Shown: positions 1 to 64,000 of the stretch, in pieces
How positions within the stretch are numbered: the first letter of the stretch is position 1
Layout of the letters: each line of letters starts with the position of its first letter
Source: a virus
Lineage: Duplodnaviria; Caudoviricetes
Reading direction: 5' to 3' (one strand)
Length of the DNA: 64,000 bases
IMG/VR virus record: IMGVR_UViG_3300029288_000076
Span: 96,001 to 160,000 of that record
Program-made: the position numbers and the translations under genes
The notes under the pieces: generated by a model
Seen by the model: only the letters and a program-made list of their open reading frames with translations
Told to the model about the DNA's origin: nothing
The model's database searches: none

Positions 1-35
1 ATTCTTTTCGCAGTTCATCTAATGATTTATGGTAT

Positions 36-356
36 TTAGGCATCGTTCCCTCCTACATATTTCTTTACCGCCTCAAGGATGGCGTGGTTTAAGTCGGGGG
101 CATAGAATCCAACCTCCCATTCCTTACCGGCTTCATATAACCGCACACCCCACATTCCCAGCTCGTAACTGTTGGTAGGTGGGATGATTTTGGGTGAGAC
201 ACCTTTCAAACCGAGCGCCTTCATCATCGCCACGCACCCGGCGTCGGAGAGAAGTTTTGCCTCGATCTTGCTGGCATCCTCGTGAAGTATCAGCTCTGTA
301 CTGATGTCTATCCCCACAAACTCGACTACCTTTCGTAACAGCGTAAGTTCGTCCAT
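36..356 (-). CDS. hypothetical phage protein (GC-rich segment)
   Basis: 106-aa ORF abutting 357..641; no recognisable motif. Confidence 0.6.
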   Translation of the reverse strand: MDELTLLRKVVEFVGIDISTELILHEDASKIEAKLLSDAGCVAMMKALGLKGVSPKIIPPTNSYELGMWGVRLYEAGKEWEVGFYAPDLNHAILEAVKKYVGGNDA

Positions 357-641
357 TTAGTCCTCCGGCTTGTAGTAGGCATTGAGGATTTTTGCAGTGT
401 TTCTTTTTGCTGGATCAGTATGATAAAGTTCGTTCCATATTTCCTCCAACGCCTTCTCCGCCCTCTCTCTCGCCTCGATCTCGGCGGTGAGGCGGGAGTT
501 GAGGTCGTCGAGCAACATGATAGCATCATCAAAAAGAAGTAGCTCTCTCCATGCGTAGTTAAACACACGCATAGATGGAAAATATTTCCCGCTTTTCTCT
601 ATTTCCGCTACTTCGGCTTTAAGTTCTTCATATTCCATCAC
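357..641 (-). CDS. hypothetical coiled-coil phage protein
   Basis: 94-aa ORF, 4-bp overlap with upstream gene, GGGAGAGAG before GTG. Confidence 0.6.
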   Translation of the reverse strand: MMEYEELKAEVAEIEKSGKYFPSMRVFNYAWRELLLFDDAIMLLDDLNSRLTAEIEARERAEKALEEIWNELYHTDPAKRNTAKILNAYYKPED

Positions 642-1132
642 TCTCTCCCGTCTGTGGTTATTGAGCGTTTTGATGGCCTAACAAATTTTTTGCTGAGCCA
701 CCAAGACTCATTGCGAAACCTCACTCTAAAAGTTTCGTCATTTTCTATAAGATCTATCTCACCTATAGAGTCAACTTCTGCTCCATGATGAAGTTCGATC
801 ACCTTTACACGCATACCTATTTCAGGTTTAAGTAACACTAATGCCTTACCAGATTCTGTTGTCCATATCAACCTTTCCCAAATCCAATATGTAATAAGTA
901 TTCTTACAATGCCGTCTTTCCAAGCAACACCTGCAACAATACTTACGATCTGACTCTTTGGAATCCAAGCCTGTTCGTCATCTTTGTCTTTGACCAAAAT
1001 TGCCTTATCAGTCTCCCTCACAATAATCATATCCTCTAAAGTTCGATAACTTCTACCGTTACCAGTATATCCATAGCCATCACCTTCTCCATTTTCCATA
1101 CGCTCAAACGCATCAAAAGAGTGTTCACTCAT
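638..1132 (-). CDS. conserved hypothetical phage protein (ETDKAIL...WIPKSQI type, SH3-like)
   Basis: RETDKAILVK...AWIPKSQI motif typical of small phage beta-barrel proteins. Confidence 0.6.
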   Translation of the reverse strand: MSEHSFDAFERMENGEGDGYGYTGNGRSYRTLEDMIIVRETDKAILVKDKDDEQAWIPKSQIVSIVAGVAWKDGIVRILITYWIWERLIWTTESGKALVLLKPEIGMRVKVIELHHGAEVDSIGEIDLIENDETFRVRFRNESWWLSKKFVRPSKRSITTDGRE

Positions 1133-1415
1133 TTACGAAATCCTTTCTACCTAATTTTTTAATATCTTCAACAGATAACTTAACTAATTTAGATAGCTTT
1201 TCATCATCATTATTTTTTATAGCTTCATCAAGATCTTTTTTATGTATTTCAATTCCTCTATCAAAACATTTCCATTCATAATCAAACTGTTTAGATTGTC
1301 TTCTTAATTCTCTCAATGATGAGACTTTACTTGATCTAGATATAAAAATATAGAAAAATATACAGACAATAATAGAACCAAAGATAAAAAGTAAAATTTG
1401 ATTAATCATTTGCAA
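1125..1415 (-). CDS. membrane-anchored hypothetical protein
   Basis: N-terminal hydrophobic helix; overlaps both neighbours. Confidence 0.55.
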   Translation of the reverse strand: MQMINQILLFIFGSIIVCIFFYIFISRSSKVSSLRELRRQSKQFDYEWKCFDRGIEIHKKDLDEAIKNNDDEKLSKLVKLSVEDIKKLGRKDFVNE

Positions 1416-2020
1416 ATTCCTCTTACATATTCCAATACCTCTTGACTATTCATAAACTTATTTATAGCAAATATACAAGCATTCTTAAATTTAAAATGAT
1501 CTATTTTATTTTCATTTAAAACACCAGACCATCCAACAGGCAAAAATCCCACAACACCACGATTAACTATTTTTATAATAAGAAAAGGAATTCTATCTCC
1601 TCCACCAGAAATGCTGCTTTCTCCAGATAAGAAATAAGAAGGCTCTTTGTCTGATTCATATTCTAAAGTATTACGTTGAGACAATATAACACTTTCAATA
1701 ATTATAGATTCTTCTACTAGTTTCTCCCACCAACCCCATACTTGCTTATCAGTTCCTTTTATCAAACAAAATAGATCTATTCCTGTATATCGTTTTAATT
1801 CAAATACAAAATTCTCAATCAACGGCCTACCAATTTCTTTATTATAAGAAATATCACCTTTTTGAGATTGCAAATCAGAATGAACTGTTCCTCTTGCTCC
1901 TGAAGAATCAGTACGCCAAAAGACATTTTTGTCTTCATTACTAGTCCACCAAAGAGAAAGCTTTTTAGCAAACTCTCTTTCCCATGAATTACCAAGCGCT
2001 TTAGGATTTTTTTTAGTCAT
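1406..2020 (-). CDS. Holliday junction resolvase, PD-(D/E)XK (Hjc-like phage type)
   Basis: GNSWERE...FWRTDSSGA...GDI...FELKRY motif pattern. Confidence 0.75.
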   Translation of the reverse strand: MTKKNPKALGNSWEREFAKKLSLWWTSNEDKNVFWRTDSSGARGTVHSDLQSQKGDISYNKEIGRPLIENFVFELKRYTGIDLFCLIKGTDKQVWGWWEKLVEESIIIESVILSQRNTLEYESDKEPSYFLSGESSISGGGDRIPFLIIKIVNRGVVGFLPVGWSGVLNENKIDHFKFKNACIFAINKFMNSQEVLEYVRGICK

Positions 2021-2035
2021 TAATCGAATTTTCTC

Positions 2036-2290
2036 CTACCAATCATCTTCCATTATCCCAAAACCTGTTAAATCTCTATACCAATATCCAGCCATGAATG
2101 GCCCAATGTTATTATCTTTTTCTTGAGCTTCTTTATATCCATCGCGCTTACTACGCTCATAATCACTAAGAACTTCATTTTTAGAAGGAGACTGCTGCTG
2201 GTTTGGAACACAACTTGTAGCAAATAGAAAAACATAGCTAAGGAAAATTAAATTAATAATAACTAACAAAAAATATGCTACTTTTTTCAT
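2036..2290 (-). CDS. putative lipoprotein
   Basis: KK, hydrophobic stretch, then FATSC lipobox-like motif. Confidence 0.5.
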   Translation of the reverse strand: MKKVAYFLLVIINLIFLSYVFLFATSCVPNQQQSPSKNEVLSDYERSKRDGYKEAQEKDNNIGPFMAGYWYRDLTGFGIMEDDW

Positions 2291-2314
2291 GTTTACTCTC
2301 TTTATAAATATTCC

Positions 2315-2351
2315 TCTATTTCTTTTTCAGTCCATTTTATTTCTTTACCAT
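2315..2351. repeat. 37-bp direct repeat of the 3' end of ORF 2553..2867 (other copy 2566..2602)
   Basis: tctatttctttttcagtccattttat(t/c)tctttaccat, 36/37 identical. Confidence 0.9.
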
Positions 2352-2380
2352 AAATTATCAAACACTTTATGATTTTTTAG

Positions 2381-2542
2381 TCATTTTCTTTTATATTTAA
2401 CTAATTCTCTCTTAAAAACAAATACATTATTTTGTGTACAACACACCAATTCCCAGCCATCTAAGCCTGCTCTCTGTATCATACATTCCCAACTATCTGG
2501 AAAAAGTTGAGGAGTTATAATATAATATTCCCACTTTTTCAT
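2381..2542 (-). CDS. DUF4177-like small protein (53 aa, not in ORF track)
   Basis: Manual translation MKKWEYYIITPQ...AGLDGWELVCC...FVFKRE matches the WEY..GWELV..FKR pattern. Confidence 0.65.
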   Translation of the reverse strand: MKKWEYYIITPQLFPDSWECMIQRAGLDGWELVCCTQNNVFVFKRELVKYKRK

Positions 2543-2552
2543 TTCTACTTTC

Positions 2553-2867
2553 CTATAAGTACTTTTCTATTTCTTTTTCAGTCCATTTTATCTCTTTACC
2601 ATTCTCTAAAACAAGTTTAGTAAAGATAACAGGGCCACTAGACCAAGGACTACATTGTTCAACTTCTTTGACCTCTGTACCATTCTTTAACTTATAACTA
2701 AATATAGAAATATCTTCACCAAACATTCCTTTTACATTATCATAGGCTTCCCTATTATAGCCACCTTTCATCCCACACCAAATACAATCTTCATTTTTGA
2801 TAGCATTCTCAACTAGAAACTTTTTAGCTTTTTCAGGTAAACCTACAAATTGAGTTTCTCTAGACAT
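2553..2867 (-). CDS. conserved hypothetical phage protein
   Basis: 104 aa; MSRETQFVGL...EQCSPWSSGPVIF. Confidence 0.65.
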   Translation of the reverse strand: MSRETQFVGLPEKAKKFLVENAIKNEDCIWCGMKGGYNREAYDNVKGMFGEDISIFSYKLKNGTEVKEVEQCSPWSSGPVIFTKLVLENGKEIKWTEKEIEKYL

Positions 2868-3046
2868 TTATGTTATCCTTAATAGACCTTTCTCTTAAAA
2901 CAGCCTCAATACAATATTTTATAAAGACTTCGTTCTTATTTTTTGATTTTAATTTATCTAAAATAGAATGTAAAGTATTAAAATCTTTTTGTCTATAATA
3001 ATCAATAACAACATCAGTAATAATTTTAGATAAATGTTGCTTGTAA

Positions 3047-3358
3047 TTAATCATTTAAACTTATTCCCATATTTATTACTTCTCTTCTATTAAATCTCTT
3101 ACCATCAAACTGATTAGGACATTTTTTAGAATGTGGCATACACTCTTTTAGACAACAGTTTAAGCATTTATTTATCTGCTCTGGTGTATCTTCATGACAA
3201 TAGATTTTTAAGCCAGCTGGCTTGTTTTTGTATTTTAATATGCTTACTTGCTGTTGAGAAATCTTAAACATTTTAGCAATAAGCTTTTGTGGAACACTAG
3301 AATATGCTAATTTTAAAAGCAGCCAAAGTTCACCTTCTTTAAGATTTTTGCTTTTCAT
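3047..3358 (-). CDS. HTH DNA-binding protein with Cys-rich C-terminus
   Basis: PQKLIAKMFKISQQQVS HTH followed by CLNCC..C..C. Confidence 0.6.
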   Translation of the reverse strand: MKSKNLKEGELWLLLKLAYSSVPQKLIAKMFKISQQQVSILKYKNKPAGLKIYCHEDTPEQINKCLNCCLKECMPHSKKCPNQFDGKRFNRREVINMGISLND

Positions 3359-3367
3359 AGATTAGCT

Positions 3368-3607
3368 TTATCCATCATCTTCTGCTTTTTTAAAACACTT
3401 ATCAGCAGCCCTTATAAAATCTAGCCTCTCTTCAAATTCTTCTACCATCTTTTGAAAATCAATTATTGTAACACCAACAATTGCATCAGTATTCATATCG
3501 TGTCTAACAAGAATTCCTTCTTCTACTTCATCACAAATAGCGGGAACAGGAGGCTCTACAAATGAGATATAAAGAACATCACTTTCTCTGTCATAATTAA
3601 TCCCCAT
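3368..3607 (-). CDS. DUF2283-domain protein (antitoxin-like)
   Basis: YDRESDVLYISF...EVEEGILVRHD...IVGVTIIDF signature. Confidence 0.8.
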   Translation of the reverse strand: MGINYDRESDVLYISFVEPPVPAICDEVEEGILVRHDMNTDAIVGVTIIDFQKMVEEFEERLDFIRAADKCFKKAEDDG

Positions 3608-4165
3608 TTATTCACCTGCACGCCTTCTTGGAAGGTGACTTAAAGCATCTTTCCAATTTTCATATCTAGGAAGCCTAAAGAACTTGCGCTCTTTATATTG
3701 TTTATCTAAGATTTTTCTCATACCTTCTTCAATCACTTTCCCCATGCTATATCTTTCCATGGTATTTTCTCCTCTTTAGAAACTATAACAAAAATTCCAC
3801 AATCAGCACATTGATATGCTTGGCCTTTTTCTTTAATATCAATCTTTTCTATTGGACGGCCAGTTTTCCAATTAATAATATTTTCTACAGGAATCATAAC
3901 AGACATGCAAGTTCCACAATACAAAATCATAATTATTCTTCCTTTTTGATTACCATCTTTTAAATCCTCTCATATACTTAACACTCAACTCTTCCCAAGT
4001 AAGTGACTTACAACTTTTAGATAAATCAATAGATGTTTCAACTATATCCCTTGAACCGCCAATGTAAAATCCAGGTTGGTAAGACTTCTTTATCGTTTCA
4101 TTGTAAAAGTCCATTTCAACATTTTCTGGAAAATGTATAAACATTTTCAATACCTCTTATTTAAT

Positions 4166-4381
4166 TTAATTTAATTTATTAGCATACCTTCTAAAAACAA
4201 AAAATACTCCAGCATAACACGTTCCTACAGCACAACATACTGGCTCCCAACCATTTTTATCTAACTTTTTAATTCTATTTTCAAAAACAAAAGCTGACGC
4301 TTCTGCTGGTATTTGATGGTAATCAAATACAGTGCAATAATCACATTTCTTACTCATTTCTTTCAATTGTCTTTTGGTCAT
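4166..4381 (-). CDS. DUF4177-like small protein
   Basis: FDY...KNGWEPVCC...FVFRR, similar to 2381..2542. Confidence 0.45.
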   Translation of the reverse strand: MTKRQLKEMSKKCDYCTVFDYHQIPAEASAFVFENRIKKLDKNGWEPVCCAVGTCYAGVFFVFRRYANKLN

Positions 4382-5433
4382 TCTTTTTTAATAAGCCAAA
4401 CCGCCAGAAAATAATACTCAAGATACCAATATAAATAATAGGTGTCCCAAATATAATTATAAATATTATCTCATTTTTCATTTTATCTCCATCAATCCAA
4501 TACCTTCTGGAAAAATAATATACATTTTATTTCTCCTTTTCACCTAAAGGCCAGGGTTCTTCTCCTTCTAATATTGGCCTTTTTCTCTTATGAGGTTCTA
4601 CAATAACTGGGTCTTTTTTCTTATGACCAAGCTTTTTTAATTCTTCTGCTAATTTCATTGACTCTTTTAACAGATTAAGATCAATCTTTTGCTTTTTCAT
4701 TTTTGCCATCCTATAACAACATTGAAGAATTTAAAAGACATATCAATCTCACCTTTCATACAGGGCGGTTCAGCTTTAATATATCTCCAATCTCCTGGAC
4801 ATTTAATAACCATAATCCAAAATAATAAATTATTATTGCTCACTCTTTTTAGCTAATTCTTTTTTTAAACTTTTATATCTTTCTAATATCTTTTTCTTGC
4901 GTTTGGGATTAGTTTCAAGCTCAAAATATTCTGCCCATCCACCAAACCAATTACAAATATTGCTAAACATATCTTCTAGATATAAAAACAAATAAGCTAA
5001 AGCTCTATAAAATCTAATTTTCATTTTCATACTTCATTGTAACTTCTTTAATCAATCTTTGTATTTCAGGATCTTTTGAAAGATAGAAATAATCCCCCAT
5101 TAACTCGCATTGCCAGCTTAGTTCATCTAGCAAATTCTCAATCCAGTTTATTCTCTTACAGCTTAAGAAACAAAATAGGTTATCAAGTCTATAAAATAAC
5201 CAACCTAAACTTTTGTAGAAAAGTTGCTTAATTTTCTTCATTAAATATCTTCTCTTTCTCATCAACCCACATTACAATAGTGTCTGCTAAGCCAACTAAA
5301 AATCCTACAACAAATTCTACAAAAAGAATTATTGGAAAAGATATAATTAGAAGAACAGTAAACCAAATCAACCTACAATATTTTATAATAGTTGTTTGAT
5401 ATAAATTAATGCCGGCTAAATTACTAAAATACT

Positions 5434-5823
5434 TTAAAAATGCGTTATTTGTCTTAGCCATTTTTCTTCCTCTATTCTAGTTGCTAATTCTCTTATTCTT
5501 TCAACTAAATACTCACGTTCTTCTTTTGTTAACTTTTCAATTTTTGTTTCATCAATGAAAAACTGAACAAGATTTCCATCATGATTTTTTGACAATCCAA
5601 ATTCAATCCAAGAATCAATTATAAACTTTTTATCCTTAGTTGGACTCATATGATAAGCACAACCACCATCGCAATCACATGGAAGTTTATAACCAGGTTT
5701 GCAATCTGATGTGACATCACAACACGGCATAAGATTACTAAGAAGACAATTACAATTATGAGTATAAAGACCATCATAGCCATTCTTAATAAGATAGTCT
5801 TTTGTAATTTCTAAAACATTCAT
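5434..5823 (-). CDS. Cys-rich conserved phage protein
   Basis: YLIKNGYDGLY..CNC..LMPC..CKPGY. Confidence 0.6.
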   Translation of the reverse strand: MNVLEITKDYLIKNGYDGLYTHNCNCLLSNLMPCCDVTSDCKPGYKLPCDCDGGCAYHMSPTKDKKFIIDSWIEFGLSKNHDGNLVQFFIDETKIEKLTKEEREYLVERIRELATRIEEEKWLRQITHF

Positions 5824-6335
5824 TATTTTACCTCCATCAATCCAATATCTTCTGGAATTGGAGAATAGAAATAATAAAAGAATTCAGGTTGACTTTCTAA
5901 CAATCCTAAATAGCTTCCAAGTCTTTCGTTGTAATTAGCAATATTATTTCTCCAATCTACTTGAGTATCTACTACCTTCTCTCCAAGTTTCCATTCCCCA
6001 GCATTAAGTAACTGGCCATTCACTTCATATTTTACATTCCCAGCCATATCAATTGTCTTTTCATAAACCGGAATAGTTCTAATAAAAGCTCTATACTCTC
6101 CATAAAATTTAGCAGAAGCAACTTTATTAGCAAGTCCTACAGCAGAAAAGGTAAATAAAAGGCAACAAAAAACAACAGTAGCAATTATAACAGCAAATCC
6201 TTCTGGCTTATTATAGCGATTGCGATCAGCGCTTTTATTCCATAAAAATAACTGCAAATTGTATATTCCAATACATAAACCTATTGCAAAAACAAAAATT
6301 AGAAAGTTAATTAAAAAAAACATTCCAATACTCAT
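5823..6335 (-). CDS. membrane protein (probable paralog of 28262..28765)
   Basis: Two N-terminal TM helices; similar C-terminal region. Confidence 0.6.
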   Translation of the reverse strand: MSIGMFFLINFLIFVFAIGLCIGIYNLQLFLWNKSADRNRYNKPEGFAVIIATVVFCCLLFTFSAVGLANKVASAKFYGEYRAFIRTIPVYEKTIDMAGNVKYEVNGQLLNAGEWKLGEKVVDTQVDWRNNIANYNERLGSYLGLLESQPEFFYYFYSPIPEDIGLMEVK

Positions 6336-7144
6336 TTTACTCTCCTAAATTATTGTGTCAATTACTTGTTTTTAAATCACCATCTTGATCAATATAAACT
6401 TCTTCTTTGTCTTTAATTCCTAAAAATCTCCTTAATAAACCTAAAATTCTTCCTTTATCCCATATACAATAGATACTCATTCTTGATGAAGATCCATCAA
6501 CTAAAAATCTATTAAAACCTTTAATTTTAACAATCTTATATCCATAATCTGAATGTGTTTCTGCAAAGTATAACCACTCAAAGAACTTGATTAAGTACTT
6601 ATTTGTGTTTAGCAAGAAAATATCCCCATATTTTGAGAGGTCCAAAATATAAATCAAATGCTGGAGTAAATATGCATGGCCAATATATTAATGAAATACC
6701 AAAAGCAATTTTATAAGGATAAAACTTAAACCCTATTCCAAATTTTTCACTAAGAAATTCTATCTCTTTAGCTTTCACGTTAGCAAACACATAAATAAAA
6801 TACAAGAAATAATAATCATACCATAAACAAAAACCATAAAAGCAATTTGAATAAAGAAACCCGATAAATTGTCTTCCTTTTTAGCTTCTTTATATGATAA
6901 CCATCTATCCTCTAACATTTCAGACATCTTACAACCCTTTTGATTTTAAATGTGGATGCAGATCTTCTATTTCCTTTCTCCTATATTCTTTAAGCTCTTT
7001 CATTAACCATTCAAAATCAGTAATTATAATATCAAATTCCCTGTCATATCTATTATCACAAAAAGCTTGCATCTTCTTTTTTATCTTATAAATTCTTGAT
7101 AAAGCAGTTATGTCTCTCATTCTTCATAACCTTTAATAAAATAT

Positions 7145-7278
7145 AAGAGAGGTGGTCAAGACCTTCTTAACTAACTGATACTACAACATAAGAAACGCAT
7201 CTAGCTTGTTTTCTACTTTTCAAAATCTTTAAAAGATTTAAAATTATTATCAGCTACCACCTTACTGGCACCTCTCTT
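7145..7278 (-). ncRNA. candidate structured ncRNA or 5' leader (strand inferred from adjacent promoter)
   Basis: Intergenic; 10-bp terminal stem AAGAGAGGTG/CACCTCTCTT, inner AGCTGATA/TATCAGTT and AAATCTTT/AAAGATTT; starts about 22 nt downstream of the 21-bp promoter motif. Confidence 0.45.
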
Positions 7279-7300
7279 TTCGCATTACTTTTTATCTCTT

Positions 7301-7321
7301 ATACTATATTATATTTTAAAA
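7301..7321 (-). promoter_or_regulatory. conserved phage promoter TTTTAAAATATAATATAGTAT
   Basis: Exact 21-mer found six times upstream of minus-strand genes; contains TATAAT. Confidence 0.8.
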
Positions 7322-7511
7322 ACACATTCTTAGAAGTTGTATGAACTTTTTACAATTTTTACTTCAACTTCAAAGTATCTTGAGCAAACACCACAAAAAG
7401 ATTTTATTATTTTTATTTTCTTAGTAAATTCATGTGAACAAAGAGAACCACAATAAGGGCATTTTACTTCTGTAACCCATACTTTCCACATTTTCATTAT
7501 TGGTTTAGCAG

Positions 7512-8756
7512 TCATCCTTTTATAACTCCTAATGGATACAACTTCACCAATGGTTTTACTAAATCTTTTTGAGCTTCCATTACTAAATCAATGTCTTTAT
7601 AAGCTTGTGGAGCTTCACTTAAATCTATTTTTTGCTCTCTATTTTTCCGCTTCTCAGTTTTACCCCATCCTTCATAAACAATATCTTTCATTGCTTCATT
7701 ACATTCTTCAATAGTCAAAGTATCTGAAGCTTTTGAACGAGCCATCCTTCTTCCAGCTCCATGACTACAAGATTCAAATGAATCTTTATTACCTAATCCT
7801 TCAACTATGTAACTAGGAGTGCCCATTGACCCTGGGATAATACCAATTTGACCTAATCTCGCTTGCGTTGCTCCTTTACGATGAATCCAAAGATTCTGAC
7901 CAAAGTGATTTTCTAATTGAGCAAAATTATGATTGATATCTATTTCGCGTTCATAAGAATGGAAAAATCCTTTTTTGTTAAAAGTATGTTCCAAAGCTAT
8001 TTTAAATTTCTCCATCAAACGCTTTCTATTTTCTTCAGCAAATTCCATACACCATTTCATGTGCTTTATATACTCTTTTCCCGCATCATCATCTACGGGT
8101 AAGAAAGCAAGATCTTTATTAGGAATAGCAGCTTGCCATTTTCTATTCAGTTCCAATGCCTTTTTATTATAATAGTCAGCAATAACTGCGCCTAAGTTTC
8201 TAGAACCAGAATGAACCATAAGCCAAACAAATCCATCATCTGATTTTTGAAGTTCTATAAAATGGTTACCACCGCCTAAAGTTCCTAAACTTTTTTCTGC
8301 TCTATCCTGAGTTTTATAACCTTCATTCCACCCAGCTCTGTTGTTATTAAAAATAACAGTAAACATATTATGACGTATGCCTTCATTCACAAAAGTAATC
8401 CACTCTTGCTTTTCTGAATGAACGCTAAAACCAACTGGAATATCTCTTTTTGTAGAATGGAGGATCTCTTGAATAGTTTCTTTATCTAAAATATCAGCGG
8501 GAATATTTGTTTCAACTGCTCGCATTCCACAACTTATATCTTTCCCTACAGCATTGGGAATCACTGCATTTTTACAAGCTATAACTCCGCCTATAGGCAT
8601 TCCATATCCTTCATGGCAATCTGGCATTAGTGCAACATGTCTAACAACTACAGGATGATTGGCTAAAGCAATTGCTTGAGACATAGCTCCTTGCTCTAAA
8701 GGACTACACCAAGATTTGATAGGAATTTTACATCCTATAGTTTGAACCCATTCCAT
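7512..8756 (-). CDS. rtcB: RtcB RNA ligase (2',3'-cyclic phosphate or 3'-P to 5'-OH)
   Basis: MPDCHEGYGMPIG, DISCGM, GTLGGGNHFIE, HSGSR, HRKGAT, IPGSMG, SHGAGR, EAPQAYKDI motifs. Confidence 0.97.
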   Translation of the reverse strand: MEWVQTIGCKIPIKSWCSPLEQGAMSQAIALANHPVVVRHVALMPDCHEGYGMPIGGVIACKNAVIPNAVGKDISCGMRAVETNIPADILDKETIQEILHSTKRDIPVGFSVHSEKQEWITFVNEGIRHNMFTVIFNNNRAGWNEGYKTQDRAEKSLGTLGGGNHFIELQKSDDGFVWLMVHSGSRNLGAVIADYYNKKALELNRKWQAAIPNKDLAFLPVDDDAGKEYIKHMKWCMEFAEENRKRLMEKFKIALEHTFNKKGFFHSYEREIDINHNFAQLENHFGQNLWIHRKGATQARLGQIGIIPGSMGTPSYIVEGLGNKDSFESCSHGAGRRMARSKASDTLTIEECNEAMKDIVYEGWGKTEKRKNREQKIDLSEAPQAYKDIDLVMEAQKDLVKPLVKLYPLGVIKG

Positions 8757-8769
8757 TATTACACCTTTA

Positions 8770-8973
8770 TTATGATAGATGCTTGTTAATATTTTCCCAA
8801 ATCACATCTGTTGGTAGGTGCTTGTTAATATTTCCCCAAACCACATCTGTTTCCCACTCAACAAGTGTTTCTACTATTGTGCGAAGAATAACATAAACAA
8901 GCACTGTTAAAAAACAAGGTAGCATAAGAATAGAAAAAAATATAAATAATAGAATAGCAATTAAAGTTCGCAT
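8770..8973 (-). CDS. small membrane protein with internal 39-bp tandem duplication
   Basis: TDVVWGNINKHL / TDVIWENINKHL; DNA copies 8780..8812 and 8819..8851. Confidence 0.55.
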   Translation of the reverse strand: MRTLIAILLFIFFSILMLPCFLTVLVYVILRTIVETLVEWETDVVWGNINKHLPTDVIWENINKHLS

Positions 8974-8987
8974 TTTTTACTCCTTAT

Positions 8988-9009
8988 ATACTATAACATT
9001 TTTCAAAAA
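8988..9009 (-). promoter_or_regulatory. variant of the phage promoter motif, upstream of the rtcB unit
   Basis: TTTTGAAAAATGTTATAGTAT resembles the 21-mer. Confidence 0.45.
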
Positions 9010-9315
9010 TAAATTCACCCAAACATGAATTACAAAGTATATGCTTAAAAATAAGGAAAAATTTTTTGATAATGGTGTTAGTTCTTCTCATTTCGCTTGT
9101 CTTTAATGCTTTTTCAATGGAACTAAAAGTTCATCAATATTATCAAAACTTAAAGCATGATGAATGAAAAGCTGAACAGTGTTCTCACTATCATCATCTA
9201 ATGGTTCTTCGCACTCACAAATCCAATAACTGTGTGACCAAACTCCTTCTTCATTTTGAATAGAAGCTTTTATCATTTCAGCTTGGCAATAAGGACATAT
9301 TGGATTTTCCATAAT

Positions 9316-9714
9316 CTACTCCACAACCTTAAAAACAATATCATCTCTTAATACATTTGAATCTGGATTCTTATCATAAAAATCTTTTTGTATCACAGAA
9401 AAACAGCCTAACTTTCTACTCCAATCCCAAAACATCTTATTATGGACATCATCAGTTAACTCGCCAGACTTACTTTGATACCAATGTATCATTTCATGTC
9501 TAAGTTCTTTTTTTATTATTTCGTCATCTTCAGCAAAAAGCTTCCTAGATATTAAGATCTCATTATCATCAAAAACAAAAAATGCTACAAATTCACTTGT
9601 CTTAAAATCTCCAATCTGTATTGAAGGTAATTCAGATTTTGGAAGATGAAAATATTTTGAGTTAATTTCCTCACAGTAACTTAGAAGCTCTTTCTTTTTC
9701 ATTCTATCTACCAT
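9316..9714 (-). CDS. SprT-like zinc metalloprotease domain protein
   Basis: LRHEMIH (HExxH) and a downstream H..F. Confidence 0.8.
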   Translation of the reverse strand: MVDRMKKKELLSYCEEINSKYFHLPKSELPSIQIGDFKTSEFVAFFVFDDNEILISRKLFAEDDEIIKKELRHEMIHWYQSKSGELTDDVHNKMFWDWSRKLGCFSVIQKDFYDKNPDSNVLRDDIVFKVVE

Positions 9715-9998
9715 TTATAAGAATTTCTTCTTAAAGCTTTTTCAAAACTATTTCTTTCATTTCGCCAAAGCATATACAAAAACGGGAAGCTTTTCTCAAT
9801 AATTTCTAACGAAAAAGGAAGCAAATAAGTAAGTGACGTGTGAACTTTAATATAACACCAAGGATCAATAAAAGTATAAAAACTTGACATAGATGAAAAT
9901 CTTATAGACCATAAAGATGCTAAAGCTTCTAAGTATTCTATCTTTTGTTCATCATAAACATAAAACATATTTTTCTAAATAGATAATTGTTTATTTTA

Positions 9999-10367
9999 TT
10001 AGTACACTTTATCTACATAAATCACTATAAAATTCAATCCATTATCTATAGCCCCAGATGCCCTTACGCGTTTGCCTATCAACCCATCCATTGGCTCATC
10101 ATATGAACGTACTAAAAATCCCTCCTTAGTTGTATACGTATATATTATATATGTGGGAAGCAAAAAAGGACCTTCTTTTATAGTTTTTTCAAGCCTACTA
10201 GTTATTGTAAATTCCATCTGTACATCTATCCCATAAGGAAAATCTCCTCTATAGGTAGCCATATCTTCTTTTGTTATGAGCTGAGGAGCTGCGCTTAAGC
10301 AGACCACCATGATCAACGATATAACAAAAAATAAATTTAAAAATAAGAAAAAAGTTCTTTTTTTCAT
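9999..10367 (-). CDS. secreted or membrane-anchored protein (YTTKEGFLV family)
   Basis: Signal peptide; FTITSRL..YTYTTKEGFLV..DGLIGK shared with 10655..10951. Confidence 0.65.
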   Translation of the reverse strand: MKKRTFFLFLNLFFVISLIMVVCLSAAPQLITKEDMATYRGDFPYGIDVQMEFTITSRLEKTIKEGPFLLPTYIIYTYTTKEGFLVRSYDEPMDGLIGKRVRASGAIDNGLNFIVIYVDKVY

Positions 10368-10654
10368 TTCATGTCTCCATTATACTTGTATTTCATTTTG
10401 CTAAAGTATATATCATATTTTTCTAATTTGCTATAAATGAATTAGTAAGCTCATCTCCACTTAAATGTTCATCATCTAAACCCATAAAATAAACACTAAA
10501 CAACTTTGCTTTCTCATCCCATTCACTATAAAATTCCACAAACCTATCTGGAGGAGTTTCAAGAAATTCTCTAGTCCAATTTCCATTATGCTTATATTTC
10601 TTTTTAGCTAGTATTATTATTTTTCTATGCATGCTCTTTTTACTAATGCTACTT

Positions 10655-10951
10655 TTATTTCTCTACCTTAATAATCTTTTCCACTATAAAATTGCCTACT
10701 TTATCTTCGCTGCCGCTTGCCAATACTTGTTTACCTATATATCCATCGAGAGGAGAATAATAAGTAATCACTAAAAACCCTTCCTTAGTTGTATATGTGT
10801 ATTTATCAACGGGACCTCCACACAAAGCATCCAACACAATTCTATCTAGCCTGCTAGTAACAGTAAATTTTTTTACTTCTTGACTATTAGCAGCCACAAC
10901 AAGTAACAGAACAAAAGCAATTACTAAACTATATAAAATAAACTTTCTCAT
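10655..10951 (-). CDS. secreted protein (YTTKEGFLV family)
   Basis: Signal peptide; paralog of 9999..10367. Confidence 0.65.
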   Translation of the reverse strand: MRKFILYSLVIAFVLLLVVAANSQEVKKFTVTSRLDRIVLDALCGGPVDKYTYTTKEGFLVITYYSPLDGYIGKQVLASGSEDKVGNFIVEKIIKVEK

Positions 10952-11253
10952 CTCATTCCCTTTGTTTTATTTTCTTAGAGTTTTTTCTCTATTGCCATAA
11001 CCATATTTTTGTCGATACTCACAACCGTTATCATGCTCTTCAAAATCTTTTCCAATAAACCCATTACAACATGGACATGCACCAAGCCAACCCTGAACCT
11101 TATCAAATGTACCAACTTCATTTTCATTTGGTGGTTGATTAGCTACAGGAAACGTACCGTGATTAGTAGTTAGCATTCTTCTACCATTTTTATCTGTCCA
11201 TTCTTTCCACATTGTTTTAATCTCCTCAACTCAAAATTTTCACAAAAGCAGTT

Positions 11254-12648
11254 TTACTTTGGAACTTCTATATTATATTTTTCTAAAACTTTTAGCATTA
11301 TTCCTTTAGGAGTAAGGTCTTCTGCTGCAAAAATAGCTTTCAATATAGAAGGGCTAAACCCAGAAACTAAAGCCACATTATTATGTTTCACAGTAACTGG
11401 TTGACCTGCATAGCCGCTTGTATTCCAATATACAATAGATGGAATAGAGTAACCAGCAACTACCCATTTATCAAGAGAATTTTCAACTACAGCATTATCA
11501 CCGACCGTCCCCTCATGAAACTGCATATCAGAAACAATAATAAGCATATTAGGCATCATATTGTTTGTAAGATTAAAAAACTTTGCAGTAGACAATATCA
11601 GATCAAGAACTTTATCTATTCTAGTCTCTCCAATAGCACCATCAAATATTTCATTATTAAAAACAGCTTCAGAAAACTTCATTCCATTCCAATCTTTAAA
11701 TTTACCTTCGCTTTCAAATCCTATAAATTTCTTATGAAAAGGATTTTCTTTTGGAATTTTAGCAGAGCAATAAAGGGCCATCCCCTGCGAGATATCAACA
11801 GCTTTAATAGACCCGCTAACTTGTATGCTCATAGAACCTGAAGTATCTGCTATAACAATTGCCCTTGAATCAGTATCCATATAATTTGGTAAAGCTTCAA
11901 ACTGAGCGTCTCCAATTTGTTTATCACCATTTCTTACTGTTCTAACACAATCATGAGGAAAAAGAACGCTAGCATGAATAGTCGCTTCACCTTTTTCAAG
12001 AGCTTCTTTATATTTAGCAAATCTTTCTTCGTCATGCTTTCCAAAAGCATTAGTATATCTGGCCATTGCCACAGAAGGAACAGTTTTGTATTCAATTTCG
12101 TTCCATCTGTTTGTACACATTTTGTGTTCAACAATATGGTCTTTACGAATCTTAGCAAGAAATTTACGAAAGTCTTTTTCTGATTTGATACCAAGAGCAA
12201 CTCTTAATTGCTTATCTTTTCTGTCTGCCCATTTAGCAGCAAGGACATCATTATTGCATAAAGCACTTGCCCACATATCAGCTGCTATATAGTCAGCGTC
12301 AGAATTAAATAAAGATCTTAAATCATCCCATCTTCCAACTAAAGGAAGCCAACCAATATTTAATTCAAGCCATTTTAATCCAATTTCGTCTTGAGCAAGC
12401 CATTTATAAATAGATCTTGCGGCGCTTCTATTCCCACTACCTCCCCTTGCGTCGCGAAGCCAAAGTAAAAGCTTAAAGGCTACTACAGGGTCTACAATCC
12501 AAATCTTCTGAAACAACGACAAAGCAGATTCTTCACCTTCATAGAATGATTCTTTCTTTTTAAAAAGAGAACCAGCCTTACTAAAAAACTCTACTGCATG
12601 GTCAAGAGAATGTTCATACTGATTTGCGCCTTCATGAGTCTTGATCAT
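11254..12648 (-). CDS. DUF2828-family, TROVE/Ro60-like protein with C-terminal vWA domain
   Basis: RDARGGSG, GRWDDL, AAKWA, VPSVAM helical region; vWA MIDAS DTSGS...T...SDMQF; IVYWN and VSGFSP; RBS AGGAG. Confidence 0.85.
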   Translation of the reverse strand: MIKTHEGANQYEHSLDHAVEFFSKAGSLFKKKESFYEGEESALSLFQKIWIVDPVVAFKLLLWLRDARGGSGNRSAARSIYKWLAQDEIGLKWLELNIGWLPLVGRWDDLRSLFNSDADYIAADMWASALCNNDVLAAKWADRKDKQLRVALGIKSEKDFRKFLAKIRKDHIVEHKMCTNRWNEIEYKTVPSVAMARYTNAFGKHDEERFAKYKEALEKGEATIHASVLFPHDCVRTVRNGDKQIGDAQFEALPNYMDTDSRAIVIADTSGSMSIQVSGSIKAVDISQGMALYCSAKIPKENPFHKKFIGFESEGKFKDWNGMKFSEAVFNNEIFDGAIGETRIDKVLDLILSTAKFFNLTNNMMPNMLIIVSDMQFHEGTVGDNAVVENSLDKWVVAGYSIPSIVYWNTSGYAGQPVTVKHNNVALVSGFSPSILKAIFAAEDLTPKGIMLKVLEKYNIEVPK

Positions 12649-12662
12649 TTTAAACTCCTGTT

Positions 12663-12721
12663 CAGGTTGGAACTTTTAAAACATTCAACGTGTTTTTATT
12701 TTGTTTGCTGTAACCAACCTT
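12663..12721 (-). ncRNA. CAGCAA hairpin RNA copy 4, immediately 5' of the DUF2828 RBS
   Basis: AGGTTGG-TTACAGCAA-...-CCAACCT-G; inner stem AAAACA/TGTTTT with 7-nt loop CGTTGAA. Confidence 0.75.
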
Positions 12722-12732
12722 TTTAAATTGTT

Positions 12733-12936
12733 TTAAAATTTATCTCTTTTATCTTCAAGCATTCCAATATATTCTTTTATATATGATTCTAAGGATCTAT
12801 TTTGCTCATCGCTTGAGCTTAATAAAAAACTTTGTAAAGCAATAATTACATCACTAATCATAATATATCTATGTTTAAAACCATCTATACCTAGTTTAGC
12901 TGTATTGAAAGTTATATAAAGATCTTTTTTACTCAT
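12733..12936 (-). CDS. hypothetical protein embedded in the hairpin array
   Basis: 67-aa ORF between hairpins 3 and 4. Confidence 0.5.
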   Translation of the reverse strand: MSKKDLYITFNTAKLGIDGFKHRYIMISDVIIALQSFLLSSSDEQNRSLESYIKEYIGMLEDKRDKF

Positions 12937-12965
12937 TTTCTATCACATAAAAATATTTTAAAAAA

Positions 12966-13022
12966 CAGACTGGGACTTGAAAGCTTAACAGGCTTTTGTT
13001 TTTGTTTGCTGTAACCAGTCTT
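12966..13022 (-). ncRNA. CAGCAA hairpin RNA copy 3 with tRNA-Asn-like anticodon stem-loop
   Basis: AGACTGG-TTACAGCAA-...-CCAGTCT-G; inner AAAGC-CTGTTAA-GCTTT. Confidence 0.75.
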
Positions 13023-13045
13023 GTAAAAGAACTTTAAAATAAAAT

Positions 13046-13094
13046 CAGGTTGAATTTTTATACCCAATGTATTTTTATTGCTGTAATCAACCTT
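13046..13094 (-). ncRNA. CAGCAA hairpin RNA copy 2
   Basis: AGGTTGA-TTACAGCAA-...-TCAACCT-G; inner ATAC-ATTGG-GTAT. Confidence 0.75.
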
Positions 13095-13105
13095 GTAAAT
13101 TTTAA

Positions 13106-13163
13106 CAGATTAGCTTTGTTTTGTCTTTCGACGGCCATATTTTTGATTGCTGAAACTAATCTT
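13106..13163 (-). ncRNA. CAGCAA hairpin RNA copy 1
   Basis: AGATTAG-TTTCAGCAA-...-CTAATCT-G; inner GTC-GAAA-GAC. Confidence 0.75.
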
Positions 13164-13168
13164 GTCTT

Positions 13169-13189
13169 ATACTATATTATATTTTAAAA
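13169..13189 (-). promoter_or_regulatory. conserved phage promoter upstream of the hairpin array and DUF2828
   Basis: Exact 21-mer ending 5 nt before hairpin 1. Confidence 0.8.
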
Positions 13190-13306
13190 ACTATGTCTTA
13201 GAAACATCTTTAGAAATTTCTTTTGATAATAATTCCTCCTCAACTAAAAATTCATATATATATATTTTCTTTTTGTAATCCCAATTGATATCATTCCAAT
13301 ACTTTT

Positions 13307-13933
13307 TCATTCTTCACCAATTATGCCATCAAAGATTATTGGTAATCTTTTTTTCATTTCCTCTAACAAAGGAACCATAACCTCTCTCATTTGAGGATGA
13401 GCGTTCTTAGAAGTTCTTAACTGAAAAATGTGTCTCCATTCTCTTAAATTAGCTGTAATCACAATTGTTGTAGCAGCAGAATTTGGTAAAACAGATCTTG
13501 CTATCTGAGGAGAAATACCATTATCTAACATCTTCATATAAGAATTCTCAGCATTTATACACACTGATTTCCATAATTCATAAGAACTACTTTTTTCATT
13601 TAACAAAGGCTTAATAACTTCTATTTCAAAATTAAATTCCTTCTTATTATAATTGCAATAACGTTGACTCTCCATTGTATAAGATGCTAAACGGTGACGT
13701 ACTAATTCATGACTAATCCCTCTATCACAAATAATTTTAACTGAAATATTAAAGTGCTCAATGACAGAAAGATGTCCACGATTGATAATATTTTGAATAA
13801 AAGATTTATAACTATCTTTAGATACTTGACCATAACTTTGATAAGCAACTCTACCAATAAATTCAATCTTCTTTAAGATTTCTATTCCGTCAAACTTATC
13901 TAAGATTTCAAAACTTGGCTCAATTATTTTCAA
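13307..13933 (-). CDS. thyX: FAD-dependent thymidylate synthase
   Basis: GHLSVIEH, RGISHELVRHR..SY.MESQRY, ARSVLP, NLREWRH..LR...AHPQMR. Confidence 0.97.
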   Translation of the reverse strand: MKIIEPSFEILDKFDGIEILKKIEFIGRVAYQSYGQVSKDSYKSFIQNIINRGHLSVIEHFNISVKIICDRGISHELVRHRLASYTMESQRYCNYNKKEFNFEIEVIKPLLNEKSSSYELWKSVCINAENSYMKMLDNGISPQIARSVLPNSAATTIVITANLREWRHIFQLRTSKNAHPQMREVMVPLLEEMKKRLPIIFDGIIGEE

Positions 13934-14181
13934 AACTTATATCTCCATTCTTTACATGTTCCGTTTAATGGCACTCTAACATAAAATTCTTCTAAACCGC
14001 ATTTCTCTTTCAAATACTTACAAAACCTAACTCTTTTAGAATCATCCAGATTCTTACAAAAGTTACAGGTGTTAGTATATTCGTGAAAGTTCAAAGCACA
14101 CAAAGCTATTCCTCTTCTAACTTCGTCAATATCAACGCCTTTAGGAATTTTTTTAAGATATTCTTTTTCTTTATTATTCAT
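13930..14181 (-). CDS. small Cys-rich protein (CxxC...C...C family)
   Basis: NF...TCNFCKN...C...GTCKEW. Confidence 0.55.
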   Translation of the reverse strand: MNNKEKEYLKKIPKGVDIDEVRRGIALCALNFHEYTNTCNFCKNLDDSKRVRFCKYLKEKCGLEEFYVRVPLNGTCKEWRYKF

Positions 14182-14418
14182 TTTAATTATTCACAGCTTT
14201 GAAATAATTTACCCATTCAGTATCTAAATCTTGTAAAGTTTTATACGAAGCACAAAAAGAAGTTGAATAATATTTCTTGTTATTCTTTCTCAACCAAGAC
14301 CATAATAAAATTACTTCATCCCCATCATACTCAAACGCAATACCTAAACTATTAATCCAAACGTATGTACCAAATAAAATTTTTTGTAATTTACAAATAT
14401 AATAGCTAAATCTTTGTT

Positions 14419-14823
14419 TCACTTTATCTCTTCAGCCGTTAAGATATTTTTATACCAAGAGAAAAAAGGAACGCGCCAACCATATGTTGTAATATAATAC
14501 GTTTTTCCTTTTTCAATAAATCCATAGAAATCAGAAGAATTATATCTCCAGTGAGTCCAACATACTTCCCAAAATGTATCAGTAATTTCAAATGTCATAC
14601 TAACAGATTTCTCATCAGAAACCATTTTAGTATATATCAAATACTTGTCATCTGCATCTTTTCCACCACCAGACTTCTTGAAGGCTTTGTCAGTGACAGT
14701 AACAATATAATTATCTCTTGTAAAGTGTGGTAGTATTGGAGCAGTACAGACAGCAAGAAAGATAAAAATAATAGTGATAGCTACTAATACTTCTACTAAA
14801 GTAAAACCTTTTCTACTAAACAT
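14419..14823 (-). CDS. DUF1523-like protein with prepilin-type N-terminal cleavage/methylation signal
   Basis: KG|FTLVEVLVAITII class III signal; TVTDK..KYLIYT..FEITD..NSSDFYG..YGWRVPFFSWYKNI. Confidence 0.75.
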   Translation of the reverse strand: MFSRKGFTLVEVLVAITIIFIFLAVCTAPILPHFTRDNYIVTVTDKAFKKSGGGKDADDKYLIYTKMVSDEKSVSMTFEITDTFWEVCWTHWRYNSSDFYGFIEKGKTYYITTYGWRVPFFSWYKNILTAEEIK

Positions 14824-14850
14824 TTTAAACCCCTATAAAAACACATCCTC

Positions 14851-14871
14851 TTATATTATTATATTTTAAAA
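14851..14871 (-). promoter_or_regulatory. variant of the phage promoter motif
   Basis: TTTTAAAATATAATAATATAA upstream of the prepilin-like gene. Confidence 0.55.
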
Positions 14872-14918
14872 GCTGTGTTATATCAACTTTTCTTTCATTC
14901 TTTATATAAATTATATAT

Positions 14919-15146
14919 CTAAAAAGGTGATTTTACTGTTGGCAGTTGCGGTTGAAGATGTTTATTAAAAGTAAGAATTCTGAGCCATAATTTACCAGTA
15001 AATAATATTTGAACTCTTTCGAGCAACGATAATTCCCAACAAGATATAACTTCGCCATCATCTGATTTATAAGCCGGTAAAGGTAAATATTCTGGTTGAT
15101 TTTCTGCAAATGTACAATTTTGTTGTTTAAATATTATTGGTTTCAT
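14919..15146 (-). CDS. conserved hypothetical phage protein
   Basis: QPEYLPLPA..GEVISCWELS..ER..ILFTGKLWL. Confidence 0.7.
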   Translation of the reverse strand: MKPIIFKQQNCTFAENQPEYLPLPAYKSDDGEVISCWELSLLERVQILFTGKLWLRILTFNKHLQPQLPTVKSPF

Positions 15147-15782
15147 CTTAACCTCTAGGATTTAATAATGAACTAAAGAATGCTTTAACAGTAAAAGTGC
15201 AATAAGCTTTCAACTCCCCATTACTTATAAACTCACTTACTTTTTCATTACCTTCGAACAAAGAATATTTTGTCCTTCCTTCATAAAATACTCTATCTTC
15301 AAAAAGTCTTTTAACTTTTTTATATGCCTTTCCATATAATTCATTGTTTTGAGAATCACTAAATAGCCCGTAACTCCAAGAAGTACATTGATCTTTTCCA
15401 TTAATATGCCACATACCGTTACAATAACAAACGCATTTTGCGGGAACAATAAATGCTCCTATAATAGATTCTTTTGATAAACTATTTATTTCTGGTGGTT
15501 CATTAATATAAATAGAACCAGTAAGAGTTAGTGTTTCTAAAACATGATTTATTACATCTTCATAAGATATTTTTGCTTTGTTCATCTTTATTCCTTCTAA
15601 ACTTATCTACATTTCCATGCTTAGCTTAACAAATTTTTCCTCCAATAATACCTCTATCACCACATTTTGACCACCTTGCCCAATAACCACATTTTGGATT
15701 AGTACAGCGTTCTACTATATCATCAGTATAAGCTCTATCAGCATCAAACGCCTCATCGATTACAACGCTTCCAATTTTACAT

Positions 15783-16187
15783 TCAGTACATTTTACTCGT
15801 TTCATCTTTATTTAAACCTTTCATAAAACTATGAAACTCTTCTTCAGCCAAAGATTCTTTCATGCTAATTTCATCTAAATAGTTCTTAACATAAGCATAG
15901 AGATTATATACTATCTCAAAATCTATTTTATTACTATAAGCTTCCCATTCGTCTGATAAAATAGAAATAACTGAGTAATCATAAGACAAAAACTCTGTCT
16001 CCATATGAATATTTAATCTAATCTCAATATTATCAATATAACATTTGAAATATTCTATTCCTAAATAACCACTTGTGGGAGTATGAAATTCCCAAACTAA
16101 ACTTTTGCTTTTTGTCTTTTTCATTAAAAGTTTAATTAACTTCTTAAGTTCTTTTTCTTTTATAGTATAGACCTTTTTTGTTTCCAT
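15783..16187 (-). CDS. hypothetical protein, paralog of 17737..18087
   Basis: Shared L.KKT...W, F.CYID and EEF..F.K.L. Confidence 0.6.
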   Translation of the reverse strand: METKKVYTIKEKELKKLIKLLMKKTKSKSLVWEFHTPTSGYLGIEYFKCYIDNIEIRLNIHMETEFLSYDYSVISILSDEWEAYSNKIDFEIVYNLYAYVKNYLDEISMKESLAEEEFHSFMKGLNKDETSKMY

Positions 16188-17736
16188 TTTACAACTCCTT
16201 TATTTCTTTATATAACCAATGATCTTTCCATGTATTTTCAGGAAAAGAATATTTTAAACCATAATTGTTGTTTGAACAATGAGGACATGGAATATCTCTA
16301 CCATCTTCATACATATGATTAATTAATATTTTGTAAAACATAAATATATAAGGTTGAATTCCTCCACAGTCACATTTATACATACAATCTAAATTATCTT
16401 TAAGCCATTGTCTGTAAAATCTAAAATAAATTCTTTTCCTTAAATCCCAAGGGAACTTTCTTAATAAAAAAGAAATAGATTTTGGTATTTGCCGTTTGGG
16501 AGGTTTATATTTAGGATCATCTTCCACTTTTCTTTTTCCAATCTTTACAAATAGATTTTTCTCTTGACAACTGCAAGTCAGATTTGTACCAAATATAGAA
16601 GCCAAACCATAGAAACCAAATCATAAATAAATATTTTTCACTTGTATATTTCCAATATACAAAATCATCGTTTATAGAAAAGACAATAGAACTAATTTTT
16701 GATTTAACTTTAAAATTATTTAATTCAACAAATAACTTCATCATTATCTTCCTATAAATAAAACATAATAGAAAACTTGAATTCCAACTCCATAGAACTT
16801 ATTATCCATTCCCAAATAAACTATTGGCCAAAGACAAAAAGCTTCTGGCCATCTTCTTTTTACAAAGTAAATTGTTAATTTTGTAAAACATAAATTGAGT
16901 CTTATTTGCTTAGCTTTTTCCATTATTCCATCCACCAATAAAAGAATTAATTTCCAACCAACCTATATACAATTGATTTTCATGTTTAATGTAAGGCATA
17001 GGAATTTCAGAATCTTGTCCTCCAGTCATAAAAGATATGCTTGCTTTTCTAAGCATATCACCTAACATTGTGCAGTCTTTCATTTCACAAAAGATTCTTA
17101 CTTTTTTATCATCCATTTCTCTTTTTCCTTGATATATTCTTTAGCCATATTGTAAATAGCTTGGTTAAGAGTCTTTGCTTCTACACTAACTTAACAGCAC
17201 AGAATAGATATATTTTTTAAATTAAAACCAACTTTTTCGTCCTTCATTCAACAAGTGATCTATCTTCTCCACCCCTCTCATAAACTCAGTAATGTGCTTT
17301 CTAGATGGGGTAAAATCCCATAATGTCTTTCTAAGAGCTTGTACTTCTTCTGGAGTGAATCTTCTCCTACAAAGTATATCTCCCATTATAGTATCATAGG
17401 CCCATCCCATGATCGGAGTACTCTCTCTTGCATCTACAACAGAAAAGTATGCTTTTTTCAATGTAACTTTAATTTCCTTAATCTGCTCTTTAGAAAAAAC
17501 AATTTTTGACATTTATTATCTCCTACCAATTATCAATCCAACATCCTATCCTGTCAATAATAACAAACCAAATAAGTAAGACAACCTGCAAACATAAACC
17601 AAAAAATAATATATCAGGATTCCAAGTAATAAAGAATTTAATTATTCCAACTAATAAAGATCCAATAGGAATAAACCATATTGCGTTCAAAGCACACATC
17701 CACATAAAAGTATCTTTTAGAAAATCTTTCATTTTT

Positions 17737-18087
17737 CTATAATCTATCTAAGGCTTTGACGAATAAATTAAACTCTTCAATGCCTAATATTGGATTTTGT
17801 TCTAATAATTCTAAATGATTTTCTATATAAGAAATTAAATTATTAAGATCTTCATTTCCGTTAGAAGTTCCACGCACAACATAATAATAAGCTGATAATT
17901 CTTCAGTTTCTATTGAAAAAGTATACTTATTAACAAATATTCTAGCTTTATCAATATAACATTCAAACTCGTTATATTGATCACTTTTCTTAAGCCACTC
18001 AATTTTATTTTGTTCTGTTTTTTTAAGTAATTTCTTTATAACTTTTTCAAGTTCTATCAATGTCATTGAACGTAATTTTTTTTTCAT
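17737..18087 (-). CDS. hypothetical protein, paralog of 15783..16187
   Basis: Shared motifs with 15783..16187. Confidence 0.6.
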   Translation of the reverse strand: MKKKLRSMTLIELEKVIKKLLKKTEQNKIEWLKKSDQYNEFECYIDKARIFVNKYTFSIETEELSAYYYVVRGTSNGNEDLNNLISYIENHLELLEQNPILGIEEFNLFVKALDRL

Positions 18088-18165
18088 TTCAAAATAGTCC
18101 TAAAAATAAAAAAATGTATTATTCTTTTAGAATGTTATATATACTTCCAATGAGTTTTATACCTC

Positions 18166-18186
18166 ATACTATATTATATTTTAAAA
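18166..18186 (-). promoter_or_regulatory. conserved phage promoter
   Basis: Exact 21-mer. Confidence 0.8.
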
Positions 18187-18971
18187 ATTATGTTTTAGAA
18201 GTTAGTTTCTTATATGATAAGCATTGTCTAATTGGAGCAATAACACCAATTATCGCACAACGATTATAATGCATATTATTATACATACAAAAGCTTTTAT
18301 TTAATACTTCACATTTTTCACAAATTCCAAGAGACTTTAAATTCCAAGCTTTTTTCTTTTCCATAATAATACTCATTTCTTATCTCCAAAGTCTATTCCT
18401 ATTGCTTGACTATGATTATATAAAAGCTCAATCTTATTTTTACTCACCTTACCAAATTCTATATGGGCCAATGTATGAACACTTTCATAATATAATTTCT
18501 CTCCTGCTCCCATTCCATAACTATTACACTGTTCACAAAACTCATACCACATACCAGTTTTTGGATTCTTCTTAAAGCATCTATAAAAATCATAACCAAT
18601 AAAATCCATATCTTTCTTTAATTCGTTTATGCAAAACAAGCAAAGATATTTTGGATACTTCTTTTCGTTTTTAATTAAGCATACAAAAAATGGAGCGAGG
18701 TAAAGCTCAAATTTCCATTCTCTATTTTGCTTTCTTATTTTAAACAATGGCCAGCCAAATCCAGAGTAGAAGATTTTTAATATCCAATATTTTGTTTCAA
18801 TTTTCATTTCTTAATCTTTCCACAGAAAAATAATAGATTATTATTAACATACATTTGTAACTCTTCAGTGCTTCTATTTCTTCCAATAGGTTTTATACAA
18901 TCTAAATGTAATTGTATTAACTTATTTCTTTGCTCTATGCTCATTCTTATCTCTTTCATATTATATCTTGC

Positions 18972-19139
18972 TCAACCTTCTCTTTCAAAAGATTCACACC
19001 AATTATTATTTTTTACAAAATACCAAGGACCAATAGACAAAGCAGGAGCTCTTTCTGTAATGCCACAGCATAATGTCCCATCAATAAATATCTTATGAAA
19101 ACAAGTTATACAGCAATCTGGGAGATTTATTTCTATCAT
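18972..19139 (-). CDS. PDCC-family small Cys protein (55 aa, probably leaderless, not in ORF track)
   Basis: MIEINLPDCCITC...LCC...WCESFEREG; ATG overlaps the end of the promoter 21-mer. Confidence 0.65.
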   Translation of the reverse strand: MIEINLPDCCITCFHKIFIDGTLCCGITERAPALSIGPWYFVKNNNWCESFEREG

Positions 19140-19158
19140 ACTATATTATATTTTAAAA
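19138..19158 (-). promoter_or_regulatory. conserved phage promoter
   Basis: Exact 21-mer running into an ATG. Confidence 0.8.
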
Positions 19159-19428
19159 AATCATTGCTACTCATTTTCTGCTCCTTCTTTTTAACTAGCA
19201 ACTATCTTTCCTTCATTAGGAAAATCAATTAAATGTTTACAATCAATACAAATATAAGATTTTGTCTCAATAGTTCCTAATGGAGTATGTAAAAGAAAAT
19301 TTTTATAATCATTCCAGAATCCACAATTTGGACAAATAACATGACATTGAGTAGCATATTTAATTCTTTCAATCATTTATTACTCCAACACCTTTTCAAT
19401 ATTCCATATATGAAATGTATAAAAACAA

Positions 19429-19782
19429 TCAATAACTCCACTTCCGAAGATCTTTTTTTCCAAAAAACAATTCAAGTGGTTCCCCACTGCTAACGAGAAA
19501 TCCTTCTTTAGTTAAGTATAGATATTCTGTATCATAATGACCAACAGATCCAAGATAAATACCATTAGGTACATCGCGTTTCTCAAATAACTCGATAGGT
19601 GTAAAGTATATATAAACATATTTAACATTAAAAGAACTTTTACTTACCCACAAATACATTTCATCTTTGTTGATTACTATTTGGCGTTCTAGTCGCTCTT
19701 TTTCTACATAAAAACAAAATATTACACTAATAAGTAAGAATAAAGTTAACACAATAATTCTCGCTCTCTCCATCTTATTCAT
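19429..19782 (-). CDS. membrane-anchored protein (YTTKEGFLV family)
   Basis: N-terminal TM; YLYLTKEGFLV. Confidence 0.55.
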   Translation of the reverse strand: MNKMERARIIVLTLFLLISVIFCFYVEKERLERQIVINKDEMYLWVSKSSFNVKYVYIYFTPIELFEKRDVPNGIYLGSVGHYDTEYLYLTKEGFLVSSGEPLELFFGKKDLRKWSY

Positions 19783-20326
19783 TTTCTACTCCTTTATTCA
19801 CAATAATGTCTAACTTCTAAAACAGGTATATTATATTCACTATATTTTAATCACGGAAGCATTATTAAAGTCCCATCACTGAAACTATCACCATATTTAG
19901 AAATAAAATATATCAAATCTTCTAACGCTGTGATTTCGATTGTCCAAACTTCCTCTTCTATATCTCTGTATGACCAATCACCTTCTTCTCTATGATTAAA
20001 GCCAGTGGACATAAACTTATCCTTCCTACCGTTTTCTTTCATATGCTTAAAAGTTTCTCTCCACCGTTCATGACGTATAACTGTCTCCAAAATAGCATCG
20101 CGACATTGCGGAATGTCATTTGAATACTGATTAATTATAAACTTCATTTTCTACTCCCCATTTCTTATGTCTCATCTCTTTACTGTTAAAATAATTAATA
20201 AGCAAATCCATATATAGGTTAGAATACAATCAATATCAGATATAGAATGGGATTTTGCTAATACTTTAAACACAAGATATAATATAGATATAACAACTAT
20301 TCTCCATTCTGAAAGTACTTCTTTAA

Positions 20327-20539
20327 TCATTCCTTATCTCCATAAATAACATCAAAGAGTTTATTAGCTAATTCTTGCTCTGCTCTGCTTTCTGCTACAA
20401 TATCTGATACGTCAACTATATTTGGAGTAACTTTTAAAACACCTTTTATTTGCTCAATAGCTTTAGTTGTCTTCTTAGCGTCATCTGATCTAATATCTTG
20501 TTCTAAAACAACTATAAAACTGTTATATCTATCTGTCAT
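20327..20539 (-). CDS. conserved phage protein, ACT-like
   Basis: MTDRY..FIVVLEQDIR.DD...AIEQIKGVLKV. Confidence 0.6.
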   Translation of the reverse strand: MTDRYNSFIVVLEQDIRSDDAKKTTKAIEQIKGVLKVTPNIVDVSDIVAESRAEQELANKLFDVIYGDKE

Positions 20540-20569
20540 TTCTTATGCCTCACTAATTCAACTAACTTT
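20536..20569. repeat. 34-bp direct repeat of the 3' end of ORF 20786..21574 (other copy 20786..20819; partial third copy 20159..20174)
   Basis: 33/34 identity; both ORFs end KLVELVRHKK. Confidence 0.9.
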
Positions 20570-20775
20570 TTAAAAAAGTAATTTTCCGCTTTAGGTCTAA
20601 TATATAAAACACTCCATTCAGCATGGCAATCTTGACATTCAATATGCTTTTCTATACCATGTTTTTTTAATTCTGGATGTCTATCGTGTTCTGGTGTTTT
20701 GCCTGTTAAAATAACATAGCCTAAGCACCAAGGACATATGCTATCATTAGGATAATTAAGCATTCTTTTTGTCAT
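20536..20775 (-). CDS. zinc-ribbon small protein
   Basis: CPWC...CQDC. Confidence 0.6.
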   Translation of the reverse strand: MTKRMLNYPNDSICPWCLGYVILTGKTPEHDRHPELKKHGIEKHIECQDCHAEWSVLYIRPKAENYFFKKLVELVRHKK

Positions 20776-20785
20776 TTCTCACTCC

Positions 20786-21574
20786 TCATTTCTTATGCCT
20801 TACTAATTCAACTAACTTTCTTTTCAATTCCTCTTGGTCAAGCTCTCTATTTGTAGACCTAACTGCTTCTAGCATCAACTTATTAAACTCGTAATCAAAT
20901 CCATCGTGTCGCGTTTCAGTTATTTCAGTTGGATGCTCTCCTGTCAGCAAACTAATCTGCTTATCTACTTCTGCTAAAGTCTTTACTGCTTCACCCATAC
21001 TATTAAAGCCAAGATTCTGTGTCCATTTAGGTTCTTTAATATCAAGAAACTTTTGGATATCAGGAAACTTAGCATTAAAAATATAAGTCAAAACTAAAGT
21101 CCTAATAGCATGATAATCTGCTAATTTCTGAGCATCATCTACTATAAGTTCTTTGAAATAACCACGATCAAGTATCTTTTGCTGCTTCTTTAATTTTATA
21201 TTCTGTTTATCTATTACTGATCCAAGTTCAATTTGAGTGTCTATGTTTTTTAACAAAGCTAATTCTATAGCATCAATATCATCTAATATAGTTACTGCTC
21301 CTGTGATATCTGTAAATATCTTTTTTCTGCCAGCCGGAGTTAAACTGGCATAGTTTTCAACATCCTTCTGAGCTTTTTGAAGTATAAAATCAAGTCGCTT
21401 GTAGTTGTGCCAAATACAATTACACTGAAACTTTTCATCTGACCATTTAATCAAGCTAACTACACTAGGAAGTTCTTTATATTTTCGCTTTACTTCTGAA
21501 AATACATTTTTACATTCTCTATAAGCTAAGTAAGCTTTTTTATGATCAGCTACTGTAAATTCCGATTTTCTCAT
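20786..21574 (-). CDS. putative terminase small subunit-like or HTH protein
   Basis: N-terminal HTH-like segment ending SLIKW, helical body, LLTGEHPTEITE near C-terminus; tentative. Confidence 0.35.
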   Translation of the reverse strand: MRKSEFTVADHKKAYLAYRECKNVFSEVKRKYKELPSVVSLIKWSDEKFQCNCIWHNYKRLDFILQKAQKDVENYASLTPAGRKKIFTDITGAVTILDDIDAIELALLKNIDTQIELGSVIDKQNIKLKKQQKILDRGYFKELIVDDAQKLADYHAIRTLVLTYIFNAKFPDIQKFLDIKEPKWTQNLGFNSMGEAVKTLAEVDKQISLLTGEHPTEITETRHDGFDYEFNKLMLEAVRSTNRELDQEELKRKLVELVRHKK

Positions 21575-21874
21575 GTTATCCTATATTTAAATTTTAATAG
21601 TTTAAATTTTAAAGATAATAGTTATATATAAGTTAATTAATTATAATATAAACAATTCTTAAAATAGAGGCAATTACTAATAAGATAGAAAAACTAAGCA
21701 CTAAAAGTTTTAAGCATGTCTTTATACCTATTTCTTGTAATATACAAACAACTACAAATAGTAAAAATAAACCTAAAATTGTAAAAGCTGATATATTATA
21801 AAATGTTTCCACTTCTATCTCATTATATTAAATTTAAACTAATTTAAAGTATTATATAAGTTAATTTATTTATT

Positions 21875-22411
21875 TTAATTATCTTGTTTCCTTTCATATA
21901 AATTACACACTAACCAATTATCTTTAAAATGCTTTGGTAGAATTACTTTTTCATTACAAATAAATGGGTTATCATGTCGCATAGGATATCTACAAAATGT
22001 TATGACACTTCCATATACACAATTAAAACAACAATCTACGTGTTTTGCTGGTCTAAGATTAATATCTTTTGGACCTATTTTAACTATAATATTAAAAGCA
22101 TCGCCCATTTTAAGATAAGCAGATGAATATTTACTAGATAATTTATAGGCTTCTTTATTTATGATCCTAGAACCGCTTTTATTCCAAGTTAAGTTCCAAT
22201 GAGTTTCACGTTCTCCTCTAAAAATCATCATCGTGTTCTCAATTTCCTTTCTTATAGTCCTATAATCCTCTATAGTATATTTTTTATCAAGCTTTTTAAC
22301 TCTTTCAATCAGAGAATTAACTTCTTCAATATATTTACTATCTTGTGGAAGATTTTCTATAACAACTACAAGAGCATTAATTACTTCTTCGTACATTTTT
22401 CTTTCCTTCAA
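21875..22411 (-). CDS. hypothetical protein with C-terminal DCC-family Cys domain
   Basis: NLR..VDCCFNC...C...VCNLYERK. Confidence 0.55.
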   Translation of the reverse strand: MKERKMYEEVINALVVVIENLPQDSKYIEEVNSLIERVKKLDKKYTIEDYRTIRKEIENTMMIFRGERETHWNLTWNKSGSRIINKEAYKLSSKYSSAYLKMGDAFNIIVKIGPKDINLRPAKHVDCCFNCVYGSVITFCRYPMRHDNPFICNEKVILPKHFKDNWLVCNLYERKQDN

Positions 22412-22731
22412 ATAAACTTACATTATCTAATAGAATAATCTTGGAACATCAATACTATTATTACCTATTCGCAACTCTTTAGTAGAAATCTTTTTGCAGT
22501 ACTCTTTTATAGATTCTTCTATTGTATTTCCATTACCATAAACACCAACCAAAAAACCTTTATTATCTGGAACCCAAGAATTTTCAAATGTAGCAAAAAA
22601 CCTTGCTGGATCAGAAATAGGTAAATTTCTCTCCTCCACAATTAATTTTAAGTTATGTTGCTTTTCAAAATCTAAAATGTTTACATTTGGGATCATTATA
22701 ACTTCCATTTTATAATATCTCTTTCAAAAGT

Positions 22732-23019
22732 TTAAGAGTTAACAATATCTTGCTTCCTTTCATATAAATCACAAATATAGTAATAATAAGTCCAATTAGT
22801 CTTTTCATTATTAGAACAACTTAAGTCTACTTTCCAAGATTCCACATCTAGTCTATTCATCATACTACAAAAACCTTCTCCCTCAGCATAGTAGTATTTA
22901 TTAAAATACAAACAATTTGAACAGCAATCTGGTAAAGATACTTTTCTAAAGTTGTGCTCTATATTAAACTCTCTCCTTAGTATCATCCTCTTCCTCCATA
23001 TAAACTTCTTTCTATCCAT
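22732..23019 (-). CDS. PDCC-family Cys-rich protein
   Basis: NFRKVSLPDCCSNC...FC...ICDLYERK. Confidence 0.6.
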   Translation of the reverse strand: MDRKKFIWRKRMILRREFNIEHNFRKVSLPDCCSNCLYFNKYYYAEGEGFCSMMNRLDVESWKVDLSCSNNEKTNWTYYYYICDLYERKQDIVNS

Positions 23020-23453
23020 TCCCTACTAAGCCTATGAATTATTTGATTAAATTTATTCCTTTTATACCATTCAAGTACTGGCAAACCCCCTTTTATAGAT
23101 TTTCCCGCCCCTATCCAATCACATAACATTTCTTTAGTATAATCTCCATACATATAAATAGCTTCATATCCACCATCATCAAAATGTAAAATCCAGTATT
23201 GCCAGTGATGGGGATTTCTATGAATATGTTTTAACCAAGCTTTATTAAAAGCCTTTAAAAGAGAAAGTTTATCATACTCATCAAGTTTTGAATAATCACT
23301 ATAAAAATACTTTGCATAAGAAATAAATTCATCTGGCAAAAATTTACTTAGATCATGAGTTATTCCACGCCATAGTATTCCTTCTTTACGACATTCTATA
23401 AAGACATAATATTTATGTCTTAAAACATACCAAAAATATTTTAAATATATCAT
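22983..23453 (-). CDS. DUF5662-family HD-like protein
   Basis: RHK..V, HDLSK, HIHRNPHHWQYW, EMLCDWIGAG. Confidence 0.8.
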   Translation of the reverse strand: MIYLKYFWYVLRHKYYVFIECRKEGILWRGITHDLSKFLPDEFISYAKYFYSDYSKLDEYDKLSLLKAFNKAWLKHIHRNPHHWQYWILHFDDGGYEAIYMYGDYTKEMLCDWIGAGKSIKGGLPVLEWYKRNKFNQIIHRLSREWIERSLYGGRG

Positions 23454-23464
23454 TTTGTTTATCT

Positions 23465-23794
23465 TTAAAGAAATTTACTAAATTCCGCTATAAACATCTC
23501 ATTAATATTTTTCTGTTCGTCTATAAAAACAATAGTATAAAGCTCAAACAACTTATTGTTTTTACCTTTTTTCCAAATGTGAGTTTCTTCTTGACCATGT
23601 TTAATAGTCAATTTATAATAATCACTACCAAAAACATTTAATCCAGATAAACTATCTATTGGAGTTCCCAATGTAAATTCAACTCTACCTCCTAATACTG
23701 CTTTTGCTAAAAACTTATTATTAATATACCAGATCAACTTTTTAGTTTTTGTCAATTTAATAACAATATCTAATAACTTTTCTTCACTATTCAT
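23465..23794 (-). CDS. hypothetical protein, tandem paralog
   Basis: MNSEEKLLD..IKLTKTKKLIWY..KLFELY..EFSKFL. Confidence 0.65.
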   Translation of the reverse strand: MNSEEKLLDIVIKLTKTKKLIWYINNKFLAKAVLGGRVEFTLGTPIDSLSGLNVFGSDYYKLTIKHGQEETHIWKKGKNNKLFELYTIVFIDEQKNINEMFIAEFSKFL

Positions 23795-23805
23795 TTCACT
23801 TTCCT

Positions 23806-24147
23806 TTAAAGAAACTTACTAAATTCTTCTATAAGCTTTTCTTCTCCAACTTTATATTCTATATTATTAAAAATTATAGAATAGAGCTCAAACAATTTAC
23901 TATTCTTTGTATTGGTATCAAAGAAAATAGTTTTTATAACTAGTCCACATTGTTTAATTACTAAATTATAATAATCACTGGTATTAATGCCTCTTGAATA
24001 AAAAATTGTAAATTCATATCTGTTATCTAATATTGAGTGAGCTATAGCTGTATATTTGTTATCCATATACCAGATCAACTTTTTAGTTTTTGTCAATTTA
24101 ATAATGATGTCAATAACGACGTCTAATAATCTTTCTTCACTGTTCAT
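23806..24147 (-). CDS. hypothetical protein, tandem paralog
   Basis: MNSEERLLD..IKLTKTKKLIWY..KLFELY..EFSKFL. Confidence 0.65.
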   Translation of the reverse strand: MNSEERLLDVVIDIIIKLTKTKKLIWYMDNKYTAIAHSILDNRYEFTIFYSRGINTSDYYNLVIKQCGLVIKTIFFDTNTKNSKLFELYSIIFNNIEYKVGEEKLIEEFSKFL

Positions 24148-24359
24148 TTTATTTGACTCCTCCCTGTATTTTCTTTGACCAATCTAATTGTAATAGTTTC
24201 AAAATAATGATTTTTCTTGTCATCAACTTTTATTTCAAATACTCTTTTGCAAAGATCTTCTATAGATTCATTTTCTATATAATCATAAGCAACTAACAAA
24301 TCTCTAGAATGATCTCCTCTATATTCAGATGTTTCTTTTATAATTGAAAGTTTCATTTT

Positions 24360-24785
24360 CTATTCCTCATACGCATCATCTTTATTATTCCAAGGCTTAA
24401 AGTTTTCTATTTCTTCAATACTAGGAAATGAACCGGTAAAGCAAATAACACGATCATCAATGGTAACATGTGCTGGCGGTTTATAATCTGGAAATGTTAT
24501 TTCATTTACAAATTCTATTTCAAGACCATTTTCAATTAGATAACGCTCCATTGCTAATTTACCACACCACGGCTGATATTTTCTGTCTATTTCTCTTCCA
24601 CCATTTTTTGTTGGAACATTTCTACTTGAATGAATATAAACTTGAAACTTATCACACCCAATAAGATTTCTTAAAAAGTCAATTGCTCCAGGAACTGGAG
24701 GATCAGGAATTTTATCAAAATCAATCCAGCGCTGCTTATACGAATGTATAACACCATCAAAATCAATAACTACTATTGGTTTCAT
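24360..24785 (-). CDS. HAD-superfamily phosphatase (phage nucleotidase or PNKP-phosphatase-like)
   Basis: DFDGVIHSY motif I, HSSR motif II, KP..VTIDDR motifs III/IV. Confidence 0.85.
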   Translation of the reverse strand: MKPIVVIDFDGVIHSYKQRWIDFDKIPDPPVPGAIDFLRNLIGCDKFQVYIHSSRNVPTKNGGREIDRKYQPWCGKLAMERYLIENGLEIEFVNEITFPDYKPPAHVTIDDRVICFTGSFPSIEEIENFKPWNNKDDAYEE

Positions 24786-25273
24786 TCTTTAACCTCATTT
24801 TTAGTTTCAAAATGATGACAAAAATCATCCTCGTATTTTTGCATCTTTATTCTTTCATAATGACAACTACCATAACGCCTACCATAATGAGAATCTCTAT
24901 AATCATCATGAGTCCAATAAATACAATCGCTACATTTTCTAGATGTTTCCATATTTTATTAACCTCATTTCAAGTTCTTTAATTCTTTCTTCTGCTTCTC
25001 TTAAAGGATGTTTTGGACAAATCTTTATATGCTCATATAACACTTTTCTTCTCGAAGTTTGTGTTCCTGGAGGATAAGCATGACCACAATAGACACAAGT
25101 AATTATTGTGCCTTCTTGAAGATTATCAATCCATTTTTCAAGATCTAATATTTTTTGTTTTAAACTATTGATATAATCTACAATATCATTAGTAGTTATG
25201 CCACTTTCATAACCATCTTCTATTTGCAAAGTAGAATGGTTTAAAACAATTCCAAATTCATCGATACGCTGTT

Positions 25274-25726
25274 TCATTTTAATGCCTCTAATTCTTTATC
25301 TAAATCTCTTAACTCTGCTTCTGCTTCATTAAACTCTTCAGGATATCTAACTCTCAATTTTGCTATATTCTTTTTCATTACTTCTTCAAAACTAATATCA
25401 AGAACATCACAAATAATTGCTATATACCATAATAGATCCCCAACTTCTTCAACTAAATTTATATTATTTAAAGACTTATTATAAAATATATATTTTTTTA
25501 TAGCGTCAACAAGTTCTCCAGATTCAGTAGAGATGCCAAGAATAGCATGCATAAGCCTCTTATTAATATCTTTAGGTATATCATATGGACTTTCTGTTCT
25601 TTTTACTAAGTCAATATACCATTTACCAAATTTATTCTCATATTCAATAGGATTTTTAATAGTAAGTTCTTCTGGTAAATTTCCTGCTGAAATATTTTTA
25701 AATTTGTTGCTATAGTCTCTTTTCAT
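25274..25726 (-). CDS. MazG-like nucleoside triphosphate pyrophosphohydrolase
   Basis: HAILGISTESGEL.D..KK, EEVGDLLWY, NIAKL..RYP. Confidence 0.9.
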   Translation of the reverse strand: MKRDYSNKFKNISAGNLPEELTIKNPIEYENKFGKWYIDLVKRTESPYDIPKDINKRLMHAILGISTESGELVDAIKKYIFYNKSLNNINLVEEVGDLLWYIAIICDVLDISFEEVMKKNIAKLRVRYPEEFNEAEAELRDLDKELEALK

Positions 25727-26133
25727 TTCTTTTCCTCAATTTTTTCAACCACTTCTTTCTTTTCTTCTTTACTACTACTGTTTATTCTTGTCTTTATTTC
25801 TTCTTTTGTAGCTTCTTCTAAACATTTTCCAAGCGCATCTATACATGATGTATTATTCTTATCTTCTTTATCAAATGTAGGTGAAAGACATTGAATACCC
25901 TTTAGATCTTTGGCAATCTCAATTAATTCTGCTTCATGTTGCAAAGCTGTAGAAATCATTTTGCCAATAGCTTCGCCCATTGTACTTGGACAAGTACCAG
26001 CCTTTCCAAGTCTCATCATTACTTCTACTGGCTTCCCCTCAGAGTAATTAATTGTTATATATGCATTCCCACAACCTGTTTTTGTTTTTCTAGTAATACC
26101 AAATAGAACTTTATCTCTCTCTTTTTTAGCCAT
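25723..26133 (-). CDS. TSCPD-domain protein (class II ribonucleotide reductase C-terminal, NrdJb-like)
   Basis: TGCGNAYITIN, GKAG.C, IG..IS.ALQ, LKGIQC, TSCIDA. Confidence 0.85.
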   Translation of the reverse strand: MAKKERDKVLFGITRKTKTGCGNAYITINYSEGKPVEVMMRLGKAGTCPSTMGEAIGKMISTALQHEAELIEIAKDLKGIQCLSPTFDKEDKNNTSCIDALGKCLEEATKEEIKTRINSSSKEEKKEVVEKIEEKK

Positions 26134-26426
26134 TATTTATCAGTTTGAACCTCCTCATAAATACTTCTTTCAAAATTATCACATAGAGTATATACTTGAA
26201 TATACATTCCTTCGTGCTCATCTACAACGCTCATAAAGTTTGTTTCTTCTTCATCCTCATTCTCTTCATCTAAAAGTTTTGCTTCTTTAAGCTCTTCATC
26301 AATAAATTTGCATCTCCAATCATCTTCTAAACAACAACCAAATTCCATATGCTTGCAGACGTAGCAACAATCAGGAAAAGCATTTAAATCAATTTCTCTA
26401 AAATTAGCATTTTTCATTCTTTTCAT
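26133..26426 (-). CDS. PDCC-family Cys-rich protein
   Basis: NFREIDLNAFPDCCYVCKH...LCDNFERS. Confidence 0.6.
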   Translation of the reverse strand: MKRMKNANFREIDLNAFPDCCYVCKHMEFGCCLEDDWRCKFIDEELKEAKLLDEENEDEEETNFMSVVDEHEGMYIQVYTLCDNFERSIYEEVQTDK

Positions 26427-26428
26427 CT

Positions 26429-26806
26429 TTAATCACCATCATAAATTATTATTATTGGATGAAAATCTTCAGGCATAGGTGGTACTCCATCAAAATGAGT
26501 ATATATTTTTTCTTTTTGTTTCCATTCATAATAAAAAGTATTTATTTCTCTTATTCTATCATGCATAGTTGCTAAAAGAGGTTTTATATAATATTGGTCA
26601 GGAGTTAAAGAAGAATTCAAATCATTACTCAATGAAATTAGATCTGATTCTTTAATAACATATACTAATTCTTCATCTACTTTTTCCAATGTACATGGCA
26701 TTGACTTTATCCAAGCCATTTTTGCTGCATAATTATTATCATAATAATTTCTGCATGAGCATAGCATTAAAACAGTAAAAACTAAAATAGTAATTCTTTT
26801 AAACAT
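26429..26806 (-). CDS. lipoprotein (possibly o-spanin-like)
   Basis: MFKR, hydrophobic stretch, LCSC lipobox; two genes downstream of the M15 peptidase. Confidence 0.45.
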   Translation of the reverse strand: MFKRITILVFTVLMLCSCRNYYDNNYAAKMAWIKSMPCTLEKVDEELVYVIKESDLISLSNDLNSSLTPDQYYIKPLLATMHDRIREINTFYYEWKQKEKIYTHFDGVPPMPEDFHPIIIIYDGD

Positions 26807-27331
26807 CTCATATCCTCTTTAAGTAAATGGCTATTCTTTTTTTAACCTCTAATAAAAGCTTCCTTATTAAAACGTTTTGTTTAAAATACCAAAAAGATAT
26901 ATATCCATCGTCAATATCTAAATCCCTATAATCTACTGGCCATTTGACAAACTTCCTTAATAGTTTCCCATATATTTTATTAAACACTCTTGTAATAAAA
27001 TTAATAAGTTTTACCATTACAGCAATATAATACTTATTTGAATAAGCTAATCCGTCCCAACCAATAAAATCATTATAAGAAGAGCATTTATAAAGCGTTA
27101 AGTGTTTGCTGCTATACTTATTAGAAGGTTTATTACAATTAAAAAATGGACTAGAAAGTAGCCAAACTTTATTATAGAAAAATTTAATGTCATAATAATC
27201 AAAAAGAAGTGTATGAATTGGATTAGCATATGAAACAAGAACACCATACTTATCTTCTTTCTCTATAGCTAGTTTATTAATGCCATCAATAGCTTCTATA
27301 TAAATATCTTTTATCCAGCATCTATATTCTC

Positions 27332-27904
27332 CTACCATCTTGCACCTGTTACCCAATTTGAACTTTTATTTGGGCCTTCATATAAAAACGCACAATCTTC
27401 ATGAACAAGTGTTTTTCCATAAATTTTAAAACCTAATCTCAATTCAGGATGAATAGAAGTAATAAGCGAAAAGAATAGATCCGGGCTCATAGTTTTTCTA
27501 TTTACAACAGGAATAAGCTTATCAATAGCATAACATTCCCACCTACCAGTTTTAGTATTAAAAATAGGACAATGTGTAGAATGACCAGATGAGGTATCAT
27601 AACCTTCACGTTTCAAATCTTCTTGATGATTAAGACATCTACAACCAGAGTTTATAATAATAGGTCCTGGATATTTTTTGTTTTTCTCAGCCCTTTCATC
27701 TTCAAATGATTTAAGAATATAAGGATGGATAATCTGCGACCAATCTACTTCAGCACATTGACGCCTACCATATCTATGGCTACAACTGCAGGCTATTTCA
27801 GAATAAGTTATGTGATCTGAGACATACCACTTTCCGTTTTTTAAAAAAGCATTTTTAGGCTTATTATTTTCTATCTGAGGATAATTATTATATTCATTAA
27901 TCAA
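27332..27904 (-). CDS. peptidase M15A-like zinc peptidase (candidate endolysin)
   Basis: EIACSC, IIINSGCRC..H, STH...AID, VHED zinc-ligand pattern. Confidence 0.7.
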   Translation of the reverse strand: MINEYNNYPQIENNKPKNAFLKNGKWYVSDHITYSEIACSCSHRYGRRQCAEVDWSQIIHPYILKSFEDERAEKNKKYPGPIIINSGCRCLNHQEDLKREGYDTSSGHSTHCPIFNTKTGRWECYAIDKLIPVVNRKTMSPDLFFSLITSIHPELRLGFKIYGKTLVHEDCAFLYEGPNKSSNWVTGARW

Positions 27905-28086
27905 TTAACTCACCTTTATAATAAGTTAATATACATTCAAAAAATAACCATCCGCAAATGAAACTTATTTCTTTGTCAAGCTCGGCGTACATAAAATTTA
28001 ACCTTGGAATAATTTCGCAACTATTTAGATTATAACCATATTCTATAGTCAATCTTTTACAAAATACAAATTCATCCCACCAATCT

Positions 28087-28275
28087 TTAATCATTTTCTT
28101 TACTCCTTTCAAATTTATCACAAAAACCGTTTATTTGTGCATAAGCAGGCTGTATTCTATCTAAATAACAATAAATTTCTCCTTCACAACCAAAACTTGA
28201 TTTTTCACAAACATAGCAGCAATCAGGAAATTTAGACAAATTTATCTCTTTATAATTAGATCTAATTTCTTTCAT
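28087..28275 (-). CDS. PDCC-family Cys-rich protein (start revised to MKEIRS)
   Basis: NYKEINLSKFPDCCYVC...C...FCDKFERS. Confidence 0.6.
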   Translation of the reverse strand: MKEIRSNYKEINLSKFPDCCYVCEKSSFGCEGEIYCYLDRIQPAYAQINGFCDKFERSKEND

Positions 28276-28765
28276 TATTAATAAACTTTTCATCAACGTT
28301 TTCTTCTGCAGGCATATTATCAATAATAATATATCCATAATCTTGTGGTAACTTAGCACTATATAACTTAAATCTCAAAGGCCAGTTGTCTCTAAGCATA
28401 ATCCAATTGGCAACATTATCATTATGATTGATAATATGATTTTGAAGTGTAATAACGTTTTCAGCTCTTTTTATTCCTGTATTATTTTGTGCAAGATCAG
28501 TAATTACACCCGAAGGTACATGATACTCATATTCACCAATAATGTTATTACTAGTAGTATACACCCCAATATTTGTTTTTAGAGCTTGCATGCTTCCATA
28601 ATTATTCCAATCACTAGTTTTACCTATACAACTTCCCATTGAACTAAGTAACAATAAAACTGAAAATATTCCACCAAATATCTGCATACTATCATTATCA
28701 AAAATACAACCAAATATCCAAATAAATAATGCAACAATTCCTAATGTTAAAATAATCCAAACCAT
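28262..28765 (-). CDS. membrane protein
   Basis: Two TM helices; resembles 5823..6335. Confidence 0.6.
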   Translation of the reverse strand: MVWIILTLGIVALFIWIFGCIFDNDSMQIFGGIFSVLLLLSSMGSCIGKTSDWNNYGSMQALKTNIGVYTTSNNIIGEYEYHVPSGVITDLAQNNTGIKRAENVITLQNHIINHNDNVANWIMLRDNWPLRFKLYSAKLPQDYGYIIIDNMPAEENVDEKFINNERN

Positions 28766-29782
28766 TTTATTTCTCCTCAGCTATGAATATCTTATATTCT
28801 TTTTTAAGATCTTGAATTGCTGCTATATATCCTTCCCAATATGTTTTGATATGAACACCAGAATGAATAATTTTTGCTGCTTGTTCACACTCTGTCATCC
28901 TATCATAAAAAGATCTTTTTTCCATTATTCCTCCCTTAGTATATATTTTCCGTATTTTTCTTCAGCTTCAAAACACTTTTTGCATACCTTTCCTGTATAG
29001 CCAAAAACAACAAACCTAGACCATTTAATATGATTATTTTGAATCATATCTAAAATAGGTATTTTCTTTCTACATTTTTCACAAATATTTATCCTAGCAT
29101 ATTTACCATAAGTAGCTTTTATCAAAATCCATTTTAATTTTGCTATAAAAAAAGATCTATAACCATTCACATAACCTTCGCAGAGACTTGTTTCTCTAAC
29201 AATTGCATATTTACCAGACACTCCAGAAGTTACTTTATTATTTTTACATAAAGCAAAATTTTTATAAGAACACTCATCCCACCGCCCATAAACTCTTTTA
29301 AAAGATTCTATTACTTCTAGTTCTGATATAAGCGGCGAACTCCTAAGATAACTATGAAAATACTCTGAATATTTTTCCATTATTCCTCCTCTATACTTAT
29401 TTCATTCAAGCGTTTAATAGCATTTTGATAAATTTCTGGCGAAACATATCTTTTGAATTCTTGCAAAAGATAATTAAACTGATCTGAAAGCAATTGAACT
29501 CTTCTTAGCATATTATCATAATTATCATAATTATCTTTCTCAATCATTTTCAACCTCCTCCTCAACAGCGTGAGAAACTTCAAAAGGATTTATATAATGA
29601 ATAATTTTTTCAGATTCTTTTATCATAATAAATGGGCAGTTAAAGTCAAGAAGTTCTATCCCCTCAGTAGATTCAACTTCAAATGGAATCTTATCCTCAA
29701 TCCAACTAATATTTATTTTATATTTCTTTTTCTTCTTTGATTTTTCTGAAATACTAACTATATTATCCTTTTTGTTTTCCAA

Positions 29783-31117
29783 TTATAGTCCTCCCTTTCC
29801 TATTGCTTTGTATAAAAATCCTAACTCTGTTACTTTAACAGAATCAAAAACATTTCTTCCATCTACAATTATAAAAGTATTCATCAAACCTTTAATATCT
29901 TCAAGATCAATAGCTAGATATTCTTTATGCTTAGTAGCTACTACCAAGGCATCAGAATCTTTCAAAGCAGTTTTAATGTTATTTGTTAAATTAACACCAT
30001 GAAATTCTTTTACATAAGGATCATGGACTATAACTTCCGAACCTAAAGATAATAATTGATGAACCAAATCATAAGTAGGACTATTTCTAATGTCATCTGA
30101 ATTTTCAAGATAAGCAGCTCCCAGTATAGCTACTTTTATATTGGTAAAACGTTTCTCTTTAATTGTTAAGCATTCATATAGTAAACTAATGATATGATGA
30201 GGCATAGAATTATTAATACTTCTTGCTAACTCTACGAATTGAGTATGAACAGTTTTCTTTCCATATAACTTAAGACCATATAGCAATAACCAAGTATCTT
30301 TTGGAAGACAGTGGCCACCAACTCCAGTTCCTGGCAAATGCATCATTCTCTCAGATCTAGTATTTATAAGCTCTTGTACTTCATACACATTAATTCCAAG
30401 ACTTTCACAAATTAAAGCCATTTCATTTGCAAAAGCTATATTAACGTCCCTATAAGCATTTTCAATAGTTTTTGTAGCTTCAGCTGTTTTTATATTTGTA
30501 GTATAAATTGGAGCCTTTATTATTGATGAATATAGCTTCTTAGCTCTATATTCACTTTCTTTATCAAACCCACCTACTATTCTTGGAAGTTCTTTTATAG
30601 ATTGTAATAGCTTTCCGGGCATTAGTCTTTCAAATGAATAAGCCAATAAAAAATCTTTTCCTGCTTTTAAACCTGTTTGCTCTATAATTGGTATTATTAT
30701 GTTTTCAGTAGTTCCTGGAGCAAGAGTAGATTCTATAATTATAAGCGCTCCTGACTTCATCTTCCAACTCATTTCATGAATTGCTTCTTTAAGATCAATA
30801 TAATCTGGTTCATTATATTGATTTACTGGAGTTTGAACGCAAATTATAATAATATCTCTGTCACTTAATCTTGAATAATCATCAGTAGCATAAAAAGACT
30901 TTTTATCCACAACTCTTTTAATTAATTCTGCTAATTCAGGCTCATCACCATTTATAGTAGATTCACCAGCATTAAGTGTTTTTATCTTCCATTCACTATT
31001 CTTTGCTCCTTTCTCTAAACCTACAACATGATTGTCTTCAACATCAGCTAATAATGCTGCGCACGGGAGACCAACATATCCCATTCCTATTACTGCTATT
31101 TTTACTTGATTGTTCAT
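29783..31117 (-). CDS. wecC: nucleotide-sugar 6-dehydrogenase (UDP-ManNAc/UDP-GlcNAc dehydrogenase, WecC/WbpA family)
   Basis: GMGYVGLP, ICVQTP, ESTLAPGTT, ERLMPG, ENAYRDVNIAFANE, GVGGHCLPKD, DDIRNSP. Confidence 0.9.
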   Translation of the reverse strand: MNNQVKIAVIGMGYVGLPCAALLADVEDNHVVGLEKGAKNSEWKIKTLNAGESTINGDEPELAELIKRVVDKKSFYATDDYSRLSDRDIIIICVQTPVNQYNEPDYIDLKEAIHEMSWKMKSGALIIIESTLAPGTTENIIIPIIEQTGLKAGKDFLLAYSFERLMPGKLLQSIKELPRIVGGFDKESEYRAKKLYSSIIKAPIYTTNIKTAEATKTIENAYRDVNIAFANEMALICESLGINVYEVQELINTRSERMMHLPGTGVGGHCLPKDTWLLLYGLKLYGKKTVHTQFVELARSINNSMPHHIISLLYECLTIKEKRFTNIKVAILGAAYLENSDDIRNSPTYDLVHQLLSLGSEVIVHDPYVKEFHGVNLTNNIKTALKDSDALVVATKHKEYLAIDLEDIKGLMNTFIIVDGRNVFDSVKVTELGFLYKAIGKGGL

Positions 31118-31120
31118 ACT

Positions 31121-32965
31121 TTAATGAATCACATTACTAAATTGACCTTCCCTACGAACAGTCAACTTGTCAGGAACTAAAGGATCAAGCAAAGAATTGT
31201 GATTAACTAAGAAAATAGAATTTAATCCACCTTCTTCTGCTAATTTATTTTTTAACAAAGAAATTACAGCTTCGCACCCACTTAAATCAAGAAACGAAAA
31301 CGTTTCATCAAGAATTAAAACGTTACTTTTATTTGTAGTAACTAGATCTCTAAGAGCAAAAAGAACAGACAAATTCAACCTTGTTTTTTCACCACCAGAA
31401 AGAGATTGGTAATCATATTCAATTCCATCAATACTGATATTAAATGAAATCTTTTCTCTTTCCTCCCCAGACTTAAGTATAGCTTTATTAGAAAATAAAA
31501 CTTCTATATTTGTATAACCTATTTCACTAAGATAGAAATTAATTTGTTGGTTAAAAACGTCAATTATATTATCCAAAATAAAACTACGTATTCCTTTTTT
31601 CCCAAAAGATTTTTCCCAAAAAGAAAGTATCTTTCTGTCTTCAATATACTTCTTTTCTTTTTTCTCTTCTTCATCAACTTCATCAGCTAATTTAACAAGA
31701 TCTTTTTGTATTTTCTCGATATCTTTTTCTAAATTAGGGATAGTTAAGTCTTTCTCGTTTATTCTACTTTCAAGGTCTTTTAACCTTGATGTTAGATTAT
31801 CAATTTCTTTTTGTTTTAATTTAACATCATTTTTTAACTTTTCTTGATTTCTAAAAGACTCTCTCGCTTGCTTTTCTAGCTTTACTACTTCTTCATTTAG
31901 GCCAGCCAACTCCTTTTTCATTTCAGTTTGACTAAGATTGTTATCAGCCAGCTCGGCTTTAATAGGAATAAGTAACTCTTCAAAAGAATTTATAAGCTCT
32001 TCTTTATTAGCTTCAAATACTGAACCACAAGTTGGACATTCTCCAGCATTAATGACTTTAATTTTATCTATATATTTCCTTTGTTCTCCTTCTAGCTTTA
32101 TTTCTTCTCTTTCAGCAGAAAGTAATTTTGTTTTTATCTTTTCAACTTCTTCTTTTTTCTTTTCAACTTTATCATCATTATTTTCATCATACTCTAAATT
32201 ACTTAAATTAAATTGTAACTTTTCAAGTTCAGAATACAATGGCTTTAAAGCAACATTTATTTTATCTTTTTCTCCTTTTAATTCCCAATGCTTTTGTTTT
32301 TGAATCTCTTCATAAGCTTCTTTGTTTTTTTCTAGCACATCAAGATTTTCTATATAAGCCTTTAATCTTGTATTTAGATCTTTCACCACATATTTTGATT
32401 CATTCAAAAGTATATCAATGTTTTTAATATCAAGATCTACTTTACTACGACCAATTTCAAACTTTATAAGATTTAGAATCTTGTCAAACAAATCTTTTTG
32501 ATTTGCGTCTGTTGAATCAATAAAGAAGCTTGCTCCTTCTTGAGAAATATAAGAAAGAATTTGAAAAATTTCTTGTGAAATATTTAAGCGCTCATAAAGA
32601 ACTGCTTCTGTTTCTTTAATAGTTTTTTTCTGAAATTCTTTTTGACCTTTTCGTAAAATAAGATTATTTCCAAATTGAGAATGCTTTCTATAACGCTCAA
32701 CAATCAGACCATCATCAAATTCTACAGTCGCAATACAATCTTTATCGATTACTTTATTAACTACAGAATCTCCTGAAATGCCTTTTGTTGTGGTTCCAAA
32801 AAGACAAAAGAAGATAGCTTCAGATAAAGATGTTTTTCCTACCCCATTAGAAGTAAAAAATCTATCTTCCGATTCACCAACAATCTGAACTAATCCTTGG
32901 CCTTTTAGATTAACTTCAAAATCTTTAAAGCACATAAAGTTCTGAGCTGAAACTTTAGAGAACAT
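31121..32965 (-). CDS. Rad50/SbcC-like recombination ATPase (T4 gp46-like)
   Basis: NGVGKT Walker A, CPTC zinc hook, coiled coil, LSGGE signature, LILDE Walker B. Confidence 0.93.
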   Translation of the reverse strand: MFSKVSAQNFMCFKDFEVNLKGQGLVQIVGESEDRFFTSNGVGKTSLSEAIFFCLFGTTTKGISGDSVVNKVIDKDCIATVEFDDGLIVERYRKHSQFGNNLILRKGQKEFQKKTIKETEAVLYERLNISQEIFQILSYISQEGASFFIDSTDANQKDLFDKILNLIKFEIGRSKVDLDIKNIDILLNESKYVVKDLNTRLKAYIENLDVLEKNKEAYEEIQKQKHWELKGEKDKINVALKPLYSELEKLQFNLSNLEYDENNDDKVEKKKEEVEKIKTKLLSAEREEIKLEGEQRKYIDKIKVINAGECPTCGSVFEANKEELINSFEELLIPIKAELADNNLSQTEMKKELAGLNEEVVKLEKQARESFRNQEKLKNDVKLKQKEIDNLTSRLKDLESRINEKDLTIPNLEKDIEKIQKDLVKLADEVDEEEKKEKKYIEDRKILSFWEKSFGKKGIRSFILDNIIDVFNQQINFYLSEIGYTNIEVLFSNKAILKSGEEREKISFNISIDGIEYDYQSLSGGEKTRLNLSVLFALRDLVTTNKSNVLILDETFSFLDLSGCEAVISLLKNKLAEEGGLNSIFLVNHNSLLDPLVPDKLTVRREGQFSNVIH

Positions 32966-33237
32966 AAATCAAACCTTTAAAACATATAAATTATCCAGCA
33001 TATCTACTTCTTAATTCTTTGCCTTTATCAAAAGCAGCATCCCATTTTTTAATTTTATTATTCTCATCTATCACTCTGCGATTATCATATTTATAATTTC
33101 TATATTCATCTGGTTTACACCAAGTGCATGGAATAGCTTTACCAGCCTCTTTCATTCTACTATCATAACAAAAACCTGGTGGAGTAGAACAAATAAAAGT
33201 CGTTATACAAATTCCAGTATCATGACATTGATTACAC

Positions 33238-33471
33238 TTATACATTTTTCACCTCAACATCAAAATTATAAAGAATAGATTCTTTTTCTTTATCTGGAAG
33301 TTCTTCTAATTCATCTTGATCATAGCTTTCAAGATATAATTCAGTTGCTTCTTTAAGATTATATTTAGCATCTTGAATAGTAATACCTTGAGAAACTATA
33401 TCGACTTCAAGACATCTAGCTACATAATACTTATCTTCTTTTGTTATTACTCCAGTTAATACTTTTTTCAT
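33238..33471 (-). CDS. HicB-family antitoxin-like protein (no adjacent HicA)
   Basis: KEDKYYVARCLEVDIVSQG.T..DA..NLKEA.ELYLE. Confidence 0.85.
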   Translation of the reverse strand: MKKVLTGVITKEDKYYVARCLEVDIVSQGITIQDAKYNLKEATELYLESYDQDELEELPDKEKESILYNFDVEVKNV

Positions 33472-33497
33472 TTCATATCCTTTTTAAAAAGACAGAA

Positions 33498-33636
33498 GAA
33501 GTTGCTTTAGCAAATGACAACAATAAAAAATAATTGACCGTAGCATTTAAAACCTAACAATACTCAACAAAATATTTTGTTTGTTTTTGGTCACAATGTT
33601 TTTCCGGCAGGCATAACCTGATACTAAAGCAACTTC
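33498..33636 (-). ncRNA. candidate structured RNA in the 3' region of the coiled-coil gene
   Basis: Perfect 13-bp inverted repeat GAAGTTGCTTTAG/CTAAAGCAACTTC enclosing 113 nt, starting 7 nt after the stop of 33644..33937. Confidence 0.5.
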
Positions 33637-33643
33637 CTACTTC

Positions 33644-33937
33644 CTACTTAAGAGACTCAAGCAGGCTGTCTATATCATATACAATTTTTACTTTTGTTTT
33701 AGCGTTGACTTCTTTTAAAGAAGCGTCTGCCTCAAAAAGAAATTTTCTAAGTTCAACTATTTTTTCATCTACTTTTTTAACATCATACAATGGCTCAGAA
33801 ACTTTTTCTGTGTCACCATAATAATGCTCTTTTTTTGATACTTCACCTCTAAGAGCAATAAGCTCATTAAGACGCTGACGAACATTTGTCATTACAACTA
33901 AAAGACGATTTACAGTAACTTCCTTCACTTCAGCCAT
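33644..33937 (-). CDS. DIP1984/DUF6847-like coiled-coil protein
   Basis: L..R..EL..LR...YDVK..D..I..L......D.SLKE.NAKT.V pattern; RBS AGGAG. Confidence 0.5.
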   Translation of the reverse strand: MAEVKEVTVNRLLVVMTNVRQRLNELIALRGEVSKKEHYYGDTEKVSEPLYDVKKVDEKIVELRKFLFEADASLKEVNAKTKVKIVYDIDSLLESLK

Positions 33938-33967
33938 TAATTGTCTCCTAAATAATAATATACTTTT

Positions 33968-34216
33968 TTATCGTTGTCTATAAAAAATATTTAAATCACA
34001 TCTTTCGAATAAATTACAAGTAGTCCAAATTTTTGAATATTCACCAATATTTTTATGTTCATGATTACAGCAAATTTCCCAATCATATTCAACATCAGCA
34101 AATTTACAAACAAAACAACAATCTGGGAACTTGTTGCTATCAACATCCCTAAAATTTCTTTGGCAAACAATCATTTTTATATTATAACTCCTGTAAATAC
34201 TTTTTTCATTTTTCAC
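33968..34216 (-). CDS. PDCC-family Cys-rich protein
   Basis: NFRDVDSNKFPDCCFVCKF...C...TCNLFER. Confidence 0.6.
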   Translation of the reverse strand: MKNEKSIYRSYNIKMIVCQRNFRDVDSNKFPDCCFVCKFADVEYDWEICCNHEHKNIGEYSKIWTTCNLFERCDLNIFYRQR

Positions 34217-34557
34217 TTCTCCTTAGCATATTTAATACTATCAAGAAAAATTTCAATAGCATAATCTATAGAACTTTTTGATTCTTTATTTCTCGTTACA
34301 TACTCTGGAAGATCAATATCAAAAGGTATACATAAGCAAGAAGGATAATCTTTATTACAAACACTACACCATATAAAACTTTCATATTCAGACCAATGTA
34401 AGCGCTCGTCAAAATTACCATCAGTAACTAAATCGTATTTACAAATTGGACAATGATAGCCAAGCTCGCAAGGTTGATCAAAAGGAATTACGCCTTCTAT
34501 TTTCCTTTTACCAACTATTTCTTCTGCTCTTTTATTTATAGAATATTCTTTAATAAT
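34213..34557 (-). CDS. 114-aa zinc-binding protein with apparent ATT start (not in ORF track)
   Basis: Stop-free frame filling the gap: IIKEYSINKRAEE...DQPCELGYHCPIC...LHWSEYESFIWCSVCNKDYPSCLC; AAGGAG 8 nt upstream; TAATT overlap. Confidence 0.6.
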   Translation of the reverse strand: MIKEYSINKRAEEIVGKRKIEGVIPFDQPCELGYHCPICKYDLVTDGNFDERLHWSEYESFIWCSVCNKDYPSCLCIPFDIDLPEYVTRNKESKSSIDYAIEIFLDSIKYAKEK

Positions 34558-34786
34558 TAGCTTTTCTCCTTTATAAGCATCAAATCTTTATAGAAATCAT
34601 TTTGCCTTTCTATAAAACTATTAGAAAACATTCCTGATTCAAACCCGCAACCACATTCAACTAAATACATTTTACAATCTGGACAATAATATTCTATAGC
34701 AGAACAATATGGTGTAGGACATGACCAATAATTATGTTGGACTTTATTTTTATGCTCTACTTCACAATTATCATCTGGATCATATT

Positions 34787-35851
34787 TCATTCCAAATACT
34801 CCAACCCTTTTTTAAGTAACTTTTCTTTATTTTGCTTAACCCATTCATCATTTTTGCTTACAAAATTAAGATAATTTTCCAGTACTTTTTTGTTATCGCT
34901 TAGATCTTCAGTTTGAATTCTAACTGCAGAAATTTTTTTGTCTGGTTTCAAATCAACAACAACATTTTTATTTTTATCTTTATATTCCGTTTGGCTAAGT
35001 TCTTTCCATAACTCTTTTGAAGCTTTTACCTTAACAAAACTCTCGTCTATATTTGTAGGCTGAACACCTTTTTCACAAACTATTTCTATTTCACCATCAT
35101 CTTTTTCTATATAATCAAGTGTATGAAATTCTGGGTGTTGAGTTGGAATATATTCAATAGATAAATCATCATATAAAACAGAAAAATATTTTTTAATTCC
35201 TTCATCTCCAAAATCTTTTTGAGCAATAGAACCTGGAAAAATAACATCTTGGCAAATCTGCTTAGTATGAATATGACCAGAAACAATCATTTTGAATTTC
35301 TTAAACAGCTTTTCAGGATCAATATTGTCTTTAGCTTTTATCAATTCATAATTACCAACTACAACTCCCGGGACAGATTGGTGAATAAAAATTACATCTC
35401 CTTCTCTACTAATATTAGAAATACTATCTCCATCAGAAACATAAGGATGAAAAGCTATTTTTAATCCACCAATAATACAATCATGAAAATTTTCATAAAG
35501 CCATATACCTGGAATATTATAGAAAGAATGTAATACACTATCTTCAAAATAAGAAAAATAGTCATGATTACCAGGAAACAAATGTAAATCAATATTTCTT
35601 GGTTTATTTTTAAATAAATCGTAAACATCATTAAACAAAACTGTTTTCACAACTTCCGAAGAATTAAAAATATCGCCAAGGAAAATTATATTCCCAATAT
35701 TATTCTCTTTAGCATAATCGAATATTCTTGCTACTTCATTAATCAGAAGTTGAGCGCGAGAATTTTTTCCATTATCAAGCTGCTTATTGAACTTAGCATA
35801 CAAGTCAAAATGAATGTCCCCAATAATTACTGCTACAAGTTGTTTACTCAT
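34787..35851 (-). CDS. Mre11/SbcD-like nuclease (T4 gp47-like)
   Basis: GDIH, LGDIF, PGNHD, SGHIH, PGSI.Q.DFGD metallophosphoesterase motifs. Confidence 0.93.
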   Translation of the reverse strand: MSKQLVAVIIGDIHFDLYAKFNKQLDNGKNSRAQLLINEVARIFDYAKENNIGNIIFLGDIFNSSEVVKTVLFNDVYDLFKNKPRNIDLHLFPGNHDYFSYFEDSVLHSFYNIPGIWLYENFHDCIIGGLKIAFHPYVSDGDSISNISREGDVIFIHQSVPGVVVGNYELIKAKDNIDPEKLFKKFKMIVSGHIHTKQICQDVIFPGSIAQKDFGDEGIKKYFSVLYDDLSIEYIPTQHPEFHTLDYIEKDDGEIEIVCEKGVQPTNIDESFVKVKASKELWKELSQTEYKDKNKNVVVDLKPDKKISAVRIQTEDLSDNKKVLENYLNFVSKNDEWVKQNKEKLLKKGLEYLE

Positions 35852-36041
35852 CTAATAATTCCTTAAATAAAGAACAATAAGGTTTATTATATTCTTTAAG
35901 CCTAAAAAGAAGTTCATGTTCACCATATTTACCTAGATACTTATATGCATTTGATTTTAACGTTGTTATTAATCTAAAAGATAGGCATTCGTCTCTAATA
36001 CATTGCTTACCAGTATTTGGACAACATTTAATCTTATTCAT
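35844..36041 (-). CDS. small Cys-rich protein, probably leaderless
   Basis: KCCP..GKQC..D.C; ATG overlaps the promoter 21-mer. Confidence 0.55.
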   Translation of the reverse strand: MNKIKCCPNTGKQCIRDECLSFRLITTLKSNAYKYLGKYGEHELLFRLKEYNKPYCSLFKELLDE

Positions 36042-36060
36042 ACTATATTATATTTTAAAA
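36040..36060 (-). promoter_or_regulatory. conserved phage promoter upstream of the Mre11/Rad50 unit
   Basis: Exact 21-mer. Confidence 0.8.
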
Positions 36061-36068
36061 ATACTGTC

Positions 36069-37118
36069 TTACAAAAACTTGTTTAAAACTTCCATTATTC
36101 TTTCTACAGCATGACCGTCCCATAATTTATTAATTTTATAATATAAAATGTTCAAATTTAAGAATTTATTAACTAAATCATTTATGGTTTTTTGATCTTC
36201 AGTTACAAAATTATTCCCATGCAAAGTAGTAACTTTATGCGGTGTATGATAATTATATGTAATACAAGGTTTATGTAAAATATAAGATTCACATTGAACT
36301 CCACCACTATCTGTAATAACAAAAGAAGCATTACATAATTTATTAATGAATTCTGAATAACTCATTGGCTCAACTAACTCTATGTTTTTTGATAAATATC
36401 GTTTATCAAACATAAAGACTTCTTTTATTCTAGGGTGAGCAGATAGTATAACAGGAATCTTATCTGCTACATTATTTAAGATTTCCAAAATACTTCTAAA
36501 ACCATTATCAACATTTTCTACACGGTGAAAAGTAGCTAAACAATACTGCTTGCTATTAAAATCAATCCACTTTGTATGGTGTAATCTTATTGAATCAGCT
36601 AAAACGTTACCTACAAGATGTCCATTTGCTAAGGTCTCACTCTTCAAATTTATCATTCCAGATTCTTCAGTTACAAAATTATATGTTGACATATGATCAA
36701 TAAGTTTTCTGTTTATCTCTTCTGGAAAGTCAAATCTTCCAACTCTTAAGCCTGCTTCTACGTGAGCGATGGGAAAGTCTTTTTTCTGAGCAAACAAAGT
36801 TCCAGCCAAAGAAGAATTCATATCACCAAATACTACAAACAAATCAGTAAAGCTTTCTAGAGAAAGGTTTTCAAAATATAACTTTTCTAGTTCAATAAGA
36901 ATTGAACCTGTTTGGTGAGCATGACCTTTTCCTGAACGCTCTAATCTATAATCAGGTTGGAAACCAAATTCATCAAAGAATACTTGGCTCATAGAATTTG
37001 AATAGTGTTGTTCTGTAAAGATAATTTTATAGTTAGTAAAATTAATCTTTTTAAAATACTCTATAAACGGATAGAGTTTTACAATATTAGGTCTACCACC
37101 AATACAAAAAACAATCAT
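36069..37118 (-). CDS. wecB: UDP-N-acetylglucosamine 2-epimerase (non-hydrolysing)
   Basis: GGRPN.VK, T.QHY, GDMNS, HVEAGLR, PEEINR, TFHR.EN, TDSGGVQ.E, WDGHA.ERI. Confidence 0.93.
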   Translation of the reverse strand: MIVFCIGGRPNIVKLYPFIEYFKKINFTNYKIIFTEQHYSNSMSQVFFDEFGFQPDYRLERSGKGHAHQTGSILIELEKLYFENLSLESFTDLFVVFGDMNSSLAGTLFAQKKDFPIAHVEAGLRVGRFDFPEEINRKLIDHMSTYNFVTEESGMINLKSETLANGHLVGNVLADSIRLHHTKWIDFNSKQYCLATFHRVENVDNGFRSILEILNNVADKIPVILSAHPRIKEVFMFDKRYLSKNIELVEPMSYSEFINKLCNASFVITDSGGVQCESYILHKPCITYNYHTPHKVTTLHGNNFVTEDQKTINDLVNKFLNLNILYYKINKLWDGHAVERIMEVLNKFL

Positions 37119-37758
37119 TTATACTCCTATCCAATCTAATTGCCATAAATAATCATCACCAACTATATCAAAAGGCTTTTGTATACACACATCATAAACT
37201 TTTCCACAAATACAAGTCCCAGTAAGGATATAACAAATCCCTACTTTGCCTACATGAACTTCTACGTCTTGATTAAAGTTAATATACTCATTTAATAGTC
37301 TACCACAATTTGTACAGCATGAATAAGAAGAACCAACCTTCTTTTGTATAATTTCTATAGATCTAATAGGATTATATACAGGTAGCTTAGAAAATCTTAA
37401 TCCCCAGGTAGGAACGGGTGGGTTATGAACAATAAGATTTTTAATATTTGTCACTCCATCTTCTCCTTCAGCTTCTCAACAAAAACATAAACATCTTTTA
37501 TAAAATCAGCATGGTCTTCTAAGCTTTTATTTTTCTTTCTTCCAAATTCATTATACTCTTCAATAAAACCTTCACACAACTTTAAAATACTTATAGCTTT
37601 ATTTAAATGAAAATATTGAGCAGAAACTTTTTTAAGTTTTTCTTTCTCTTCATCAGCATAATCATTCAAACCTCTCGCTTGAGGAGGCATCATTGTTATA
37701 AGTTCTTCTTGATGTTTTGCTTCTTTAGAAAATTCTTCAAGATAAGCTATTGTTTTGT

Positions 37759-38481
37759 TCATCTAAATCTTCCTTTAAAATAATAACGAAGTTTGCAAAC
37801 AAGATTACAATGATCCATGTTTTGACACATCACTAAACTTGGTTCATGCCAAAGATGAGCGCCATAAATATTATCTGGATAGATTGCTTTAATCCCATAG
37901 TTTGCCATATTATAATGAAGCATAATGTCACACCAAGGACGTTTAATATCATCTAACAACTCCATATCCTTCTTTCTAATGGCACCAAGAAAAAAGTAAT
38001 TTTGAATCGCTACTTTTCCAGATCTTATAGTTGGGGGATTAATTTGCCAATCTTCATTAACTAATTTTAGCCATCCATAAAAATTATTTACATTGTTAGC
38101 TTTTTCAGTTAATTCTTTATTCACATTTGCTACAGTACAAAAAGAAGCTTGGTCAGGCAAACAATTATCAACCAAAGTTTGTAGAATATTATCGCTCATA
38201 TAAACAACATCAGCAGACTGCATCACTATAATATCAGTATCTTCAGGAACAAAATCAACTATAAAGCTCATCATTGTATCAAAACTATAATGTTGATCAA
38301 GTCTTTTATATTTCACATTATGAAAATAGCTTTTAATAATTGACTCAGGATCTATAGTAGAATTATCATCTACTATACAAAGCTGGTATTCAAAATCAGT
38401 TTTCTGCTTTGTTAAAGAATAGAGTACATATGGGAGCAACTTCTCTTTATTGTAAGTTGGCATATAAATTGAAACTTTCAT
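37759..38481 (-). CDS. GT2-family glycosyltransferase with Cys-rich tail (paralog 6; start revised to MKVSIY)
   Basis: PTYNK, IVDDNS, SADV, WCD, Cx5Cx3C. Confidence 0.85.
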   Translation of the reverse strand: MKVSIYMPTYNKEKLLPYVLYSLTKQKTDFEYQLCIVDDNSTIDPESIIKSYFHNVKYKRLDQHYSFDTMMSFIVDFVPEDTDIIVMQSADVVYMSDNILQTLVDNCLPDQASFCTVANVNKELTEKANNVNNFYGWLKLVNEDWQINPPTIRSGKVAIQNYFFLGAIRKKDMELLDDIKRPWCDIMLHYNMANYGIKAIYPDNIYGAHLWHEPSLVMCQNMDHCNLVCKLRYYFKGRFR

Positions 38482-38498
38482 TATTCTAAACCATTTAT

Positions 38499-39026
38499 TT
38501 ATTTTTGTTCTAAACAAGCTCCACAATGAGGACAAGTATAATATGGTTCATACTTATATCTATAAGCCATTCTGGAAGATAAGCTTTTAGCCATAAACAT
38601 TGTCCAGTCTAATTTTTCTTTATGTAGATATTTGTTCCTCTTTATTATTTCCCAAGAATCATTGTAATAAGGATTACAATCTTTTTTAAGTTTATATGCT
38701 CCAGCATAATCAGGAATATCTTCTTTATTGATATTAACATTAGGAGAAAATATATAACAAAAATAATTTGGAACTAATGCAGAAGAAATTTCTTTAAACC
38801 AATTTTTATCTTGTGATACCAACTTATATACTTGATGTTTAGAGATTTTTTTAAAATCATTTTTGAAATCAGCTAAACTTGTTTTAATTTCATATTCATA
38901 TGCAAATCCAGACCAAGTAACTAATAGAATATCTGCTTCACCGCTAGGTAGCCAAATATTAGGAGCAATTAAGCCAATATTAGCTTTCCATCTCATTATT
39001 GCTTTTTTCATTTCCCATTCATTCAT
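38499..39026 (-). CDS. MmcB-like PD-(D/E)XK nuclease
   Basis: EADIL...EYEIKTS.ADFKND.KK...PNYF. Confidence 0.75.
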   Translation of the reverse strand: MNEWEMKKAIMRWKANIGLIAPNIWLPSGEADILLVTWSGFAYEYEIKTSLADFKNDFKKISKHQVYKLVSQDKNWFKEISSALVPNYFCYIFSPNVNINKEDIPDYAGAYKLKKDCNPYYNDSWEIIKRNKYLHKEKLDWTMFMAKSLSSRMAYRYKYEPYYTCPHCGACLEQK

Positions 39027-39390
39027 TTAATTTTTTCTCGTCCAAATCTTTTAGATTCATTTTCTATAGCTTGCAAAATAACTTCTTCTTGATGTCTTAT
39101 AGACGTTAATTGCCGCTCGTAGCTTTTTCTTACATTTAAGCAATCAATACAATAATAAGGAGCTCTATAGTCGCCACCCCAAGTATCAGCCTCTAATTCC
39201 CATTCCCCTCCAAAACAATTGCCACAAACTTCTCTTTTACAACCATCAAAATTTGCTCCCCATCCACCAGCTTGACCACACTCCCATAAGTTTTTAGCTT
39301 CTTCTCCGCATCTATCGCAATAATATTTTGTTATTAATTCCTCATGTTCTAGAATTAATTCGTCCGGAACTATTTTAGAAATTACCTTCT

Positions 39391-40152
39391 TCATTTTACT
39401 TTCCTCAATATCTTTGAGTCAGAAACCCAAGTATTCCAAACAGGGTTTTCTTCTTTTAAATAAATTCCATCTTCTTTCCATGATTTAACATATTTAACCA
39501 ATAATATAAAATGTCTTTTATTATTATTCTGTTTAGTATATTCAACTCTCCAAACTGCTCCTTCACATTCTTCCAAAGCTCCTTCTCTACCTTCTTTAGG
39601 ATAAAAATTAAATTCTTCAACAGAATAACCTGTTTCACCTCTATAAAGTAAATAAGGAATGTTAAATCTACTATTACCAAGAGCATGATTCTTGTTAATA
39701 ATTTCTTCAAAAGTTATTCTTTCATTTTCAGAATTAAAATAATCAAAAATGAAAAATGGTTCTTTCTTAAAATTGTATTTTGTTCCATGAGCTTGAATAC
39801 ACCACTCACCTATTACTCTATCGCCAGGGTTAAGCAATTCTAGAAATCTATCTTTCTGTTCAAAAACCCATTCATGAAATATCTGGTGCATCTTAAAAGG
39901 TGATGTATTTGCTACATATCCAGCTCTAGTTAATGGTACAACAGTATCTTCATATCTAAGAATGCCTACGTTTGAACCATCAATTTTTTCAGTAACTAAA
40001 ACTATACGCTTTGGTAATTTATCATTCTCAATAGCCATCTTCTCATGACCTGGAGAAGCTTTACTGTCAGATGGACCAAGTCTTGATCCGCTAAGATGTG
40101 GAATTGATCCATAATTCTTAATACCAAGTGGTTTTCTTTCAAATATGTTCAT
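39391..40152 (-). CDS. ATP-dependent RNA ligase (Rnl2-like family; start revised)
   Basis: EKIDGSN (KxDG motif I), GEW, FFIFD, EGAVWR, KYV. Confidence 0.85.
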   Translation of the reverse strand: MNIFERKPLGIKNYGSIPHLSGSRLGPSDSKASPGHEKMAIENDKLPKRIVLVTEKIDGSNVGILRYEDTVVPLTRAGYVANTSPFKMHQIFHEWVFEQKDRFLELLNPGDRVIGEWCIQAHGTKYNFKKEPFFIFDYFNSENERITFEEIINKNHALGNSRFNIPYLLYRGETGYSVEEFNFYPKEGREGALEECEGAVWRVEYTKQNNNKRHFILLVKYVKSWKEDGIYLKEENPVWNTWVSDSKILRKVK

Positions 40153-40303
40153 TTTTCTATATAGCCTTTTCCTTTGCATCTCAAACATTGTTTGTTATTA
40201 TATATTGGACATATTAGACCAAATGGCATTGGAACATATACTATATCTTCTATAGACTTTTTCCCATTACAAGTAAAGCAGACTTTTTTAGATTTTTCTT
40301 TAA

Positions 40304-41065
40304 TCACTTCCAATTTTGTTTCCATATATCTAATTTCCTTACACAGTGAGATTTACAATTTTTCAAAACATTACAACCATAAGGAATTTTCAAATGTCTT
40401 TGATGAATACCTTTTAAATCTGACATCAAATTAACTTCGTAATTCAACTCTTTCATTTTTTCTTTTATTATCACATCACAAGCATTCATTGTAAAGCCAA
40501 GCTCAATAAAATCGTGTATTGTCATAGCACCAAGAAAGAAATAAGGATCTTGTCCAGACCTCCCAGAATAAACTGTTTTTTGCTTATTAAACACCACATT
40601 ACCAAATAATATATCGATTTCAGTATCAAATTGTTCCCAGTTATCTAAAATATCTTTTGTATTATTATCAAAGTCTGTATAAAAATCATCTTCAATAGGA
40701 ATATCAACAACTTCAGCAATAGAAGGCTTTGAATCAAACGTATTATAAGCAAGATCAGAAACTATATTATCAGTTACATAAATAACATCACAAGCAGATA
40801 GAATTATAATATCAATATCATCAGAAGCTAATCCAAAACATTTACCATGTGAAAACTGAGTTCCAACTCTTTTATCAAGTCTCTTATATTTTACGGGAAA
40901 ATTAGTTATAAGCTCATCAATAATAGGTTTAGGATCAATATCAGAATAATCATCTATAATACATATTTCAATAGGAAAATCAACTTTCTGTCTGCTGATA
41001 GAATATAGAGTATTTGCAAATTGATTATTTTTATTGTACGTAGCTAAAAAAATTGCTGCTTTCAC
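40304..41065 (-). CDS. GT2-family glycosyltransferase with Cys-rich tail (paralog 5)
   Basis: ATYNK, IIDDYS, ACD, IHQRH, Cx5Cx3C. Confidence 0.85.
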   Translation of the reverse strand: MKAAIFLATYNKNNQFANTLYSISRQKVDFPIEICIIDDYSDIDPKPIIDELITNFPVKYKRLDKRVGTQFSHGKCFGLASDDIDIIILSACDVIYVTDNIVSDLAYNTFDSKPSIAEVVDIPIEDDFYTDFDNNTKDILDNWEQFDTEIDILFGNVVFNKQKTVYSGRSGQDPYFFLGAMTIHDFIELGFTMNACDVIIKEKMKELNYEVNLMSDLKGIHQRHLKIPYGCNVLKNCKSHCVRKLDIWKQNWK

Positions 41066-41253
41066 TTTATATATGTTTTACCTAACAAATAACCAACACC
41101 ATTACAAAGCGGACATGGCACTGGCCAACCATGACCACCTGGTTGAAATCTTCCTAGTCCAAAGCACATATGGCATGATTCTTTATTAATAATCTCAATT
41201 TCTACAGTAGTAAACTCTGTCTTTTTTATCTTATTATTTTCAAATTCCATCAT
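41062..41253 (-). CDS. DnaJ-type zinc-finger small protein
   Basis: CHMCFGLG...CPLCNGVG. Confidence 0.55.
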   Translation of the reverse strand: MMEFENNKIKKTEFTTVEIEIINKESCHMCFGLGRFQPGGHGWPVPCPLCNGVGYLLGKTYIK

Positions 41254-41324
41254 AGTACCTCACAGAAAAAGAAGAACAGCATGGCAAAATCAACTTCTAC
41301 CTATTATCTTATTTAAATCTTTCT

Positions 41325-42098
41325 TCATTTCAACTTCCTAATACAATGATAACTACAAGACTCAATATCTGGACAATCATAAACTTTTTTAAGATGGCGC
41401 TGATGAATAGCTTTTACCTCTGGAACTAAAATTGCCTGAAGCCCTTGCTCTTTCATTTTGTGTTTAACAACTGCATCACAACTATTTTCTATAAATCCTA
41501 TATCTATTAAATCTTTTTTCTTTATAGCTCCACAAAACAAAAGCCAACTTGTCCAATTTTTGCCAGTATAAATAGTCCATTGCCTTTCATATACTCTTTT
41601 GTCTATAGGAAGCTCAAGTTGATGAATATGACTTTCCCAATCATCTAAAATCCATTTAACATTCTCATCATAACTTTTATAAAAATCTTCATCTATAGGT
41701 ATGTCAACTACTTCAGCTAATGTAAATTTTTTATCTTCAACTTTCTCAACAAGCTTTTGCAAATCATCTGATCTAGTTAAAATTATATCAGCTCCAATCA
41801 GAACAATAATATCTGACTCTTCAGCTATCAAATCCATTCCAATACCTTGAGTTTTATTAAATGCTGAATGCTTATCAAGTCTTTTATATTTATAAGTAAC
41901 TTCTTCATTAATACAAAACTCTTTAATAATTTTATAAGGATCAGTATCAGAATGATCGTCAACAAAACAAACTTCATACTCAAAATCAGTTTCTTGCTTA
42001 CCCAAGCCAAACAAATAGTTTCTTAGTTGGTCTTCTTTATTCCATATTGCAGTTAAAATAGAAACTTTCAAGATTTTTTCTCCATCTCTTCCTTCCAA
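41325..42098 (-). CDS. GT2-family glycosyltransferase with Cys-rich tail (paralog 4)
   Basis: IWNK, FVDDHS, SCD, IHQRH, Cx5Cx3C. Confidence 0.85.
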   Translation of the reverse strand: MEGRDGEKILKVSILTAIWNKEDQLRNYLFGLGKQETDFEYEVCFVDDHSDTDPYKIIKEFCINEEVTYKYKRLDKHSAFNKTQGIGMDLIAEESDIIVLIGADIILTRSDDLQKLVEKVEDKKFTLAEVVDIPIDEDFYKSYDENVKWILDDWESHIHQLELPIDKRVYERQWTIYTGKNWTSWLLFCGAIKKKDLIDIGFIENSCDAVVKHKMKEQGLQAILVPEVKAIHQRHLKKVYDCPDIESCSYHCIRKLK

Positions 42099-43087
42099 AT
42101 ATCTAAAAGCTTAAAAACAATTATCGCTATTTTTCTATTATCTTCAATCCATTTTTTGCCATATTTCTTACTTGCATCAGAAAAAAGTTTAAGATACTCT
42201 TCAGGTATTTCTATTTTAGAAATTGGTTTTTCTTCAACGATCGGTTTCTTTACTTCTATTATAGGTACTGTTCTCCAAAAAGACTTTTTTGGTTTATTAG
42301 GGTCTATTTTTTCCAAGTGCTTCAGCCAAAATTCATCTTTCCGTATACAGTGATAAGGACAAGTATCAATAATCTTACATTCATACATTGTTTTAGGATG
42401 CCTTTGATGAATAACCTTACAGTCATTTAATAGTATAGCTTTGAAATTTTTTTCTTTCATCAATTGATGCAGCGTAGCATCGCAAGCGTTATGCTCAATT
42501 CTTATGCTTCTAAGATCATCAGCTAAAATACCTCCGCAGAAAAATAACCACGAGTGATAAGGAGCGCCAGTATAAAATGTAGAACTGTTTTTACATAGCA
42601 ATCCATTTGTTAACACAACATCAACATATACTTTATAATTATCCCAATTATTTATATATTTTTCTATATTAGAATCAAAATTTAAATACATATTATCATC
42701 AATAGGAATATCAATAACTTCTGTCATCGTTATTTGTTTAGAATCAGTATTGTCTACTATTCTTTGCAAAATATGATCTTCAGTATAAATAACATCAGAT
42801 GATTGTAAAACAACAATATCTGTATTTTTATCCATCACATCAAAACAATGCCCATGAGAAAGCGTCACACCTTCATTTTTTGGTAATCTTTTATATCTTG
42901 CGTGAGGAAAGAATTTTCTTATTATTGGCTCTGGATTAACATTAGAGTGATCATCAATAATACAAACATCAAAATCAAAATTCGTTTTTTGCCTGGCAAG
43001 AGAATATAGAGCATTTGGAAGTTGATTATTCTTATTCCAAGTAGCCATAAACACAGATACTTTAGATTTCATCTTTCTCCTTTTCAA
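42068..43087 (-). CDS. GT2-family glycosyltransferase with Cys motif and C-terminal extension (paralog 3)
   Basis: ATWNK, IIDDHS, ACD, IHQRH, Cx5Cx3C plus about 85 extra residues. Confidence 0.85.
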   Translation of the reverse strand: MKRRKMKSKVSVFMATWNKNNQLPNALYSLARQKTNFDFDVCIIDDHSNVNPEPIIRKFFPHARYKRLPKNEGVTLSHGHCFDVMDKNTDIVVLQSSDVIYTEDHILQRIVDNTDSKQITMTEVIDIPIDDNMYLNFDSNIEKYINNWDNYKVYVDVVLTNGLLCKNSSTFYTGAPYHSWLFFCGGILADDLRSIRIEHNACDATLHQLMKEKNFKAILLNDCKVIHQRHPKTMYECKIIDTCPYHCIRKDEFWLKHLEKIDPNKPKKSFWRTVPIIEVKKPIVEEKPISKIEIPEEYLKLFSDASKKYGKKWIEDNRKIAIIVFKLLDIWKEEMEKKS

Positions 43088-43877
43088 AATGTCTCTTTAA
43101 TTTACAATCAACTTCACAAGTCTCTAATTGAGAGCATTTAATCCAAGTATCAGAATGTGGTTGATGGATAGCAATAGGAGTATCTATAAATAATGGATTA
43201 AATCCTTGTTCTACTAAAGCTAAATGAAATAAAACATCGCACATAGGTTTTCCTATTAAAACTTTTTCAAGATCTGTTCTCATTATAGCCATTAAAAAAG
43301 GATACATTGGTCTTTCTTGATTAGATCTAATTACTGGTTTTTCTTCTTCTAAAACATCATAAAAATGATTAACATAAAAATTAAAAAGTTGTTCATAATC
43401 ATCATTAATAAAATTTAGTAAAGTATTGGCATTATATGTATTTACTAAAACAGGTTGTCCTTTATTAACATAAGTACTCATCATATCTAAAAGAGTATCA
43501 CTTGACCATATAGTATCTGCTGATTGAATAATAACTATTTCACTATCAACAGAAATAAGACTGAACATACTGTTCCAATAAATTACATCAAATCCTTGTT
43601 TTTCTGTGTATCTATAATATTTAACATCTGGAACATATTTCCTTATTATAGACTCTGGATCTATATCTGAACAATCATCAGCAACACAAATTTCATAATC
43701 AACATCACTTAATTGTCTAGTTATAGAATAAAGTGTTCCTGGTAAAACTGCTTGTTTGTTATAAGTACAAAAGAATATTGACGCTTTCTTTATAGGAACC
43801 TTTCTTTTTTCAAAATCATTTACTTCTATAATTTTATATGGTAAAAGTTCTTTTTTATTGTAGTATGATAAATACAT
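43062..43877 (-). CDS. GT2-family glycosyltransferase with Cys-rich tail (paralog 2)
   Basis: CTYNK, VADDCS, MCD, IHQPH, Cx5Cx3C. Confidence 0.85.
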   Translation of the reverse strand: MYLSYYNKKELLPYKIIEVNDFEKRKVPIKKASIFFCTYNKQAVLPGTLYSITRQLSDVDYEICVADDCSDIDPESIIRKYVPDVKYYRYTEKQGFDVIYWNSMFSLISVDSEIVIIQSADTIWSSDTLLDMMSTYVNKGQPVLVNTYNANTLLNFINDDYEQLFNFYVNHFYDVLEEEKPVIRSNQERPMYPFLMAIMRTDLEKVLIGKPMCDVLFHLALVEQGFNPLFIDTPIAIHQPHSDTWIKCSQLETCEVDCKLKRHFEKEKDEI

Positions 43878-43879
43878 TT

Positions 43880-44674
43880 TTAATTAATCCATTTTTCTTG
43901 TTTTTTGACGCAGTCAAATTTGCACTTTTCAACCTCAGAACATATATGTATTCCTTTATTGTGACGCTGGTGAATAGCTTTAACTCCTGGATAAACAGCG
44001 TCCCACCCTTCAGTAACTCTAACTTTTCTAGTCTTTTGATCTAAAATAGCATCACACCAATGATTTTGGACTCCTGTAAAAAGCAAATCTTTCTTCATTA
44101 TTGCTCCAAGATAAAAAAGCCAGCTGTCTCTTTCTTTACCAGAAAAAAGATTCCAGCAACCAGAAATAACCTTACTATTATATTCACTCTTCAAAGTTAC
44201 AGACCAATAATAATTTTTGTAGTCATTCCAATGACAAATAATATCATTAAGATTAATTTCAAATTCTTTCCAAAAATCTGGGAAAATTGGTGTATTTATA
44301 ACGTCTGCAAAAGAGAACTTTTTATTATCTACTCCTTCACAAAGAATGTTGATTGTATTTTCATCTGCCCATATAACATCTGAACAAGTCAAGATTACAA
44401 CATTAGACTTAATAGATGATAATCTAAAAGCAGCAGGAACAGCTTGAAAAACACCTAGTTTCTCTTCTGATCTTCCAAATTTATATTCAAAATTAGTTAA
44501 AAACTTCTTAACAATAGGTTCAGCGCTTTCGTCTGAACAATCATCCCAAATACAAAACTCAACGGGAATATCTGTCTTTTGTCTGTTCATAGAATATAGT
44601 GTATTTTCTAGAGCCCATAATCTATTATGGACCGCAAAAACAACGCTTACTTTTTCAATATTTTTTGTATTCAT
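43880..44674 (-). CDS. GT2-family glycosyltransferase with Cys-rich tail (paralog 1)
   Basis: AVHNR, IWDDCS, WCD, IHQRH, Cx5Cx3C. Confidence 0.85.
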   Translation of the reverse strand: MNTKNIEKVSVVFAVHNRLWALENTLYSMNRQKTDIPVEFCIWDDCSDESAEPIVKKFLTNFEYKFGRSEEKLGVFQAVPAAFRLSSIKSNVVILTCSDVIWADENTINILCEGVDNKKFSFADVINTPIFPDFWKEFEINLNDIICHWNDYKNYYWSVTLKSEYNSKVISGCWNLFSGKERDSWLFYLGAIMKKDLLFTGVQNHWCDAILDQKTRKVRVTEGWDAVYPGVKAIHQRHNKGIHICSEVEKCKFDCVKKQEKWIN

Positions 44675-45564
44675 TAAATTTTAACCATCCTATATACTCC
44701 GCCAGAGCCACAAAGCTTTCTTTCATCTTTGTATTGACACCACGGAAAACCTTGGTCATCAAAAGTTACTGCTTCTAAAAAATCTGTATGCTCTTTTTCA
44801 AGTAAGTTATATTTATCAGAAATATATTTAGAATCAAAAAAATCTTTTAGATCTAATTTGCTTGGATATCCACCTATAAAATCTATTTTAGCTATAGACA
44901 ATTTGATAAAATCTTCAGGCTTATAAGCAATTGAAACGGGACAATCCTCCCCATCTGTAGATTTTGAAAATACATAATCAGTATTATCTAATGCACTATA
45001 CTTATCAGAATTTGGATAACCGCTTTCTTTACTAGAAAGAATCCTTAAAACAAAAGCCACATAAAAATGAAAGAAAATACTGTCTCTATTATACACCATT
45101 AAATTAGCATGACAATCTTCTTTTAAATAATCATATAAATAGTTAAGTATTTCTACTGGTTTATTTACATGGTGCAAAACTCCCCCGCAGTGAACATGAT
45201 CAAATTCTCCAGAAAAGTCACCAATATTAGAATTTTGATTTGTATTAAGAATTAATGCTACTTTATCTTCATAGCCATATAACTTTACTCTTTCATTAGT
45301 AATATCTAAAGCTTTTTTAGAAACATCACAACCAACTACAAAGTCAGCGCCAGCTTTTAAGAATTCAATTACGTCATGTCCTGGACCGCAACCATAATCA
45401 AGAATTTTCTTCCCTGCATAATCTACATTCTCAAGTTCTAGCATTTTCATAGCCATTGGATATTGAGCACTTCTCCAAGCTAAATAATCATCCGATTCCT
45501 TTATTGACGTAAAATACTTATCATAAATAAGATGCTTATTCCAGTATTCATCAACTTGGGTCAT
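44674..45564 (-). CDS. class I SAM-dependent methyltransferase (start revised to MTQVDEYW)
   Basis: ILDYGCGPG, GCDVS, FDHV...GVLHH; GGAGG RBS. Confidence 0.9.
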   Translation of the reverse strand: MTQVDEYWNKHLIYDKYFTSIKESDDYLAWRSAQYPMAMKMLELENVDYAGKKILDYGCGPGHDVIEFLKAGADFVVGCDVSKKALDITNERVKLYGYEDKVALILNTNQNSNIGDFSGEFDHVHCGGVLHHVNKPVEILNYLYDYLKEDCHANLMVYNRDSIFFHFYVAFVLRILSSKESGYPNSDKYSALDNTDYVFSKSTDGEDCPVSIAYKPEDFIKLSIAKIDFIGGYPSKLDLKDFFDSKYISDKYNLLEKEHTDFLEAVTFDDQGFPWCQYKDERKLCGSGGVYRMVKI

Positions 45565-46192
45565 GTGTAACCTCCAAAACCAAAATCTCTCTTCCCGGAA
45601 CAGTAAACCTATCAATCTCTACCATACCAAGTCTCAAGAGCATTTTTGTCATTTTAATATTTCTTATATCCATTGATCCCCAAGTAGCAAAATAGCCTAA
45701 CTTTTTATGTTCATCAATAACCATTTGAATACAAGTTTTTACCATTTCTCTTCCTTCTGGGGTCCCTTGATATTCAGGAATCATGGTTATAAAACCAAGA
45801 TGAGCTCTAGGATCTCTAGCTTTCCTAGTTTTCTTATCCATAGTGTTAAAAAATAATTGCATTAAGGCATTGAGAACATAACGCAAATGAAATACCCCGG
45901 CAAGCATGCGCTTTATCCAGATCCATGGTATTCTAAATCTATATTTTCTATTAAAACATTCATAGAGCAAAGCTTTATTAAAATAGCCAACAGCATAGCA
46001 AATTATCTTACCATGCTTTTCTGCATAAAAACCAAAAGCTAATCCTGAAGAAACAAGATAGTTATAAAATAAAGTAAGATATTCTTCGCCCAAAAGTTTA
46101 GTAAATTCATAATCATAGAATGTATCTAAATGAATTTGAACTAATTTTCTAGCAAACAAATAACTATTAAAGAATGGTCTGTAAAAAATCAC
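45551..46192 (-). CDS. GNAT-family acetyltransferase
   Basis: LVQIH..F...LG..L..Y N-terminus; PEYQG motif A; N.KM...L.RLG. Confidence 0.65.
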   Translation of the reverse strand: MIFYRPFFNSYLFARKLVQIHLDTFYDYEFTKLLGEEYLTLFYNYLVSSGLAFGFYAEKHGKIICYAVGYFNKALLYECFNRKYRFRIPWIWIKRMLAGVFHLRYVLNALMQLFFNTMDKKTRKARDPRAHLGFITMIPEYQGTPEGREMVKTCIQMVIDEHKKLGYFATWGSMDIRNIKMTKMLLRLGMVEIDRFTVPGREILVLEVTHDPS

Positions 46193-46784
46193 TGAATGTC
46201 CTCATAAAAGTAATATAATATTCCATATGACCTACATCGTTTAAATGTACTCCATCTTGTAGTAAAAGATTTTGAACAATTTTGTTTTTAGTGAGCCAAT
46301 CTTTTTCATGATCTACTAAAATTACTCTATGATTATAATTGCTTCCAGATATAAAATCCTCAACCACATTTCGTATAACACCATTATATACATGACATTG
46401 TGGGTAGATAGTGTTTTTTATAGCTGGATGATTTGTAGCAACAAAAACAACTTTAATATCAAAATTAAAAGCTCTTTCTATAATTTCATATAGATTATAC
46501 CTAAAAGAATTAAGAGAAACCCTTGATAATCCTTTATCTGTTTCCCATCTATTACAATCATTCAAGCCATATTGAACATATAAGTAATCTGCTTTTGCTT
46601 CTTGTACGTCATGCGGCATGCGCTCAAGAGCCTGCCTTGTAGTCTCACCATTCCTTGCAGAAATCTCAATAGAATAATCTTCTTCTAATTCTTTAGCTAC
46701 AAGATATATCCACTTATTTGATAATGATATATGTTGTCCATCGACAGTAGAATCTCCCCAAAATAGAAACTTCTTTTTAATCAT
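46167..46784 (-). CDS. SGNH/GDSL hydrolase or acyltransferase
   Basis: GDST, NGETT, QYGLND, DGVH blocks. Confidence 0.9.
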   Translation of the reverse strand: MIKKKFLFWGDSTVDGQHISLSNKWIYLVAKELEEDYSIEISARNGETTRQALERMPHDVQEAKADYLYVQYGLNDCNRWETDKGLSRVSLNSFRYNLYEIIERAFNFDIKVVFVATNHPAIKNTIYPQCHVYNGVIRNVVEDFISGSNYNHRVILVDHEKDWLTKNKIVQNLLLQDGVHLNDVGHMEYYITFMRTFSDFLQTIL

Positions 46785-47151
46785 TCAAACTCCTAATCCA
46801 CAATTCATTTGGTATAGCATAGGCAGCATCAATAGCTAGAAATTTAATTCCTCCTGGTGGATATAATCTACACTTATCCCAAATACCATAGTCTTTTATA
46901 TTACGACATATTTGCTCAAGTATTCTATCTTGAGCTTCTTTAGAAATTTCACAATTAAACCAAAAATGTCTTACTACAAAATGAAGCTTATTGTCTAAAG
47001 AGCTTTCCCCACCACCCTCTTTATAGTATGTTACGCAAATACAAATATGACGATCTATATCGCTATCTTTTTCTTTTTGAAAATAAAAAGGTAAAGAATC
47101 TATTTCATAACCTTCAATATTCTTAAACGATTCATTAATCATTTAACCTCC

Positions 47152-47985
47152 TTAGATACGATTAAGTAAATTTTGTTTTTTAAAAGCAAAACATAAAACG
47201 CCTAATACATTTCCATTGTTTGGAAATAGAAAATAAGATCCTTTCTTCCAAGCATTTTTATCCCAATTTATATATCCTGGAAGTTCGTTCACATAACCAT
47301 AAATCAATTCAGATCCTAAAAACATTTCTTGTATATGCCTAACATTTATATTTGTAATATTCTTAGCTCTATCACCATATCCTAATTCCCCATTCATTAG
47401 ATAATCTATAGTAAAAATAATTATACCTCCAGGAGCCACTAAGTCCCAGCATGCTTTTAAGTGTTTTTCATATTTATCAACACCATAGCAAATTGGTATA
47501 TGTTCTAAAACAGATATATTAAAAACTACATCAAAAAATTCTTTTTGTAATGGTAATTCTTCTACCAAACCGACCACCATTTTTGCTTCATAATCTTTTA
47601 ATATTGACATAAAAGATGTCCATTCAGCTTCTAGATTATTTCTTAAAGCCCAAATAAGAATATCAGTAAGATGTTCATAATCAGAAGAAAAGACTTTATG
47701 GATTGTTAAATCTGTTTGCTCCATTAATAAAGCTGAAACAAAAAGCATATCAGAACCAATATCTAAAACTTTCTTTCCTTTTAATCCTCCATGAAAATTA
47801 GAAGCAATATTTAATACAGTTGGATACTCTTTCAATCTTGTAGTGCAGGAACAAAAAAATATCATTTCTTCTTTTTGATATTGTGTAAGTTCTAACCATT
47901 CTTCAAGTTTAAGTTCGTTAGACATCCAGTCAAAAGCTTTAATATAGTATCTAATATCTTCTTGAGAAGGATTCTTTAAAATCAT
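47152..47985 (-). CDS. class I SAM-dependent methyltransferase
   Basis: R.KEYP, VLDIGS, FDVVFNISVLEH, PGG..IFT.DY. Confidence 0.85.
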   Translation of the reverse strand: MILKNPSQEDIRYYIKAFDWMSNELKLEEWLELTQYQKEEMIFFCSCTTRLKEYPTVLNIASNFHGGLKGKKVLDIGSDMLFVSALLMEQTDLTIHKVFSSDYEHLTDILIWALRNNLEAEWTSFMSILKDYEAKMVVGLVEELPLQKEFFDVVFNISVLEHIPICYGVDKYEKHLKACWDLVAPGGIIIFTIDYLMNGELGYGDRAKNITNINVRHIQEMFLGSELIYGYVNELPGYINWDKNAWKKGSYFLFPNNGNVLGVLCFAFKKQNLLNRI

Positions 47986-48911
47986 TTCAAATTTTTAAGA
48001 TGCGTATAAGTTTCTGTTACTGGATTATTTTTGTACCAATCAGTTGCCCTATCAATTCCACTTTGTAATGGTGTGAAACCTAGCACTGGTTGTCCAAATT
48101 CTTTGATAGTTAAATCATTCTCTAAAATCAAATAAGGTATATCGTCGTCACCACGTTCTTTAAAAATAGGGTCTTTTTCTATATTCAAACTCTTGCACAT
48201 CGCATTATACAAATCAACAATCTTATATGATCTTCCTGACGATACATGGTAAGCTCCATGTCCATTACTTTTAAGTATTGCCTGGAGCAAATAAAAAAGC
48301 AAATCATTTATATAAACAAAATCTCTTTCAACTCCAGTTACTACTGTGCAATCTTCTCCTTCAGTTAATCTCTTGAAAAATGTGGGCACAGGACCTGATA
48401 AATTACGTTCGCCGTAGCAGTTAGCTAATCGAAAAGAAACATAATCAATTCCAGACATTGCTATATATCTTTCAGCTGCTGTTTTTGAAATAGAATAGCT
48501 ATTAGTTGGGGCTATTTTATGTACAACTGGAATTGGAACTATCTCTGGCCATCCATAGCAAAGTGATGTTTGCATATAGATAATTCTTTTCACTTTATTA
48601 TTTTTAGCTGCTTTAATAATATTAACTGTCCCAAGTACATTTGTAGCACTATCGCGATACCAATCTTCAGGATCTTTATATGACGCTGCACAATGTACTA
48701 CAACTTCTGGTTTAACGAGTTCAAAAAGTTCATTAACCCTGCCAATATTCTCTATTGTATCTGCAACAAAGTATTCCATTCTAGCATCAATGTTTTTAGC
48801 TTTACCTGTTGACAAATTATCTATTCCATATACTTGATGTCCCCTATCAATAAGTTTGTTTGCTAAATGAGAACCAATAAATCCAGCAACCCCAGTTATT
48901 ATGACATTCAA
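47982..48911 (-). CDS. NAD-dependent epimerase/dehydratase SDR, WbmG/WbmH-like
   Basis: TGVAGFIGS, AASYKDPEDWY, QTSLCYG, YSISK, RLAN; the ASYKDP.DW and QT.LCYG motifs recall Bordetella WbmG/H. Confidence 0.9.
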   Translation of the reverse strand: MNVIITGVAGFIGSHLANKLIDRGHQVYGIDNLSTGKAKNIDARMEYFVADTIENIGRVNELFELVKPEVVVHCAASYKDPEDWYRDSATNVLGTVNIIKAAKNNKVKRIIYMQTSLCYGWPEIVPIPVVHKIAPTNSYSISKTAAERYIAMSGIDYVSFRLANCYGERNLSGPVPTFFKRLTEGEDCTVVTGVERDFVYINDLLFYLLQAILKSNGHGAYHVSSGRSYKIVDLYNAMCKSLNIEKDPIFKERGDDDIPYLILENDLTIKEFGQPVLGFTPLQSGIDRATDWYKNNPVTETYTHLKNLK

Positions 48912-49555
48912 TTAGTTTCCTCCCTATCTTTTTTCTTTCTAGTTTCTTTTTTATTATGATAACTAAAATGTTCTCCAACAGTCATCATTTGCAAATTTGT
49001 CAAATCATTATTTTTACTATTCCCATCTTTATGATGAATAACGCAACCTTTTGGTATTTCTCCATAAGCTTCTCCCCAAACTAAACGATGCATTAACCTT
49101 CTTTTATCTCCTTCATTGTAAATTGATATATAATTGCCACTATCAAGTACTTCACCTTTCCACCTTGAATTTTTCTCCCTTATAGTACTTTCTCTCATTT
49201 TCCTCTTTGCTTCTTCGGAAAGATGTTTTCCTGTTTGGGCTTCGCTCATCCGCTTTCTAGTTTCTAAAGAGAGATTTTCTATTTTATGACATTCACTTCT
49301 ACGCTTCTTTGTCTCTTCGGAAAGATTTTCTGTTTTATTAATAAAACTTATTTGTTGCCTTGTTTCTTTAGAATGATGTTTACCTTTCATGCCAAAATTA
49401 TGATTATTTTTAGCATTCCACTTAGAAACACAAGAGTGACAACAAAATAATGACTCTTTCTTCTTCTTTTTTCCACACTTATATTTATTTAGAATTTCTT
49501 TTCCGCACTGTTTACAACACTCTTTATTGTCATCCATTCTATAACATTTCTCCAT
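48908..49555 (-). CDS. HNH homing endonuclease with NUMOD3 repeats
   Basis: GKHHSKETR, GKHLSEEAKRKM; HRLVW...IHHKDGN..NN...NL. Confidence 0.9.
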   Translation of the reverse strand: MEKCYRMDDNKECCKQCGKEILNKYKCGKKKKKESLFCCHSCVSKWNAKNNHNFGMKGKHHSKETRQQISFINKTENLSEETKKRRSECHKIENLSLETRKRMSEAQTGKHLSEEAKRKMRESTIREKNSRWKGEVLDSGNYISIYNEGDKRRLMHRLVWGEAYGEIPKGCVIHHKDGNSKNNDLTNLQMMTVGEHFSYHNKKETRKKKDREETN

Positions 49556-50792
49556 CTATAAAGTTTCTAAAAAATAATTCCAAGCTCAAAGCACCCAAAA
49601 TTGTCCTACCATATTCTGATTCCAATGATGCTGCTATTAATATTTCATCACAATTAAAGATACCACGTTCTCGCGTTCTTTGATCATTAAATAAATCGCT
49701 AACAAATTCATTTGCAATACCATCTCCTTGTATCCATTTCACAAAAGGAGTTGTAAAGCCCATCTTGTTTGTTCTATTTAAGACTTTCTCAGGCAAATAC
49801 TTTTCTCCTGCTTTCTTAAGAATATATTTTAATTCTTGATTCTTAAATTTAATCTCAATTGGGACTTCTTTAGCAAACTCAACAATAGCCCTACTTAGCA
49901 AAGGTGCATAAGTTTCTATACCAAAAGCTCTTGGGAGCTTTTCATCAATAGCTAATAACGTTGGTAGATCATATTGAATTTCTCCAACCATTACTTGCTC
50001 AAGAGTTTTTGTTTCCATACAAGGATAAAATATATTCATTGGAAAACGATCTTTAGCATATATACTAGGGACTTTGCATCTAAGAATAGAATTATTATAT
50101 TGTAATAAATCCAAATATCTTGTATAACCTAACCAAAGTTCGTCTCCCCCTTCACCTGTTAGAAGTATGTCTACCCATTTCGAAGCTTCTTTGTAGACAA
50201 TATATTGGCTAAAAGATCCTGGACCACCGCAAGGTTCTTCTAACCAATAAATAACGTCTTGTATATTATCTACAAAATCTTGTTCATCAATAATTACAGG
50301 ATGCAAAATAAGATTTGGATATTTATTTGTTACTGCTTTAATATAAGGCCATTCATTGTAACCTTCATAAAGAAACAATCCTGAGAAAACATTAAAGTCG
50401 CAATCAGGATTTTGAGTTGCTGCTACACCAGTTACAAAAGAACTATCTATTCCGCCAGAAAGAGAAAAGCCTATTTCATCAGCGCTTTTATAAGAAAGAG
50501 ATTCTTTAATAGAGTTCTCTACAAGATACGTTAGTGTTTTTATTGCTCTATCTTCTGTAAGATTATCATAATTAAAATAGAAATTAGCTAATTGAGAAGG
50601 TCTTTCTCTAAAAATACCTTTAAATAATGTTTCAGAAGAAGTATAGTATTGATATGTAATGTACTCTTGAAGAGCTTGTTCGTTTAGCTCTATTTTAGGT
50701 TTGCCATTTTCATCTTGGGGTAAATATTTAAAAAGATCAACTATCCTATCTGAATAGTGTCTAACACCGTAACCATTAATATAGTATTGCAA
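49539..50792 (-). CDS. asparagine-synthetase-family amidotransferase, synthetase domain only
   Basis: LSGGIDSS, LLTGEGGDEL..GY, P.L, K.ILK, R.KMGF..P; no N-terminal Cys1 glutaminase domain. Confidence 0.85.
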   Translation of the reverse strand: MQYYINGYGVRHYSDRIVDLFKYLPQDENGKPKIELNEQALQEYITYQYYTSSETLFKGIFRERPSQLANFYFNYDNLTEDRAIKTLTYLVENSIKESLSYKSADEIGFSLSGGIDSSFVTGVAATQNPDCDFNVFSGLFLYEGYNEWPYIKAVTNKYPNLILHPVIIDEQDFVDNIQDVIYWLEEPCGGPGSFSQYIVYKEASKWVDILLTGEGGDELWLGYTRYLDLLQYNNSILRCKVPSIYAKDRFPMNIFYPCMETKTLEQVMVGEIQYDLPTLLAIDEKLPRAFGIETYAPLLSRAIVEFAKEVPIEIKFKNQELKYILKKAGEKYLPEKVLNRTNKMGFTTPFVKWIQGDGIANEFVSDLFNDQRTRERGIFNCDEILIAASLESEYGRTILGALSLELFFRNFIDGEML

Positions 50793-51314
50793 TTACTTTA
50801 TTCCTCCATTGTTACTATTATGTAAAATGTTTAATCTATTAAATTTAAATTTCTAATAAAGCCCCGCAGCGGCCACAATATTTACTTTTTTTATACTCTT
50901 CTTTAGTAAATGAATAACCGCAATAAAGACACTTAGAATTTAAAGATTTATCTTTGCTTATTTTATTATCAAGACTATAATTGTGAGTTGATACAGCTGC
51001 AAAATAATTATAAGAATTTTTCTTTTTATAACCAAAAATATTCCTATTTTCTTTATCCCTATCGAGACCATTCCAATATATATTGTACGGAATACTCGCT
51101 TCTTGTATTTTTATTATATAATCTGCTACTTCTACTCCATTCTTACAATGATATTTGCAAAAAAGATTAAGTAACCTTTCTGTTCCATAATACCAAATAC
51201 AAATCCAAATAGGCTCTTTAATCAGCTCATCACCACAAATATCACAAAAATCATCTTCACAAATACCTTGTTTAACTTTATATCTGCTTCTGTCAACGTT
51301 TTCTTTATTAATTC

Positions 51315-51575
51315 TCATCCCCTATCACCATTTTCTAAAATATTTAGTTTGTAGCTAGCGCCATTAGAAAAATGAATACTTCGTGTATTATAGTATTCTA
51401 TTTCTTCTTTAGTTAAATCTCTGGTAGTTTCTTTAGGGAATTTTACTTCCATAAAACCAAATCCGGTTAACCATTCTCCTAAATAATAACTTTCACGAAC
51501 TCCTCTTATATGGAATATATCTGGTTTATTACTGCTAATGTCTCCAAGTTTATGTATTGCTTTAGTAGCCATCAC
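51315..51575 (-). CDS. conserved hypothetical phage protein flanking the TnpB right end
   Basis: MMATKAIHKLGDIS...YYLGEWLTGFGF.EV.FPKETTR.LT. Confidence 0.65.
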   Translation of the reverse strand: MMATKAIHKLGDISSNKPDIFHIRGVRESYYLGEWLTGFGFMEVKFPKETTRDLTKEEIEYYNTRSIHFSNGASYKLNILENGDRG

Positions 51576-51640
51576 GGAACTACATCCTTATAAAGTATTA
51601 TAGTTTTCTTGCACAGGATCCGTAGGTTCCTGTAAGAGAA
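51573..51640 (-). ncRNA. putative TnpB omegaRNA 3' scaffold
   Basis: Stem ACAGGA/TCCTGT with loop containing TACGGA able to pseudoknot with terminal TCCGTG; second stem AACTATA/TGTAGTT. Confidence 0.55.
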
Positions 51641-52667
51641 ATCGATTCAAGATATTTAAAGACGCATTATAATCTGCATCGGTAGTGTAACCACAACTCT
51701 TACACTTAAATATCTCACCATTTCGATTCTCCTTGTGGACTGCTTTGCACATTGAGCATTCTTGGCTCGTGTAAGCAGGATTAACTTTGTGAACGTGGAC
51801 ACCACTTATTTCACATCGTTGCCTTAACCTATTTAAAAAATATGAATAAGACCACCGTTGTAACTTATTATTAAATTTCTTGGTAAACTTACCTTTACTG
51901 TGCTTCTTTACATTTTTAAGATCCTCCACAACTAGAATTTTGATAGTTTCAAAAGGAATTTCTTTTGTTACTCTATTAATATAATTATCTCGTTCTATTA
52001 GTTTCCTTTTAAATGCTTTAGAACCTTGTACTTTTCTTGAAATATTTTCAATTTTCTTTTCTAATTCAGTTCCTATTTGTTGTTTTGTAGAAAGAACTGC
52101 CAGCTTCTTATATCCACAATCAAGACCTATAGCTTTTCCTGTTTCTTTTAATGTAACATCTTTCTGGAAAAATAAATCTACAAAAAATGCTCCATCAGAT
52201 CTTTTTCTAAGTCTAATTGACTTTTTAAGATTCCAACTTTCAAAACTATTAAAATGCTCATGTTTTTTAGATGGGATTTTAAAGACAAAATGATTACCAA
52301 TATTCCAAAATTTTATCCATATATCAAAAGAAGTTGAAATATTAAAATTAATAGTAACAAAATTTGAATTGAGAATAATATTTTTCTTTTTAAAAACTGG
52401 TTTTATCTTCTTTTTCTTTTTTCTTTGGCTCTTGACTATTTGTAACGCTTGTTGAGCTAGAGATTGTTTCAAAGCAGGAGATAACCATGTATCTCCAACA
52501 AGATCATAAATAGATTTATATACATAATTCCCTTCAAATACATTATTATCATAGAAAATAGAAATATACTTGTTAATAACTTTTGCTGATTCCTCTAGCA
52601 AAGAACCTAAAATTTGTAATTTGCCAGTGTTTGCTTTATTAATAGATATAGTTGATTTTCTAATCAT
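51588..52667 (-). CDS. tnpB: TnpB RNA-guided endonuclease (IS200/IS605/IS607-related)
   Basis: RuvC GLDCG, VVEDL, DADYNASLNI; PAYTSQEC..C and C..C zinc finger. Confidence 0.93.
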   Translation of the reverse strand: MIRKSTISINKANTGKLQILGSLLEESAKVINKYISIFYDNNVFEGNYVYKSIYDLVGDTWLSPALKQSLAQQALQIVKSQRKKKKKIKPVFKKKNIILNSNFVTINFNISTSFDIWIKFWNIGNHFVFKIPSKKHEHFNSFESWNLKKSIRLRKRSDGAFFVDLFFQKDVTLKETGKAIGLDCGYKKLAVLSTKQQIGTELEKKIENISRKVQGSKAFKRKLIERDNYINRVTKEIPFETIKILVVEDLKNVKKHSKGKFTKKFNNKLQRWSYSYFLNRLRQRCEISGVHVHKVNPAYTSQECSMCKAVHKENRNGEIFKCKSCGYTTDADYNASLNILNRFLLQEPTDPVQENYNTL

Positions 52668-53569
52668 GTTTCATTTCACTTCCTCATTAAAATTAATTTC
52701 GCATCTCAAGATAACTACACCCACAAAGCCATTTATCTGCAGAAGCATGCATTCTAGCAGAACATAAAGGACATTTTTTAGTTGTGAAGTGATAACTATA
52801 TGTATTAACTGAAAATTCCCATCCACAGTTTACACAAGAGTGATGAAATTCTCTGCCTATAATTTCATTAGAAAATTCAAGTTCTATTTCCTTATAACAA
52901 CGAGGGCAATAAAGACTTGTTATATCTTTTTGGTCTAAACCATTAATTACAAATTGTATTCTTTCTTCTTGCATAATTAAATCTCCTCTTCAAAATAATT
53001 GGCTGACTTTTTCTTTCTTATATTTTTCTTATCTAAAACGCACTCAGTTAATAATGTAAATTCTCTACAAGATTGCCATTGTTCTGGATCTTCATATATA
53101 CAATCCCTACAAATTTTTCTGTCCCACCCCATACCAAATAAAGGACAACTCGGTTCAATAAGATCTTCTGCATTTTTGAACATCTTGGCTTCCTCACTGA
53201 ATCCTTGAGAAAATATCTATAGCTTGCTCTTTTGTTGGAGCACAATGAAAACAAAGATAATAATCTGTTTGATATTTTTCTATCATCCACATATCTTCTT
53301 TCTTATAATCTTCTTGGCATAAACAGCATTGCTTCCAAAAATATTTGGGTCGAACAATAAATATAGTATCTTCAAATTTTACTTTTTTTCTTTTCATTTT
53401 AAATTATGCTAACTGCGTTTCTTTAAAAAGTGAACTTCTTTTGATCTATATTAATTCTACTACAAAAGGAAATTCAGCAGAAACAAAGCTCTTATACATT
53501 TTTAAACTAAATCAAATATAAAAAGAATTTGAATTTTGCCTTTATCAAACATAAGTATGCTCACTAAGT

Positions 53570-53607
53570 TAAAATATTCCTAAAATCAAACACAAACTTG
53601 TTCCAAT
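53570..53607. repeat. 38-bp perfect direct repeat of the exonuclease 3' end (other copy 54197..54234)
   Basis: taaaatattcctaaaatcaaacacaaacttgttccaat present twice. Confidence 0.92.
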
Positions 53608-53625
53608 AATAATAGTAAATATAAT

Positions 53626-53838
53626 TTATTCCTTTTTAAAATATTTACAAATAGCGTTTTCATTGACCATAGGAGAATAATTTTCATTTCTTGCACAAAT
53701 GAAAAAGTATTTTCTTTCAGTTACGTTTTCAATAAAATCTATCTTATGATATTTGCACTTACGACAACTATCAACTAGTTTATAGCCAGTCTCATTTAAC
53801 CAAACACTTCTATTAGCTAATCTTTCTAACGCATCCAT
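53626..53838 (-). CDS. small Cys-rich protein
   Basis: YKLVDSCRKCKY...C...ICKYF. Confidence 0.6.
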   Translation of the reverse strand: MDALERLANRSVWLNETGYKLVDSCRKCKYHKIDFIENVTERKYFFICARNENYSPMVNENAICKYFKKE

Positions 53839-53947
53839 TTAAAATCCTTTTTAGATTAAAATATTACATAAATCATTTATTTATACCAATCCTTTACGGC
53901 AATCTAAACATCTAAATTTGAATAACCTTCAACAACTTAAAATATAT

Positions 53948-54181
53948 TCAAACAACTTCTTTCTTCTTATAAGATTTGCAAACAGTATCTTCTTTTACAA
54001 GAGCATGATAATCATCTTGGTAACAAATCTTATACCATTTTTCTTTCATTGCTGAACCAAAAAATTCATCCTTTGAATACTTACACGTAGTACAAGTTTT
54101 TGCTACTCTATAATTTTGTTTATTATTCCAGAATCTTCTTTTCTTTTGGTCATAAGTTTCGTAAGACATAATTTTACTCAT
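53948..54181 (-). CDS. small Cys-rich protein
   Basis: NYRVAKTCTTCKY...C...VCKSY. Confidence 0.6.
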   Translation of the reverse strand: MSKIMSYETYDQKKRRFWNNKQNYRVAKTCTTCKYSKDEFFGSAMKEKWYKICYQDDYHALVKEDTVCKSYKKKEVV

Positions 54182-54190
54182 TTAATACAA

Positions 54191-55126
54191 TTAAACTAAA
54201 ATATTCCTAAAATCAAACACAAACTTGTTCCAATCATTTAAAATGCTTTCAAACTCATACTCTTCTATTTTTTGTTTAAATTTATCTAAATCAATTTTTC
54301 TATTTAAGTATTGAAGCTCAAATTCTTCAAATATTAACTCTTCATATCCTAACTCTTTTACCAATTCTCCTAATTTGAAAAGCTTATAATTTCTTTTTAA
54401 AAGATCTAGAGCATCTTCAGTAAACAGATTCTTATACTTTTTCTTTTCAATTAAATCTGTTTTTATTCGTTCATAATTATCTATAACGTTCCCATAAGTA
54501 TTTACTAAATCTGTTGCTGTTTTTGGCCCTATGCCATCGATTCCTCTAACATTATCACTCATATCACCAAGAAGTATCTTGTAATAAATAAAGTTTTCAA
54601 TACTATTTATACCAGTTTTCTCAGAAAAGTTATCTACAGTAACCAGCTCGTTTTTATTTGGATTGCACCATGCCACATTTGTGTCTACTGCTAAATAAAG
54701 ATCTCTATCAGTAGAAATAATTACGACCTCTTCATTACTACTAAAGAAACTTGCCAATAGATGAATTGAGTCATCAGCCTCTATGCCTTTGATTCTTACG
54801 TTTATAATACCTATTAGGCTAAGAATGTCATATAATTCGTTTAATTGATTTAAAAATTCTAAATAAAATTCATCTGAACCTGGATTATTCTTTCTATTTT
54901 CTGCCCTATTAGTTTTATAAGTATTTAATAGATCAAGACGATAATGCACTTTCCCAAAATCATAACACATCACAACCATTGATGGAGAAAACTTTTTGAG
55001 TACGCTTCTTAGCATATTCAAAACTCCATAAACAACGCTTACTCTCTGACCCTTAGAGTTAGATAAATCTAAAGTAGAATTGGCACGAAATGCGAAATTA
55101 TTTCCATCAATAATACAAATGGTCAT
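54191..55126 (-). CDS. 5'-3' exonuclease / flap endonuclease (PolI N-terminal or T4 RNase H type)
   Basis: IDGNNFAFR, YKTNR, EADD, STDRD, GDMSDN..GI.GIGPKTA. Confidence 0.93.
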   Translation of the reverse strand: MTICIIDGNNFAFRANSTLDLSNSKGQRVSVVYGVLNMLRSVLKKFSPSMVVMCYDFGKVHYRLDLLNTYKTNRAENRKNNPGSDEFYLEFLNQLNELYDILSLIGIINVRIKGIEADDSIHLLASFFSSNEEVVIISTDRDLYLAVDTNVAWCNPNKNELVTVDNFSEKTGINSIENFIYYKILLGDMSDNVRGIDGIGPKTATDLVNTYGNVIDNYERIKTDLIEKKKYKNLFTEDALDLLKRNYKLFKLGELVKELGYEELIFEEFELQYLNRKIDLDKFKQKIEEYEFESILNDWNKFVFDFRNILV

Positions 55127-55746
55127 TCTGTTTCCTCTATTACTTTTTTGCCATGATGAATTTTATTATGCTCTCCAGGAGTTACTAGTTGCAAATTTAT
55201 TAATTCGTTATTTTTTCTATTGCCATCTATATGATGAATATGGTAACCCTCTGGTATCAAACCATTAGCTTCTTCCCATATATAACGATGCAATGATTTT
55301 CTTTTATCACCTTTAACATATATTGAAGTATATGTGCTTGTATCAATAATTTCACCCTTCCACATATAATTTTTTTCTCTCTTAAGAGATTCGCTTATTT
55401 TATGTTTTTGCTCTTCTGGCAAATGCCTACCTTTTAATGTATTACTTATTTTTTTTCTACATTCCTCAGTAATACATCTGCCCTTTAACTTAACACTTAA
55501 TAGTTTTCTAGTCTCATCTGAAAATATTCTTCCCTTTAATTTATCGCTTAACTTTCGCTTATGCTCTTCTGATAAGCTCTTTCCTTTAAATCCAACATTA
55601 GGATTGTTAATAATTTGCCATTTGCTAGAACAAGAAACGCTACAAAACTTTTTACTTTCTTTACTTTTAAACTTAATTACAATTTCATTATTACACTGTA
55701 AACAATATTTTTTTATCTTATCATTTCTATCACAATATTTTATCAT
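55123..55746 (-). CDS. HNH homing endonuclease with NUMOD3 repeats
   Basis: SEEHKRKLS..LKGR repeats; HRYIWE...IHHIDGNRKNN...NL. Confidence 0.9.
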   Translation of the reverse strand: MIKYCDRNDKIKKYCLQCNNEIVIKFKSKESKKFCSVSCSSKWQIINNPNVGFKGKSLSEEHKRKLSDKLKGRIFSDETRKLLSVKLKGRCITEECRKKISNTLKGRHLPEEQKHKISESLKREKNYMWKGEIIDTSTYTSIYVKGDKRKSLHRYIWEEANGLIPEGYHIHHIDGNRKNNELINLQLVTPGEHNKIHHGKKVIEETE

Positions 55747-57128
55747 ATTATCCTTATCTCAAATCCTTCACGCTCGTATATACTAAGTCTATGAAAACTA
55801 TGCCGCGAAAGATAGCGATTATTGGCATCAATTATATCCCATATTTGCACTGTATTTTCTCCTTCTTTTTTCTTTCTCAATGATCTGCCAACACGCTGTA
55901 GTATCTGTCTGCTAGCTTCTCCGCCCTTACCCCCAGCGCCCAAGACTAATTTTCTAATTATGTCAATGTCAACCCCCTCATCCAGTATCGAAGATGAAAT
56001 AAGGGTGCTGAGCGCTCCCGCTTTGAAGTCACTAAAAGCAGCATTTCTATCTACAGCACTTCCATGTATGAAGACGCACTCTATGCCTTCTTTGATTAAC
56101 ATTTTTTCTAAAATTCTTCCATGCTCCAACAAATTTACAATAACTAATGTCCCACTCACAAAATTATCTTTCACAGCATTGACAATAAGAGAATTTCTTA
56201 AATCAGATCTAACAACTAATTCATCATAAATATCTTTATAATTTCTTATGCCACGATCTATATCTTCGTCATTATTTTGAAGCAAATAAACTGTAGGTTT
56301 TGCAGAAAATCCTTGCTCAATAAGTTCATCATTACTAACTTTGATTATGATGTTACCAAAAAAGCTAGCCACTTTCATTCCGGTAAAGTGTTTTATATTT
56401 GGGATTGTGCCCGACATCCCTATAGCGTAGTCGGAATTTATACAATATTTGAAAATTTTCTGCCAAGTTGCTGCGCCAGCTCTATGCACTTCGTCACCGA
56501 TAACTATCTCTGCACTTTTTATAAATTCTATAACATCTCTGTCATTATTCTTAATCCTATTATGAATAGTTGGTACCATCCCAATTGTTATGTCTTGGAT
56601 ATTTTTTGTATCAGAAGAAATTATTCCTATTTTTGTTTTTAATTCTTTTTCGAAAAGCTTGTGTGTTTGCTTTAATAACTCTTGCCTATGAGTTAAAAAA
56701 AGAGTTTTTAGCCCAAGTATTTGAACTATTCCACAAGCAACTATAGTTTTCCCCCCGTTCGTTGCGATTGATACTAAGCTTCGCTTGTTCTCGATTGCTT
56801 TATTAATTGCATCAATTTGATAATCTCTTAAATCTAATGAAACATTTAATTCATTATATTGTGGTTTAGAAATTATAGAATCATCTACAATTTCATAATC
56901 AAAGTTATTTTTCTTTAAAACTTCTATAAGCTGGTTAAAAAACCCAATAGGCAACGAATCTGTTTTACGATCGTAGAATCTATGAAACCCATCCCAGCCG
57001 CCCATTTTGAATGCACGACTGTATTGATATCCTGGTATTTTAGCTGCAAAATGATTTAGTAAGATATTTCTTTCGTTTGGAAAAATATTCTTGAAGTATA
57101 TCTTAAGATTAGTTTTTATTATTTGCAT
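55743..57128 (-). CDS. SF2 DNA helicase, UvsW-like
   Basis: LRDYQ, ATNGGKT, DEVH, SGT, EGVDI, QRVGR.LR. Confidence 0.92.
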   Translation of the reverse strand: MQIIKTNLKIYFKNIFPNERNILLNHFAAKIPGYQYSRAFKMGGWDGFHRFYDRKTDSLPIGFFNQLIEVLKKNNFDYEIVDDSIISKPQYNELNVSLDLRDYQIDAINKAIENKRSLVSIATNGGKTIVACGIVQILGLKTLFLTHRQELLKQTHKLFEKELKTKIGIISSDTKNIQDITIGMVPTIHNRIKNNDRDVIEFIKSAEIVIGDEVHRAGAATWQKIFKYCINSDYAIGMSGTIPNIKHFTGMKVASFFGNIIIKVSNDELIEQGFSAKPTVYLLQNNDEDIDRGIRNYKDIYDELVVRSDLRNSLIVNAVKDNFVSGTLVIVNLLEHGRILEKMLIKEGIECVFIHGSAVDRNAAFSDFKAGALSTLISSSILDEGVDIDIIRKLVLGAGGKGGEASRQILQRVGRSLRKKKEGENTVQIWDIIDANNRYLSRHSFHRLSIYEREGFEIRII

Positions 57129-57307
57129 TTAGCCAATTTGCTTTAATAAAAGAGTATTTTTTTCTTCAACAATCAATATTTTTTCAGGAAAAATAATAAG
57201 ATCACCTTTAATTAAACTGCCGTCAGCTTTCCATTCATCTAATTCTGAATCGTCTAATTCTGACCATTGTCGATGCCAACCATCAGAAGGGTGTAAAATA
57301 TAAATTT

Positions 57308-58363
57308 TCATTCAGTATCTTCTTCGTCTTCGTCTATACTAACAATGTCTTCGCTTTTATTAATTACATTATTACTGTTCAAAGCTTTTTCCCATAGATT
57401 ATTTTGTTCCATTATAGAAATTACTTCATCTTCTCTGATCTTCTTTTCAGTATCTACTAAACCATCAAAACTATTTTTGAATTGATACCAGCCCCTACTA
57501 TTATCAACTACATCAGCCATTTCTAAAACTTCCATTATTCCACTTTCTTTGATAATCCCCTTATCAAAATAAACTTCAAATTGTGCTTTTCTAAATGGAG
57601 CAACAACCCTATTTTTCACTGATTCTGCCTGACATAGAATCCCGATAACTTTTTCTTTATTGTTATCATCCTTAATTCTTTTTTTATGCTTCAACTCAAG
57701 TCTTATAGAAGCGGCAAATTTTGTTCCTTTACCGCCAGGAGTTGAAATTGGATTTCCATACATAACGCCAACATTATCTCTTATTTGATTTACGATTACA
57801 AATCCAATATTTTTATCTGAAAGCTTCTTGCTAATTTTTCTAATACCTTTGCCAATAATTCTTGCTCGCTCTGCCATTTCAGCTTTCTCAACAGAATTTT
57901 CTAATTCCTTTTTTGTTGATGTTCCAGCAAGAGAATCCCATACAATAACTGCTGCTGGAAAAGTATACTTTTCTTTTCCAAACAATTCACAGAAATAGTC
58001 AATAAAATCAAAAATTGTTTCTATTGCATTAATTTGAAGATAAAGAAAATTATTATCTACGTCAAGACCAATAATATTTGCAAAATGTGGATCAAAAGAA
58101 GATTCAGTATCAATATAAACGCTAAAACCTCCTTTCTTCTGCATCTCAGAAAGGATATGAAAAACAAGCAAAGATTTTCCAGTAGATGTATCGCCAAAAA
58201 TCTCTACAATCTTCCCAAAAGGAATACCTTTACCAAGCACCCAATCTATTGATAGAGATTGGGTGCTAACAAATCCAGTTGGAAGTTTATCTAAACCAAC
58301 AACTACGTCTTCATTATCGTCAAGAAAGCCTTTAATAAGATCATCAACTATGCTTTTTGCCAT
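57308..58363 (-). CDS. recA: RecA/UvsX-like recombinase
   Basis: GIPFGKIVEIFG..STGKS, IDTE, WDSLA, NQIR, TPGG...KF.AS.R, KNR..PFR.A. Confidence 0.92.
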   Translation of the reverse strand: MAKSIVDDLIKGFLDDNEDVVVGLDKLPTGFVSTQSLSIDWVLGKGIPFGKIVEIFGDTSTGKSLLVFHILSEMQKKGGFSVYIDTESSFDPHFANIIGLDVDNNFLYLQINAIETIFDFIDYFCELFGKEKYTFPAAVIVWDSLAGTSTKKELENSVEKAEMAERARIIGKGIRKISKKLSDKNIGFVIVNQIRDNVGVMYGNPISTPGGKGTKFAASIRLELKHKKRIKDDNNKEKVIGILCQAESVKNRVVAPFRKAQFEVYFDKGIIKESGIMEVLEMADVVDNSRGWYQFKNSFDGLVDTEKKIREDEVISIMEQNNLWEKALNSNNVINKSEDIVSIDEDEEDTE

Positions 58364-59251
58364 TTACTTAATCCCCATTTTCTTCTTTAAGTCAGCTTTC
58401 ATTTCTTCAATAGTTTTACCAGACTTTGTTTTAATTTCTTCTTTTGGTTCTTCTACTTCAATTTCTTTTTCAGTTTCATCTTCAAAAAACTCTTCCTCTT
58501 CTACTGCTACTTCAGCGCCACTATCAGATTCATCTATAAAAGTAACATCATCATTAGAATCGTCAACAGCACTGTCTTCGTCAACATCTCCGCCTTCTAA
58601 CATTGCCCTCAAATAATCTGCAGAATTGAGAACAAGAACTTCTTTTTTAAAATCATGAAGTTTTTCAAGAAGCTTAAATGAAGGAATAGGCGACTTATCA
58701 ATATCAATCTGGACTCTACTAATAGCAAACCCTGTCGCACTTTTTTCTCTAGGTGTATAGATCAATGTAAAGTTACGGCCTTCTTTAGGATTAAGAATAT
58801 CACCATACTTTGGAATATTTACAAAATATGAAAGAATATCCTCAAACAACATAATGCCAGCCTCAAAAATCTGCACACCCTTTGTTACATCTTTCAAGTC
58901 GATAATATTCATATAAAATCTTGATTTTGCGCGAATGCTATTTGCAAGTTGCTTGTCATCACTATCTTTAGTTTCATAAAGATTTTTAACAAGATCACAA
59001 ATAGGACATGGCTTCTTAGCAATCTGCTGCGGACAGAAAAAAGAAGTAACATCACCTTGGCCAATATTGTAATGTTTAAAATATTCAACATAAAATGTCC
59101 TTGAAAGAGGCGGAGCACTTCCAGCAGGAAGTATTCTAATAGAATTCTCGTTCTCTTTAGGCGCCCATTGATTTCCCTTGCTTCTAGAGAGTTTATCTCT
59201 TTTAGCTTGTAAAGAATTAACATCAATCCCGCCATACTTAAACTCAACCAT
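58364..59251 (-). CDS. single-stranded DNA-binding protein (gp32-like)
   Basis: IRILP, H..C...CPIC zinc site, YMNI, GRNF, acidic tail; located between uvsY-like and recA. Confidence 0.85.
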   Translation of the reverse strand: MVEFKYGGIDVNSLQAKRDKLSRSKGNQWAPKENENSIRILPAGSAPPLSRTFYVEYFKHYNIGQGDVTSFFCPQQIAKKPCPICDLVKNLYETKDSDDKQLANSIRAKSRFYMNIIDLKDVTKGVQIFEAGIMLFEDILSYFVNIPKYGDILNPKEGRNFTLIYTPREKSATGFAISRVQIDIDKSPIPSFKLLEKLHDFKKEVLVLNSADYLRAMLEGGDVDEDSAVDDSNDDVTFIDESDSGAEVAVEEEEFFEDETEKEIEVEEPKEEIKTKSGKTIEEMKADLKKKMGIK

Positions 59252-59271
59252 TGTAAACTCCTTTAGTTTTT

Positions 59272-59292
59272 ATACTATATTATATTTTAAAA
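59272..59292 (-). promoter_or_regulatory. conserved phage promoter upstream of the SSB gene
   Basis: Exact 21-mer followed by AAGGAG RBS. Confidence 0.8.
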
Positions 59293-59300
59293 ACCCAATC

Positions 59301-59738
59301 TTACCTTGTAACTTTCACATCATTGTTGTACTCTTCCCTCATTGAATACCCATAAGCTTTCATAGAATCTCGCTTCATAAGCAATGAATCTTTGCAAGCT
59401 CTTAGAACTTCAGCTACATAAATTGCCTCATTATATTTTTCTTTTAACTCAACTAAAGTCTCATCACCAATTACTTCTTGCCGTATTTTAGCTTCTGTAA
59501 CTTTTTTATTAGTTGTTTCATAAGATTCTCTAATAGTCATATCAAGTTTAGATTCTAAAAGCTCAATAGCTGATTTAAGTTTACTAGCCTGCCATTGAGC
59601 TTTTGCATAAAGAAATGCATACCACGAAAATGTTCCAGGAAGTTTAGTAGCTTCACCAGTAAAATCAGTTTCATCAAATTTTGCCTCATCAAGAATGTTA
59701 ATTTCATATTCTTGGTTAAAGATTTTTACTTTCTCCAT
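59301..59738 (-). CDS. UvsY-like recombination mediator
   Basis: Helical; KVTEAKI..; size and synteny with SSB and RecA. Confidence 0.65.
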   Translation of the reverse strand: MEKVKIFNQEYEINILDEAKFDETDFTGEATKLPGTFSWYAFLYAKAQWQASKLKSAIELLESKLDMTIRESYETTNKKVTEAKIRQEVIGDETLVELKEKYNEAIYVAEVLRACKDSLLMKRDSMKAYGYSMREEYNNDVKVTR

Positions 59739-60202
59739 TACAGATAATCCTCACTAAAAAAGTTTCTAATTTTAACTCCAGCGTTTTTGAAAATAATTAA
59801 TGAATATATCGTATTATATTCACTCTCAAATACAACTTCTTTAATTCCAGCAGTTATTATAAGTTTTGCACATTCTGAACATGGCGTTTCTGGAGTATAA
59901 ATAACAGATTTATGCATACCACCCAATTGTATACCAAATCTTGCGCATGTTCCTATTGCATTAACCTCTGCATGAACGCATAAAACTGTCTCCATATTAT
60001 TACCAGAAACAACTACACTTCCGCCATTACATTTATCTCGTTTACACAAAGAAGTATCTGACCCAAATGGCGGACTATTCCATCCTTCAGAAACAATTCT
60101 TCCATCAAGTGCAATTATGCATCCAACTTTTCTAGTTTTGCATGTTGACTGCTCTTTAACGCGCATCATTATATCATAAAAATACTTATCAGGATCTTTC
60201 AC
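59738..60202 (-). CDS. dCMP deaminase
   Basis: STC..RKVGC, HAEVNAI, PCSECAK.I..AGI. Confidence 0.92.
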   Translation of the reverse strand: MKDPDKYFYDIMMRVKEQSTCKTRKVGCIIALDGRIVSEGWNSPPFGSDTSLCKRDKCNGGSVVVSGNNMETVLCVHAEVNAIGTCARFGIQLGGMHKSVIYTPETPCSECAKLIITAGIKEVVFESEYNTIYSLIIFKNAGVKIRNFFSEDYL

Positions 60203-61196
60203 TTTCTGACCTCAAAAAGTGTTTGTAACAATTGCAATTTTCTAATTCGTAAATAAAATTTTCATGCGGCAAGTTAAACTTCTTGCATAAGAGAACTAAA
60301 GTTAACTGCTTCCAATACATTGAAATATTACAATTCATTATTTCATCTATAAAATAGCTAGCATTAATAGATGCGTCTGCACTTCTTATCAACCTTTCTA
60401 ATCTGCATATAATATTCAAATCACAATCTTCACTATAAATATCGCTATTTACAAATTCCATTTTTGGCATTGAAAAATATTGTTTGTTTTTTTCATCTAC
60501 AATATTGTGCCCTTTTTCATAGAATTTATCATAAATATGAAATGAATTACAGATGTGTGTATATGCACCAACTTCAACATTTAATAAAATTGCTAAAATC
60601 TCTTGAAACATTGTAAAACTAAATGCATCATAAGGAGTTCCCCAAATAACATCTTGGGACCGCATATGTGTAATCATATGCAATTTATTTTCTCTTACAA
60701 AAAACTGCAAGTCTAAAGTACATACTTGATCTTTGGTATGCTTAAGAGAATCTTGTGGAGTCTTTATATGAATAATAGCATGCCTTGTATAAAGATCTTC
60801 TTCAAATTTCTTTATAACAAAATCAAGCTGATCAAATCCTATATCCTTATTTGCGCCAAAAATTCTATTTCCATAAGCAGAATTAAGAGTTAAGCCATCG
60901 TCACTAAAATTATCAAAATTCTTAGAATAATATTTCATTGTGGCTAAATCATCTCTTCCACTCCAATACCATAAAAACTCACCTATAGCGAATGGCAAAC
61001 TAATCTTGCGCTTTTTAGAAAAAATAAGTCTATTTCTAATATTTGTTAAGCAAAATCCACTAGCTAAAATTTCGGTGTTCTCAAGACATCTACATTTTAC
61101 TTTGCTACCAAAAGCAAATATTGCGTCTATCATATCTTGATAAATATAATCCATATTGGTAGCACTATTAAAGTAAGTCATTATAACATCTCCCAC
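60189..61196 (-). CDS. thymidylate synthase homologue, probable dCMP hydroxymethylase-type enzyme
   Basis: AYG.R, D.VCT..LQF.VR, MRSQD.IWG.PYD (Asp at the dUMP/dCMP specificity site), SFHIY. Confidence 0.85.
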   Translation of the reverse strand: MGDVIMTYFNSATNMDYIYQDMIDAIFAFGSKVKCRCLENTEILASGFCLTNIRNRLIFSKKRKISLPFAIGEFLWYWSGRDDLATMKYYSKNFDNFSDDGLTLNSAYGNRIFGANKDIGFDQLDFVIKKFEEDLYTRHAIIHIKTPQDSLKHTKDQVCTLDLQFFVRENKLHMITHMRSQDVIWGTPYDAFSFTMFQEILAILLNVEVGAYTHICNSFHIYDKFYEKGHNIVDEKNKQYFSMPKMEFVNSDIYSEDCDLNIICRLERLIRSADASINASYFIDEIMNCNISMYWKQLTLVLLCKKFNLPHENFIYELENCNCYKHFLRSESERS

Positions 61197-62260
61197 TTTC
61201 TATATTCAAAAATATTATTTAGAATATCATCAACAGCATCTTTTGCAATTCTTTTATTCATACTAATAAATTCTTCAAGCAACTCGCCGTAGATATTTGT
61301 ATCATAAATTTCTCGCATTTTTTTTGCCATCTCGAAACCATCTTGAACAAGCATGTATTTAGGAAAATATTTATCTGCATTAAGAATGTTACTATCACAA
61401 AAACAAAGTATGTTTGCGCTTACGCACTCAAAAGTTCTGATTGTCATTAAGCCAACTACTTCATATATATTCCTTGCTATTTGAAAAGAAAACATAGAGT
61501 CTGATAGCTTTTTAATAACATTTATAGGAGATATTTTACCTTTGAATTGCACATTAGCTTCATTCATAAGATTGTTAGAAAATTCTTTTGTTTCTTCCCT
61601 TAACCAATTACCATAAATCTTCATTGATCTTAGGTCGGCTGGGTACGGATTAGCAAAAGTATAAAGCATTCTTCTTCTTCCATATTCATTACCTACATAC
61701 ACACAATCTTCATACTCAGCTGCTCTTTTCTTCTCAATTAAACTTTTATTTGTAAAAGTAAAATAAGGCCAAAAAATAGAATTTTTAAAAAAAGCATCTT
61801 CACTATGCGGCCTTAATACAATTGCATTTGAAAGCACATTTTTTGGATAGTTTTTTACCCAAAAATCAGTATCAATAATAAATGGAAGCACGCTTTTTTT
61901 ATCAATAAATTTTTTAAGAAGATCAATTAGCACAAAATAATCACTATCAAATTGCTCAGCGTATATCTTTCTATAAAACCCCATAGCAGGCCTAGATTCT
62001 GCAATTAACAAATCATAATTATTAACATTAATATTGCTACATTCAACATATGCTATTTTATTTATTATGTTCGCAAAATTATTATCTATATATTTTTTAG
62101 TTTCTTCATCCGCATTGTCTTCTAAAAGCCTTCCAGTAAAGGTTATATTATTATTTCTTGATAAAAGGTTCTCAAACAATTCTAGTCTAAGAGTTATTGA
62201 ACCATCAACACTAATATTTTTAGCGTCATATCTTCCAACACCATACCACAATATATTCAT
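61181..62260 (-). CDS. GT-B glycosyltransferase, phage DNA beta-glucosyltransferase-like
   Basis: YVGNEYGR, IYGNW, V.FKGKI, T.RTFE motifs; adjacent to the TS homologue. Confidence 0.65.
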   Translation of the reverse strand: MNILWYGVGRYDAKNISVDGSITLRLELFENLLSRNNNITFTGRLLEDNADEETKKYIDNNFANIINKIAYVECSNINVNNYDLLIAESRPAMGFYRKIYAEQFDSDYFVLIDLLKKFIDKKSVLPFIIDTDFWVKNYPKNVLSNAIVLRPHSEDAFFKNSIFWPYFTFTNKSLIEKKRAAEYEDCVYVGNEYGRRRMLYTFANPYPADLRSMKIYGNWLREETKEFSNNLMNEANVQFKGKISPINVIKKLSDSMFSFQIARNIYEVVGLMTIRTFECVSANILCFCDSNILNADKYFPKYMLVQDGFEMAKKMREIYDTNIYGELLEEFISMNKRIAKDAVDDILNNIFEYRKWEML

Positions 62261-62820
62261 TATTTCTCCTCTTCGAGAATAGACATAATGTCTAAATAAA
62301 CAATATCTGCATTTGCGTTCGCGCCATTATATGTTGTGTCATATTTAATAAATTTAAAAGGAGATTCTGACAAAAACTTCTCATATTCAAATATAAAAGC
62401 TTTAATTTTATCAAAACTATAATTGCTATCAATTCCTTTTTTATCACTTTGTATTCTTTGCAAAATAGTTATTGGATTAGCACAAAACAATAAAAAGACA
62501 ACGCTATCTGCGATAAATTTATAATACTGTTCATAAACTTTATTCTTATCTAAATCCAAATTTATTTTTGGATAAACTATATCAGAAAGAAACGACCTGT
62601 CAAAAAATATAGGATTTCCTTTAGACAGTCCATTTATAAACGGAATAAGTTTTAACATTAATAAATTTTCGCCAGTTATTAGTGAAGTAAAATCAGAGTC
62701 AAATTCATTTTTAGAAGGTCTTGTTGGGTGATAATAAAAAGCCTTTGGATACCTTTCCATTACTTTCTTTAAAATAGAAGTCTTGCCTGTCTTATCAAAC
62801 CCTTCAAATATAAAAATCAT
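62260..62820 (-). CDS. dNMP/thymidylate kinase-like protein
   Basis: IFEGFDKTGKTS P-loop; FDRSF.SD.VY. Confidence 0.85.
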   Translation of the reverse strand: MIFIFEGFDKTGKTSILKKVMERYPKAFYYHPTRPSKNEFDSDFTSLITGENLLMLKLIPFINGLSKGNPIFFDRSFLSDIVYPKINLDLDKNKVYEQYYKFIADSVVFLLFCANPITILQRIQSDKKGIDSNYSFDKIKAFIFEYEKFLSESPFKFIKYDTTYNGANANADIVYLDIMSILEEEK

Positions 62821-62823
62821 AAT

Positions 62824-63465
62824 TTATCCGCAAAAATTGTCATATAAAGACTTTATCCTAATCGCCTCATCATAATAATATTCAAATTGTTCTTCTTTAG
62901 TGATTCTCTTATATTTAAAATACGCTGGATGTTTTATCTTGAAAAGGCTAAGATTTTCATGCCCGCTTGCTGCAAGGAAATTTTTTACTTTATCTCCTAT
63001 AGCAATAAAGACCTTACCATTAGTATTATTAAAATTTAAATAATCAAGTTGATCTCTTGTCCAATATTCAAAACAATTATTGAACGCTTCATCGGTATAA
63101 TTATTTTTTTCAAAAGGACATTTTGCAACATTAATGAAATTCCAATTATTATCTTTACCATAAAATATATTAGAAAAAATATTTGTAACCATTCCTATTT
63201 CTGTTGATAAAATCACTTTTTCATAAGAAGAAACCATTGCATCAAAATCATTATTTAAAAAAGCCTCTATCATTTCTTTATCATATTGAGACGTTTTCGT
63301 ATTTTTATTTAGGTTCGATTTCCAATCCCCAGGATTGATACCTATAAATGTTATAAAATTTTTATCTCTTATTATGCCATATTGCGGCGGCATAATCCAC
63401 CCATTTATTTGCGAGCACTTACTACAAGATAAAAATTTTTGCTTGTCTATATTACTCAGAATCAT
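62824..63465 (-). CDS. uracil-DNA glycosylase superfamily protein (family 4/5-like; start revised to MILSN)
   Basis: CSKC, GINPG, NVAKCP...C, AIG, IKHPAY. Confidence 0.75.
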   Translation of the reverse strand: MILSNIDKQKFLSCSKCSQINGWIMPPQYGIIRDKNFITFIGINPGDWKSNLNKNTKTSQYDKEMIEAFLNNDFDAMVSSYEKVILSTEIGMVTNIFSNIFYGKDNNWNFINVAKCPFEKNNYTDEAFNNCFEYWTRDQLDYLNFNNTNGKVFIAIGDKVKNFLAASGHENLSLFKIKHPAYFKYKRITKEEQFEYYYDEAIRIKSLYDNFCG

Positions 63466-63916
63466 TATTTCTAATTCTCTTTTTATACTTACTATTTTTT
63501 CTTTTCTTATTATGAAAAGCAACATGCTCACTTTGAGTCATTATTTGCAAATTTGATAAATCATTATTAAATCCATCACCATTTACATGGTGGATAATAT
63601 ACCCTTCTTGAATTAATCCATAAGCTTCTTCACATACAAAACGATGCATTTGTTGCCTTTTCCCATTACCTATACCTATTAAAAAATGAGAACCGCTTTT
63701 TGATATACCGTTATTCCAGTTTGGATTCTTATTGCCAGTTAATGCATCACCTATTTGTTTTTTAGATTTTTCTGAATGATTTTTTCCATTAAAACCAAAA
63801 TTTGGATTATTAATATTATGCCATTTATTAATACATGCTCTGCTACAAAATATTCTTTTTCCAGCATTTTCTTTAACTATGATTTCTTTATTACATTGCT
63901 TACAATATATTATCAT
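63452..63916 (-). CDS. HNH homing endonuclease with NUMOD3
   Basis: GKNHSEKSKKQI, NPNW, HRFV...IHHVNGD..NN..SNL. Confidence 0.88.
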   Translation of the reverse strand: MIIYCKQCNKEIIVKENAGKRIFCSRACINKWHNINNPNFGFNGKNHSEKSKKQIGDALTGNKNPNWNNGISKSGSHFLIGIGNGKRQQMHRFVCEEAYGLIQEGYIIHHVNGDGFNNDLSNLQIMTQSEHVAFHNKKRKNSKYKKRIRNNDSE

Positions 63917-64000
63917 TTAAATCCTTGTCTATTCTCACTTTCCAGTCTATCCCTAACAACGCTTGATTTTAATGAAAATTCTTTCCAAAATTCTTCTTCA

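What the first reader, a model, noticed from the sequence alone, without database searches (positions are those of the whole stretch)
12678..13140. Variable loops of the CAGCAA hairpins mimic tRNA anticodon stem-loops (possible anticodon-nuclease decoys)
Seen: copy 3 carries AAAGC-CTGTTAA-GCTTT (12980..12996), a 5-bp stem with a 7-nt loop identical to the bacterial tRNA-Asn(GUU) anticodon loop C32-U33-GUU-A37-A38. Copy 4 has a 6-bp stem with the 7-nt loop CGTTGAA (UUG, Gln-like, but G33). Copies 1 (TCGAAA) and 2 (TTGGG) contain Ser(CGA)- or Pro(UGG)-like loop words but with weaker geometry. Established: anti-phage anticodon nucleases (PrrC, RloC, VapC, PARIS AriB) cut tRNA anticodon loops, and phages counter them with RNA repair. 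Inference: the array displays a panel of anticodon mimics on a Ro-like scaffold as decoys, sensors or repair substrates, fitting with RtcB and an Rnl2-type ligase in the same genome.
Basis: partly seen in the sequence, partly recalled or inferred. Interest (0 to 1): 0.8.

Follow-up and report, generated by a model that had tools for sequence, protein, structure and literature searches.

The report
Anticodon-arm mimics on phage Ro60-partner RNAs
A 186-kb uncultured phage encodes four small RNAs with one shared "handle" just upstream of a Ro60-shaped RNA-binding protein; one carries an exact copy of the asparagine tRNA anticodon hairpin, a design far too frequent across hundreds of related loci to be chance and probably a bait for proteins that read or cut tRNA anticodons.

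Summary
On the minus strand lie four 51-61 nt units: AAG, a 6-bp stem, UUACAGCAA, variable cargo, the stem's 3' strand, then CUG. They sit upstream of a DUF2828/DUF7788 gene whose model folds like Ro60.

- **Unit 3:** a 5-bp stem with loop CUGUUAA, identical to the loop of the phage's own tRNA-Asn(GUU).
- **Unit 4:** a 6-bp stem with loop CGUUGAA. It is anticodon-like but has G33.
- **Units 1 and 2:** not anticodon-shaped. They carry a GAAA tetraloop and an AUUGG pentaloop.

- Of 219 short cargoes, 39 carry a stem of at least 4 bp closing a C-U-NNN-A-A loop. Dinucleotide shuffles give 0.98.
- The reverse complements of the same hairpins give 0.
- 0.8% of control hairpins elsewhere in the loci have this loop.
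- No stem exceeds 5 bp, and the G30-C40/A31-U39 pairs occur at tRNA-like frequency.
- The commonest triplets are Lys UUU, Asn GUU and Thr UGU.

Anticodon-arm display is therefore a selected feature of this RNA family. The decoy function remains an inference. I found no Rfam family or paper describing this. This scan has noted the same design before on other DNA.

The parts
13104..13163 (-). Unit 1 of the CAGCAA-handle RNA array: AAG, stem GAUUAG/CUAAUC, UUUCAGCAA, cargo with a GUC-GAAA-GAC tetraloop hairpin (13113-13122), then CUGUU
   Evidence: Sequence. Covariance model R1: 48.8 bits, E 1.9e-8. Fold.
13044..13094 (-). Unit 2: AAG, stem GGUUGA/UCAACC, UUACAGCAA, cargo with an AUAC-AUUGG-GUAU pentaloop hairpin (13060-13072), then CUGAU
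   Evidence: (47.4 bits). The AUUGG pentaloop recurs in L130 and related loops occur in L010.
12964..13022 (-). Unit 3: AAG, stem GACUGG/CCAGUC, UUACAGCAA, A-rich linker, anticodon-arm mimic, then CUGUU
   Evidence: (47.9 bits).
12980..12996 (-). Anticodon-arm mimic of unit 3: AAAGC-CUGUUAA-GCUUU. It has a 5-bp stem, C32 U33 GUU A37 A38, and a G30-C40 pair.
   Evidence: Loop identical to the phage tRNA-Asn(GUU) loop. The class is enriched 39 against 0.98 across the family.
12661..12721 (-). Unit 4: AAG, stem GGUUGG/CCAACC, UUACAGCAA, near-anticodon-arm cargo, then CUGAA. It ends 4 nt before the Shine-Dalgarno sequence of the DUF2828 gene.
   Evidence: 59 bits, E 1e-10. Rfam RF01414 sub-threshold hit at 20.8 bits.
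12678..12696 (-). Degenerate anticodon-arm-like hairpin of unit 4: AAAACA-CGUUGAA-UGUUUU, with a 6-bp stem and G33 in place of U33
   Evidence: Only 2 CGnnnAA loops occur in the family, and the one-deviation class is weakly enriched.
11254..12648 (-). 464-aa DUF2828 + DUF7788 protein with a Ro60-like fold (helical-repeat ring plus vWA domain) and an invariant MIDAS motif (D268, S270, S272, T342, D374). It is the presumed partner of the handle RNAs.
   Evidence: Pfam. AlphaFold model at pLDDT 93.8. Foldseek full-length matches to Ro60 structures, E 5e-9, TM about 0.6. Invariant columns. Units occur on the gene strand in 199 of 324 homologous loci.
7512..8756 (-). RtcB RNA ligase, same strand, 2.5 kb downstream of the DUF2828 gene
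   Evidence: Pfam PF01139, E 6.8e-112. RtcB is present in 7 of 48 other DUF2828-bearing phage contigs, and in 3 of these it lies within 5 kb of the locus.
39517..40002 (-). Rnl2-type RNA ligase domain (PF09414) elsewhere in the window
   Evidence: the genome search on the window's own genome: E 1.4e-20, over the family cut-off.

Best explanation
The four units are genes for small RNAs of a widespread family that I could not find in Rfam or in the papers searched. Each RNA has a constant handle: AAG, a 6-bp covarying stem, single-stranded UUACAGCAA, and a 3' CUG(U). The handle is most likely held by the Ro60-fold DUF2828 protein encoded just downstream, much as Y RNAs are held by Ro60.

Each RNA also has an exchangeable cargo. 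In unit 3 the cargo is a faithful copy of a tRNA-Asn(GUU) anticodon arm, and in unit 4 a degenerate one. Across the family, cargoes are tRNA parts: anticodon arms, T arms, or whole tRNA-like bodies.

The displayed anticodon arm most likely serves as bait for a protein that recognises tRNA anticodon arms. The most plausible targets are host tRNA-cleaving defence nucleases of the PrrC, PARIS AriB or Cas13 kind. The particle would soak these up or report their activity, and RtcB nearby could reseal cut RNA.

Shown here: the anatomy, the family-wide selection for anticodon-arm geometry, the Ro60 fold, and the linkage. Inferred: protein-handle binding, expression and processing of the RNAs, and the identity of the bait's target.

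My odds: about 0.9 that anticodon-arm mimicry is a selected feature, and about 0.35-0.4 that the target is an anticodon nuclease.
For: Units track the gene:
- The regex scan found 397 units on the gene strand against 16 on the other strand in 324 loci.
- All 88 covariance-model hits lay on the gene strand.
- Only these four units occur in the 64-kb window and the 186-kb genome.

Anticodon-arm enrichment:
- 39 of 219 short cargoes have a stem of at least 4 bp closing CUNNNAA, against 0.98 +/- 0.99 in 300 dinucleotide shuffles (maximum 4). For stems of at least 5 bp the figures are 26 against 0.29.
- With Watson-Crick-only stems, 37 sense cargoes have the loop against 0 on the reverse complement, which has identical hairpin geometry.
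- Half of the cargo hairpins with at least 5-bp stems and 7-nt loops read CUNNNAA, against 146 of 17,575 control hairpins elsewhere in the loci.

Geometry:
- Only loop size 7 is over-represented: 66 against 26.
- Stems are 5 bp in 29 cases and 4 bp in 16, and never longer.
- G30-C40 plus A31-U39 occur together in 31% of the mimics, 24% of real tRNA genes in the loci, and 1.4% of other cargo hairpins.
- CUNNNAA is also the commonest frame in neighbouring real tRNA genes.

Context:
- Family members with long cargo join such arms to T arms and D arms.
- Every array with at least two exact arms carries different triplets.
- The top triplets are UUU 6, GUU 5 and UGU 4 of 45. These are the tRNAs that AriB of PARIS depletes and that phage T5 must supply (PMC12409363).
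- This phage itself carries tRNA-Asn GUU, Lys UUU and Thr UGU.
- Isolated anticodon stem-loops are cut by an activated Cas13b (PMC13692257).
- The protein has a Ro60 fold.
- RtcB lies 2.5 kb away and is similarly close in 3 other phages.
- A Felix-O1-type homologue sits in phage Bas63. The Ro60-like gp130 of Bas63 is reported to counter the Ppl defence (PMC11482910).
Against: - No expression, processing, binding or cleavage data exist for this phage.
- Only about 18% of short cargoes are exact anticodon arms. In this window only 1 of 4 is exact and 1 is degenerate.
- Five of 45 mimic triplets start with A (AAU, ACA, AUC, AUU and similar) and match no usual bacterial tRNA. A few read as stop-codon suppressors.
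- The Lys/Asn/Thr excess was noticed after the fact (binomial p 1e-4 against tRNA-gene frequencies). AT-richness favours such triplets.
- In the PhageMaP preprint the protein alone, from a plasmid, rescued T7 on a Ppl strain. That effect therefore did not need phage-encoded RNAs.
- RtcB is absent from 41 of 48 other DUF2828 phage contigs.
- The pairing statistics for the outer stem are partly circular, because my scanner required pairing.
Confidence: 0.5

Rival explanations
1. The anticodon arms are baits or tethers for tRNA-binding factors other than defence nucleases. Candidates are tRNA-modifying enzymes (t6A, i6A, queuosine, s2U machinery), aminoacyl-tRNA synthetases or the ribosomal decoding site. 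The particle would bring the Ro60-like protein to them, or titrate them, as Y RNA tethers Ro60 to PNPase.
For: YrlA-type Y RNAs are modified by tRNA enzymes and mimic tRNA (PMC4201824). Phage phiLo Ro60 and its Y-like RNAs assemble with host PNPase (PMC12135203). The mimics keep A37-A38 and mostly end in U36 or A36, the contexts of t6A and i6A. The invariant MIDAS site suggests a protein ligand.
Against: Nothing points to a particular enzyme. The wide spread of triplets (22 different) fits a panel against varied nucleases at least as well. The RtcB linkage points to RNA breakage.
Confidence: 0.25
2. The anticodon arms are leftovers of how the family arose. Handles recombined with pieces of tRNA genes in phage tRNA arrays, and the arm itself has no present function.
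For: Units often lie in or beside tRNA arrays: 81 loci have tRNA genes within 2.5 kb, as do CP30A and phage allfine. Long cargoes are whole or permuted tRNA bodies, and ARAGORN calls four units as tRNAs.
Against: The loop frame CU...AA and the loop-proximal pairs are kept while the stems differ completely: 42 distinct 17-mers among 45. Unit 3's stem differs from the phage's own tRNA-Asn stem. Arrays never repeat a triplet. Neutral relics would decay into the one- and two-deviation classes, which are barely enriched.
Confidence: 0.1
3. The hairpins serve the RNA or the operon itself. They could be stability or processing signals. Unit 4, which abuts the ribosome-binding site, could be a leader through which the protein regulates its own translation.
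For: A unit ends within 120 nt upstream of the start codon in 74 instances, 15 of them anticodon-arm type. Unit 4 ends 4 nt before the AGGAG of the gene.
Against: This does not explain why the loops follow the tRNA consensus with varied triplets. It also does not explain units lying downstream of the gene or among tRNA genes.
Confidence: 0.1
4. Chance resemblance: an AT-rich hairpin happens to read CUGUUAA.
For: It is a single exact match in this window. Units 1 and 2 do not fit.
Against: Expected frequency is about 0.0013 per unit for stems of at least 5 bp. The family-wide excess is 40- to 90-fold and strand-specific.
Confidence: 0.02

Closest known systems
Ro60 (Rsr) with Y RNAs, especially bacterial and phage YrlA-type tRNA-mimicking Y RNAs (Rfam RF02553; Chen et al. 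2014, PMC4201824; Thermus phage phiLo Ro60 with Yrl1/Yrl2, PMC12135203)
   Same: A ring-plus-vWA protein of Ro60 fold is encoded next to small RNAs. Each RNA has a terminal stem (the presumed protein site) and a module that mimics tRNA. There is occasional linkage to RtcB, as in the bacterial rsr-yrlBA-rtcBA arrangement.
   Different: The protein is Pfam DUF2828/DUF7788, not TROVE, with 11-15% identity to solved Ro60s. The handle motif is UUACAGCAA, not GNCGAAN0-1G. There is no Rfam YrlA hit. YrlA mimics the T, D and acceptor part and puts the Ro stem where the anticodon arm would be. Here many members display the anticodon arm itself.
Class I RNAs of dictyostelid social amoebae (Rfam RF01414; Kjellin et al. 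2021, PMC7919456)
   Same: Same length (42-65 nt) and same layout: AAG start, 6-bp covarying terminal stem, (CC)UUACAGCAA just after the 5' strand, variable interior, 3' CUG(U). It is the only Rfam family that three of the four units hit.
   Different: Scores are 20 bits against a gathering score of 41.5. Class I RNAs are eukaryotic genes with a DUSE promoter. The only shown binder is the RRM protein Rnp1A/CIBP. The paper calls them unique to Dictyostelia. The few amoeba sequences I saw have mostly unstructured A-rich interiors. Common descent, transfer and convergence are all open.
Phage-encoded tRNAs that replace or resist cleavage by tRNA-targeting defences (T5 tRNA-Lys/Thr/Asn against PARIS AriB, PMC12409363)
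   Same: A phage answer to attacks on anticodon arms. The same three anticodons (UUU, UGU, GUU) top the mimic list, and this phage also carries those three tRNA genes.
   Different: The mimics are isolated 17-nt arms on a non-tRNA scaffold, cannot be aminoacylated and cannot decode. If they act against nucleases they would work by competition or sensing, not by replacing the tRNA.
Bas63 (Escherichia phage JohannRWettstein) gp130, a Ro60-like counter-defence protein against Ppl (PhageMaP preprint, PMC11482910)
   Same: Felix-O1-type homologues match the window protein at about 32% identity over 98% of its length. The Bas63 copy is 95% identical in DNA to the phage allfine copy. In allfine, CAGCAA units lie among the tRNA genes just downstream.
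   Different: The reported effect needed only the protein. The RNAs were guessed to be mis-annotated tRNAs and were not identified. The mechanism of Ppl is unknown.

Membership tests
CAGCAA-handle RNAs beside DUF2828 genes (uncatalogued family, defined here and in earlier notes of this scan) | AAG start, 6-bp terminal stem whose sequence varies but pairs, and CUG after the 3' strand | tested here: met
   All four units. Stems are GAUUAG, GGUUGA, GACUGG and GGUUGG with perfect partners. R1 hits at E 1e-10 to 4e-8.
CAGCAA-handle RNAs beside DUF2828 genes (uncatalogued family, defined here and in earlier notes of this scan) | Invariant CAGCAA 3 nt after the 5' strand of the stem | tested here: met
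   UUACAGCAA in units 2-4 and UUUCAGCAA in unit 1. CAGCAA is invariant in the 41-unit alignment A2.
CAGCAA-handle RNAs beside DUF2828 genes (uncatalogued family, defined here and in earlier notes of this scan) | Same strand as, and close to, a DUF2828/DUF7788 gene | tested here: met
   The array ends 13 nt before the start codon at 12648. Across loci, 397 units lie on the gene strand against 16 on the other.
tRNA anticodon stem-loop (as a mimic, not as a tRNA) | 5-bp stem closing a 7-nt loop | tested here: met
   Met in unit 3. Unit 4 has a 7-nt loop on a 6-bp stem. Units 1 and 2 do not meet it (4-nt and 5-nt loops).
tRNA anticodon stem-loop (as a mimic, not as a tRNA) | Y32, U33, R37, with A38 common | tested here: met
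   Unit 3 is C-U-GUU-A-A. Unit 4 fails U33 (C-G-UUG-A-A). Across the family, 39 exact CUNNNAA loops occur against 0.98 expected.
tRNA anticodon stem-loop (as a mimic, not as a tRNA) | Remainder of a tRNA (acceptor, D and T arms) so that it could be charged and decode | tested here: not met
   ARAGORN finds no tRNA in the window. The cargoes are 24-34 nt. These are mimics of one arm only.
Dictyostelid Class I RNA (Rfam RF01414) | Score at or above the Rfam gathering threshold (41.5 bits) | tested here: not met
   19.8-20.8 bits, E 0.4-0.8 for units 1, 2 and 4. Unit 3 was not reported.
Dictyostelid Class I RNA (Rfam RF01414) | Terminal stem, 11-nt motif CCUUACAGCAA next to the 5' strand, AAG start, CUGU end | tested here: met
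   9 of the 11 motif positions are met. AAG is present in all four units. The end is CUGU in units 1 and 3 and CUGA in units 2 and 4.
Dictyostelid Class I RNA (Rfam RF01414) | DUSE promoter about 60 nt upstream; dictyostelid nuclear gene | tested here: not met
   This is a phage genome of 186 kb with 30.5% GC. The units lie 10-25 nt apart in an array, which leaves no room for a DUSE per unit.
YrlA-type Y RNA (Rfam RF02553) | Match to the YrlA covariance model; GNCGAAN0-1G in the Ro-binding stem; T, D and acceptor tRNA-like domain | tested here: not met
   No Rfam hit at the gathering threshold or at E up to 10. GUCGAAAG occurs only inside unit 1's cargo as a tetraloop hairpin. The window units have no T or D arms.
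Ro60 / TROVE protein family | Ring of helical repeats plus a C-terminal vWA domain with MIDAS | tested here: met
   Model at pLDDT 93.8. Full-length Foldseek matches to Xenopus, human, Deinococcus and phage phiLo Ro60, E 5e-9 to 2e-5. The DxSxS...T...D motif is invariant in 77 homologues.
Ro60 / TROVE protein family | Sequence membership (Pfam TROVE, PF05731) | tested here: not met
   Only DUF2828 and DUF7788 are reported at E up to 0.01.

The most novel reading that the evidence does not exclude
Phages, and by earlier notes of this scan giant viruses and some bacteria, carry an undescribed particle. In it a Ro60-fold DUF2828 protein holds a set of handle-tagged copies of tRNA anticodon arms, each with a different triplet, as decoys or tripwires that blunt tRNA-cutting immunity (PARIS, PrrC, Cas13-type and perhaps Ppl). 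The same handle in the unexplained Class I RNAs of social amoebae would then mean that those RNAs are partners of a Ro60-like protein too.
Probability: 0.3. Interest if true: 0.9.

Novelty: new variant of a known kind. Interest (0 to 1): 0.8.

Why it matters
tRNA cleavage is now recognised as one of the commonest bacterial anti-phage strategies. The known phage answers are repair enzymes and replacement tRNAs. A protein-held panel of anticodon-arm mimics would be a third kind of answer that works at the RNA level.

It would also give a concrete, testable job to a large group of Ro60-like proteins. Homologues occur in 702 cultured phage records, including Felix O1-type phages, KVP40, Campylobacter, Listeria and Staphylococcus phages and mycobacteriophages. 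More than 4,600 cluster representatives match in metagenomes.

The handle's identity with dictyostelid Class I RNAs gives a lead on RNAs whose function has been open for two decades. The claim can be tested with cultured phages and laboratory strains.

Tried and rejected
- **Rfam:** nothing in the 64-kb window at gathering thresholds. The permissive scan gave only sub-threshold Class I RNA hits and one spurious Mu-gpT-DE hit.
- **ARAGORN:** no tRNA in the window.
- **Single-unit folding energies:** not significant (z -1.0 to -1.7). Thermodynamics alone would not have flagged the units.
- **Single-sequence AlphaFold model:** useless at pLDDT 36. It was replaced by the alignment-based model.
- **The search for related loci with the 77-sequence alignment in genome contigs:** failed for lack of a conserved stretch. 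It was redone with a 15-sequence alignment.
- **RtcB within +/-2.5 kb of the other loci:** none by tblastn. A whole-contig search gave 7 of 48, so RtcB is an occasional partner, not a constant one.
- **GNRA tetraloop cargo (unit 1 type):** not enriched, 13 against 8.7.
- **YrlA motif GNCGAAN0-1G in cargo:** weak, 10 against 4.9, and mostly C-GAAA-G tetraloops. I do not read unit 1 as a canonical Ro60 site.
- **Unit 2 as a Pro(UGG) mimic:** rejected on geometry. It belongs to a small pentaloop class, 9 against 2.95.
- **Overlap between mimic triplets and tRNA genes in the same 2.5-kb flanks:** no pattern, 3 of 16 loci.
- **Sigma-70 promoter and terminator scan:** not above shuffles.
- **Literature searches:** DUF2828, Ro60/Y RNA/phage, anticodon stem-loop decoy and Ro60-like/tRNA-like/anti-defence found no description of these RNAs or of anticodon-arm decoys.
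- **Pair counts for the outer stem:** partly circular, because my scanner demanded pairing. I rely instead on the strand asymmetry and the covariance-model hits.
Full report
**What is there.**
Genes in this part of the window run on the minus strand. Read on that strand, 12661-13163 holds four units of 51-61 nt. Each reads AAG, then a 6-bp stem strand, then (U)UUACAGCAA, an A-rich linker, a small hairpin, a short linker, the complementary stem strand, and CUG(U/A).

The stems differ in sequence (GAUUAG, GGUUGA, GACUGG, GGUUGG) and each has a perfect partner. Unit 4 ends 4 nt before the AGGAG and ATG of a 464-aa ORF at 11254-12648. A covariance model built from 41 such units finds exactly these four in the 64-kb window, at E 1e-10 to 4e-8. 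A pattern scan of the whole 186,386-bp genome finds no further copy.

**The observation.**
- Unit 3 carries AAAGC-CUGUUAA-GCUUU at 12980-12996, a 5-bp stem with a 7-nt loop. The phage's own tRNA-Asn(GUU) has the arm CCUGU-CUGUUAA-ACAGG, so the loop is the same and the stem is different.
- Unit 4 carries AAAACA-CGUUGAA-UGUUUU. It has C32, A37 and A38 and a Gln-type triplet, but G at position 33 and a 6-bp stem.
- Unit 1's cargo is a GUC-GAAA-GAC tetraloop hairpin.
- Unit 2's cargo is AUAC-AUUGG-GUAU.

The "CGA" and "UGG" words in units 1 and 2 do not sit in anticodon-arm geometry.

**The protein.**
The ORF is Pfam DUF2828 plus DUF7788. A single-sequence model failed. A model from 77 homologues reached pLDDT 93.8. 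It matches Ro60 structures over its full length: Thermus phage phiLo, Xenopus, human and Deinococcus, at E 5e-9 to 2e-5, TM about 0.6 and 11-15% identity. The MIDAS residues of the vWA domain (D268, S270, S272, T342, D374) are invariant in the alignment. The family is large:
- 4,611 cluster representatives match at E up to 1e-3.
- 702 cultured phage records carry a homologue. They include Felix O1-type coliphages, KVP40, Campylobacter, Listeria, Staphylococcus and Enterococcus phages and mycobacteriophages, and are often annotated "RNA-binding protein" or "Ro-like".

**The pairing recurs.**
I fetched 324 loci around homologues of 31-70% identity from viral, metagenome and prokaryote-genome collections, plus Campylobacter phage CP30A and coliphage allfine. 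A scanner for the handle found 397 units on the gene strand against 16 on the opposite strand, in 199 loci. That gave 347 unique units. All 88 covariance-model hits in 81 loci lay on the gene strand. Units lie just upstream of the gene, just downstream, or among neighbouring tRNA genes.

Among the 219 unique units with cargo of 60 nt or less:

| Measure | Observed | Control |
|---|---|---|
| Units with a stem of at least 4 bp closing C-U-NNN-A-A | 39 | 0.98 +/- 0.99 in 300 dinucleotide-preserving shuffles (maximum 4) |
| Same, stems of at least 5 bp | 26 | 0.29 |
| Same, Watson-Crick-only stems of at least 4 bp | 37 | 0 on the reverse complements, which keep the same 94 hairpins |
| Share of 7-nt-loop hairpins (stems of at least 5 bp) reading CUNNNAA, on the first 164 loci | 19 of 38 | 146 of 17,575 hairpins elsewhere in the loci, both strands |

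The last two rows are controls that do not destroy hairpins.

Features that I did not select for also agree with tRNA:
- Only loop size 7 is over-represented, 66 against 26.
- Stems are 5 bp in 29 cases and 4 bp in 16, and never longer.
- The loop-proximal pairs G30-C40 and A31-U39 occur together in 31% of the mimics, 24% of real tRNA genes in the loci, and 1.4% of other cargo hairpins.
- CUNNNAA is also the commonest loop frame of the tRNA genes in these loci.
- Long-cargo members join such arms to T arms and D arms, or carry whole or permuted tRNA-like bodies. ARAGORN calls four of them as tRNAs.
- The 45 Y-U-NNN-R-N arms comprise 42 distinct 17-mers, and the exact C-U-NNN-A-A arms come from 36 loci.
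- Every array with two or more exact arms carries different triplets.

Anticodon-arm display is thus a selected, recurrent cargo type of this RNA family, and unit 3 is a clean example. Loops with one deviation, such as unit 4, are only weakly enriched at 15 against 7.95. Unit 4 is best called a degenerate or variant arm.

**Which anticodons.**
The triplets are spread over 22 kinds. The commonest are UUU (6), GUU (5), UGU (4), GUC, CAU and UGA (3 each). Lys UUU, Asn GUU and Thr UGU together make 15 of 45. Expectation from the tRNA genes in the same loci is about 5 (binomial p 1e-4). I noticed this pattern after the fact, and AT-richness helps such triplets.

These three are the tRNAs depleted by the PARIS effector AriB, and the ones phage T5 must supply to escape it (PMC12409363). 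This phage carries seven tRNA genes, which include those three: Arg UCU, Pro UGG, Asn GUU, Lys UUU, Thr UGU, Gln UUG and Leu UAA. Five mimic triplets begin with A, and a few read as suppressors (UUA, UCA). Not every arm copies a real tRNA.

**How it most likely works.**

Shown here:
- the anatomy;
- the strand-specific linkage to a Ro60-fold protein;
- selection for anticodon-arm geometry;
- RtcB 2.5 kb downstream on the same strand;
- an Rnl2-type ligase elsewhere in the window.

RtcB is present in 7 of 48 other DUF2828 phage contigs, and in 3 of these it lies within 5 kb of the locus.

Inferred:
- the RNAs are made and trimmed to about 55-60 nt;
- the protein holds the handle, by analogy with Ro60 and Y RNAs (PMC4201824; PMC12135203);
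- the exposed arm is bait for something that recognises anticodon arms.

Host anticodon nucleases are the most plausible target. They are common anti-phage effectors. At least one activated nuclease cuts isolated anticodon stem-loops (PMC13692257). The triplet spectrum and the repair ligases point the same way.

The one experimental datum on the protein family cuts both ways. A Ro60-like protein of phage Bas63, gp130, counters the Ppl defence and can be moved to T7, but the protein alone sufficed (PMC11482910). I confirmed that Bas63 carries a Felix-O1-type homologue of the window protein. I also confirmed that a sister phage has CAGCAA units among the tRNA genes just downstream.

I put about 0.9 on mimicry being selected and about 0.35-0.4 on the nuclease-decoy or nuclease-sensor reading. 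The rivals are baiting of tRNA-modifying enzymes, synthetases or ribosomes, evolutionary leftovers of tRNA capture, and roles in processing or autoregulation.

**Comparison with what is known.**
- *Y RNA system.* The system works like a Ro60/Y RNA particle but fails the membership tests for YrlA: no Rfam hit, a different handle motif, and a protein outside Pfam TROVE.
- *Class I RNAs.* The handle matches dictyostelid Class I RNAs feature for feature: AAG, 6-bp stem, UUACAGCAA, CUG(U) and overall length. It scores only 20 bits against a threshold of 41.5 and lies in a phage. I record this as a strong resemblance, not as membership.
- *Literature.* Jumbo-phage surveys mention TROVE proteins "with a tRNA-like partner" in RNA repair (PMC7824862). 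I found no paper or Rfam family describing this handle in viruses, or isolated anticodon arms as phage RNAs.
- *Earlier notes of this scan.* They report the same pairing, and anticodon-arm cargo, in other genomes and in this genome.

**Verdict.**
This is a real, non-chance feature. The functional reading is plausible but unproven. I class it as a new variant of the Ro60/Y RNA kind of system, with high interest.

Noticed in passing
window 12733-12936 (-): A 67-aa ORF with no Pfam hit sits between units 3 and 4 and splits the array. Close relatives such as L001 have only about 90 nt there.
   Followed up: partly
L001:2690-2930: Four copies of a second repeat, AGCGAGCCA-N8-9-AAGACACCCA, are interleaved with the CAGCAA units upstream of the DUF2828 gene in a 67%-identical relative. 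Possibly promoters or another RNA element.
   Followed up: no
window 13113-13122 (-), unit 1 cargo: GUCGAAAG fits the GNCGAAN0-1G motif proposed as the Ro60 site of YrlA RNAs. In the family it is only weakly enriched (10 against 4.9) and is mostly a C-GAAA-G tetraloop. The same GUC-GAAA-GAC hairpin occurs in L131.
   Followed up: yes
window 13060-13072 (-), unit 2 cargo; L130; L010:2279-2344 and 4132-4186: A small recurrent cargo class of hairpins with loops AUUGG, AUGGG or AUUGGGA: 9 units against 2.95 expected. Meaning unknown.
   Followed up: partly
L003:6560-6677, L070:1309, L113:2087, L003:4463-4579: Long-cargo units are tRNA-shaped in different ways. In some the handle replaces the acceptor stem (D arm, anticodon arm, T arm in normal order). 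In others the tRNA body is circularly permuted, with the handle at the anticodon-arm or D-arm junction.
   Followed up: partly
L120, L310, L029, L311: Some displayed triplets are suppressor-type (UUA twice, UCA once). ARAGORN calls one unit in L311 a tRNA-Stop(UUA).
   Followed up: no
window 13171-13199 and 13099-13127 (-): Two sigma-70-like sites (AAGACA-17-TATAGT and AAGACA-17-TAAAAT) are placed so that transcription would start at the AAG of units 1 and 2. The overall count of such sites is not above shuffles.
   Followed up: partly
genome G000:169123-174811 (outside the window): All seven phage tRNA genes encode their 3' CCA. The set includes the three tRNAs (Lys UUU, Thr UGU, Asn GUU) reported as PARIS targets.
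   Followed up: partly
G007 (L015), G014 (L030), G008 (L017): In three other large phage contigs RtcB lies 2-4 kb from the DUF2828 locus, as it does here. This recalls the bacterial rsr-yrl-rtcBA arrangement.
   Followed up: partly
L245-L324 (genome contigs): DUF2828 genes with CAGCAA units occur in 44 of 80 loci from bacterial and archaeal assemblies, many of them gut Lachnospiraceae, Treponema and Clostridia MAGs. Whether these are prophages, contaminating phage contigs or cellular genes was not examined.
   Followed up: no

Follow-up and report, generated by a model that had tools for sequence, protein, structure and literature searches.

A predicted soluble, phage-owned glycan pathway interleaved with recombination genes in an uncultured phage

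Gene content and layout of the block

The 64,000-nucleotide stretch analysed here (hereafter the window, with positions counted from its first letter) is part of the 186-kb genome of an uncultured phage (G000). Positions 29783-50792 of its minus strand hold a block in which Pfam, NCBIfam and PDB searches identify a sugar-pathway set of about 14 enzymes, all encoded on that strand and interleaved with genes for Mre11, Rad50, an RNA ligase and an HNH endonuclease and with about 10 small ORFs, many of which are Zn-ribbon-like. Two diverged phage contigs, G001 (95 kb, 64% complete) and G002 (152 kb, 49% complete), serve as relatives for comparison. The features are as follows.

51315..51575, minus strand: 86-aa ORF with no assigned role, 65% identical to the ORF that immediately precedes the AsnB-like gene in G001 (BLASTP)
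49539..50792, minus strand: Asn-synthetase-like (AsnB-like) adenylating amide synthetase (Pfam Asn_synthase 4.7e-53, residues 90-383)
48908..49555, minus strand: NUMOD3 + HNH_3 homing-type endonuclease (Pfam HNH_3 7.9e-15)
47982..48911, minus strand: extended SDR nucleotide-sugar epimerase/reductase, WbmH/WbmG-like (Pfam Epimerase 5e-41)
47152..47985, minus strand: SAM-dependent methyltransferase, a G000-specific tailoring gene (Pfam Methyltransf_11 1.7e-7)
46777..47142, minus strand: 121-aa ORF, no matches in Pfam, NCBIfam or PHROGs
46167..46784, minus strand: SGNH/GDSL hydrolase-fold enzyme (Pfam Lipase_GDSL_2 3e-15)
45551..46192, minus strand: probable GNAT acetyltransferase (ESM Atlas feature search 0.97; PHROG acetyltransferase E 0.007)
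44674..45615, minus strand: SAM-dependent methyltransferase, conserved (Pfam Methyltransf_12 2.9e-14)
43880..44674, minus strand: GT2 paralogue a (Pfam PF00535; G001 orthologue 65%)
43062..43877, minus strand: GT2 paralogue b (Pfam PF00535; G001 orthologue 63%)
42068..43087, minus strand: GT2 paralogue c, a G000-specific duplicate with a Lys/Glu-rich C-terminal tail of about 80 aa (Pfam PF00535)
41325..42098, minus strand: GT2 paralogue d (Pfam PF00535; G001 orthologue 65%; AlphaFold GT-A fold)
40304..41065, minus strand: GT2 paralogue e, a G000-specific duplicate (Pfam PF00535)
39391..40188, minus strand: RNA ligase, outside the sugar pathway (Pfam RNA_ligase 3.7e-19)
37759..38535, minus strand: GT2 paralogue f, candidate ManNAc transferase (Pfam PF00535; position upstream of wecB)
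36069..37118, minus strand: WecB, non-hydrolysing UDP-GlcNAc 2-epimerase (Pfam Epimerase_2 6e-69; TIGR00236)
34787..35851, minus strand: Mre11/gp47-like nuclease, recombination gene (Pfam Metallophos)
31121..32965, minus strand: Rad50/gp46-like ATPase, recombination gene (Pfam AAA_23 and SbcC_Walker_B; tblastn to phage exonuclease subunits)
29783..31117, minus strand: WecC-type UDP-N-acetyl-hexosamine 6-dehydrogenase (three UDPG_MGDP_dh domains in Pfam; NCBIfam)

All the enzyme families that an earlier note on this DNA had placed here were recovered at their positions, co-oriented on the minus strand, and wecB and wecC do straddle the Mre11 and Rad50 genes, both of which lie between them. The reading frames of the block are all intact and closely packed, the WecC-type gene starting 4 nt downstream of the Rad50 gene, and gp32, UvsX, UvsW and RNase H are encoded in one co-oriented array with the block. 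A motif scan places a promoter-like motif at 36045-36058, immediately upstream of the Mre11 gene, and finds no copy of it between gp32 and Mre11; no late-type promoter is definable. The HNH endonuclease is a passenger without a role in the pathway. A TnpB-like gene also lies near the block.

The same array contains, 9.4 kb from the point where the block begins, a predicted cytosine-modification triad.

62260-62820, minus strand: thymidylate-kinase-like kinase (Pfam)
61181-62260, minus strand: T4-BGT-like GT-B (sub-threshold Pfam Glyco_trans_1_2; Atlas look-alikes)
60189-61196, minus strand: thymidylate synthase (TS) homologue of dCMP-hydroxymethylase type (Pfam; best PDB match MilA, 1.6e-29)

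The TS homologue, the only one in the genome, retains the catalytic Cys and has Asp at the positions of ThyA-169 and ThyA-177. Under the rule for TS homologues, Asp at the latter position is the cytosine signature (PMC13326640), and the retained Asp169 marks the protein as one predicted to be of the hydroxymethyl and not the 5-hydroxy type. The BGT-like ORF has no PDB or sequence homologue and its single-sequence fold model has a pLDDT of only 30; its look-alikes in Atlas feature and structure searches carry PF09198 (T4-Gluco-transf). The order kinase, GT-B, TS homologue is that of DLP3, RB69 and RL38J1 (PMC13326640). The TS/BGT module that the earlier note had attributed to this phage is real in its TS homologue and kinase, and its GT-B member is a candidate DNA glycosyltransferase by its PF09198-carrying look-alikes.

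Enzyme families and the absence of export machinery

WecB passes the non-hydrolysing equivalog model TIGR00236, scoring 227 bits where 210 is the cut-off. The WecC-type protein falls in the NDP-sugar dehydrogenase subfamily (397 bits, NCBIfam); its best specific model is the UDP-ManNAc dehydrogenase, with a score under the cut-off of that model. Family membership shows WecB to be the predicted producer of UDP-ManNAc from UDP-GlcNAc, and the WecC-type dehydrogenase that of the corresponding uronic acid, UDP-ManNAcA. The SDR matches PDB entries 2q1w (1.7e-79) and 2pzk (6.9e-61), which we take to be Bordetella WbmH and WbmG. The AsnB-like gene has a TTG start preceded by a GGAGGA ribosome-binding site and encodes a 417-aa protein that consists of the synthetase domain only, with an intact PP-loop SGGxDS motif; neither Pfam nor the translation reveals an N-terminal glutaminase (GATase) domain. 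Its phage homologues are 398-415 aa long, whereas the bacterial proteins, to which its identity is at most about 30% across the full length, have about 625 aa and GATase domains. The description of this gene as an Asn-synthetase amidotransferase therefore holds for the Asn-synthetase homology (5e-53) and fails for the second half of the label, given that, strictly speaking, a homologue without the GATase domain does not count as a glutamine amidotransferase. The assignment of 45551-46192 to the GNAT family likewise stands in part: the look-alikes in the Atlas language-model feature search are Acetyltransf_1 clusters and there is a faint PHROG match, but Pfam and NCBIfam give none. The SGNH enzyme, whose N-terminus on inspection has no signal peptide, probably is an O-acyl esterase or transferase that works on the glycan. 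The 86-aa ORF at 51315..51575 may also belong to the module, in view of its similarity to the G001 ORF that adjoins the AsnB-like gene.

A PF00535 scan of the full 186-kb genome detected seven GT2 domains, six of them inside one 7-kb stretch of the block, a clustering beyond chance. These six GT2s all score above the PF00535 cut-off and align as a single family with invariant DD...D...D catalytic Asp columns and, as the hallmark of the subfamily, a C-terminal His2Cys3 motif. In homology searches, the members of this subfamily are solely unnamed metagenomic proteins; it is absent from cultured phages and has no named bacterial member. On these alignments, the six are classified as paralogues of one phage/metagenome-only subfamily. 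Most are acidic (pI 4.9-6.6), and the GT2 core has a faint match to a 'GtrB-like' PHROG (E 8e-4). The AlphaFold model of paralogue d (pLDDT 91) adopts a GT-A fold; the experimentally solved structures closest to it are those of synthases of uronic-acid polymers (K4 chondroitin polymerase and heparosan synthase 2) and its closest viral models are giant-virus GT2s, in both cases generic GT-A-type matches.

The earlier note had seen no Wzx, Wzy, ABC exporter or initiating phosphoglycosyl transferase here, and this observation extends to the entire 186-kb genome. Hydropathy scanning of all 380 ORFs yielded none with more than four predicted TM segments, so that the phage lacks genes for Wzx, Wzy, WecA and an ABC permease, and no enzyme of the block has two or more. 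The same scan detected no Wzm/Wzt or WaaL ligase, and no GtrA flippase, TM-bearing GtrB or GtrC membrane transferase; an initiating phosphoglycosyl or GlcNAc-1-P transferase (WecA/WbpL/PGT) was found neither in the genome-wide TM scan nor by Pfam among the ORFs of the block. The view that the block makes something other than a standard polysaccharide for export is strengthened by this genome-wide lack of polytopic membrane proteins. A GtrABC-type serotype-conversion module is rejected because the required membrane proteins are absent, and so is a Wzx/Wzy- or ABC-dependent O-antigen or capsule locus, for which the uronic-acid and uronamide enzymes are present but the initiating transferase and the export and assembly genes are absent.

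Conservation of the pathway in diverged phages

The core module, consisting of the SDR, the short AsnB, a GT2 and WecB, recurs at 62-69% identity in G001 and 23-47% in G002 (SDR, 68% and 47%; WecB, 65% and 36%, respectively). G001 contains four 1:1 GT2 orthologues (63-65% identity) as well as an HNH gene at the equivalent position, and GT2 paralogue f lies just upstream of wecB in all three phages. The tailoring genes of G000 and G001 differ: the methyltransferase 44674..45615 has counterparts in two methyltransferase domains of G001 at 33-38% identity, and the methyltransferase 47152..47985 has no G001 homologue by BLASTP. Such a difference is expected if the glycan is exposed and under selection. 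The WecC-type dehydrogenase is not in the G001 or G002 fragments, both of which are incomplete. G002 encodes, in addition, three GT-D-like enzymes; the GT-D-like fold is known in bacterial protein O-glycan elongation.

The pathway belongs to the phage lineage and is real, old and conserved. The recent capture of host O-antigen genes, with export genes elsewhere, that the earlier note had set against its own reading is rejected owing to the phage-like composition and codon usage, the phage/metagenome-only GT2s and the retention of the core in two diverged phages. A newly acquired O-antigen cassette, carried as a passenger and possibly decaying, would fit the gene families, which are typical of bacterial O-antigen loci, and the HNH and TnpB-like genes in the vicinity. 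However, the block is inseparable from the rest of the phage in GC content (30.0 vs 30.7%), GC3 (18.6 vs 19.9%) and codon usage (r 0.975), and the intact, packed frames, the orthologous GT2s of G001, the core in G002 and the distance of the AsnB-like protein from bacterial ones all render such a capture highly improbable.

Possible acceptors of the glycan

The block is best read as a self-contained, phage-owned cytoplasmic glycan assembly line, and it probably represents a soluble, non-exported pathway that acts on a phage-determined acceptor. The acceptors that the earlier note had proposed are modified DNA, virion proteins and the host surface. Following the formation of UDP-ManNAcA, the WbmH/WbmG-like SDR would re-configure the nucleotide-linked uronic acid and the glutaminase-less AsnB homologue would adenylate the sugar carboxylate and couple it to ammonia or an amine, so that an uncharged uronamide results. 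The six soluble, inverting GT2 paralogues would then attach sugars in succession, with the two methyltransferases, the probable GNAT and the SGNH enzyme tailoring the chain. Because the phage itself supplies neither a primer on a lipid carrier nor a flippase, polymerase, ligase or exporter, the chain would be assembled directly on a soluble macromolecule inside the infected cell.

The closest bacterial counterparts are the wbm loci of Bordetella bronchiseptica and B. parapertussis and the Pseudomonas wbp loci, in which a UDP-HexNAc 2-epimerase and a 6-dehydrogenase similarly supply uronic acids. The Bordetella wbm locus encodes the WbmF/G/H SDRs and AsnB-like amidotransferases and specifies a uronamide-containing polymer of N-acetylated uronic acids; a WbmH/WbmG-like SDR near an Asn-synthetase homologue and methyl and acyl tailoring are common to it and the block. 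In contrast to wbm and wbp, the block has no initiating transferase, ABC or Wzx/Wzy export or ligase, its AsnB homologue is glutaminase-less, its GT2s form a phage-only subfamily, and it is set among phage recombination genes; the 3-amino (WbpB/E/D-type) enzymes of the wbp route were not seen in it. These likenesses, namely the enzyme families of O-antigen loci, the strong SDR matches and the AsnB-like genes that wbm-type loci also carry, are what would be expected if the phage enzymes decorated a lipid-linked intermediate of the host (O-antigen, capsule or common-antigen-like) for export by the flippase, ABC transporter and ligase that the host encodes, for example to exclude competitor phages. 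The LPS-like genes of pelagimyophages and cyanomyophages have been read as such host-envelope remodelling (PMC7029224), and their 'host recognition clusters' resemble the block in occurring in large aquatic-type phages with many GTs and sugar-nucleotide genes, among them one for a UDP-sugar 6-dehydrogenase, although their surroundings are tail-fibre genes and their GTs are mostly GT8, whereas the block is GT2-based and is located in the replication/recombination region of a phage with an hmC module. Envelope remodelling appears unlikely given that the genome lacks an initiating transferase, flippase, polymerase, ligase and GtrA/GtrC-type membrane partner, that named bacterial proteins are missing from the GT2 subfamily, that no signs of lysogeny were seen in the parts read, and that 20 kb is a heavy investment for a transient surface change; the acidity of the GT2s, unlike typical membrane-peripheral O-antigen transferases, is a weak argument in the same direction. 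Even less probable is another soluble acceptor, such as a non-structural phage or host protein, RNA, or a product released as a free glycoconjugate or serving as a sink for nucleotide sugars, with the effect of reprogramming envelope synthesis in the host. The acceptor is not fixed by the sequence, all the enzymes are soluble, and the RNA ligase and the Zn-ribbon-like ORFs are interleaved with them, but no positive evidence favours such a target, and the four anciently diverged, orthologous GT2s argue for a defined product of several sugars and against a metabolic sink.

DNA is a possible, if doubtful, acceptor: the BGT-like enzyme would prime 5-hydroxymethylcytosine and the GT2s would extend it into an unusually long oligosaccharide bearing amide, methyl and acetyl groups, which would shield the DNA from the nucleases of the host. 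The TS homologue, with its cytosine signature, Asp169 and proximity to MilA, the order of the triad, the PF09198-carrying GT-B look-alikes and the shared array with its promoter-like motif missing from gp32 to Mre11 are all consistent with this possibility. So is the position of the block upstream of the gp47/gp46 homologues: in T4, a-gt is directly upstream of 47/46 and b-gt is beside gene 42 and uvsX. Amidation, furthermore, would cancel the negative charge of the uronic acid and thus suit DNA packaging. Phage GT-A and GT-B enzymes from metavirome clusters have been shown to attach one to three sugars, HexNAc among them, to 5hmC, and genes for epimerases and secondary GTs lie nearby (bioRxiv 10.1101/2023.12.21.572611); known phages also make the NDP-sugars for their DNA glycans with enzymes of their own (PMC13326640). 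G000 resembles the DNA-glycosylation clusters of T4, RB69, DLP3 and RL38J1 (5-hydroxycytosine glycans in the latter three; PMC13326640) and those metavirome clusters in its kinase/GT-B/TS-homologue triad, its nucleotide-sugar synthesis and its several GTs. Such clusters, however, yield one to three neutral sugars, whereas the amide, methyl and acyl tailoring and the six or seven sugar transfers predicted here exceed any known DNA glycan, and by eye the aligned GT2s lack the R...DDD...EDY/F motifs of proven DNA GT-A enzymes. The estimated burden is an additional 50-60% of DNA mass and a sugar demand comparable to whole-cell LPS, and 9.4 kb separates the block from the triad. The relatives keep the module, yet no TS homologue, Tet_JBP or BGT-like gene was detected in either of these incomplete contigs, which weakens the link to modified cytosine. 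Virion DNA with a penta- to hepta-saccharide that includes a methylated, acetylated N-acetylated hexuronamide, added by the His2Cys3 GT2s to the BGT-transferred sugar, is accordingly a tentative proposal. If true, this oligosaccharide on hmC would far surpass in complexity every natural DNA modification known, and its maker would be a new GT2 subfamily common to several uncultured phage lineages.

The leading candidate, still a tentative one, is that the acceptors are the phage's own particle proteins. Chlorovirus PBCV-1 has capsid glycan enzymes including the GT-GT-methyltransferase A064R, and mimivirus has fibril glycan clusters. Capsid and tail-tube glycans of mycobacteriophages are described by Freeman et al. 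2023, as cited in PMC12619734. The block shares with these virion-glycosylation systems soluble GTs, methyltransferases and its own sugar-nucleotide enzymes, with no lipid carrier or export, but differs from them in its location outside the structural operon and in the ManNAcA-type uronamide and His2Cys3 GT2s, which are undescribed there. By our estimate, based on some 57,000 cytosines per genome at 30.5% GC, a chain of six or more tailored sugars would cost roughly 40-fold less if it were attached to some thousands of capsid sites and not to the cytosines. Against particle proteins stand the location of the block among replication and recombination genes, the lack of a definable late-type promoter, the generic nature of the GT-A fold matches, the presence of the hmC/BGT module in the same phage and the T4 a-gt position of the block; no ORF has Ser/Thr-rich tails or segments that could serve as an acceptor region. 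In common with the virion-glycosylation systems, G000 has a multi-domain GT-MT-GT enzyme, a 985-aa GT4-methyltransferase-GT2 protein encoded between the minor head protein and the tape measure, which would participate in the pathway from its place among the head and tail genes; it has no G001 homologue and may be unrelated to the block.

Large phages rich in glycan genes are already published.

Gene content and transcription of the block

The glycan-gene block (29783-50792, minus strand) belongs to a phage genome represented by a single contig of 186,386 bp (IMG/VR IMGVR_UViG_3300029288_000076, here G000), of which the window covers bases 96001-160000, with a G+C content of 30.5% and a CheckV completeness of ~90%; the minus strand carries three quarters of the ORFs and every gene discussed here. 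The Rad50 homologue is <30% identical to any entry among 50,697 phage records, and a megablast search of the same records with the block yielded no match, so the phage is an uncultured one, remote from those already known. In cultured phages, tblastn searches with one GT2, a consensus-like member of the GT2 family, the SDR, AsnB and WecB produced only weak or contaminant matches.

The enzyme list drawn up in the earlier note was confirmed by Pfam, NCBIfam and PDB sequence searches, with two adjustments: the acetyltransferase stands as a probable GNAT, recognized only by a language-model look-alike search and a faint PHROG match, and the protein described as an Asn-synthetase amidotransferase is indeed an Asn-synthetase homologue but has no glutaminase domain. 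The genes abut or overlap throughout the block.

Genes of the glycan block
49539-50792, minus: Asn-synthetase homologue (Pfam, 5e-53)
48908-49555, minus: HNH endonuclease, NUMOD3 + HNH_3 (Pfam)
47982-48911, minus: extended SDR (PDB 2q1w, 1.7e-79; 2pzk, 7e-61; presumably Bordetella WbmH and WbmG, respectively)
47152-47985, minus: methyltransferase (Pfam)
46777-47142, minus: 121-aa ORF, no database match
46167-46784, minus: SGNH enzyme (Pfam)
45551-46192, minus: 213-aa probable GNAT
44674-45615, minus: second methyltransferase (Pfam)
43880-40304, minus: five tandem GT2 genes (Pfam)
39391-40188, minus: RNA ligase (Pfam)
between RNA ligase and sixth GT2, minus: two ORFs, no database match
37759-38535, minus: sixth GT2 (Pfam)
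between sixth GT2 and WecB, minus: two small ORFs, no database match
36069-37118, minus: WecB, above the TIGR00236 equivalog cut-off
34787-35851, minus: Mre11 (Pfam)
31121-32965, minus: Rad50 (Pfam)
29783-31117, minus: NDP-sugar 6-dehydrogenase, 4 nt after Rad50 (best specific model, UDP-ManNAc dehydrogenase)

The Asn-synthetase homologue (417 aa; TTG start with GGAGGA 8 nt ahead) retains an intact PP-loop; its Pfam match begins at residue 90, and a GATase domain is lacking. The nearest relatives are equally short, at 410 aa (62% identity), 398 aa (46%) and, in the related phage contig G002, 415 aa; bacterial homologues, of ~625 aa, do carry glutaminase domains, and their full-length identity does not exceed ~30%. 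A metagenome scan recovered only bacterial full-length AsnB at ~25-28% identity. A split AsnB, with the upstream 157-aa ORF as the missing glutaminase half, was ruled out, given that this ORF is Cys-rich and lacks GATase similarity and that the short form is conserved. This Cys-rich ORF (50845-51318, minus strand) is wedged between the AsnB-like gene and an 86-aa ORF (51315-51575, minus strand). In a second related contig, G001, the counterpart of that 86-aa ORF (65% identity) immediately precedes the AsnB-like gene.

Several small or mobile-type genes accompany these enzymes. NUMOD3 + HNH_3 endonuclease genes occur twice in the window (48908-49555 and 55123-55746, minus strand), and an HNH gene separates the AsnB-like gene from the SDR in both G000 and G001 (L002:10534-11334, on a stretch of G001), which implies either an old insertion or a recurrently targeted site. 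Just upstream of the block, the replication gene array includes a TnpB/Cas12f-like ORF (51588-52667, minus strand; Cas12f1-like TNB domain, 1.8e-20). Many zinc-ribbon-like ORFs of 50-85 aa with CxxC pairs are dispersed among the enzyme and recombination genes (35844-36041, 34557-34790, 32991-33245, 41062-41253 and 40149-40325, minus strand).

Scans for sigma-70 promoters and terminators gave no more matches than in shuffled sequence. A k-mer search uncovered one promoter-like motif, without separation into early and late classes: the 14-mer TTAAAATATAATAT, with 12 exact copies genome-wide, which is likely to be a phage promoter core because the copies are nearly always intergenic and co-oriented with the genes. 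In the window, it is present on the minus strand at 59277-59290, 36045-36058, 19143, 18171, 13174 and 7306. No copy is found between the one preceding gp32 and the one preceding Mre11, so the block may ride on a ~23-kb transcript.

The predicted pathway and the GT2 subfamily

As shown by family membership, WecB would convert UDP-GlcNAc to UDP-ManNAc and the WecC-type dehydrogenase would carry out the oxidation to the uronic acid. The WbmH-like SDR could then re-configure the uronic acid, and the glutaminase-less AsnB homologue, a candidate sugar-carboxylate amide ligase, might catalyze ATP-dependent amidation of the carboxylate with ammonia or an amine. The six soluble, inverting GT2s would transfer sugars stepwise, the one that always adjoins wecB being the likely ManNAc transferase, and the tailoring enzymes could be responsible for O-methylation, acetylation and de-acylation. 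A hydropathy scan of all 380 ORFs, including those elsewhere in the genome where the earlier note had suggested that export genes be sought, detected no protein with >4 hydrophobic segments, and none among the block enzymes; the phage thus lacks Wzx, Wzy, WaaL, a WecA-type primer, an ABC permease and GtrA/GtrC. Such a lack of lipid-carrier machinery implies assembly on a soluble cytoplasmic acceptor, unless host enzymes are borrowed.

Genome-wide, PF00535 identifies seven GT2 domains, six of which fall within one 7-kb stretch of the block. Together with four GT2s from a relative, the six can be aligned over their whole length at 24-40% pairwise identity. All ten have invariant catalytic-type columns (DD, D and C-D), in the last of which an invariant Cys precedes the catalytic Asp, as well as a C-terminal motif, HQxH-x6-9-C-x5-C-x3-C. 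This His2Cys3 motif is probably a metal (zinc) site; we know of no comparable zinc site in characterized GT2 enzymes. Motif-bearing GT2s are encoded at 37759-44674 (six), L002:16975-19296 (G001), L091:9983-10777 (G002) and L004:1794-2522. A word-indexed search of 5.8 billion proteins returned 16 relatives and a HMMER profile search of 1.84 billion representatives returned 82 at E < 1e-30; the motif is kept in ~60 of the best 90 metagenomic relatives. Every member sampled is an unnamed protein from a metagenome, with contigs reaching 152 kb, and no member was found in cultured phages, where the best match is to the shared GT2 core of TarP (E 8e-4). The AlphaFold model of one GT2 (pLDDT 91) adopts the GT-A fold; its similarity to the nearest solved structures, K4 chondroitin polymerase and heparosan synthase 2, and to the nearest viral models, giant-virus GT2s (TM ~0.6), is a generic fold match.

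Relatives and age of the block

IMG/VR scans for related contigs recovered only G001 (3300035698_024877; 95 kb, 64% complete) and G002 (3300033149_003257; 152 kb, 25% G+C, 49% complete), the latter a jumbo-phage fragment; a scan of a genome collection gave nothing useful, and close homologues are also present on metagenomic contigs of 73 kb (NCBI), 72.6 kb and 37 kb. The layout of G001 is the same as in G000, with the short AsnB (62% identity), HNH, SDR (68%), methyltransferases, three GT2s (63-66%), another GT2 (64%), WecB (65%), Mre11 (63%) and Rad50 (69%). Four of the six window GT2s have one-to-one orthologues in G001, the other two being extra duplicates. WecC is absent from the 95 kb (64% complete) of G001, and the stretch from the SDR to the conserved methyltransferase holds different tailoring genes in the two phages: a methyltransferase, the 121-aa ORF, SGNH and GNAT in G000, but a methyltransferase fusion of 803 aa and an ORF of 215 aa in G001. 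The two phages share a terminase-like protein with 84% identity, and their replication genes differ, as a comparison of L002:1-8500 in G001 with 52000-64000 in the G000 window shows: G001 has PolA, an MT-A70 methylase and a clamp loader, the UvsX proteins have just 30% identity, and BLAST finds no match for gp32, in what looks like a module swap.

The core in G002 consists of the SDR (47%), short AsnB (23%) and a family GT2 (35%) followed directly by WecB (36%). It sits in a >30-kb sugar island (L096:6646-18886 and L091:128-12025, stretches of G002) that also encodes a hexapeptide acyltransferase, an amidohydrolase, a TylF-type O-methyltransferase, a GT4, a DegT aminotransferase, three GT-D-like proteins, three SDRs, an enolase-superfamily protein, PyrE/PyrF-like genes and a dCMP deaminase. 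In G+C content, GC3 and codon usage (r = 0.975), the G000 block matches the rest of the phage. These relatives and the phage-like composition indicate a phage pathway of long standing that has been inherited vertically and continues to diversify, and they speak against the recent capture of a host O-antigen locus that the earlier note had considered, an origin that now seems highly improbable.

To our knowledge, neither product nor target has been demonstrated for any of the big phage sugar-gene clusters. Large phages rich in glycan genes have already been published (PMC7029224; PMC12619734). New here are a predicted phage route to uronic acids and uronamides, a His2Cys3 GT2 subfamily that has grown to six copies, the conservation of the core in three diverged phages, and the coexistence, in G000, with an hmC/BGT module.

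The acceptor of the glycan

Upstream of the block, a triad of genes resembles known cytosine-modification modules.

Genes of the triad
62260-62820, minus: thymidylate-kinase-like kinase, upstream of the block in the same gene array
61181-62260, minus: 359-aa BGT-like protein
60189-61196, minus: thymidylate-synthase (TS) homologue, the only one in the genome

The gene order is that of DLP3 gp78-80, RB69 gp45-48 and RL38J1 gp214-216 (PMC13326640). The TS homologue matches the CMP hydroxymethylase MilA at 1.6e-29, compared with 1e-15 for true synthases, and retains the catalytic Cys, with Asp at both ThyA-169 and ThyA-177. This Asp signature marks the hydroxymethyl-cytosine type rather than the 5-hydroxycytosine type (PMC13326640), and by this published signature the enzyme is assigned to the former. 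The 359-aa protein has no sequence homologue, and its single-sequence fold, computed without an alignment, is unusable (pLDDT 30); its Atlas look-alikes (features 0.97-0.98; structure TM 0.74) are viral clusters with the T4 beta-glucosyltransferase family. Far from the block, ~82-85 kb before the window start (G000:C1:11208-14165 in whole-contig coordinates, minus strand), a gene between those for a minor head protein and the tape measure encodes a 985-aa protein with GT4 (GT-B), SAM-methyltransferase and GT2 domains. It has no homologue in G001, and the N-terminal packaging tag of the flanking effectors, products of tagged ADP-ribosyltransferase genes, is absent from it.

The leading reading, which we hold tentatively, is that the acceptor is particle proteins. 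It is favored by the all-soluble design, by a GT-MT-GT enzyme encoded within the head and tail region, by the occurrence of GT-D-like enzymes in G002, by the lineage-specific tailoring and by a much lower cost per particle; against it, a search for Ser/Thr-rich acceptor tails found none, and the block itself is in a non-structural location. That location, between gp32-UvsX-UvsW-RNase H and Mre11-Rad50 and within the interval free of TTAAAATATAATAT, is among the arguments for phage DNA as the acceptor, together with the hmC/BGT triad in the same phage and the arrangement in T4, where the alpha-glucosyltransferase gene immediately precedes 47/46 and that for the beta-glucosyltransferase neighbors gene 42 and uvsX. 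Furthermore, up to trisaccharides are attached to cytosine by phage GT-A/GT-B enzymes using phage-made NDP-sugars (bioRxiv 10.1101/2023.12.21.572611; PMC13326640). However, the GT2s lack the motifs of proven DNA GT-A enzymes, at least six tailored sugars on ~57,000 cytosines would be far beyond precedent, and no TS homologue, TET/JBP or BGT-like gene is evident in the available 95 kb of G001 or 152 kb of G002, both of which are incomplete. We regard DNA as only slightly less probable an acceptor than particle proteins. The isoelectric points of the GT2s discriminate too weakly to separate these hypotheses. Modification of the host envelope, the published reading for marine myophages (PMC7029224), would fit the O-antigen-like enzyme families but would leave primer, export and ligation all dependent on the host, and we regard it as improbable; some other acceptor seems more doubtful still.

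The block lends itself as a test case, being apparently self-contained, with its own precursor made and no membrane steps needed, shared by three or more diverged phage lineages, located in a predicted cytosine-modifying phage, and endowed with a compact, well-folding GT2 subfamily that has a probable zinc site and is not known in cultured organisms. A chain on the particle would add large phages of Gram-negative hosts to the range of virus-made protein glycosylation, which so far takes in giant viruses and actinophages, with a bearing on phage stability, host recognition and immune recognition. A chain on DNA would, if true, be of high interest, redefining how elaborate nucleic-acid modification can be and providing new enzymes for DNA glyco-engineering.

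A dCMP deaminase gene (59738-60202, minus strand) adjoins that of the only TS homologue, which is apparently cytosine-specific; this combination suggests that the phage has its own dUMP supply but depends on the host for dTMP.

Follow-up and report, generated by a model that had tools for sequence, protein, structure and literature searches.

The addition of a sugar to 5-hydroxymethylcytosine (5hmC) is a well-known anti-restriction strategy. In T4, the proteins involved are the dCTPase gp56, the dCMP hydroxymethylase gp42, the dNMP kinase gp1, the dCMP deaminase cd and the alpha- and beta-glucosyltransferases, with gene 42 adjoining beta-gt and uvsX. The arabinosyl-5-hydroxycytosine systems of RB69 and DLP3 are built around a thymidylate synthase (TS) homologue that, in ThyA numbering, has Asp at 177 and an acidic side chain (Asp or Glu) at 143; the phages also encode a dNMP kinase cognate to it, DNA glycosyltransferases and their own synthesis of sugar nucleotides (PMC13326640). 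The 5-hydroxy-dCMP synthases concerned, described only recently, have a diagnostic Asn at position 169. A further TS homologue, the mildiomycin enzyme MilA (PDB 5b6d/5jnh), owes its preference for ribo-CMP to Ala176 and Lys133 (PMC5175136). In a metavirome survey, GT-B glycosyltransferases were found associated with ThyS in ~28% of GT-B contigs (preprint, bioRxiv 10.1101/2023.12.21.572611).

Here we describe an uncultured 186-kb phage, represented by a metagenomic assembly, whose replication genes enclose a full T4-style set of genes for 5hmC and its sugar. The window (the whole stretch of 64,000 nucleotides analysed) includes a module of five close-packed ORFs at 59738-63465, two further genes beside them and a distant thyX gene:

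59738..60202, minus strand: dCMP deaminase, analogue of T4 cd (PF00383, E 1.2e-19; PHROG 174, E 3.3e-31; HAE and PCSEC (PCxxC) motifs)
60189..61181, minus strand: TS homologue, predicted gp42-type dCMP 5-hydroxymethylase (PF00303, E 1.8e-29)
61181..62260, minus strand: GT-B glycosyltransferase resembling T4 beta-glucosyltransferase (BGT), from profile and AF2 model
62260..62820, minus strand: divergent Tmk-like P-loop dNMP kinase (PF02223, E 4.3e-8; PHROG 761; P-loop GFDKTGKT)
62824..63465, minus strand: UDG-superfamily protein, family-4-like (PF03167, E 1e-4, 22.8 bits, just below the cut-off of 24.3)
63452..63916, minus strand: HNH_3/NUMOD3 homing endonuclease (PF13392, E 8.3e-12, and PF07460)
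63913..64000, minus strand: MazG-like all-alpha NTP pyrophosphatase of 127 aa (PF03819, E 1.5e-4, 19.8 bits, below the cut-off; EEAVE motif)
13307..13933, minus strand: ThyX flavin-dependent thymidylate synthase (PF02511, E 3.9e-47; RHRLASYTMES signature)

The earlier note had proposed a module in which a GT-B transferase, a dNMP kinase and a dCMP deaminase are overlapping neighbours of the TS homologue. Every ORF was found at its coordinates on the minus strand and the overlaps or abutments are as described: the deaminase and TS genes overlap by 14 nt, base 61181 is common to the glycosyltransferase stop and the TS ATG, and base 62260 to the kinase stop and the glycosyltransferase start. The kinase and deaminase have their expected Pfam matches and the transferase models as GT-B. 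Because the genes are so closely packed, they appear to form one transcription unit; no terminator-like sites were seen on the minus strand. The module lies between the gene for the phage replicase, a DnaE-type polymerase, and those for gp32, RecA and UvsW.

The same logical set of functions is thus present as in T4, with a TS signature identical to that of gp42 and a glycosyltransferase that matches T4 BGT best in both structure and profile. Sequence identity is low, however (~14-16% between the glycosyltransferase and BGT), and MilA, not gp42, is the nearer relative of the TS homologue. The phage kinase is Tmk-like rather than gp1-like, its NTPase is short and MazG-like, ThyX rather than td supplies dTMP, the replicase is not of family B, and the operon includes a UDG-like Fe–S protein. 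The ThyS-associated pathways of the metavirome survey likewise place a T4-BGT-like phage GT-B beside a TS homologue, but that study characterises TET/5mYOX-linked enzymes and the term UDG has no occurrence in it, unlike the UDG-containing operon seen here (10.1101/2023.12.21.572611).

We consider it likely that the replication operon of this 186-kb phage encodes a T4-type, pre-replicative pathway of cytosine replacement with glycosyl-5hmC DNA as its predicted end product. This reading builds on what the analysis shows: which genes are present, which active-site residues their products have, how the glycosyltransferase folds in the model, and that the genes recur as neighbours in other phages. 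The enzymes would act on their presumed substrates as follows: the MazG-like NTPase would convert dCTP (and dUTP) to the monophosphate; the TS homologue would make 5-hydroxymethyl-dCMP from dCMP, methylene-tetrahydrofolate and water; the Tmk-like kinase would take this to the diphosphate, and host NDP kinase would then produce hm-dCTP for incorporation by the phage polymerase, replacement of cytosine presumably being complete. The deaminase would turn remaining dCMP into dUMP, lowering the dCMP pool, and ThyX would convert dUMP to dTMP. After replication, the BGT-like enzyme would flip 5hmC out of duplex DNA and attach a sugar, presumably with an NDP-sugar as donor, at the hydroxymethyl group, and DNA so modified would be expected to withstand restriction enzymes and CRISPR nucleases. 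The strategy would then be at work in a phage lineage unrelated to T4, joined by an additional partner that resembles DNA glycosylases.

The glycosyltransferase has 87 remote homologues; its only Pfam match, a weak one, is to PF13524 (E 1.9e-4), and none is seen to the T4 BGT family. Its AF2 model is confidently GT-B (pLDDT 89.9, pTM 0.88), with T4 BGT entries as top Foldseek matches (E 1.6e-10) among 350,542 chains. Profile alignment with the C-domain (UDP-sugar domain) of T4 BGT using hhalign (97.4%, E 1.1e-11) places R275 and E278 on BGT R269 and E272, a conserved Arg/Glu pair. Of the 80 closest IMG/VR relatives, 37 have a member of the same family no more than 8 kb from the TS gene, and in four independent contigs (L002, L017, L018 and L030) such members adjoin Asp-type TS genes. 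The earlier description of the enzyme as BGT-like is therefore supported by profile, structure and co-occurrence, and we propose that it is a post-replicative DNA 5hmC glycosyltransferase. Its acceptor could be other than DNA, because the T4 BGT Pfam match is absent and because VIA ties the top match, 1qkj (T4 BGT, Z 24.0), with GT4 small-molecule/lipid glycosyltransferases (23.0-23.5). The phage DNA would then contain plain 5hmC, and the enzyme would work with the sugar island nearby on another target, for example a glycan of the cell envelope or the virion; the window does contain a large island of glycan type, in which six GT2 genes are accompanied by methyltransferase genes and one for an AsnB-like amidotransferase. 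That the gene overlaps both the TS and kinase genes, that Asp-type TS genes repeatedly have a member of its family next to them and that profile and Foldseek matches are specifically to T4 BGT make this unlikely.

Three sugar-nucleotide genes in the window may bear on the donor, a link that, like the MazG-like NTPase just outside 59738-63465, adds to the earlier note:

29783..31117, minus strand: NDP-sugar 6-dehydrogenase (TIGR03026, 397 bits)
36069-37118: WecB (TIGR00236, score 227, above the cut-off of 210)
47982..48911, minus strand: SDR-type NDP-sugar epimerase/dehydratase in the sugar island (PF01370, E 5.2e-41)

The best equivalog-type matches of the 6-dehydrogenase are UDP-ManNAc dehydrogenases, under their cut-offs, and together with WecB it could supply a uronic-acid donor, although the connection with DNA is tentative. 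Relatives of the SDR protein are encoded no further than 8 kb from the TS gene at 22 of the 80 loci, and 18 of these 22 also have a BGT-like glycosyltransferase (Fisher p 1.1e-4); tentatively, the SDR protein may tailor the donor sugar for the DNA glycosyltransferase. In both L002 and L030 the module is found together with NDP-sugar dehydrogenases. In L030 the gene order matches (UDG, kinase, glycosyltransferase, TS, NTP-PPase::deaminase, DnaE), the NTP-PPase domain (PF01503) being fused to the dCMP deaminase, and SDR and NDP-sugar dehydrogenase genes abut the module. Among the 80 closest IMG/VR TS loci, DnaE is found at 53 and dCMP deaminase at 40. In Bacillus phage G, the gene for gp319, also of Asp type, has a dCMP deaminase gene and one annotated as alpha-glucosyltransferase in its vicinity.

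The frame of the TS homologue extends over 60189-61196 if a GTG start is used, but the ATG at 61181 is the more likely start; it has a GGGAG ribosome-binding site and agrees with the 330-aa database form. The motif RSQDVIWGTPYD (residues 179-190 of the 335-aa frame, window positions 60627-60662) ends in an Asp that HMMER alignments place on B. subtilis ThyA Asn177 and MilA Asp186, so that the Asp-for-Asn switch noted earlier is real. Nine active-site residues (E73, R138, D156, C159, S180, D182, D190, H220 and Y222) reproduce the T4 gp42 signature (ERDCSDDHY), which is found in all 80 of the closest IMG/VR relatives. T4 td differs in having Leu at 143 and Asn at 177, and Asn177 is also found in ViI-like, SPO1-like and Pseudomonas phage NEU2024 homologues, unlike the protein described here. 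The ViI-like and SPO1-like groups are known 5hmU producers. In a quick ML tree with long branches and weak support, the protein joins T4 gp42 in an Asp-type clade, apart from Asn-type hydroxymethylases and td. Among proteins of solved structure it is closest to MilA (E 1.6e-29; ThyA, 1.5e-15), with which it shares the Cys, the Glu and the Asp186 and Asp143 equivalents. Judged by published rules for positions 143, 169 and 177, which derive from a limited number of characterised enzymes (PMC13326640, PMC5175136), Asp at 143, an unchanged Asp169 and, at the positions that confer 2'-deoxy specificity, Ser and Arg favour 5-hydroxymethyl-dCMP as product. The earlier note had allowed 5-hydroxymethyl-, 5-hydroxy- or 5-methylcytosine; the gp42-identical signature narrows these to the first, the diagnostic residues speaking against the other two.

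Were the TS homologue a flavin-dependent 5-hydroxy-dCMP synthase like RB69 gp48, the phage DNA would carry O-glycosylated 5-hydroxycytosine. Such enzymes have Asp177 and Asp or Glu at 143, with dNMP kinases and DNA glycosyltransferases as their partners (PMC13326640), as here, but this is very improbable: RB69 gp48 has Asn in the alignment column occupied here by Asp182, an Asp kept in 80 of 80 nearest relatives, and since the diagnostic D169N is missing, hydroxymethylation rather than hydroxylation is predicted. Furthermore, the annotated window proteins include neither an arabinose-5-phosphate isomerase nor products of NDP-arabinose genes. Even less probable is a dCMP methyltransferase of the XP12 type, or a dTMP synthase redundant with ThyX, among neighbours devoted to unrelated nucleotide salvage. 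The PF00303 match and 'thymidylate synthase' PHROG labels would fit, but Asp177 speaks against a dUMP substrate, Asp rather than Leu at 143 is the state of hydroxymethylases such as T4 gp42, MilA and the dUMP hydroxymethylases (PMC13326640), and a methyl group offers the adjacent glycosyltransferase no acceptor. ThyX is intact, as had been claimed, and the TS homologue is therefore unnecessary for dTMP; the genome has one PF00303 gene, and ThyX, the only ThyX/ThyA-type dTMP source found, is by its sequence the dTMP source of the phage. Least credible of all is a mildiomycin-like module (MilA, MilB, MilC) whose product is not modified DNA but a free modified nucleoside or a cytosine-sugar metabolite. 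Although MilA is the closest solved structure and L002 and L030 have NDP-sugar dehydrogenases alongside the module, MilA's ribo-CMP residues Ala176 and Lys133 are replaced by Ser180 and Arg138, the state of dCMP-/dUMP-specific enzymes, the genes lie among those for replication, and a dNMP kinase and dCMP deaminase suit a DNA-precursor pathway.

For the preferred 5hmC pathway, the Tmk-like kinase, the sole such kinase in the genome, is proposed to phosphorylate hm-dCMP, and dTMP also, as a functional analogue of T4 gp1. It falls far under the dTMP-kinase equivalog cut-off (27 versus 83 bits). It could simply be the dTMP kinase of the phage. The MazG-like gene extends beyond the window to the equivalent of position 64296 (G000:C1:159913-160296), and its PHROG matches are to dUTPase (1.7e-5) and NTP-PPase (3.6e-4). 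As a candidate dCTPase/dUTPase and putative functional analogue of T4 gp56, it would round off the T4-like pathway. Against this count its sub-threshold Pfam match and a second, stronger MazG gene elsewhere in the window (25274-25726).

The UDG-like Fe–S protein is part of the module by synteny: its relatives adjoin the same glycosyltransferase family in three other phage contigs, and BLASTP matches it to the UDGs of L023 (E 6.5e-8) and L030 (3.8e-8), both within glycosyltransferase/TS modules. It has a predicted UDG fold and, like family-4 Fe–S UDGs, four Cys for an Fe–S cluster (C14, C17, C116 and C131) and the motif-B His (KHPAY at 178); compared with family-4 clusters it scores 0.95 on ESM Atlas features and a structural TM of 0.64/0.68. 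Motif A, GE[AG]PG in family 4, is atypical (GINPG at 42), with a MUG/SMUG-like Asn. The 189-aa database form starts at M47, downstream of the CxxC, which favours a start at 63465 or further upstream. The earlier note assigned the protein no role; as a default guess, the putative glycosylase would remove uracil or deaminated 5hmC (5hmU) from phage DNA. The defence enzyme Brig1, which excises alpha-glucosyl-5hmC, shows that the UDG superfamily can evolve recognition of glycosylated 5hmC (PMC11078745); in contrast to Brig1 and family-4 UDGs, however, the protein here is phage-encoded and sits inside a modification operon.

The HNH_3/NUMOD3 gene inserted between the NTPase and UDG-like genes is a mobile element outside the pathway, and two more copies of the same architecture are found at 48908-49555 and 55123-55746.

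The module lies in the replication block of the phage. Its genes, and three others to which we refer, are as follows (TS, thymidylate synthase; GT, glycosyltransferase):

59738-60202, minus strand, dCMP deaminase
60189-61181, minus strand, TS homologue
61181-62260, minus strand, GT-B glycosyltransferase
62260-62820, minus strand, Tmk-like kinase
62824-63465, minus strand, UDG-like protein
63452-63916, HNH homing endonuclease
from 63913, running past the end of the window, MazG-like NTPase (127 aa)
13307-13933, ThyX

A check of reading frames and of the TS motif located the genes from the deaminase to the UDG-like protein where an earlier note had put them, and ThyX is intact, as that note had claimed. 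The window covers bases 96001-160000 of a single IMG/VR virus record of 186,386 bp with an estimated completeness of ~90%, a GC content of ~30% and nearly all genes on the minus strand. In order of transcription, a DnaB-like helicase, a primase and a DnaE-type polymerase, which lie outside the window, past its end (the first two assigned by reading of the translations, the identity of DnaE having separate support), are followed by the MazG-like protein, the HNH endonuclease, the UDG-like protein, the kinase, the GT, the TS homologue and the deaminase, and then by a UvsY-like protein, a gp32-type SSB, a RecA/UvsX-like recombinase, a UvsW-like helicase and a 5'-3' exonuclease. The module genes abut or overlap and no terminator-like site on the minus strand breaks them up; a promoter and terminator scan gave a result not above shuffles. 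The TS homologue is the sole PF00303 gene of the genome, the deaminase matches PF00383 (E 1.2e-19) and no trimeric dUTPase is present. A nucleotide-level search of cultured phages with the module matched nothing but 111 nt of Bacillus phage G.

The likeliest start of the TS homologue (PF00303, E 1.8e-29 in Pfam) is the ATG at position 61181, served by a GGGAG ribosome-binding site and in agreement with the 330-aa database form; residues are numbered here from an upstream GTG at 61196, five more than in the ATG form. Its closest solved relative is the cytosine 5-hydroxymethylase MilA (E 1.6e-29, the best ThyA reaching 1.5e-15). C159, E73, H220 and Y222 occupy the columns of the catalytic Cys (ThyA C146), Glu58, His207 and Tyr209. 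D190 falls in the column of ThyA Asn177, which also holds Asp in T4 gp42 and MilA (Asp-type) and Asn in td and the dUMP hydroxymethylases (Asn-type), and D156, in the Leu143 column, lies three residues ahead of the catalytic Cys, like T4 gp42 and MilA. S180 and R138 (ThyA 167 and 126) align with MilA A176 and K133. Nine active-site columns were read from an alignment of the TS homologue with T4 gp42, RB16 td, ViI-like and SPO1-like dUMP hydroxymethylases, RB69 gp48, Bacillus phage G gp319 and relatives from the databases and IMG/VR.

Table. Active-site signatures in the TS alignment
TS homologue (E73 R138 D156 C159 S180 D182 D190 H220 Y222): ERDCSDDHY
T4 gp42: ERDCSDDHY
RB16 td: ERLCSDNHY
dUMP hydroxymethylases: ERDCSDNHY
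RB69 gp48 (5-hydroxy-dCMP synthase): ERECSNDHF

Replacement of ThyA N177 by D is known to give cytosine specificity, replacement of L143 by D or E accompanies hydroxymethyl rather than methyl products, the acidic residue providing access for water, and replacement of D169 by N is diagnostic of flavin-dependent 5-hydroxy-dCMP synthases (PMC13326640). Ser167 and Arg126 go with a preference for deoxyribose, MilA's Ala176 and Lys133 with one for ribose (PMC5175136). Judged by these position rules, the nine-residue signature puts the TS homologue in the full dCMP-hydroxymethylase state, and its prediction as a gp42-type dCMP 5-hydroxymethylase is supported. A quick maximum-likelihood tree, with long branches, places it in an Asp-type clade that includes T4 gp42 (SH-aLRT 94), apart from the Asn-type hydroxymethylases and td. 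A 5-hydroxy-dCMP synthase of the RB69 gp48 or DLP3 gp80 type, which would likewise have Asp at position 177, requires Asn at ThyA 169, where RB69 gp48 has N and the query D182; because the RB69 gp48 control matched the published description (PMC13326640) in our own alignment, this negative for the 5hoC type is meaningful. A ThyA- or td-like dTMP synthase needs Asn177 and Leu143, found as N and L in RB16 td and replaced by D190 and D156 in the query.

For the GT, Pfam returned PF13524 as the sole family, weakly (E 1.9e-4; also present in 38 of 60 aligned relatives), and no match to the model of T4 beta-glucosyltransferase (BGT) itself. A word-based protein search yielded no relatives beyond the window's own proteins, a PDB sequence search nothing and an IMG/VR scan with the GT as query no relatives; an exhaustive HMMER search gave 87 remote relatives at 20-31% identity. 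Modelled by AF2 with the relatives' alignment (pLDDT 89.9, pTM 0.88), the protein is predicted to adopt a two-Rossmann-domain GT-B fold nearest to BGT. Foldseek against the PDB placed T4 BGT at ranks 1-3, 5 and 6 (best E 1.6e-10), and VIA-align against 1qkj gave a Z of 24.0 and an rmsd of 3.9 over 307 aligned residues, with GT4 enzymes no more than 1 Z unit off. Between the GT and T4 BGT, significance was reached by profile comparison but not by plain BLASTP: the family profile matches BGT 176-346, the UDP-sugar domain (hhalign 97.4%, E 1.1e-11), with R275, invariant across the family, and E278 falling on the UDP-binding Arg269 and Glu272. Taken together, the fold model, Foldseek, VIA and the profile match justify the label BGT-like GT-B, leaving membership of the BGT family proper aside. 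The nearly invariant D132 is a candidate catalytic base and might correspond to BGT Asp100. The putative acceptor is 5hmC in duplex DNA, a proposal supported only by genomic linkage to Asp-type TS genes.

Such linkage is found in unrelated contigs (handles beginning with L denote contigs carrying TS or GT relatives). Contig L017 has the order GT, UDG, GT2, TS and PolB with a dCMP deaminase upstream, and L018/L019 have GT, PolB, SHMT and TS, the TS being Asp-type in each; in L002 the GT lies directly upstream of the closest TS relative, with a carbamoyltransferase, a methyltransferase, GT2s, an SDR and an NDP-sugar dehydrogenase around. An IMG/VR scan with the TS alignment, from which the 80 closest loci were kept, found the gp42 signature in all 80. 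Within 8 kb of the TS gene, 37 of the 80 loci carry a member of the GT family, 40 a dCMP deaminase, 53 DnaE, 15 a MazG-like protein and 11 a Tmk-like kinase. Nearest in synteny is L030: NDP-sugar dehydrogenase, SDR, UDG (PF03167, 4.1e-11), Tmk-like kinase, radical SAM, GT, TS, an NTP-pyrophosphatase::dCMP deaminase fusion and DnaE. Its radical-SAM enzyme (L030:5689-6942), B12-binding and situated between kinase and BGT-like GT, may provide an extra tailoring step. The top cultured-phage match to the TS homologue is Bacillus phage G gp319 (32% identity, Asp-type), near which lie a dCMP deaminase, an annotated alpha-glucosyltransferase and a glucose-1-phosphate thymidylyltransferase.

Other arrangements were seen among these contigs. 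At L003:8763-10765 and L005:51-2417, Asp-signature TS homologues directly follow both a Tmk-like kinase and a match to HMUDK_HMUD1, the family of 5-hmdU DNA kinases that act in thymidine hypermodification; the arrangement suggests kinase-dependent hypermodification starting at 5hmC, not 5hmU. Large carbamoyltransferases (Carbam_trans_N/C) adjoin Asp-type TS homologues at L001:6234-9419 and L002:3375-5084, the L001 TS being extended to 472 aa, and are candidates for carbamoylation of 5hmC or its sugar.

The kinase of the module (PF02223, E 4.3e-8, 33.5 bits against a cut-off of 27) possesses a P-loop and scores 27 bits against the dTMP-kinase equivalog, short of the cut-off of 83, and is thus a divergent Tmk-family member. 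The 127-aa MazG-like protein scores 19.8 bits against PF03819, under the cut-off of 22, matches a PHROG dUTPase at 1.7e-5 and contains EEAVE, an EExxE metal motif. It is a candidate functional analogue of T4 gp56 that would complete the pathway, and the fusion of NTP-pyrophosphatase and deaminase in L030 supports its acting there. Another MazG-like pyrophosphatase, with far better matches (PF03819 E 4.6e-13, PHROG 229 E 4.9e-39), is encoded at 25274-25726, well away from the module; either of the two, or neither, may be the dCTPase.

The UDG-like protein scores just below threshold for PF03167 (E 1e-4, 22.8 bits against 24.3), and a six-frame search for a UDG domain gave nothing. A word-based protein search returned nothing but the window's own proteins, a PDB sequence search chance matches only (photosystem II extrinsic protein), tblastn against cultured phages nothing, and IMG/VR scans with the protein and with a UDG alignment no relatives. 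BLASTP against PF03167-positive GT neighbours matched those of L023 (E 6.5e-8) and L030 (E 3.8e-8). Single-sequence AF2 gave no usable model (pLDDT 33); the ESM Atlas model has a pTM of 0.82, its nearest structural cluster is family-4 UDG (TM 0.64/0.68), and the Atlas feature search scored 0.95 to UDG-bearing clusters. Family 4 Fe-S UDGs have four Cys ligands, spaced CxxC ... C-x14-17-C, and a motif-B His. The query has C14 and C17 (CxxC), C116 and C131 (C-x14-C) and a motif-B KHPAY, all kept in L030 and L023. Its motif A reads GINPG, not the family-4 GE[AG]PG (GQNPG in L023, GEAPA in L030). The protein is a recurring, non-universal member of the module, a UDG also being present in L017, in L023 and in one of the 80 IMG/VR loci. 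As Brig1 shows, enzymes of the UDG superfamily can become specialised for glucosyl-5hmC (PMC11078745). The role here may be to repair uracil or 5hmU, or it may be more aggressive.

A sugar/glycan island of ~20 kb (29783-50792), interleaved with SbcCD and RNA-ligase genes, encodes an NDP-sugar dehydrogenase, closest to UDP-ManNAc dehydrogenases, a WecB that exceeds its equivalog cut-off, six GT2 enzymes, two methyltransferases, an SGNH/GDSL esterase, an SDR epimerase/dehydratase and an AsnB-like amidotransferase; it may serve DNA modification or, alternatively, a cell or virion glycan. SDR relatives occur in 22 of the 80 TS loci, in 18 of the 37 with a GT against four of the 43 without (Fisher p 1.1e-4), and dehydrogenase and SDR both lie inside the module in L030 and L002. 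Tailoring of a donor sugar for the DNA GT is plausible. The island dehydrogenase itself has one match among the 80 TS neighbourhoods, in L030; the six GT2s, WecB, the methyltransferases, the SGNH esterase and the AsnB-like gene have no relative within 8 kb of TS in these loci, and the sugar genes adjoining TS in L002 do not encode orthologues of the island proteins (24-26% identity). Given this near-absence from TS neighbourhoods, the SDR excepted, an island-built oligosaccharide on DNA is weakly supported, lacking a basis beyond proximity. We regard as unlikely the compound proposal that the BGT-like GT only primes 5hmC for an unusual uronic or amidated oligosaccharide added by the island, and that the Fe-S UDG-like protein (GINPG, MUG-like) is a modification-aware glycosylase removing uracil, 5hmU or unmodified or foreign cytosine, in order to control quality or to attack the DNA of the host or of competitors, and not a plain uracil-repair enzyme.

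The cytosine hypermodification read into these genes by the earlier note is supported, and the active-site signature sharpens it to a pathway that pairs a hydroxymethylase of the gp42 type with a BGT-like transferase. The module is predicted to encode a T4-style glycosyl-5hmC pathway, assembled from remote homologues, in a large uncultured phage that replicates with DnaE, a reading that the sequence comparisons support. Phages classically rely on glycosylated 5hmC to withstand restriction enzymes and CRISPR nucleases, and newly found host defences of the glycosylase and type IV kinds in turn target it. The TS-plus-GT core is common to at least 37 IMG/VR contigs, so the strategy is much wider than Straboviridae. 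Systems of this kind are known, since phage GT-B enzymes are described in a preprint as often ThyS-associated (10.1101/2023.12.21.572611); the module would be a distant new member among them, with the identity of the sugar and the UDG-like partner as potentially novel parts. Its enzymes could extend the 5hmC-labelling toolkit, and something new is likeliest to come from the UDG-like partner, which recurs, and from the sugar genes nearby.

Three HNH_3 + NUMOD3 homing endonuclease genes of one architecture (63452-63916, 55123-55746 and 48908-49555) are spread over the replication and sugar blocks, and one of them separates the NTPase from the remainder of the modification operon. A TnpB/Cas12f-like protein of 359 aa (51588-52667; Cas12f1-like_TNB, E 1.8e-20) is encoded within the replication region. 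Finally, an RtcB RNA ligase (7512-8756), a DUF2828/DUF7788 (Ro60/TROVE-vWA-like) protein (11254-12648) and a second RNA ligase (39391-40188) point to an RNA-repair set.
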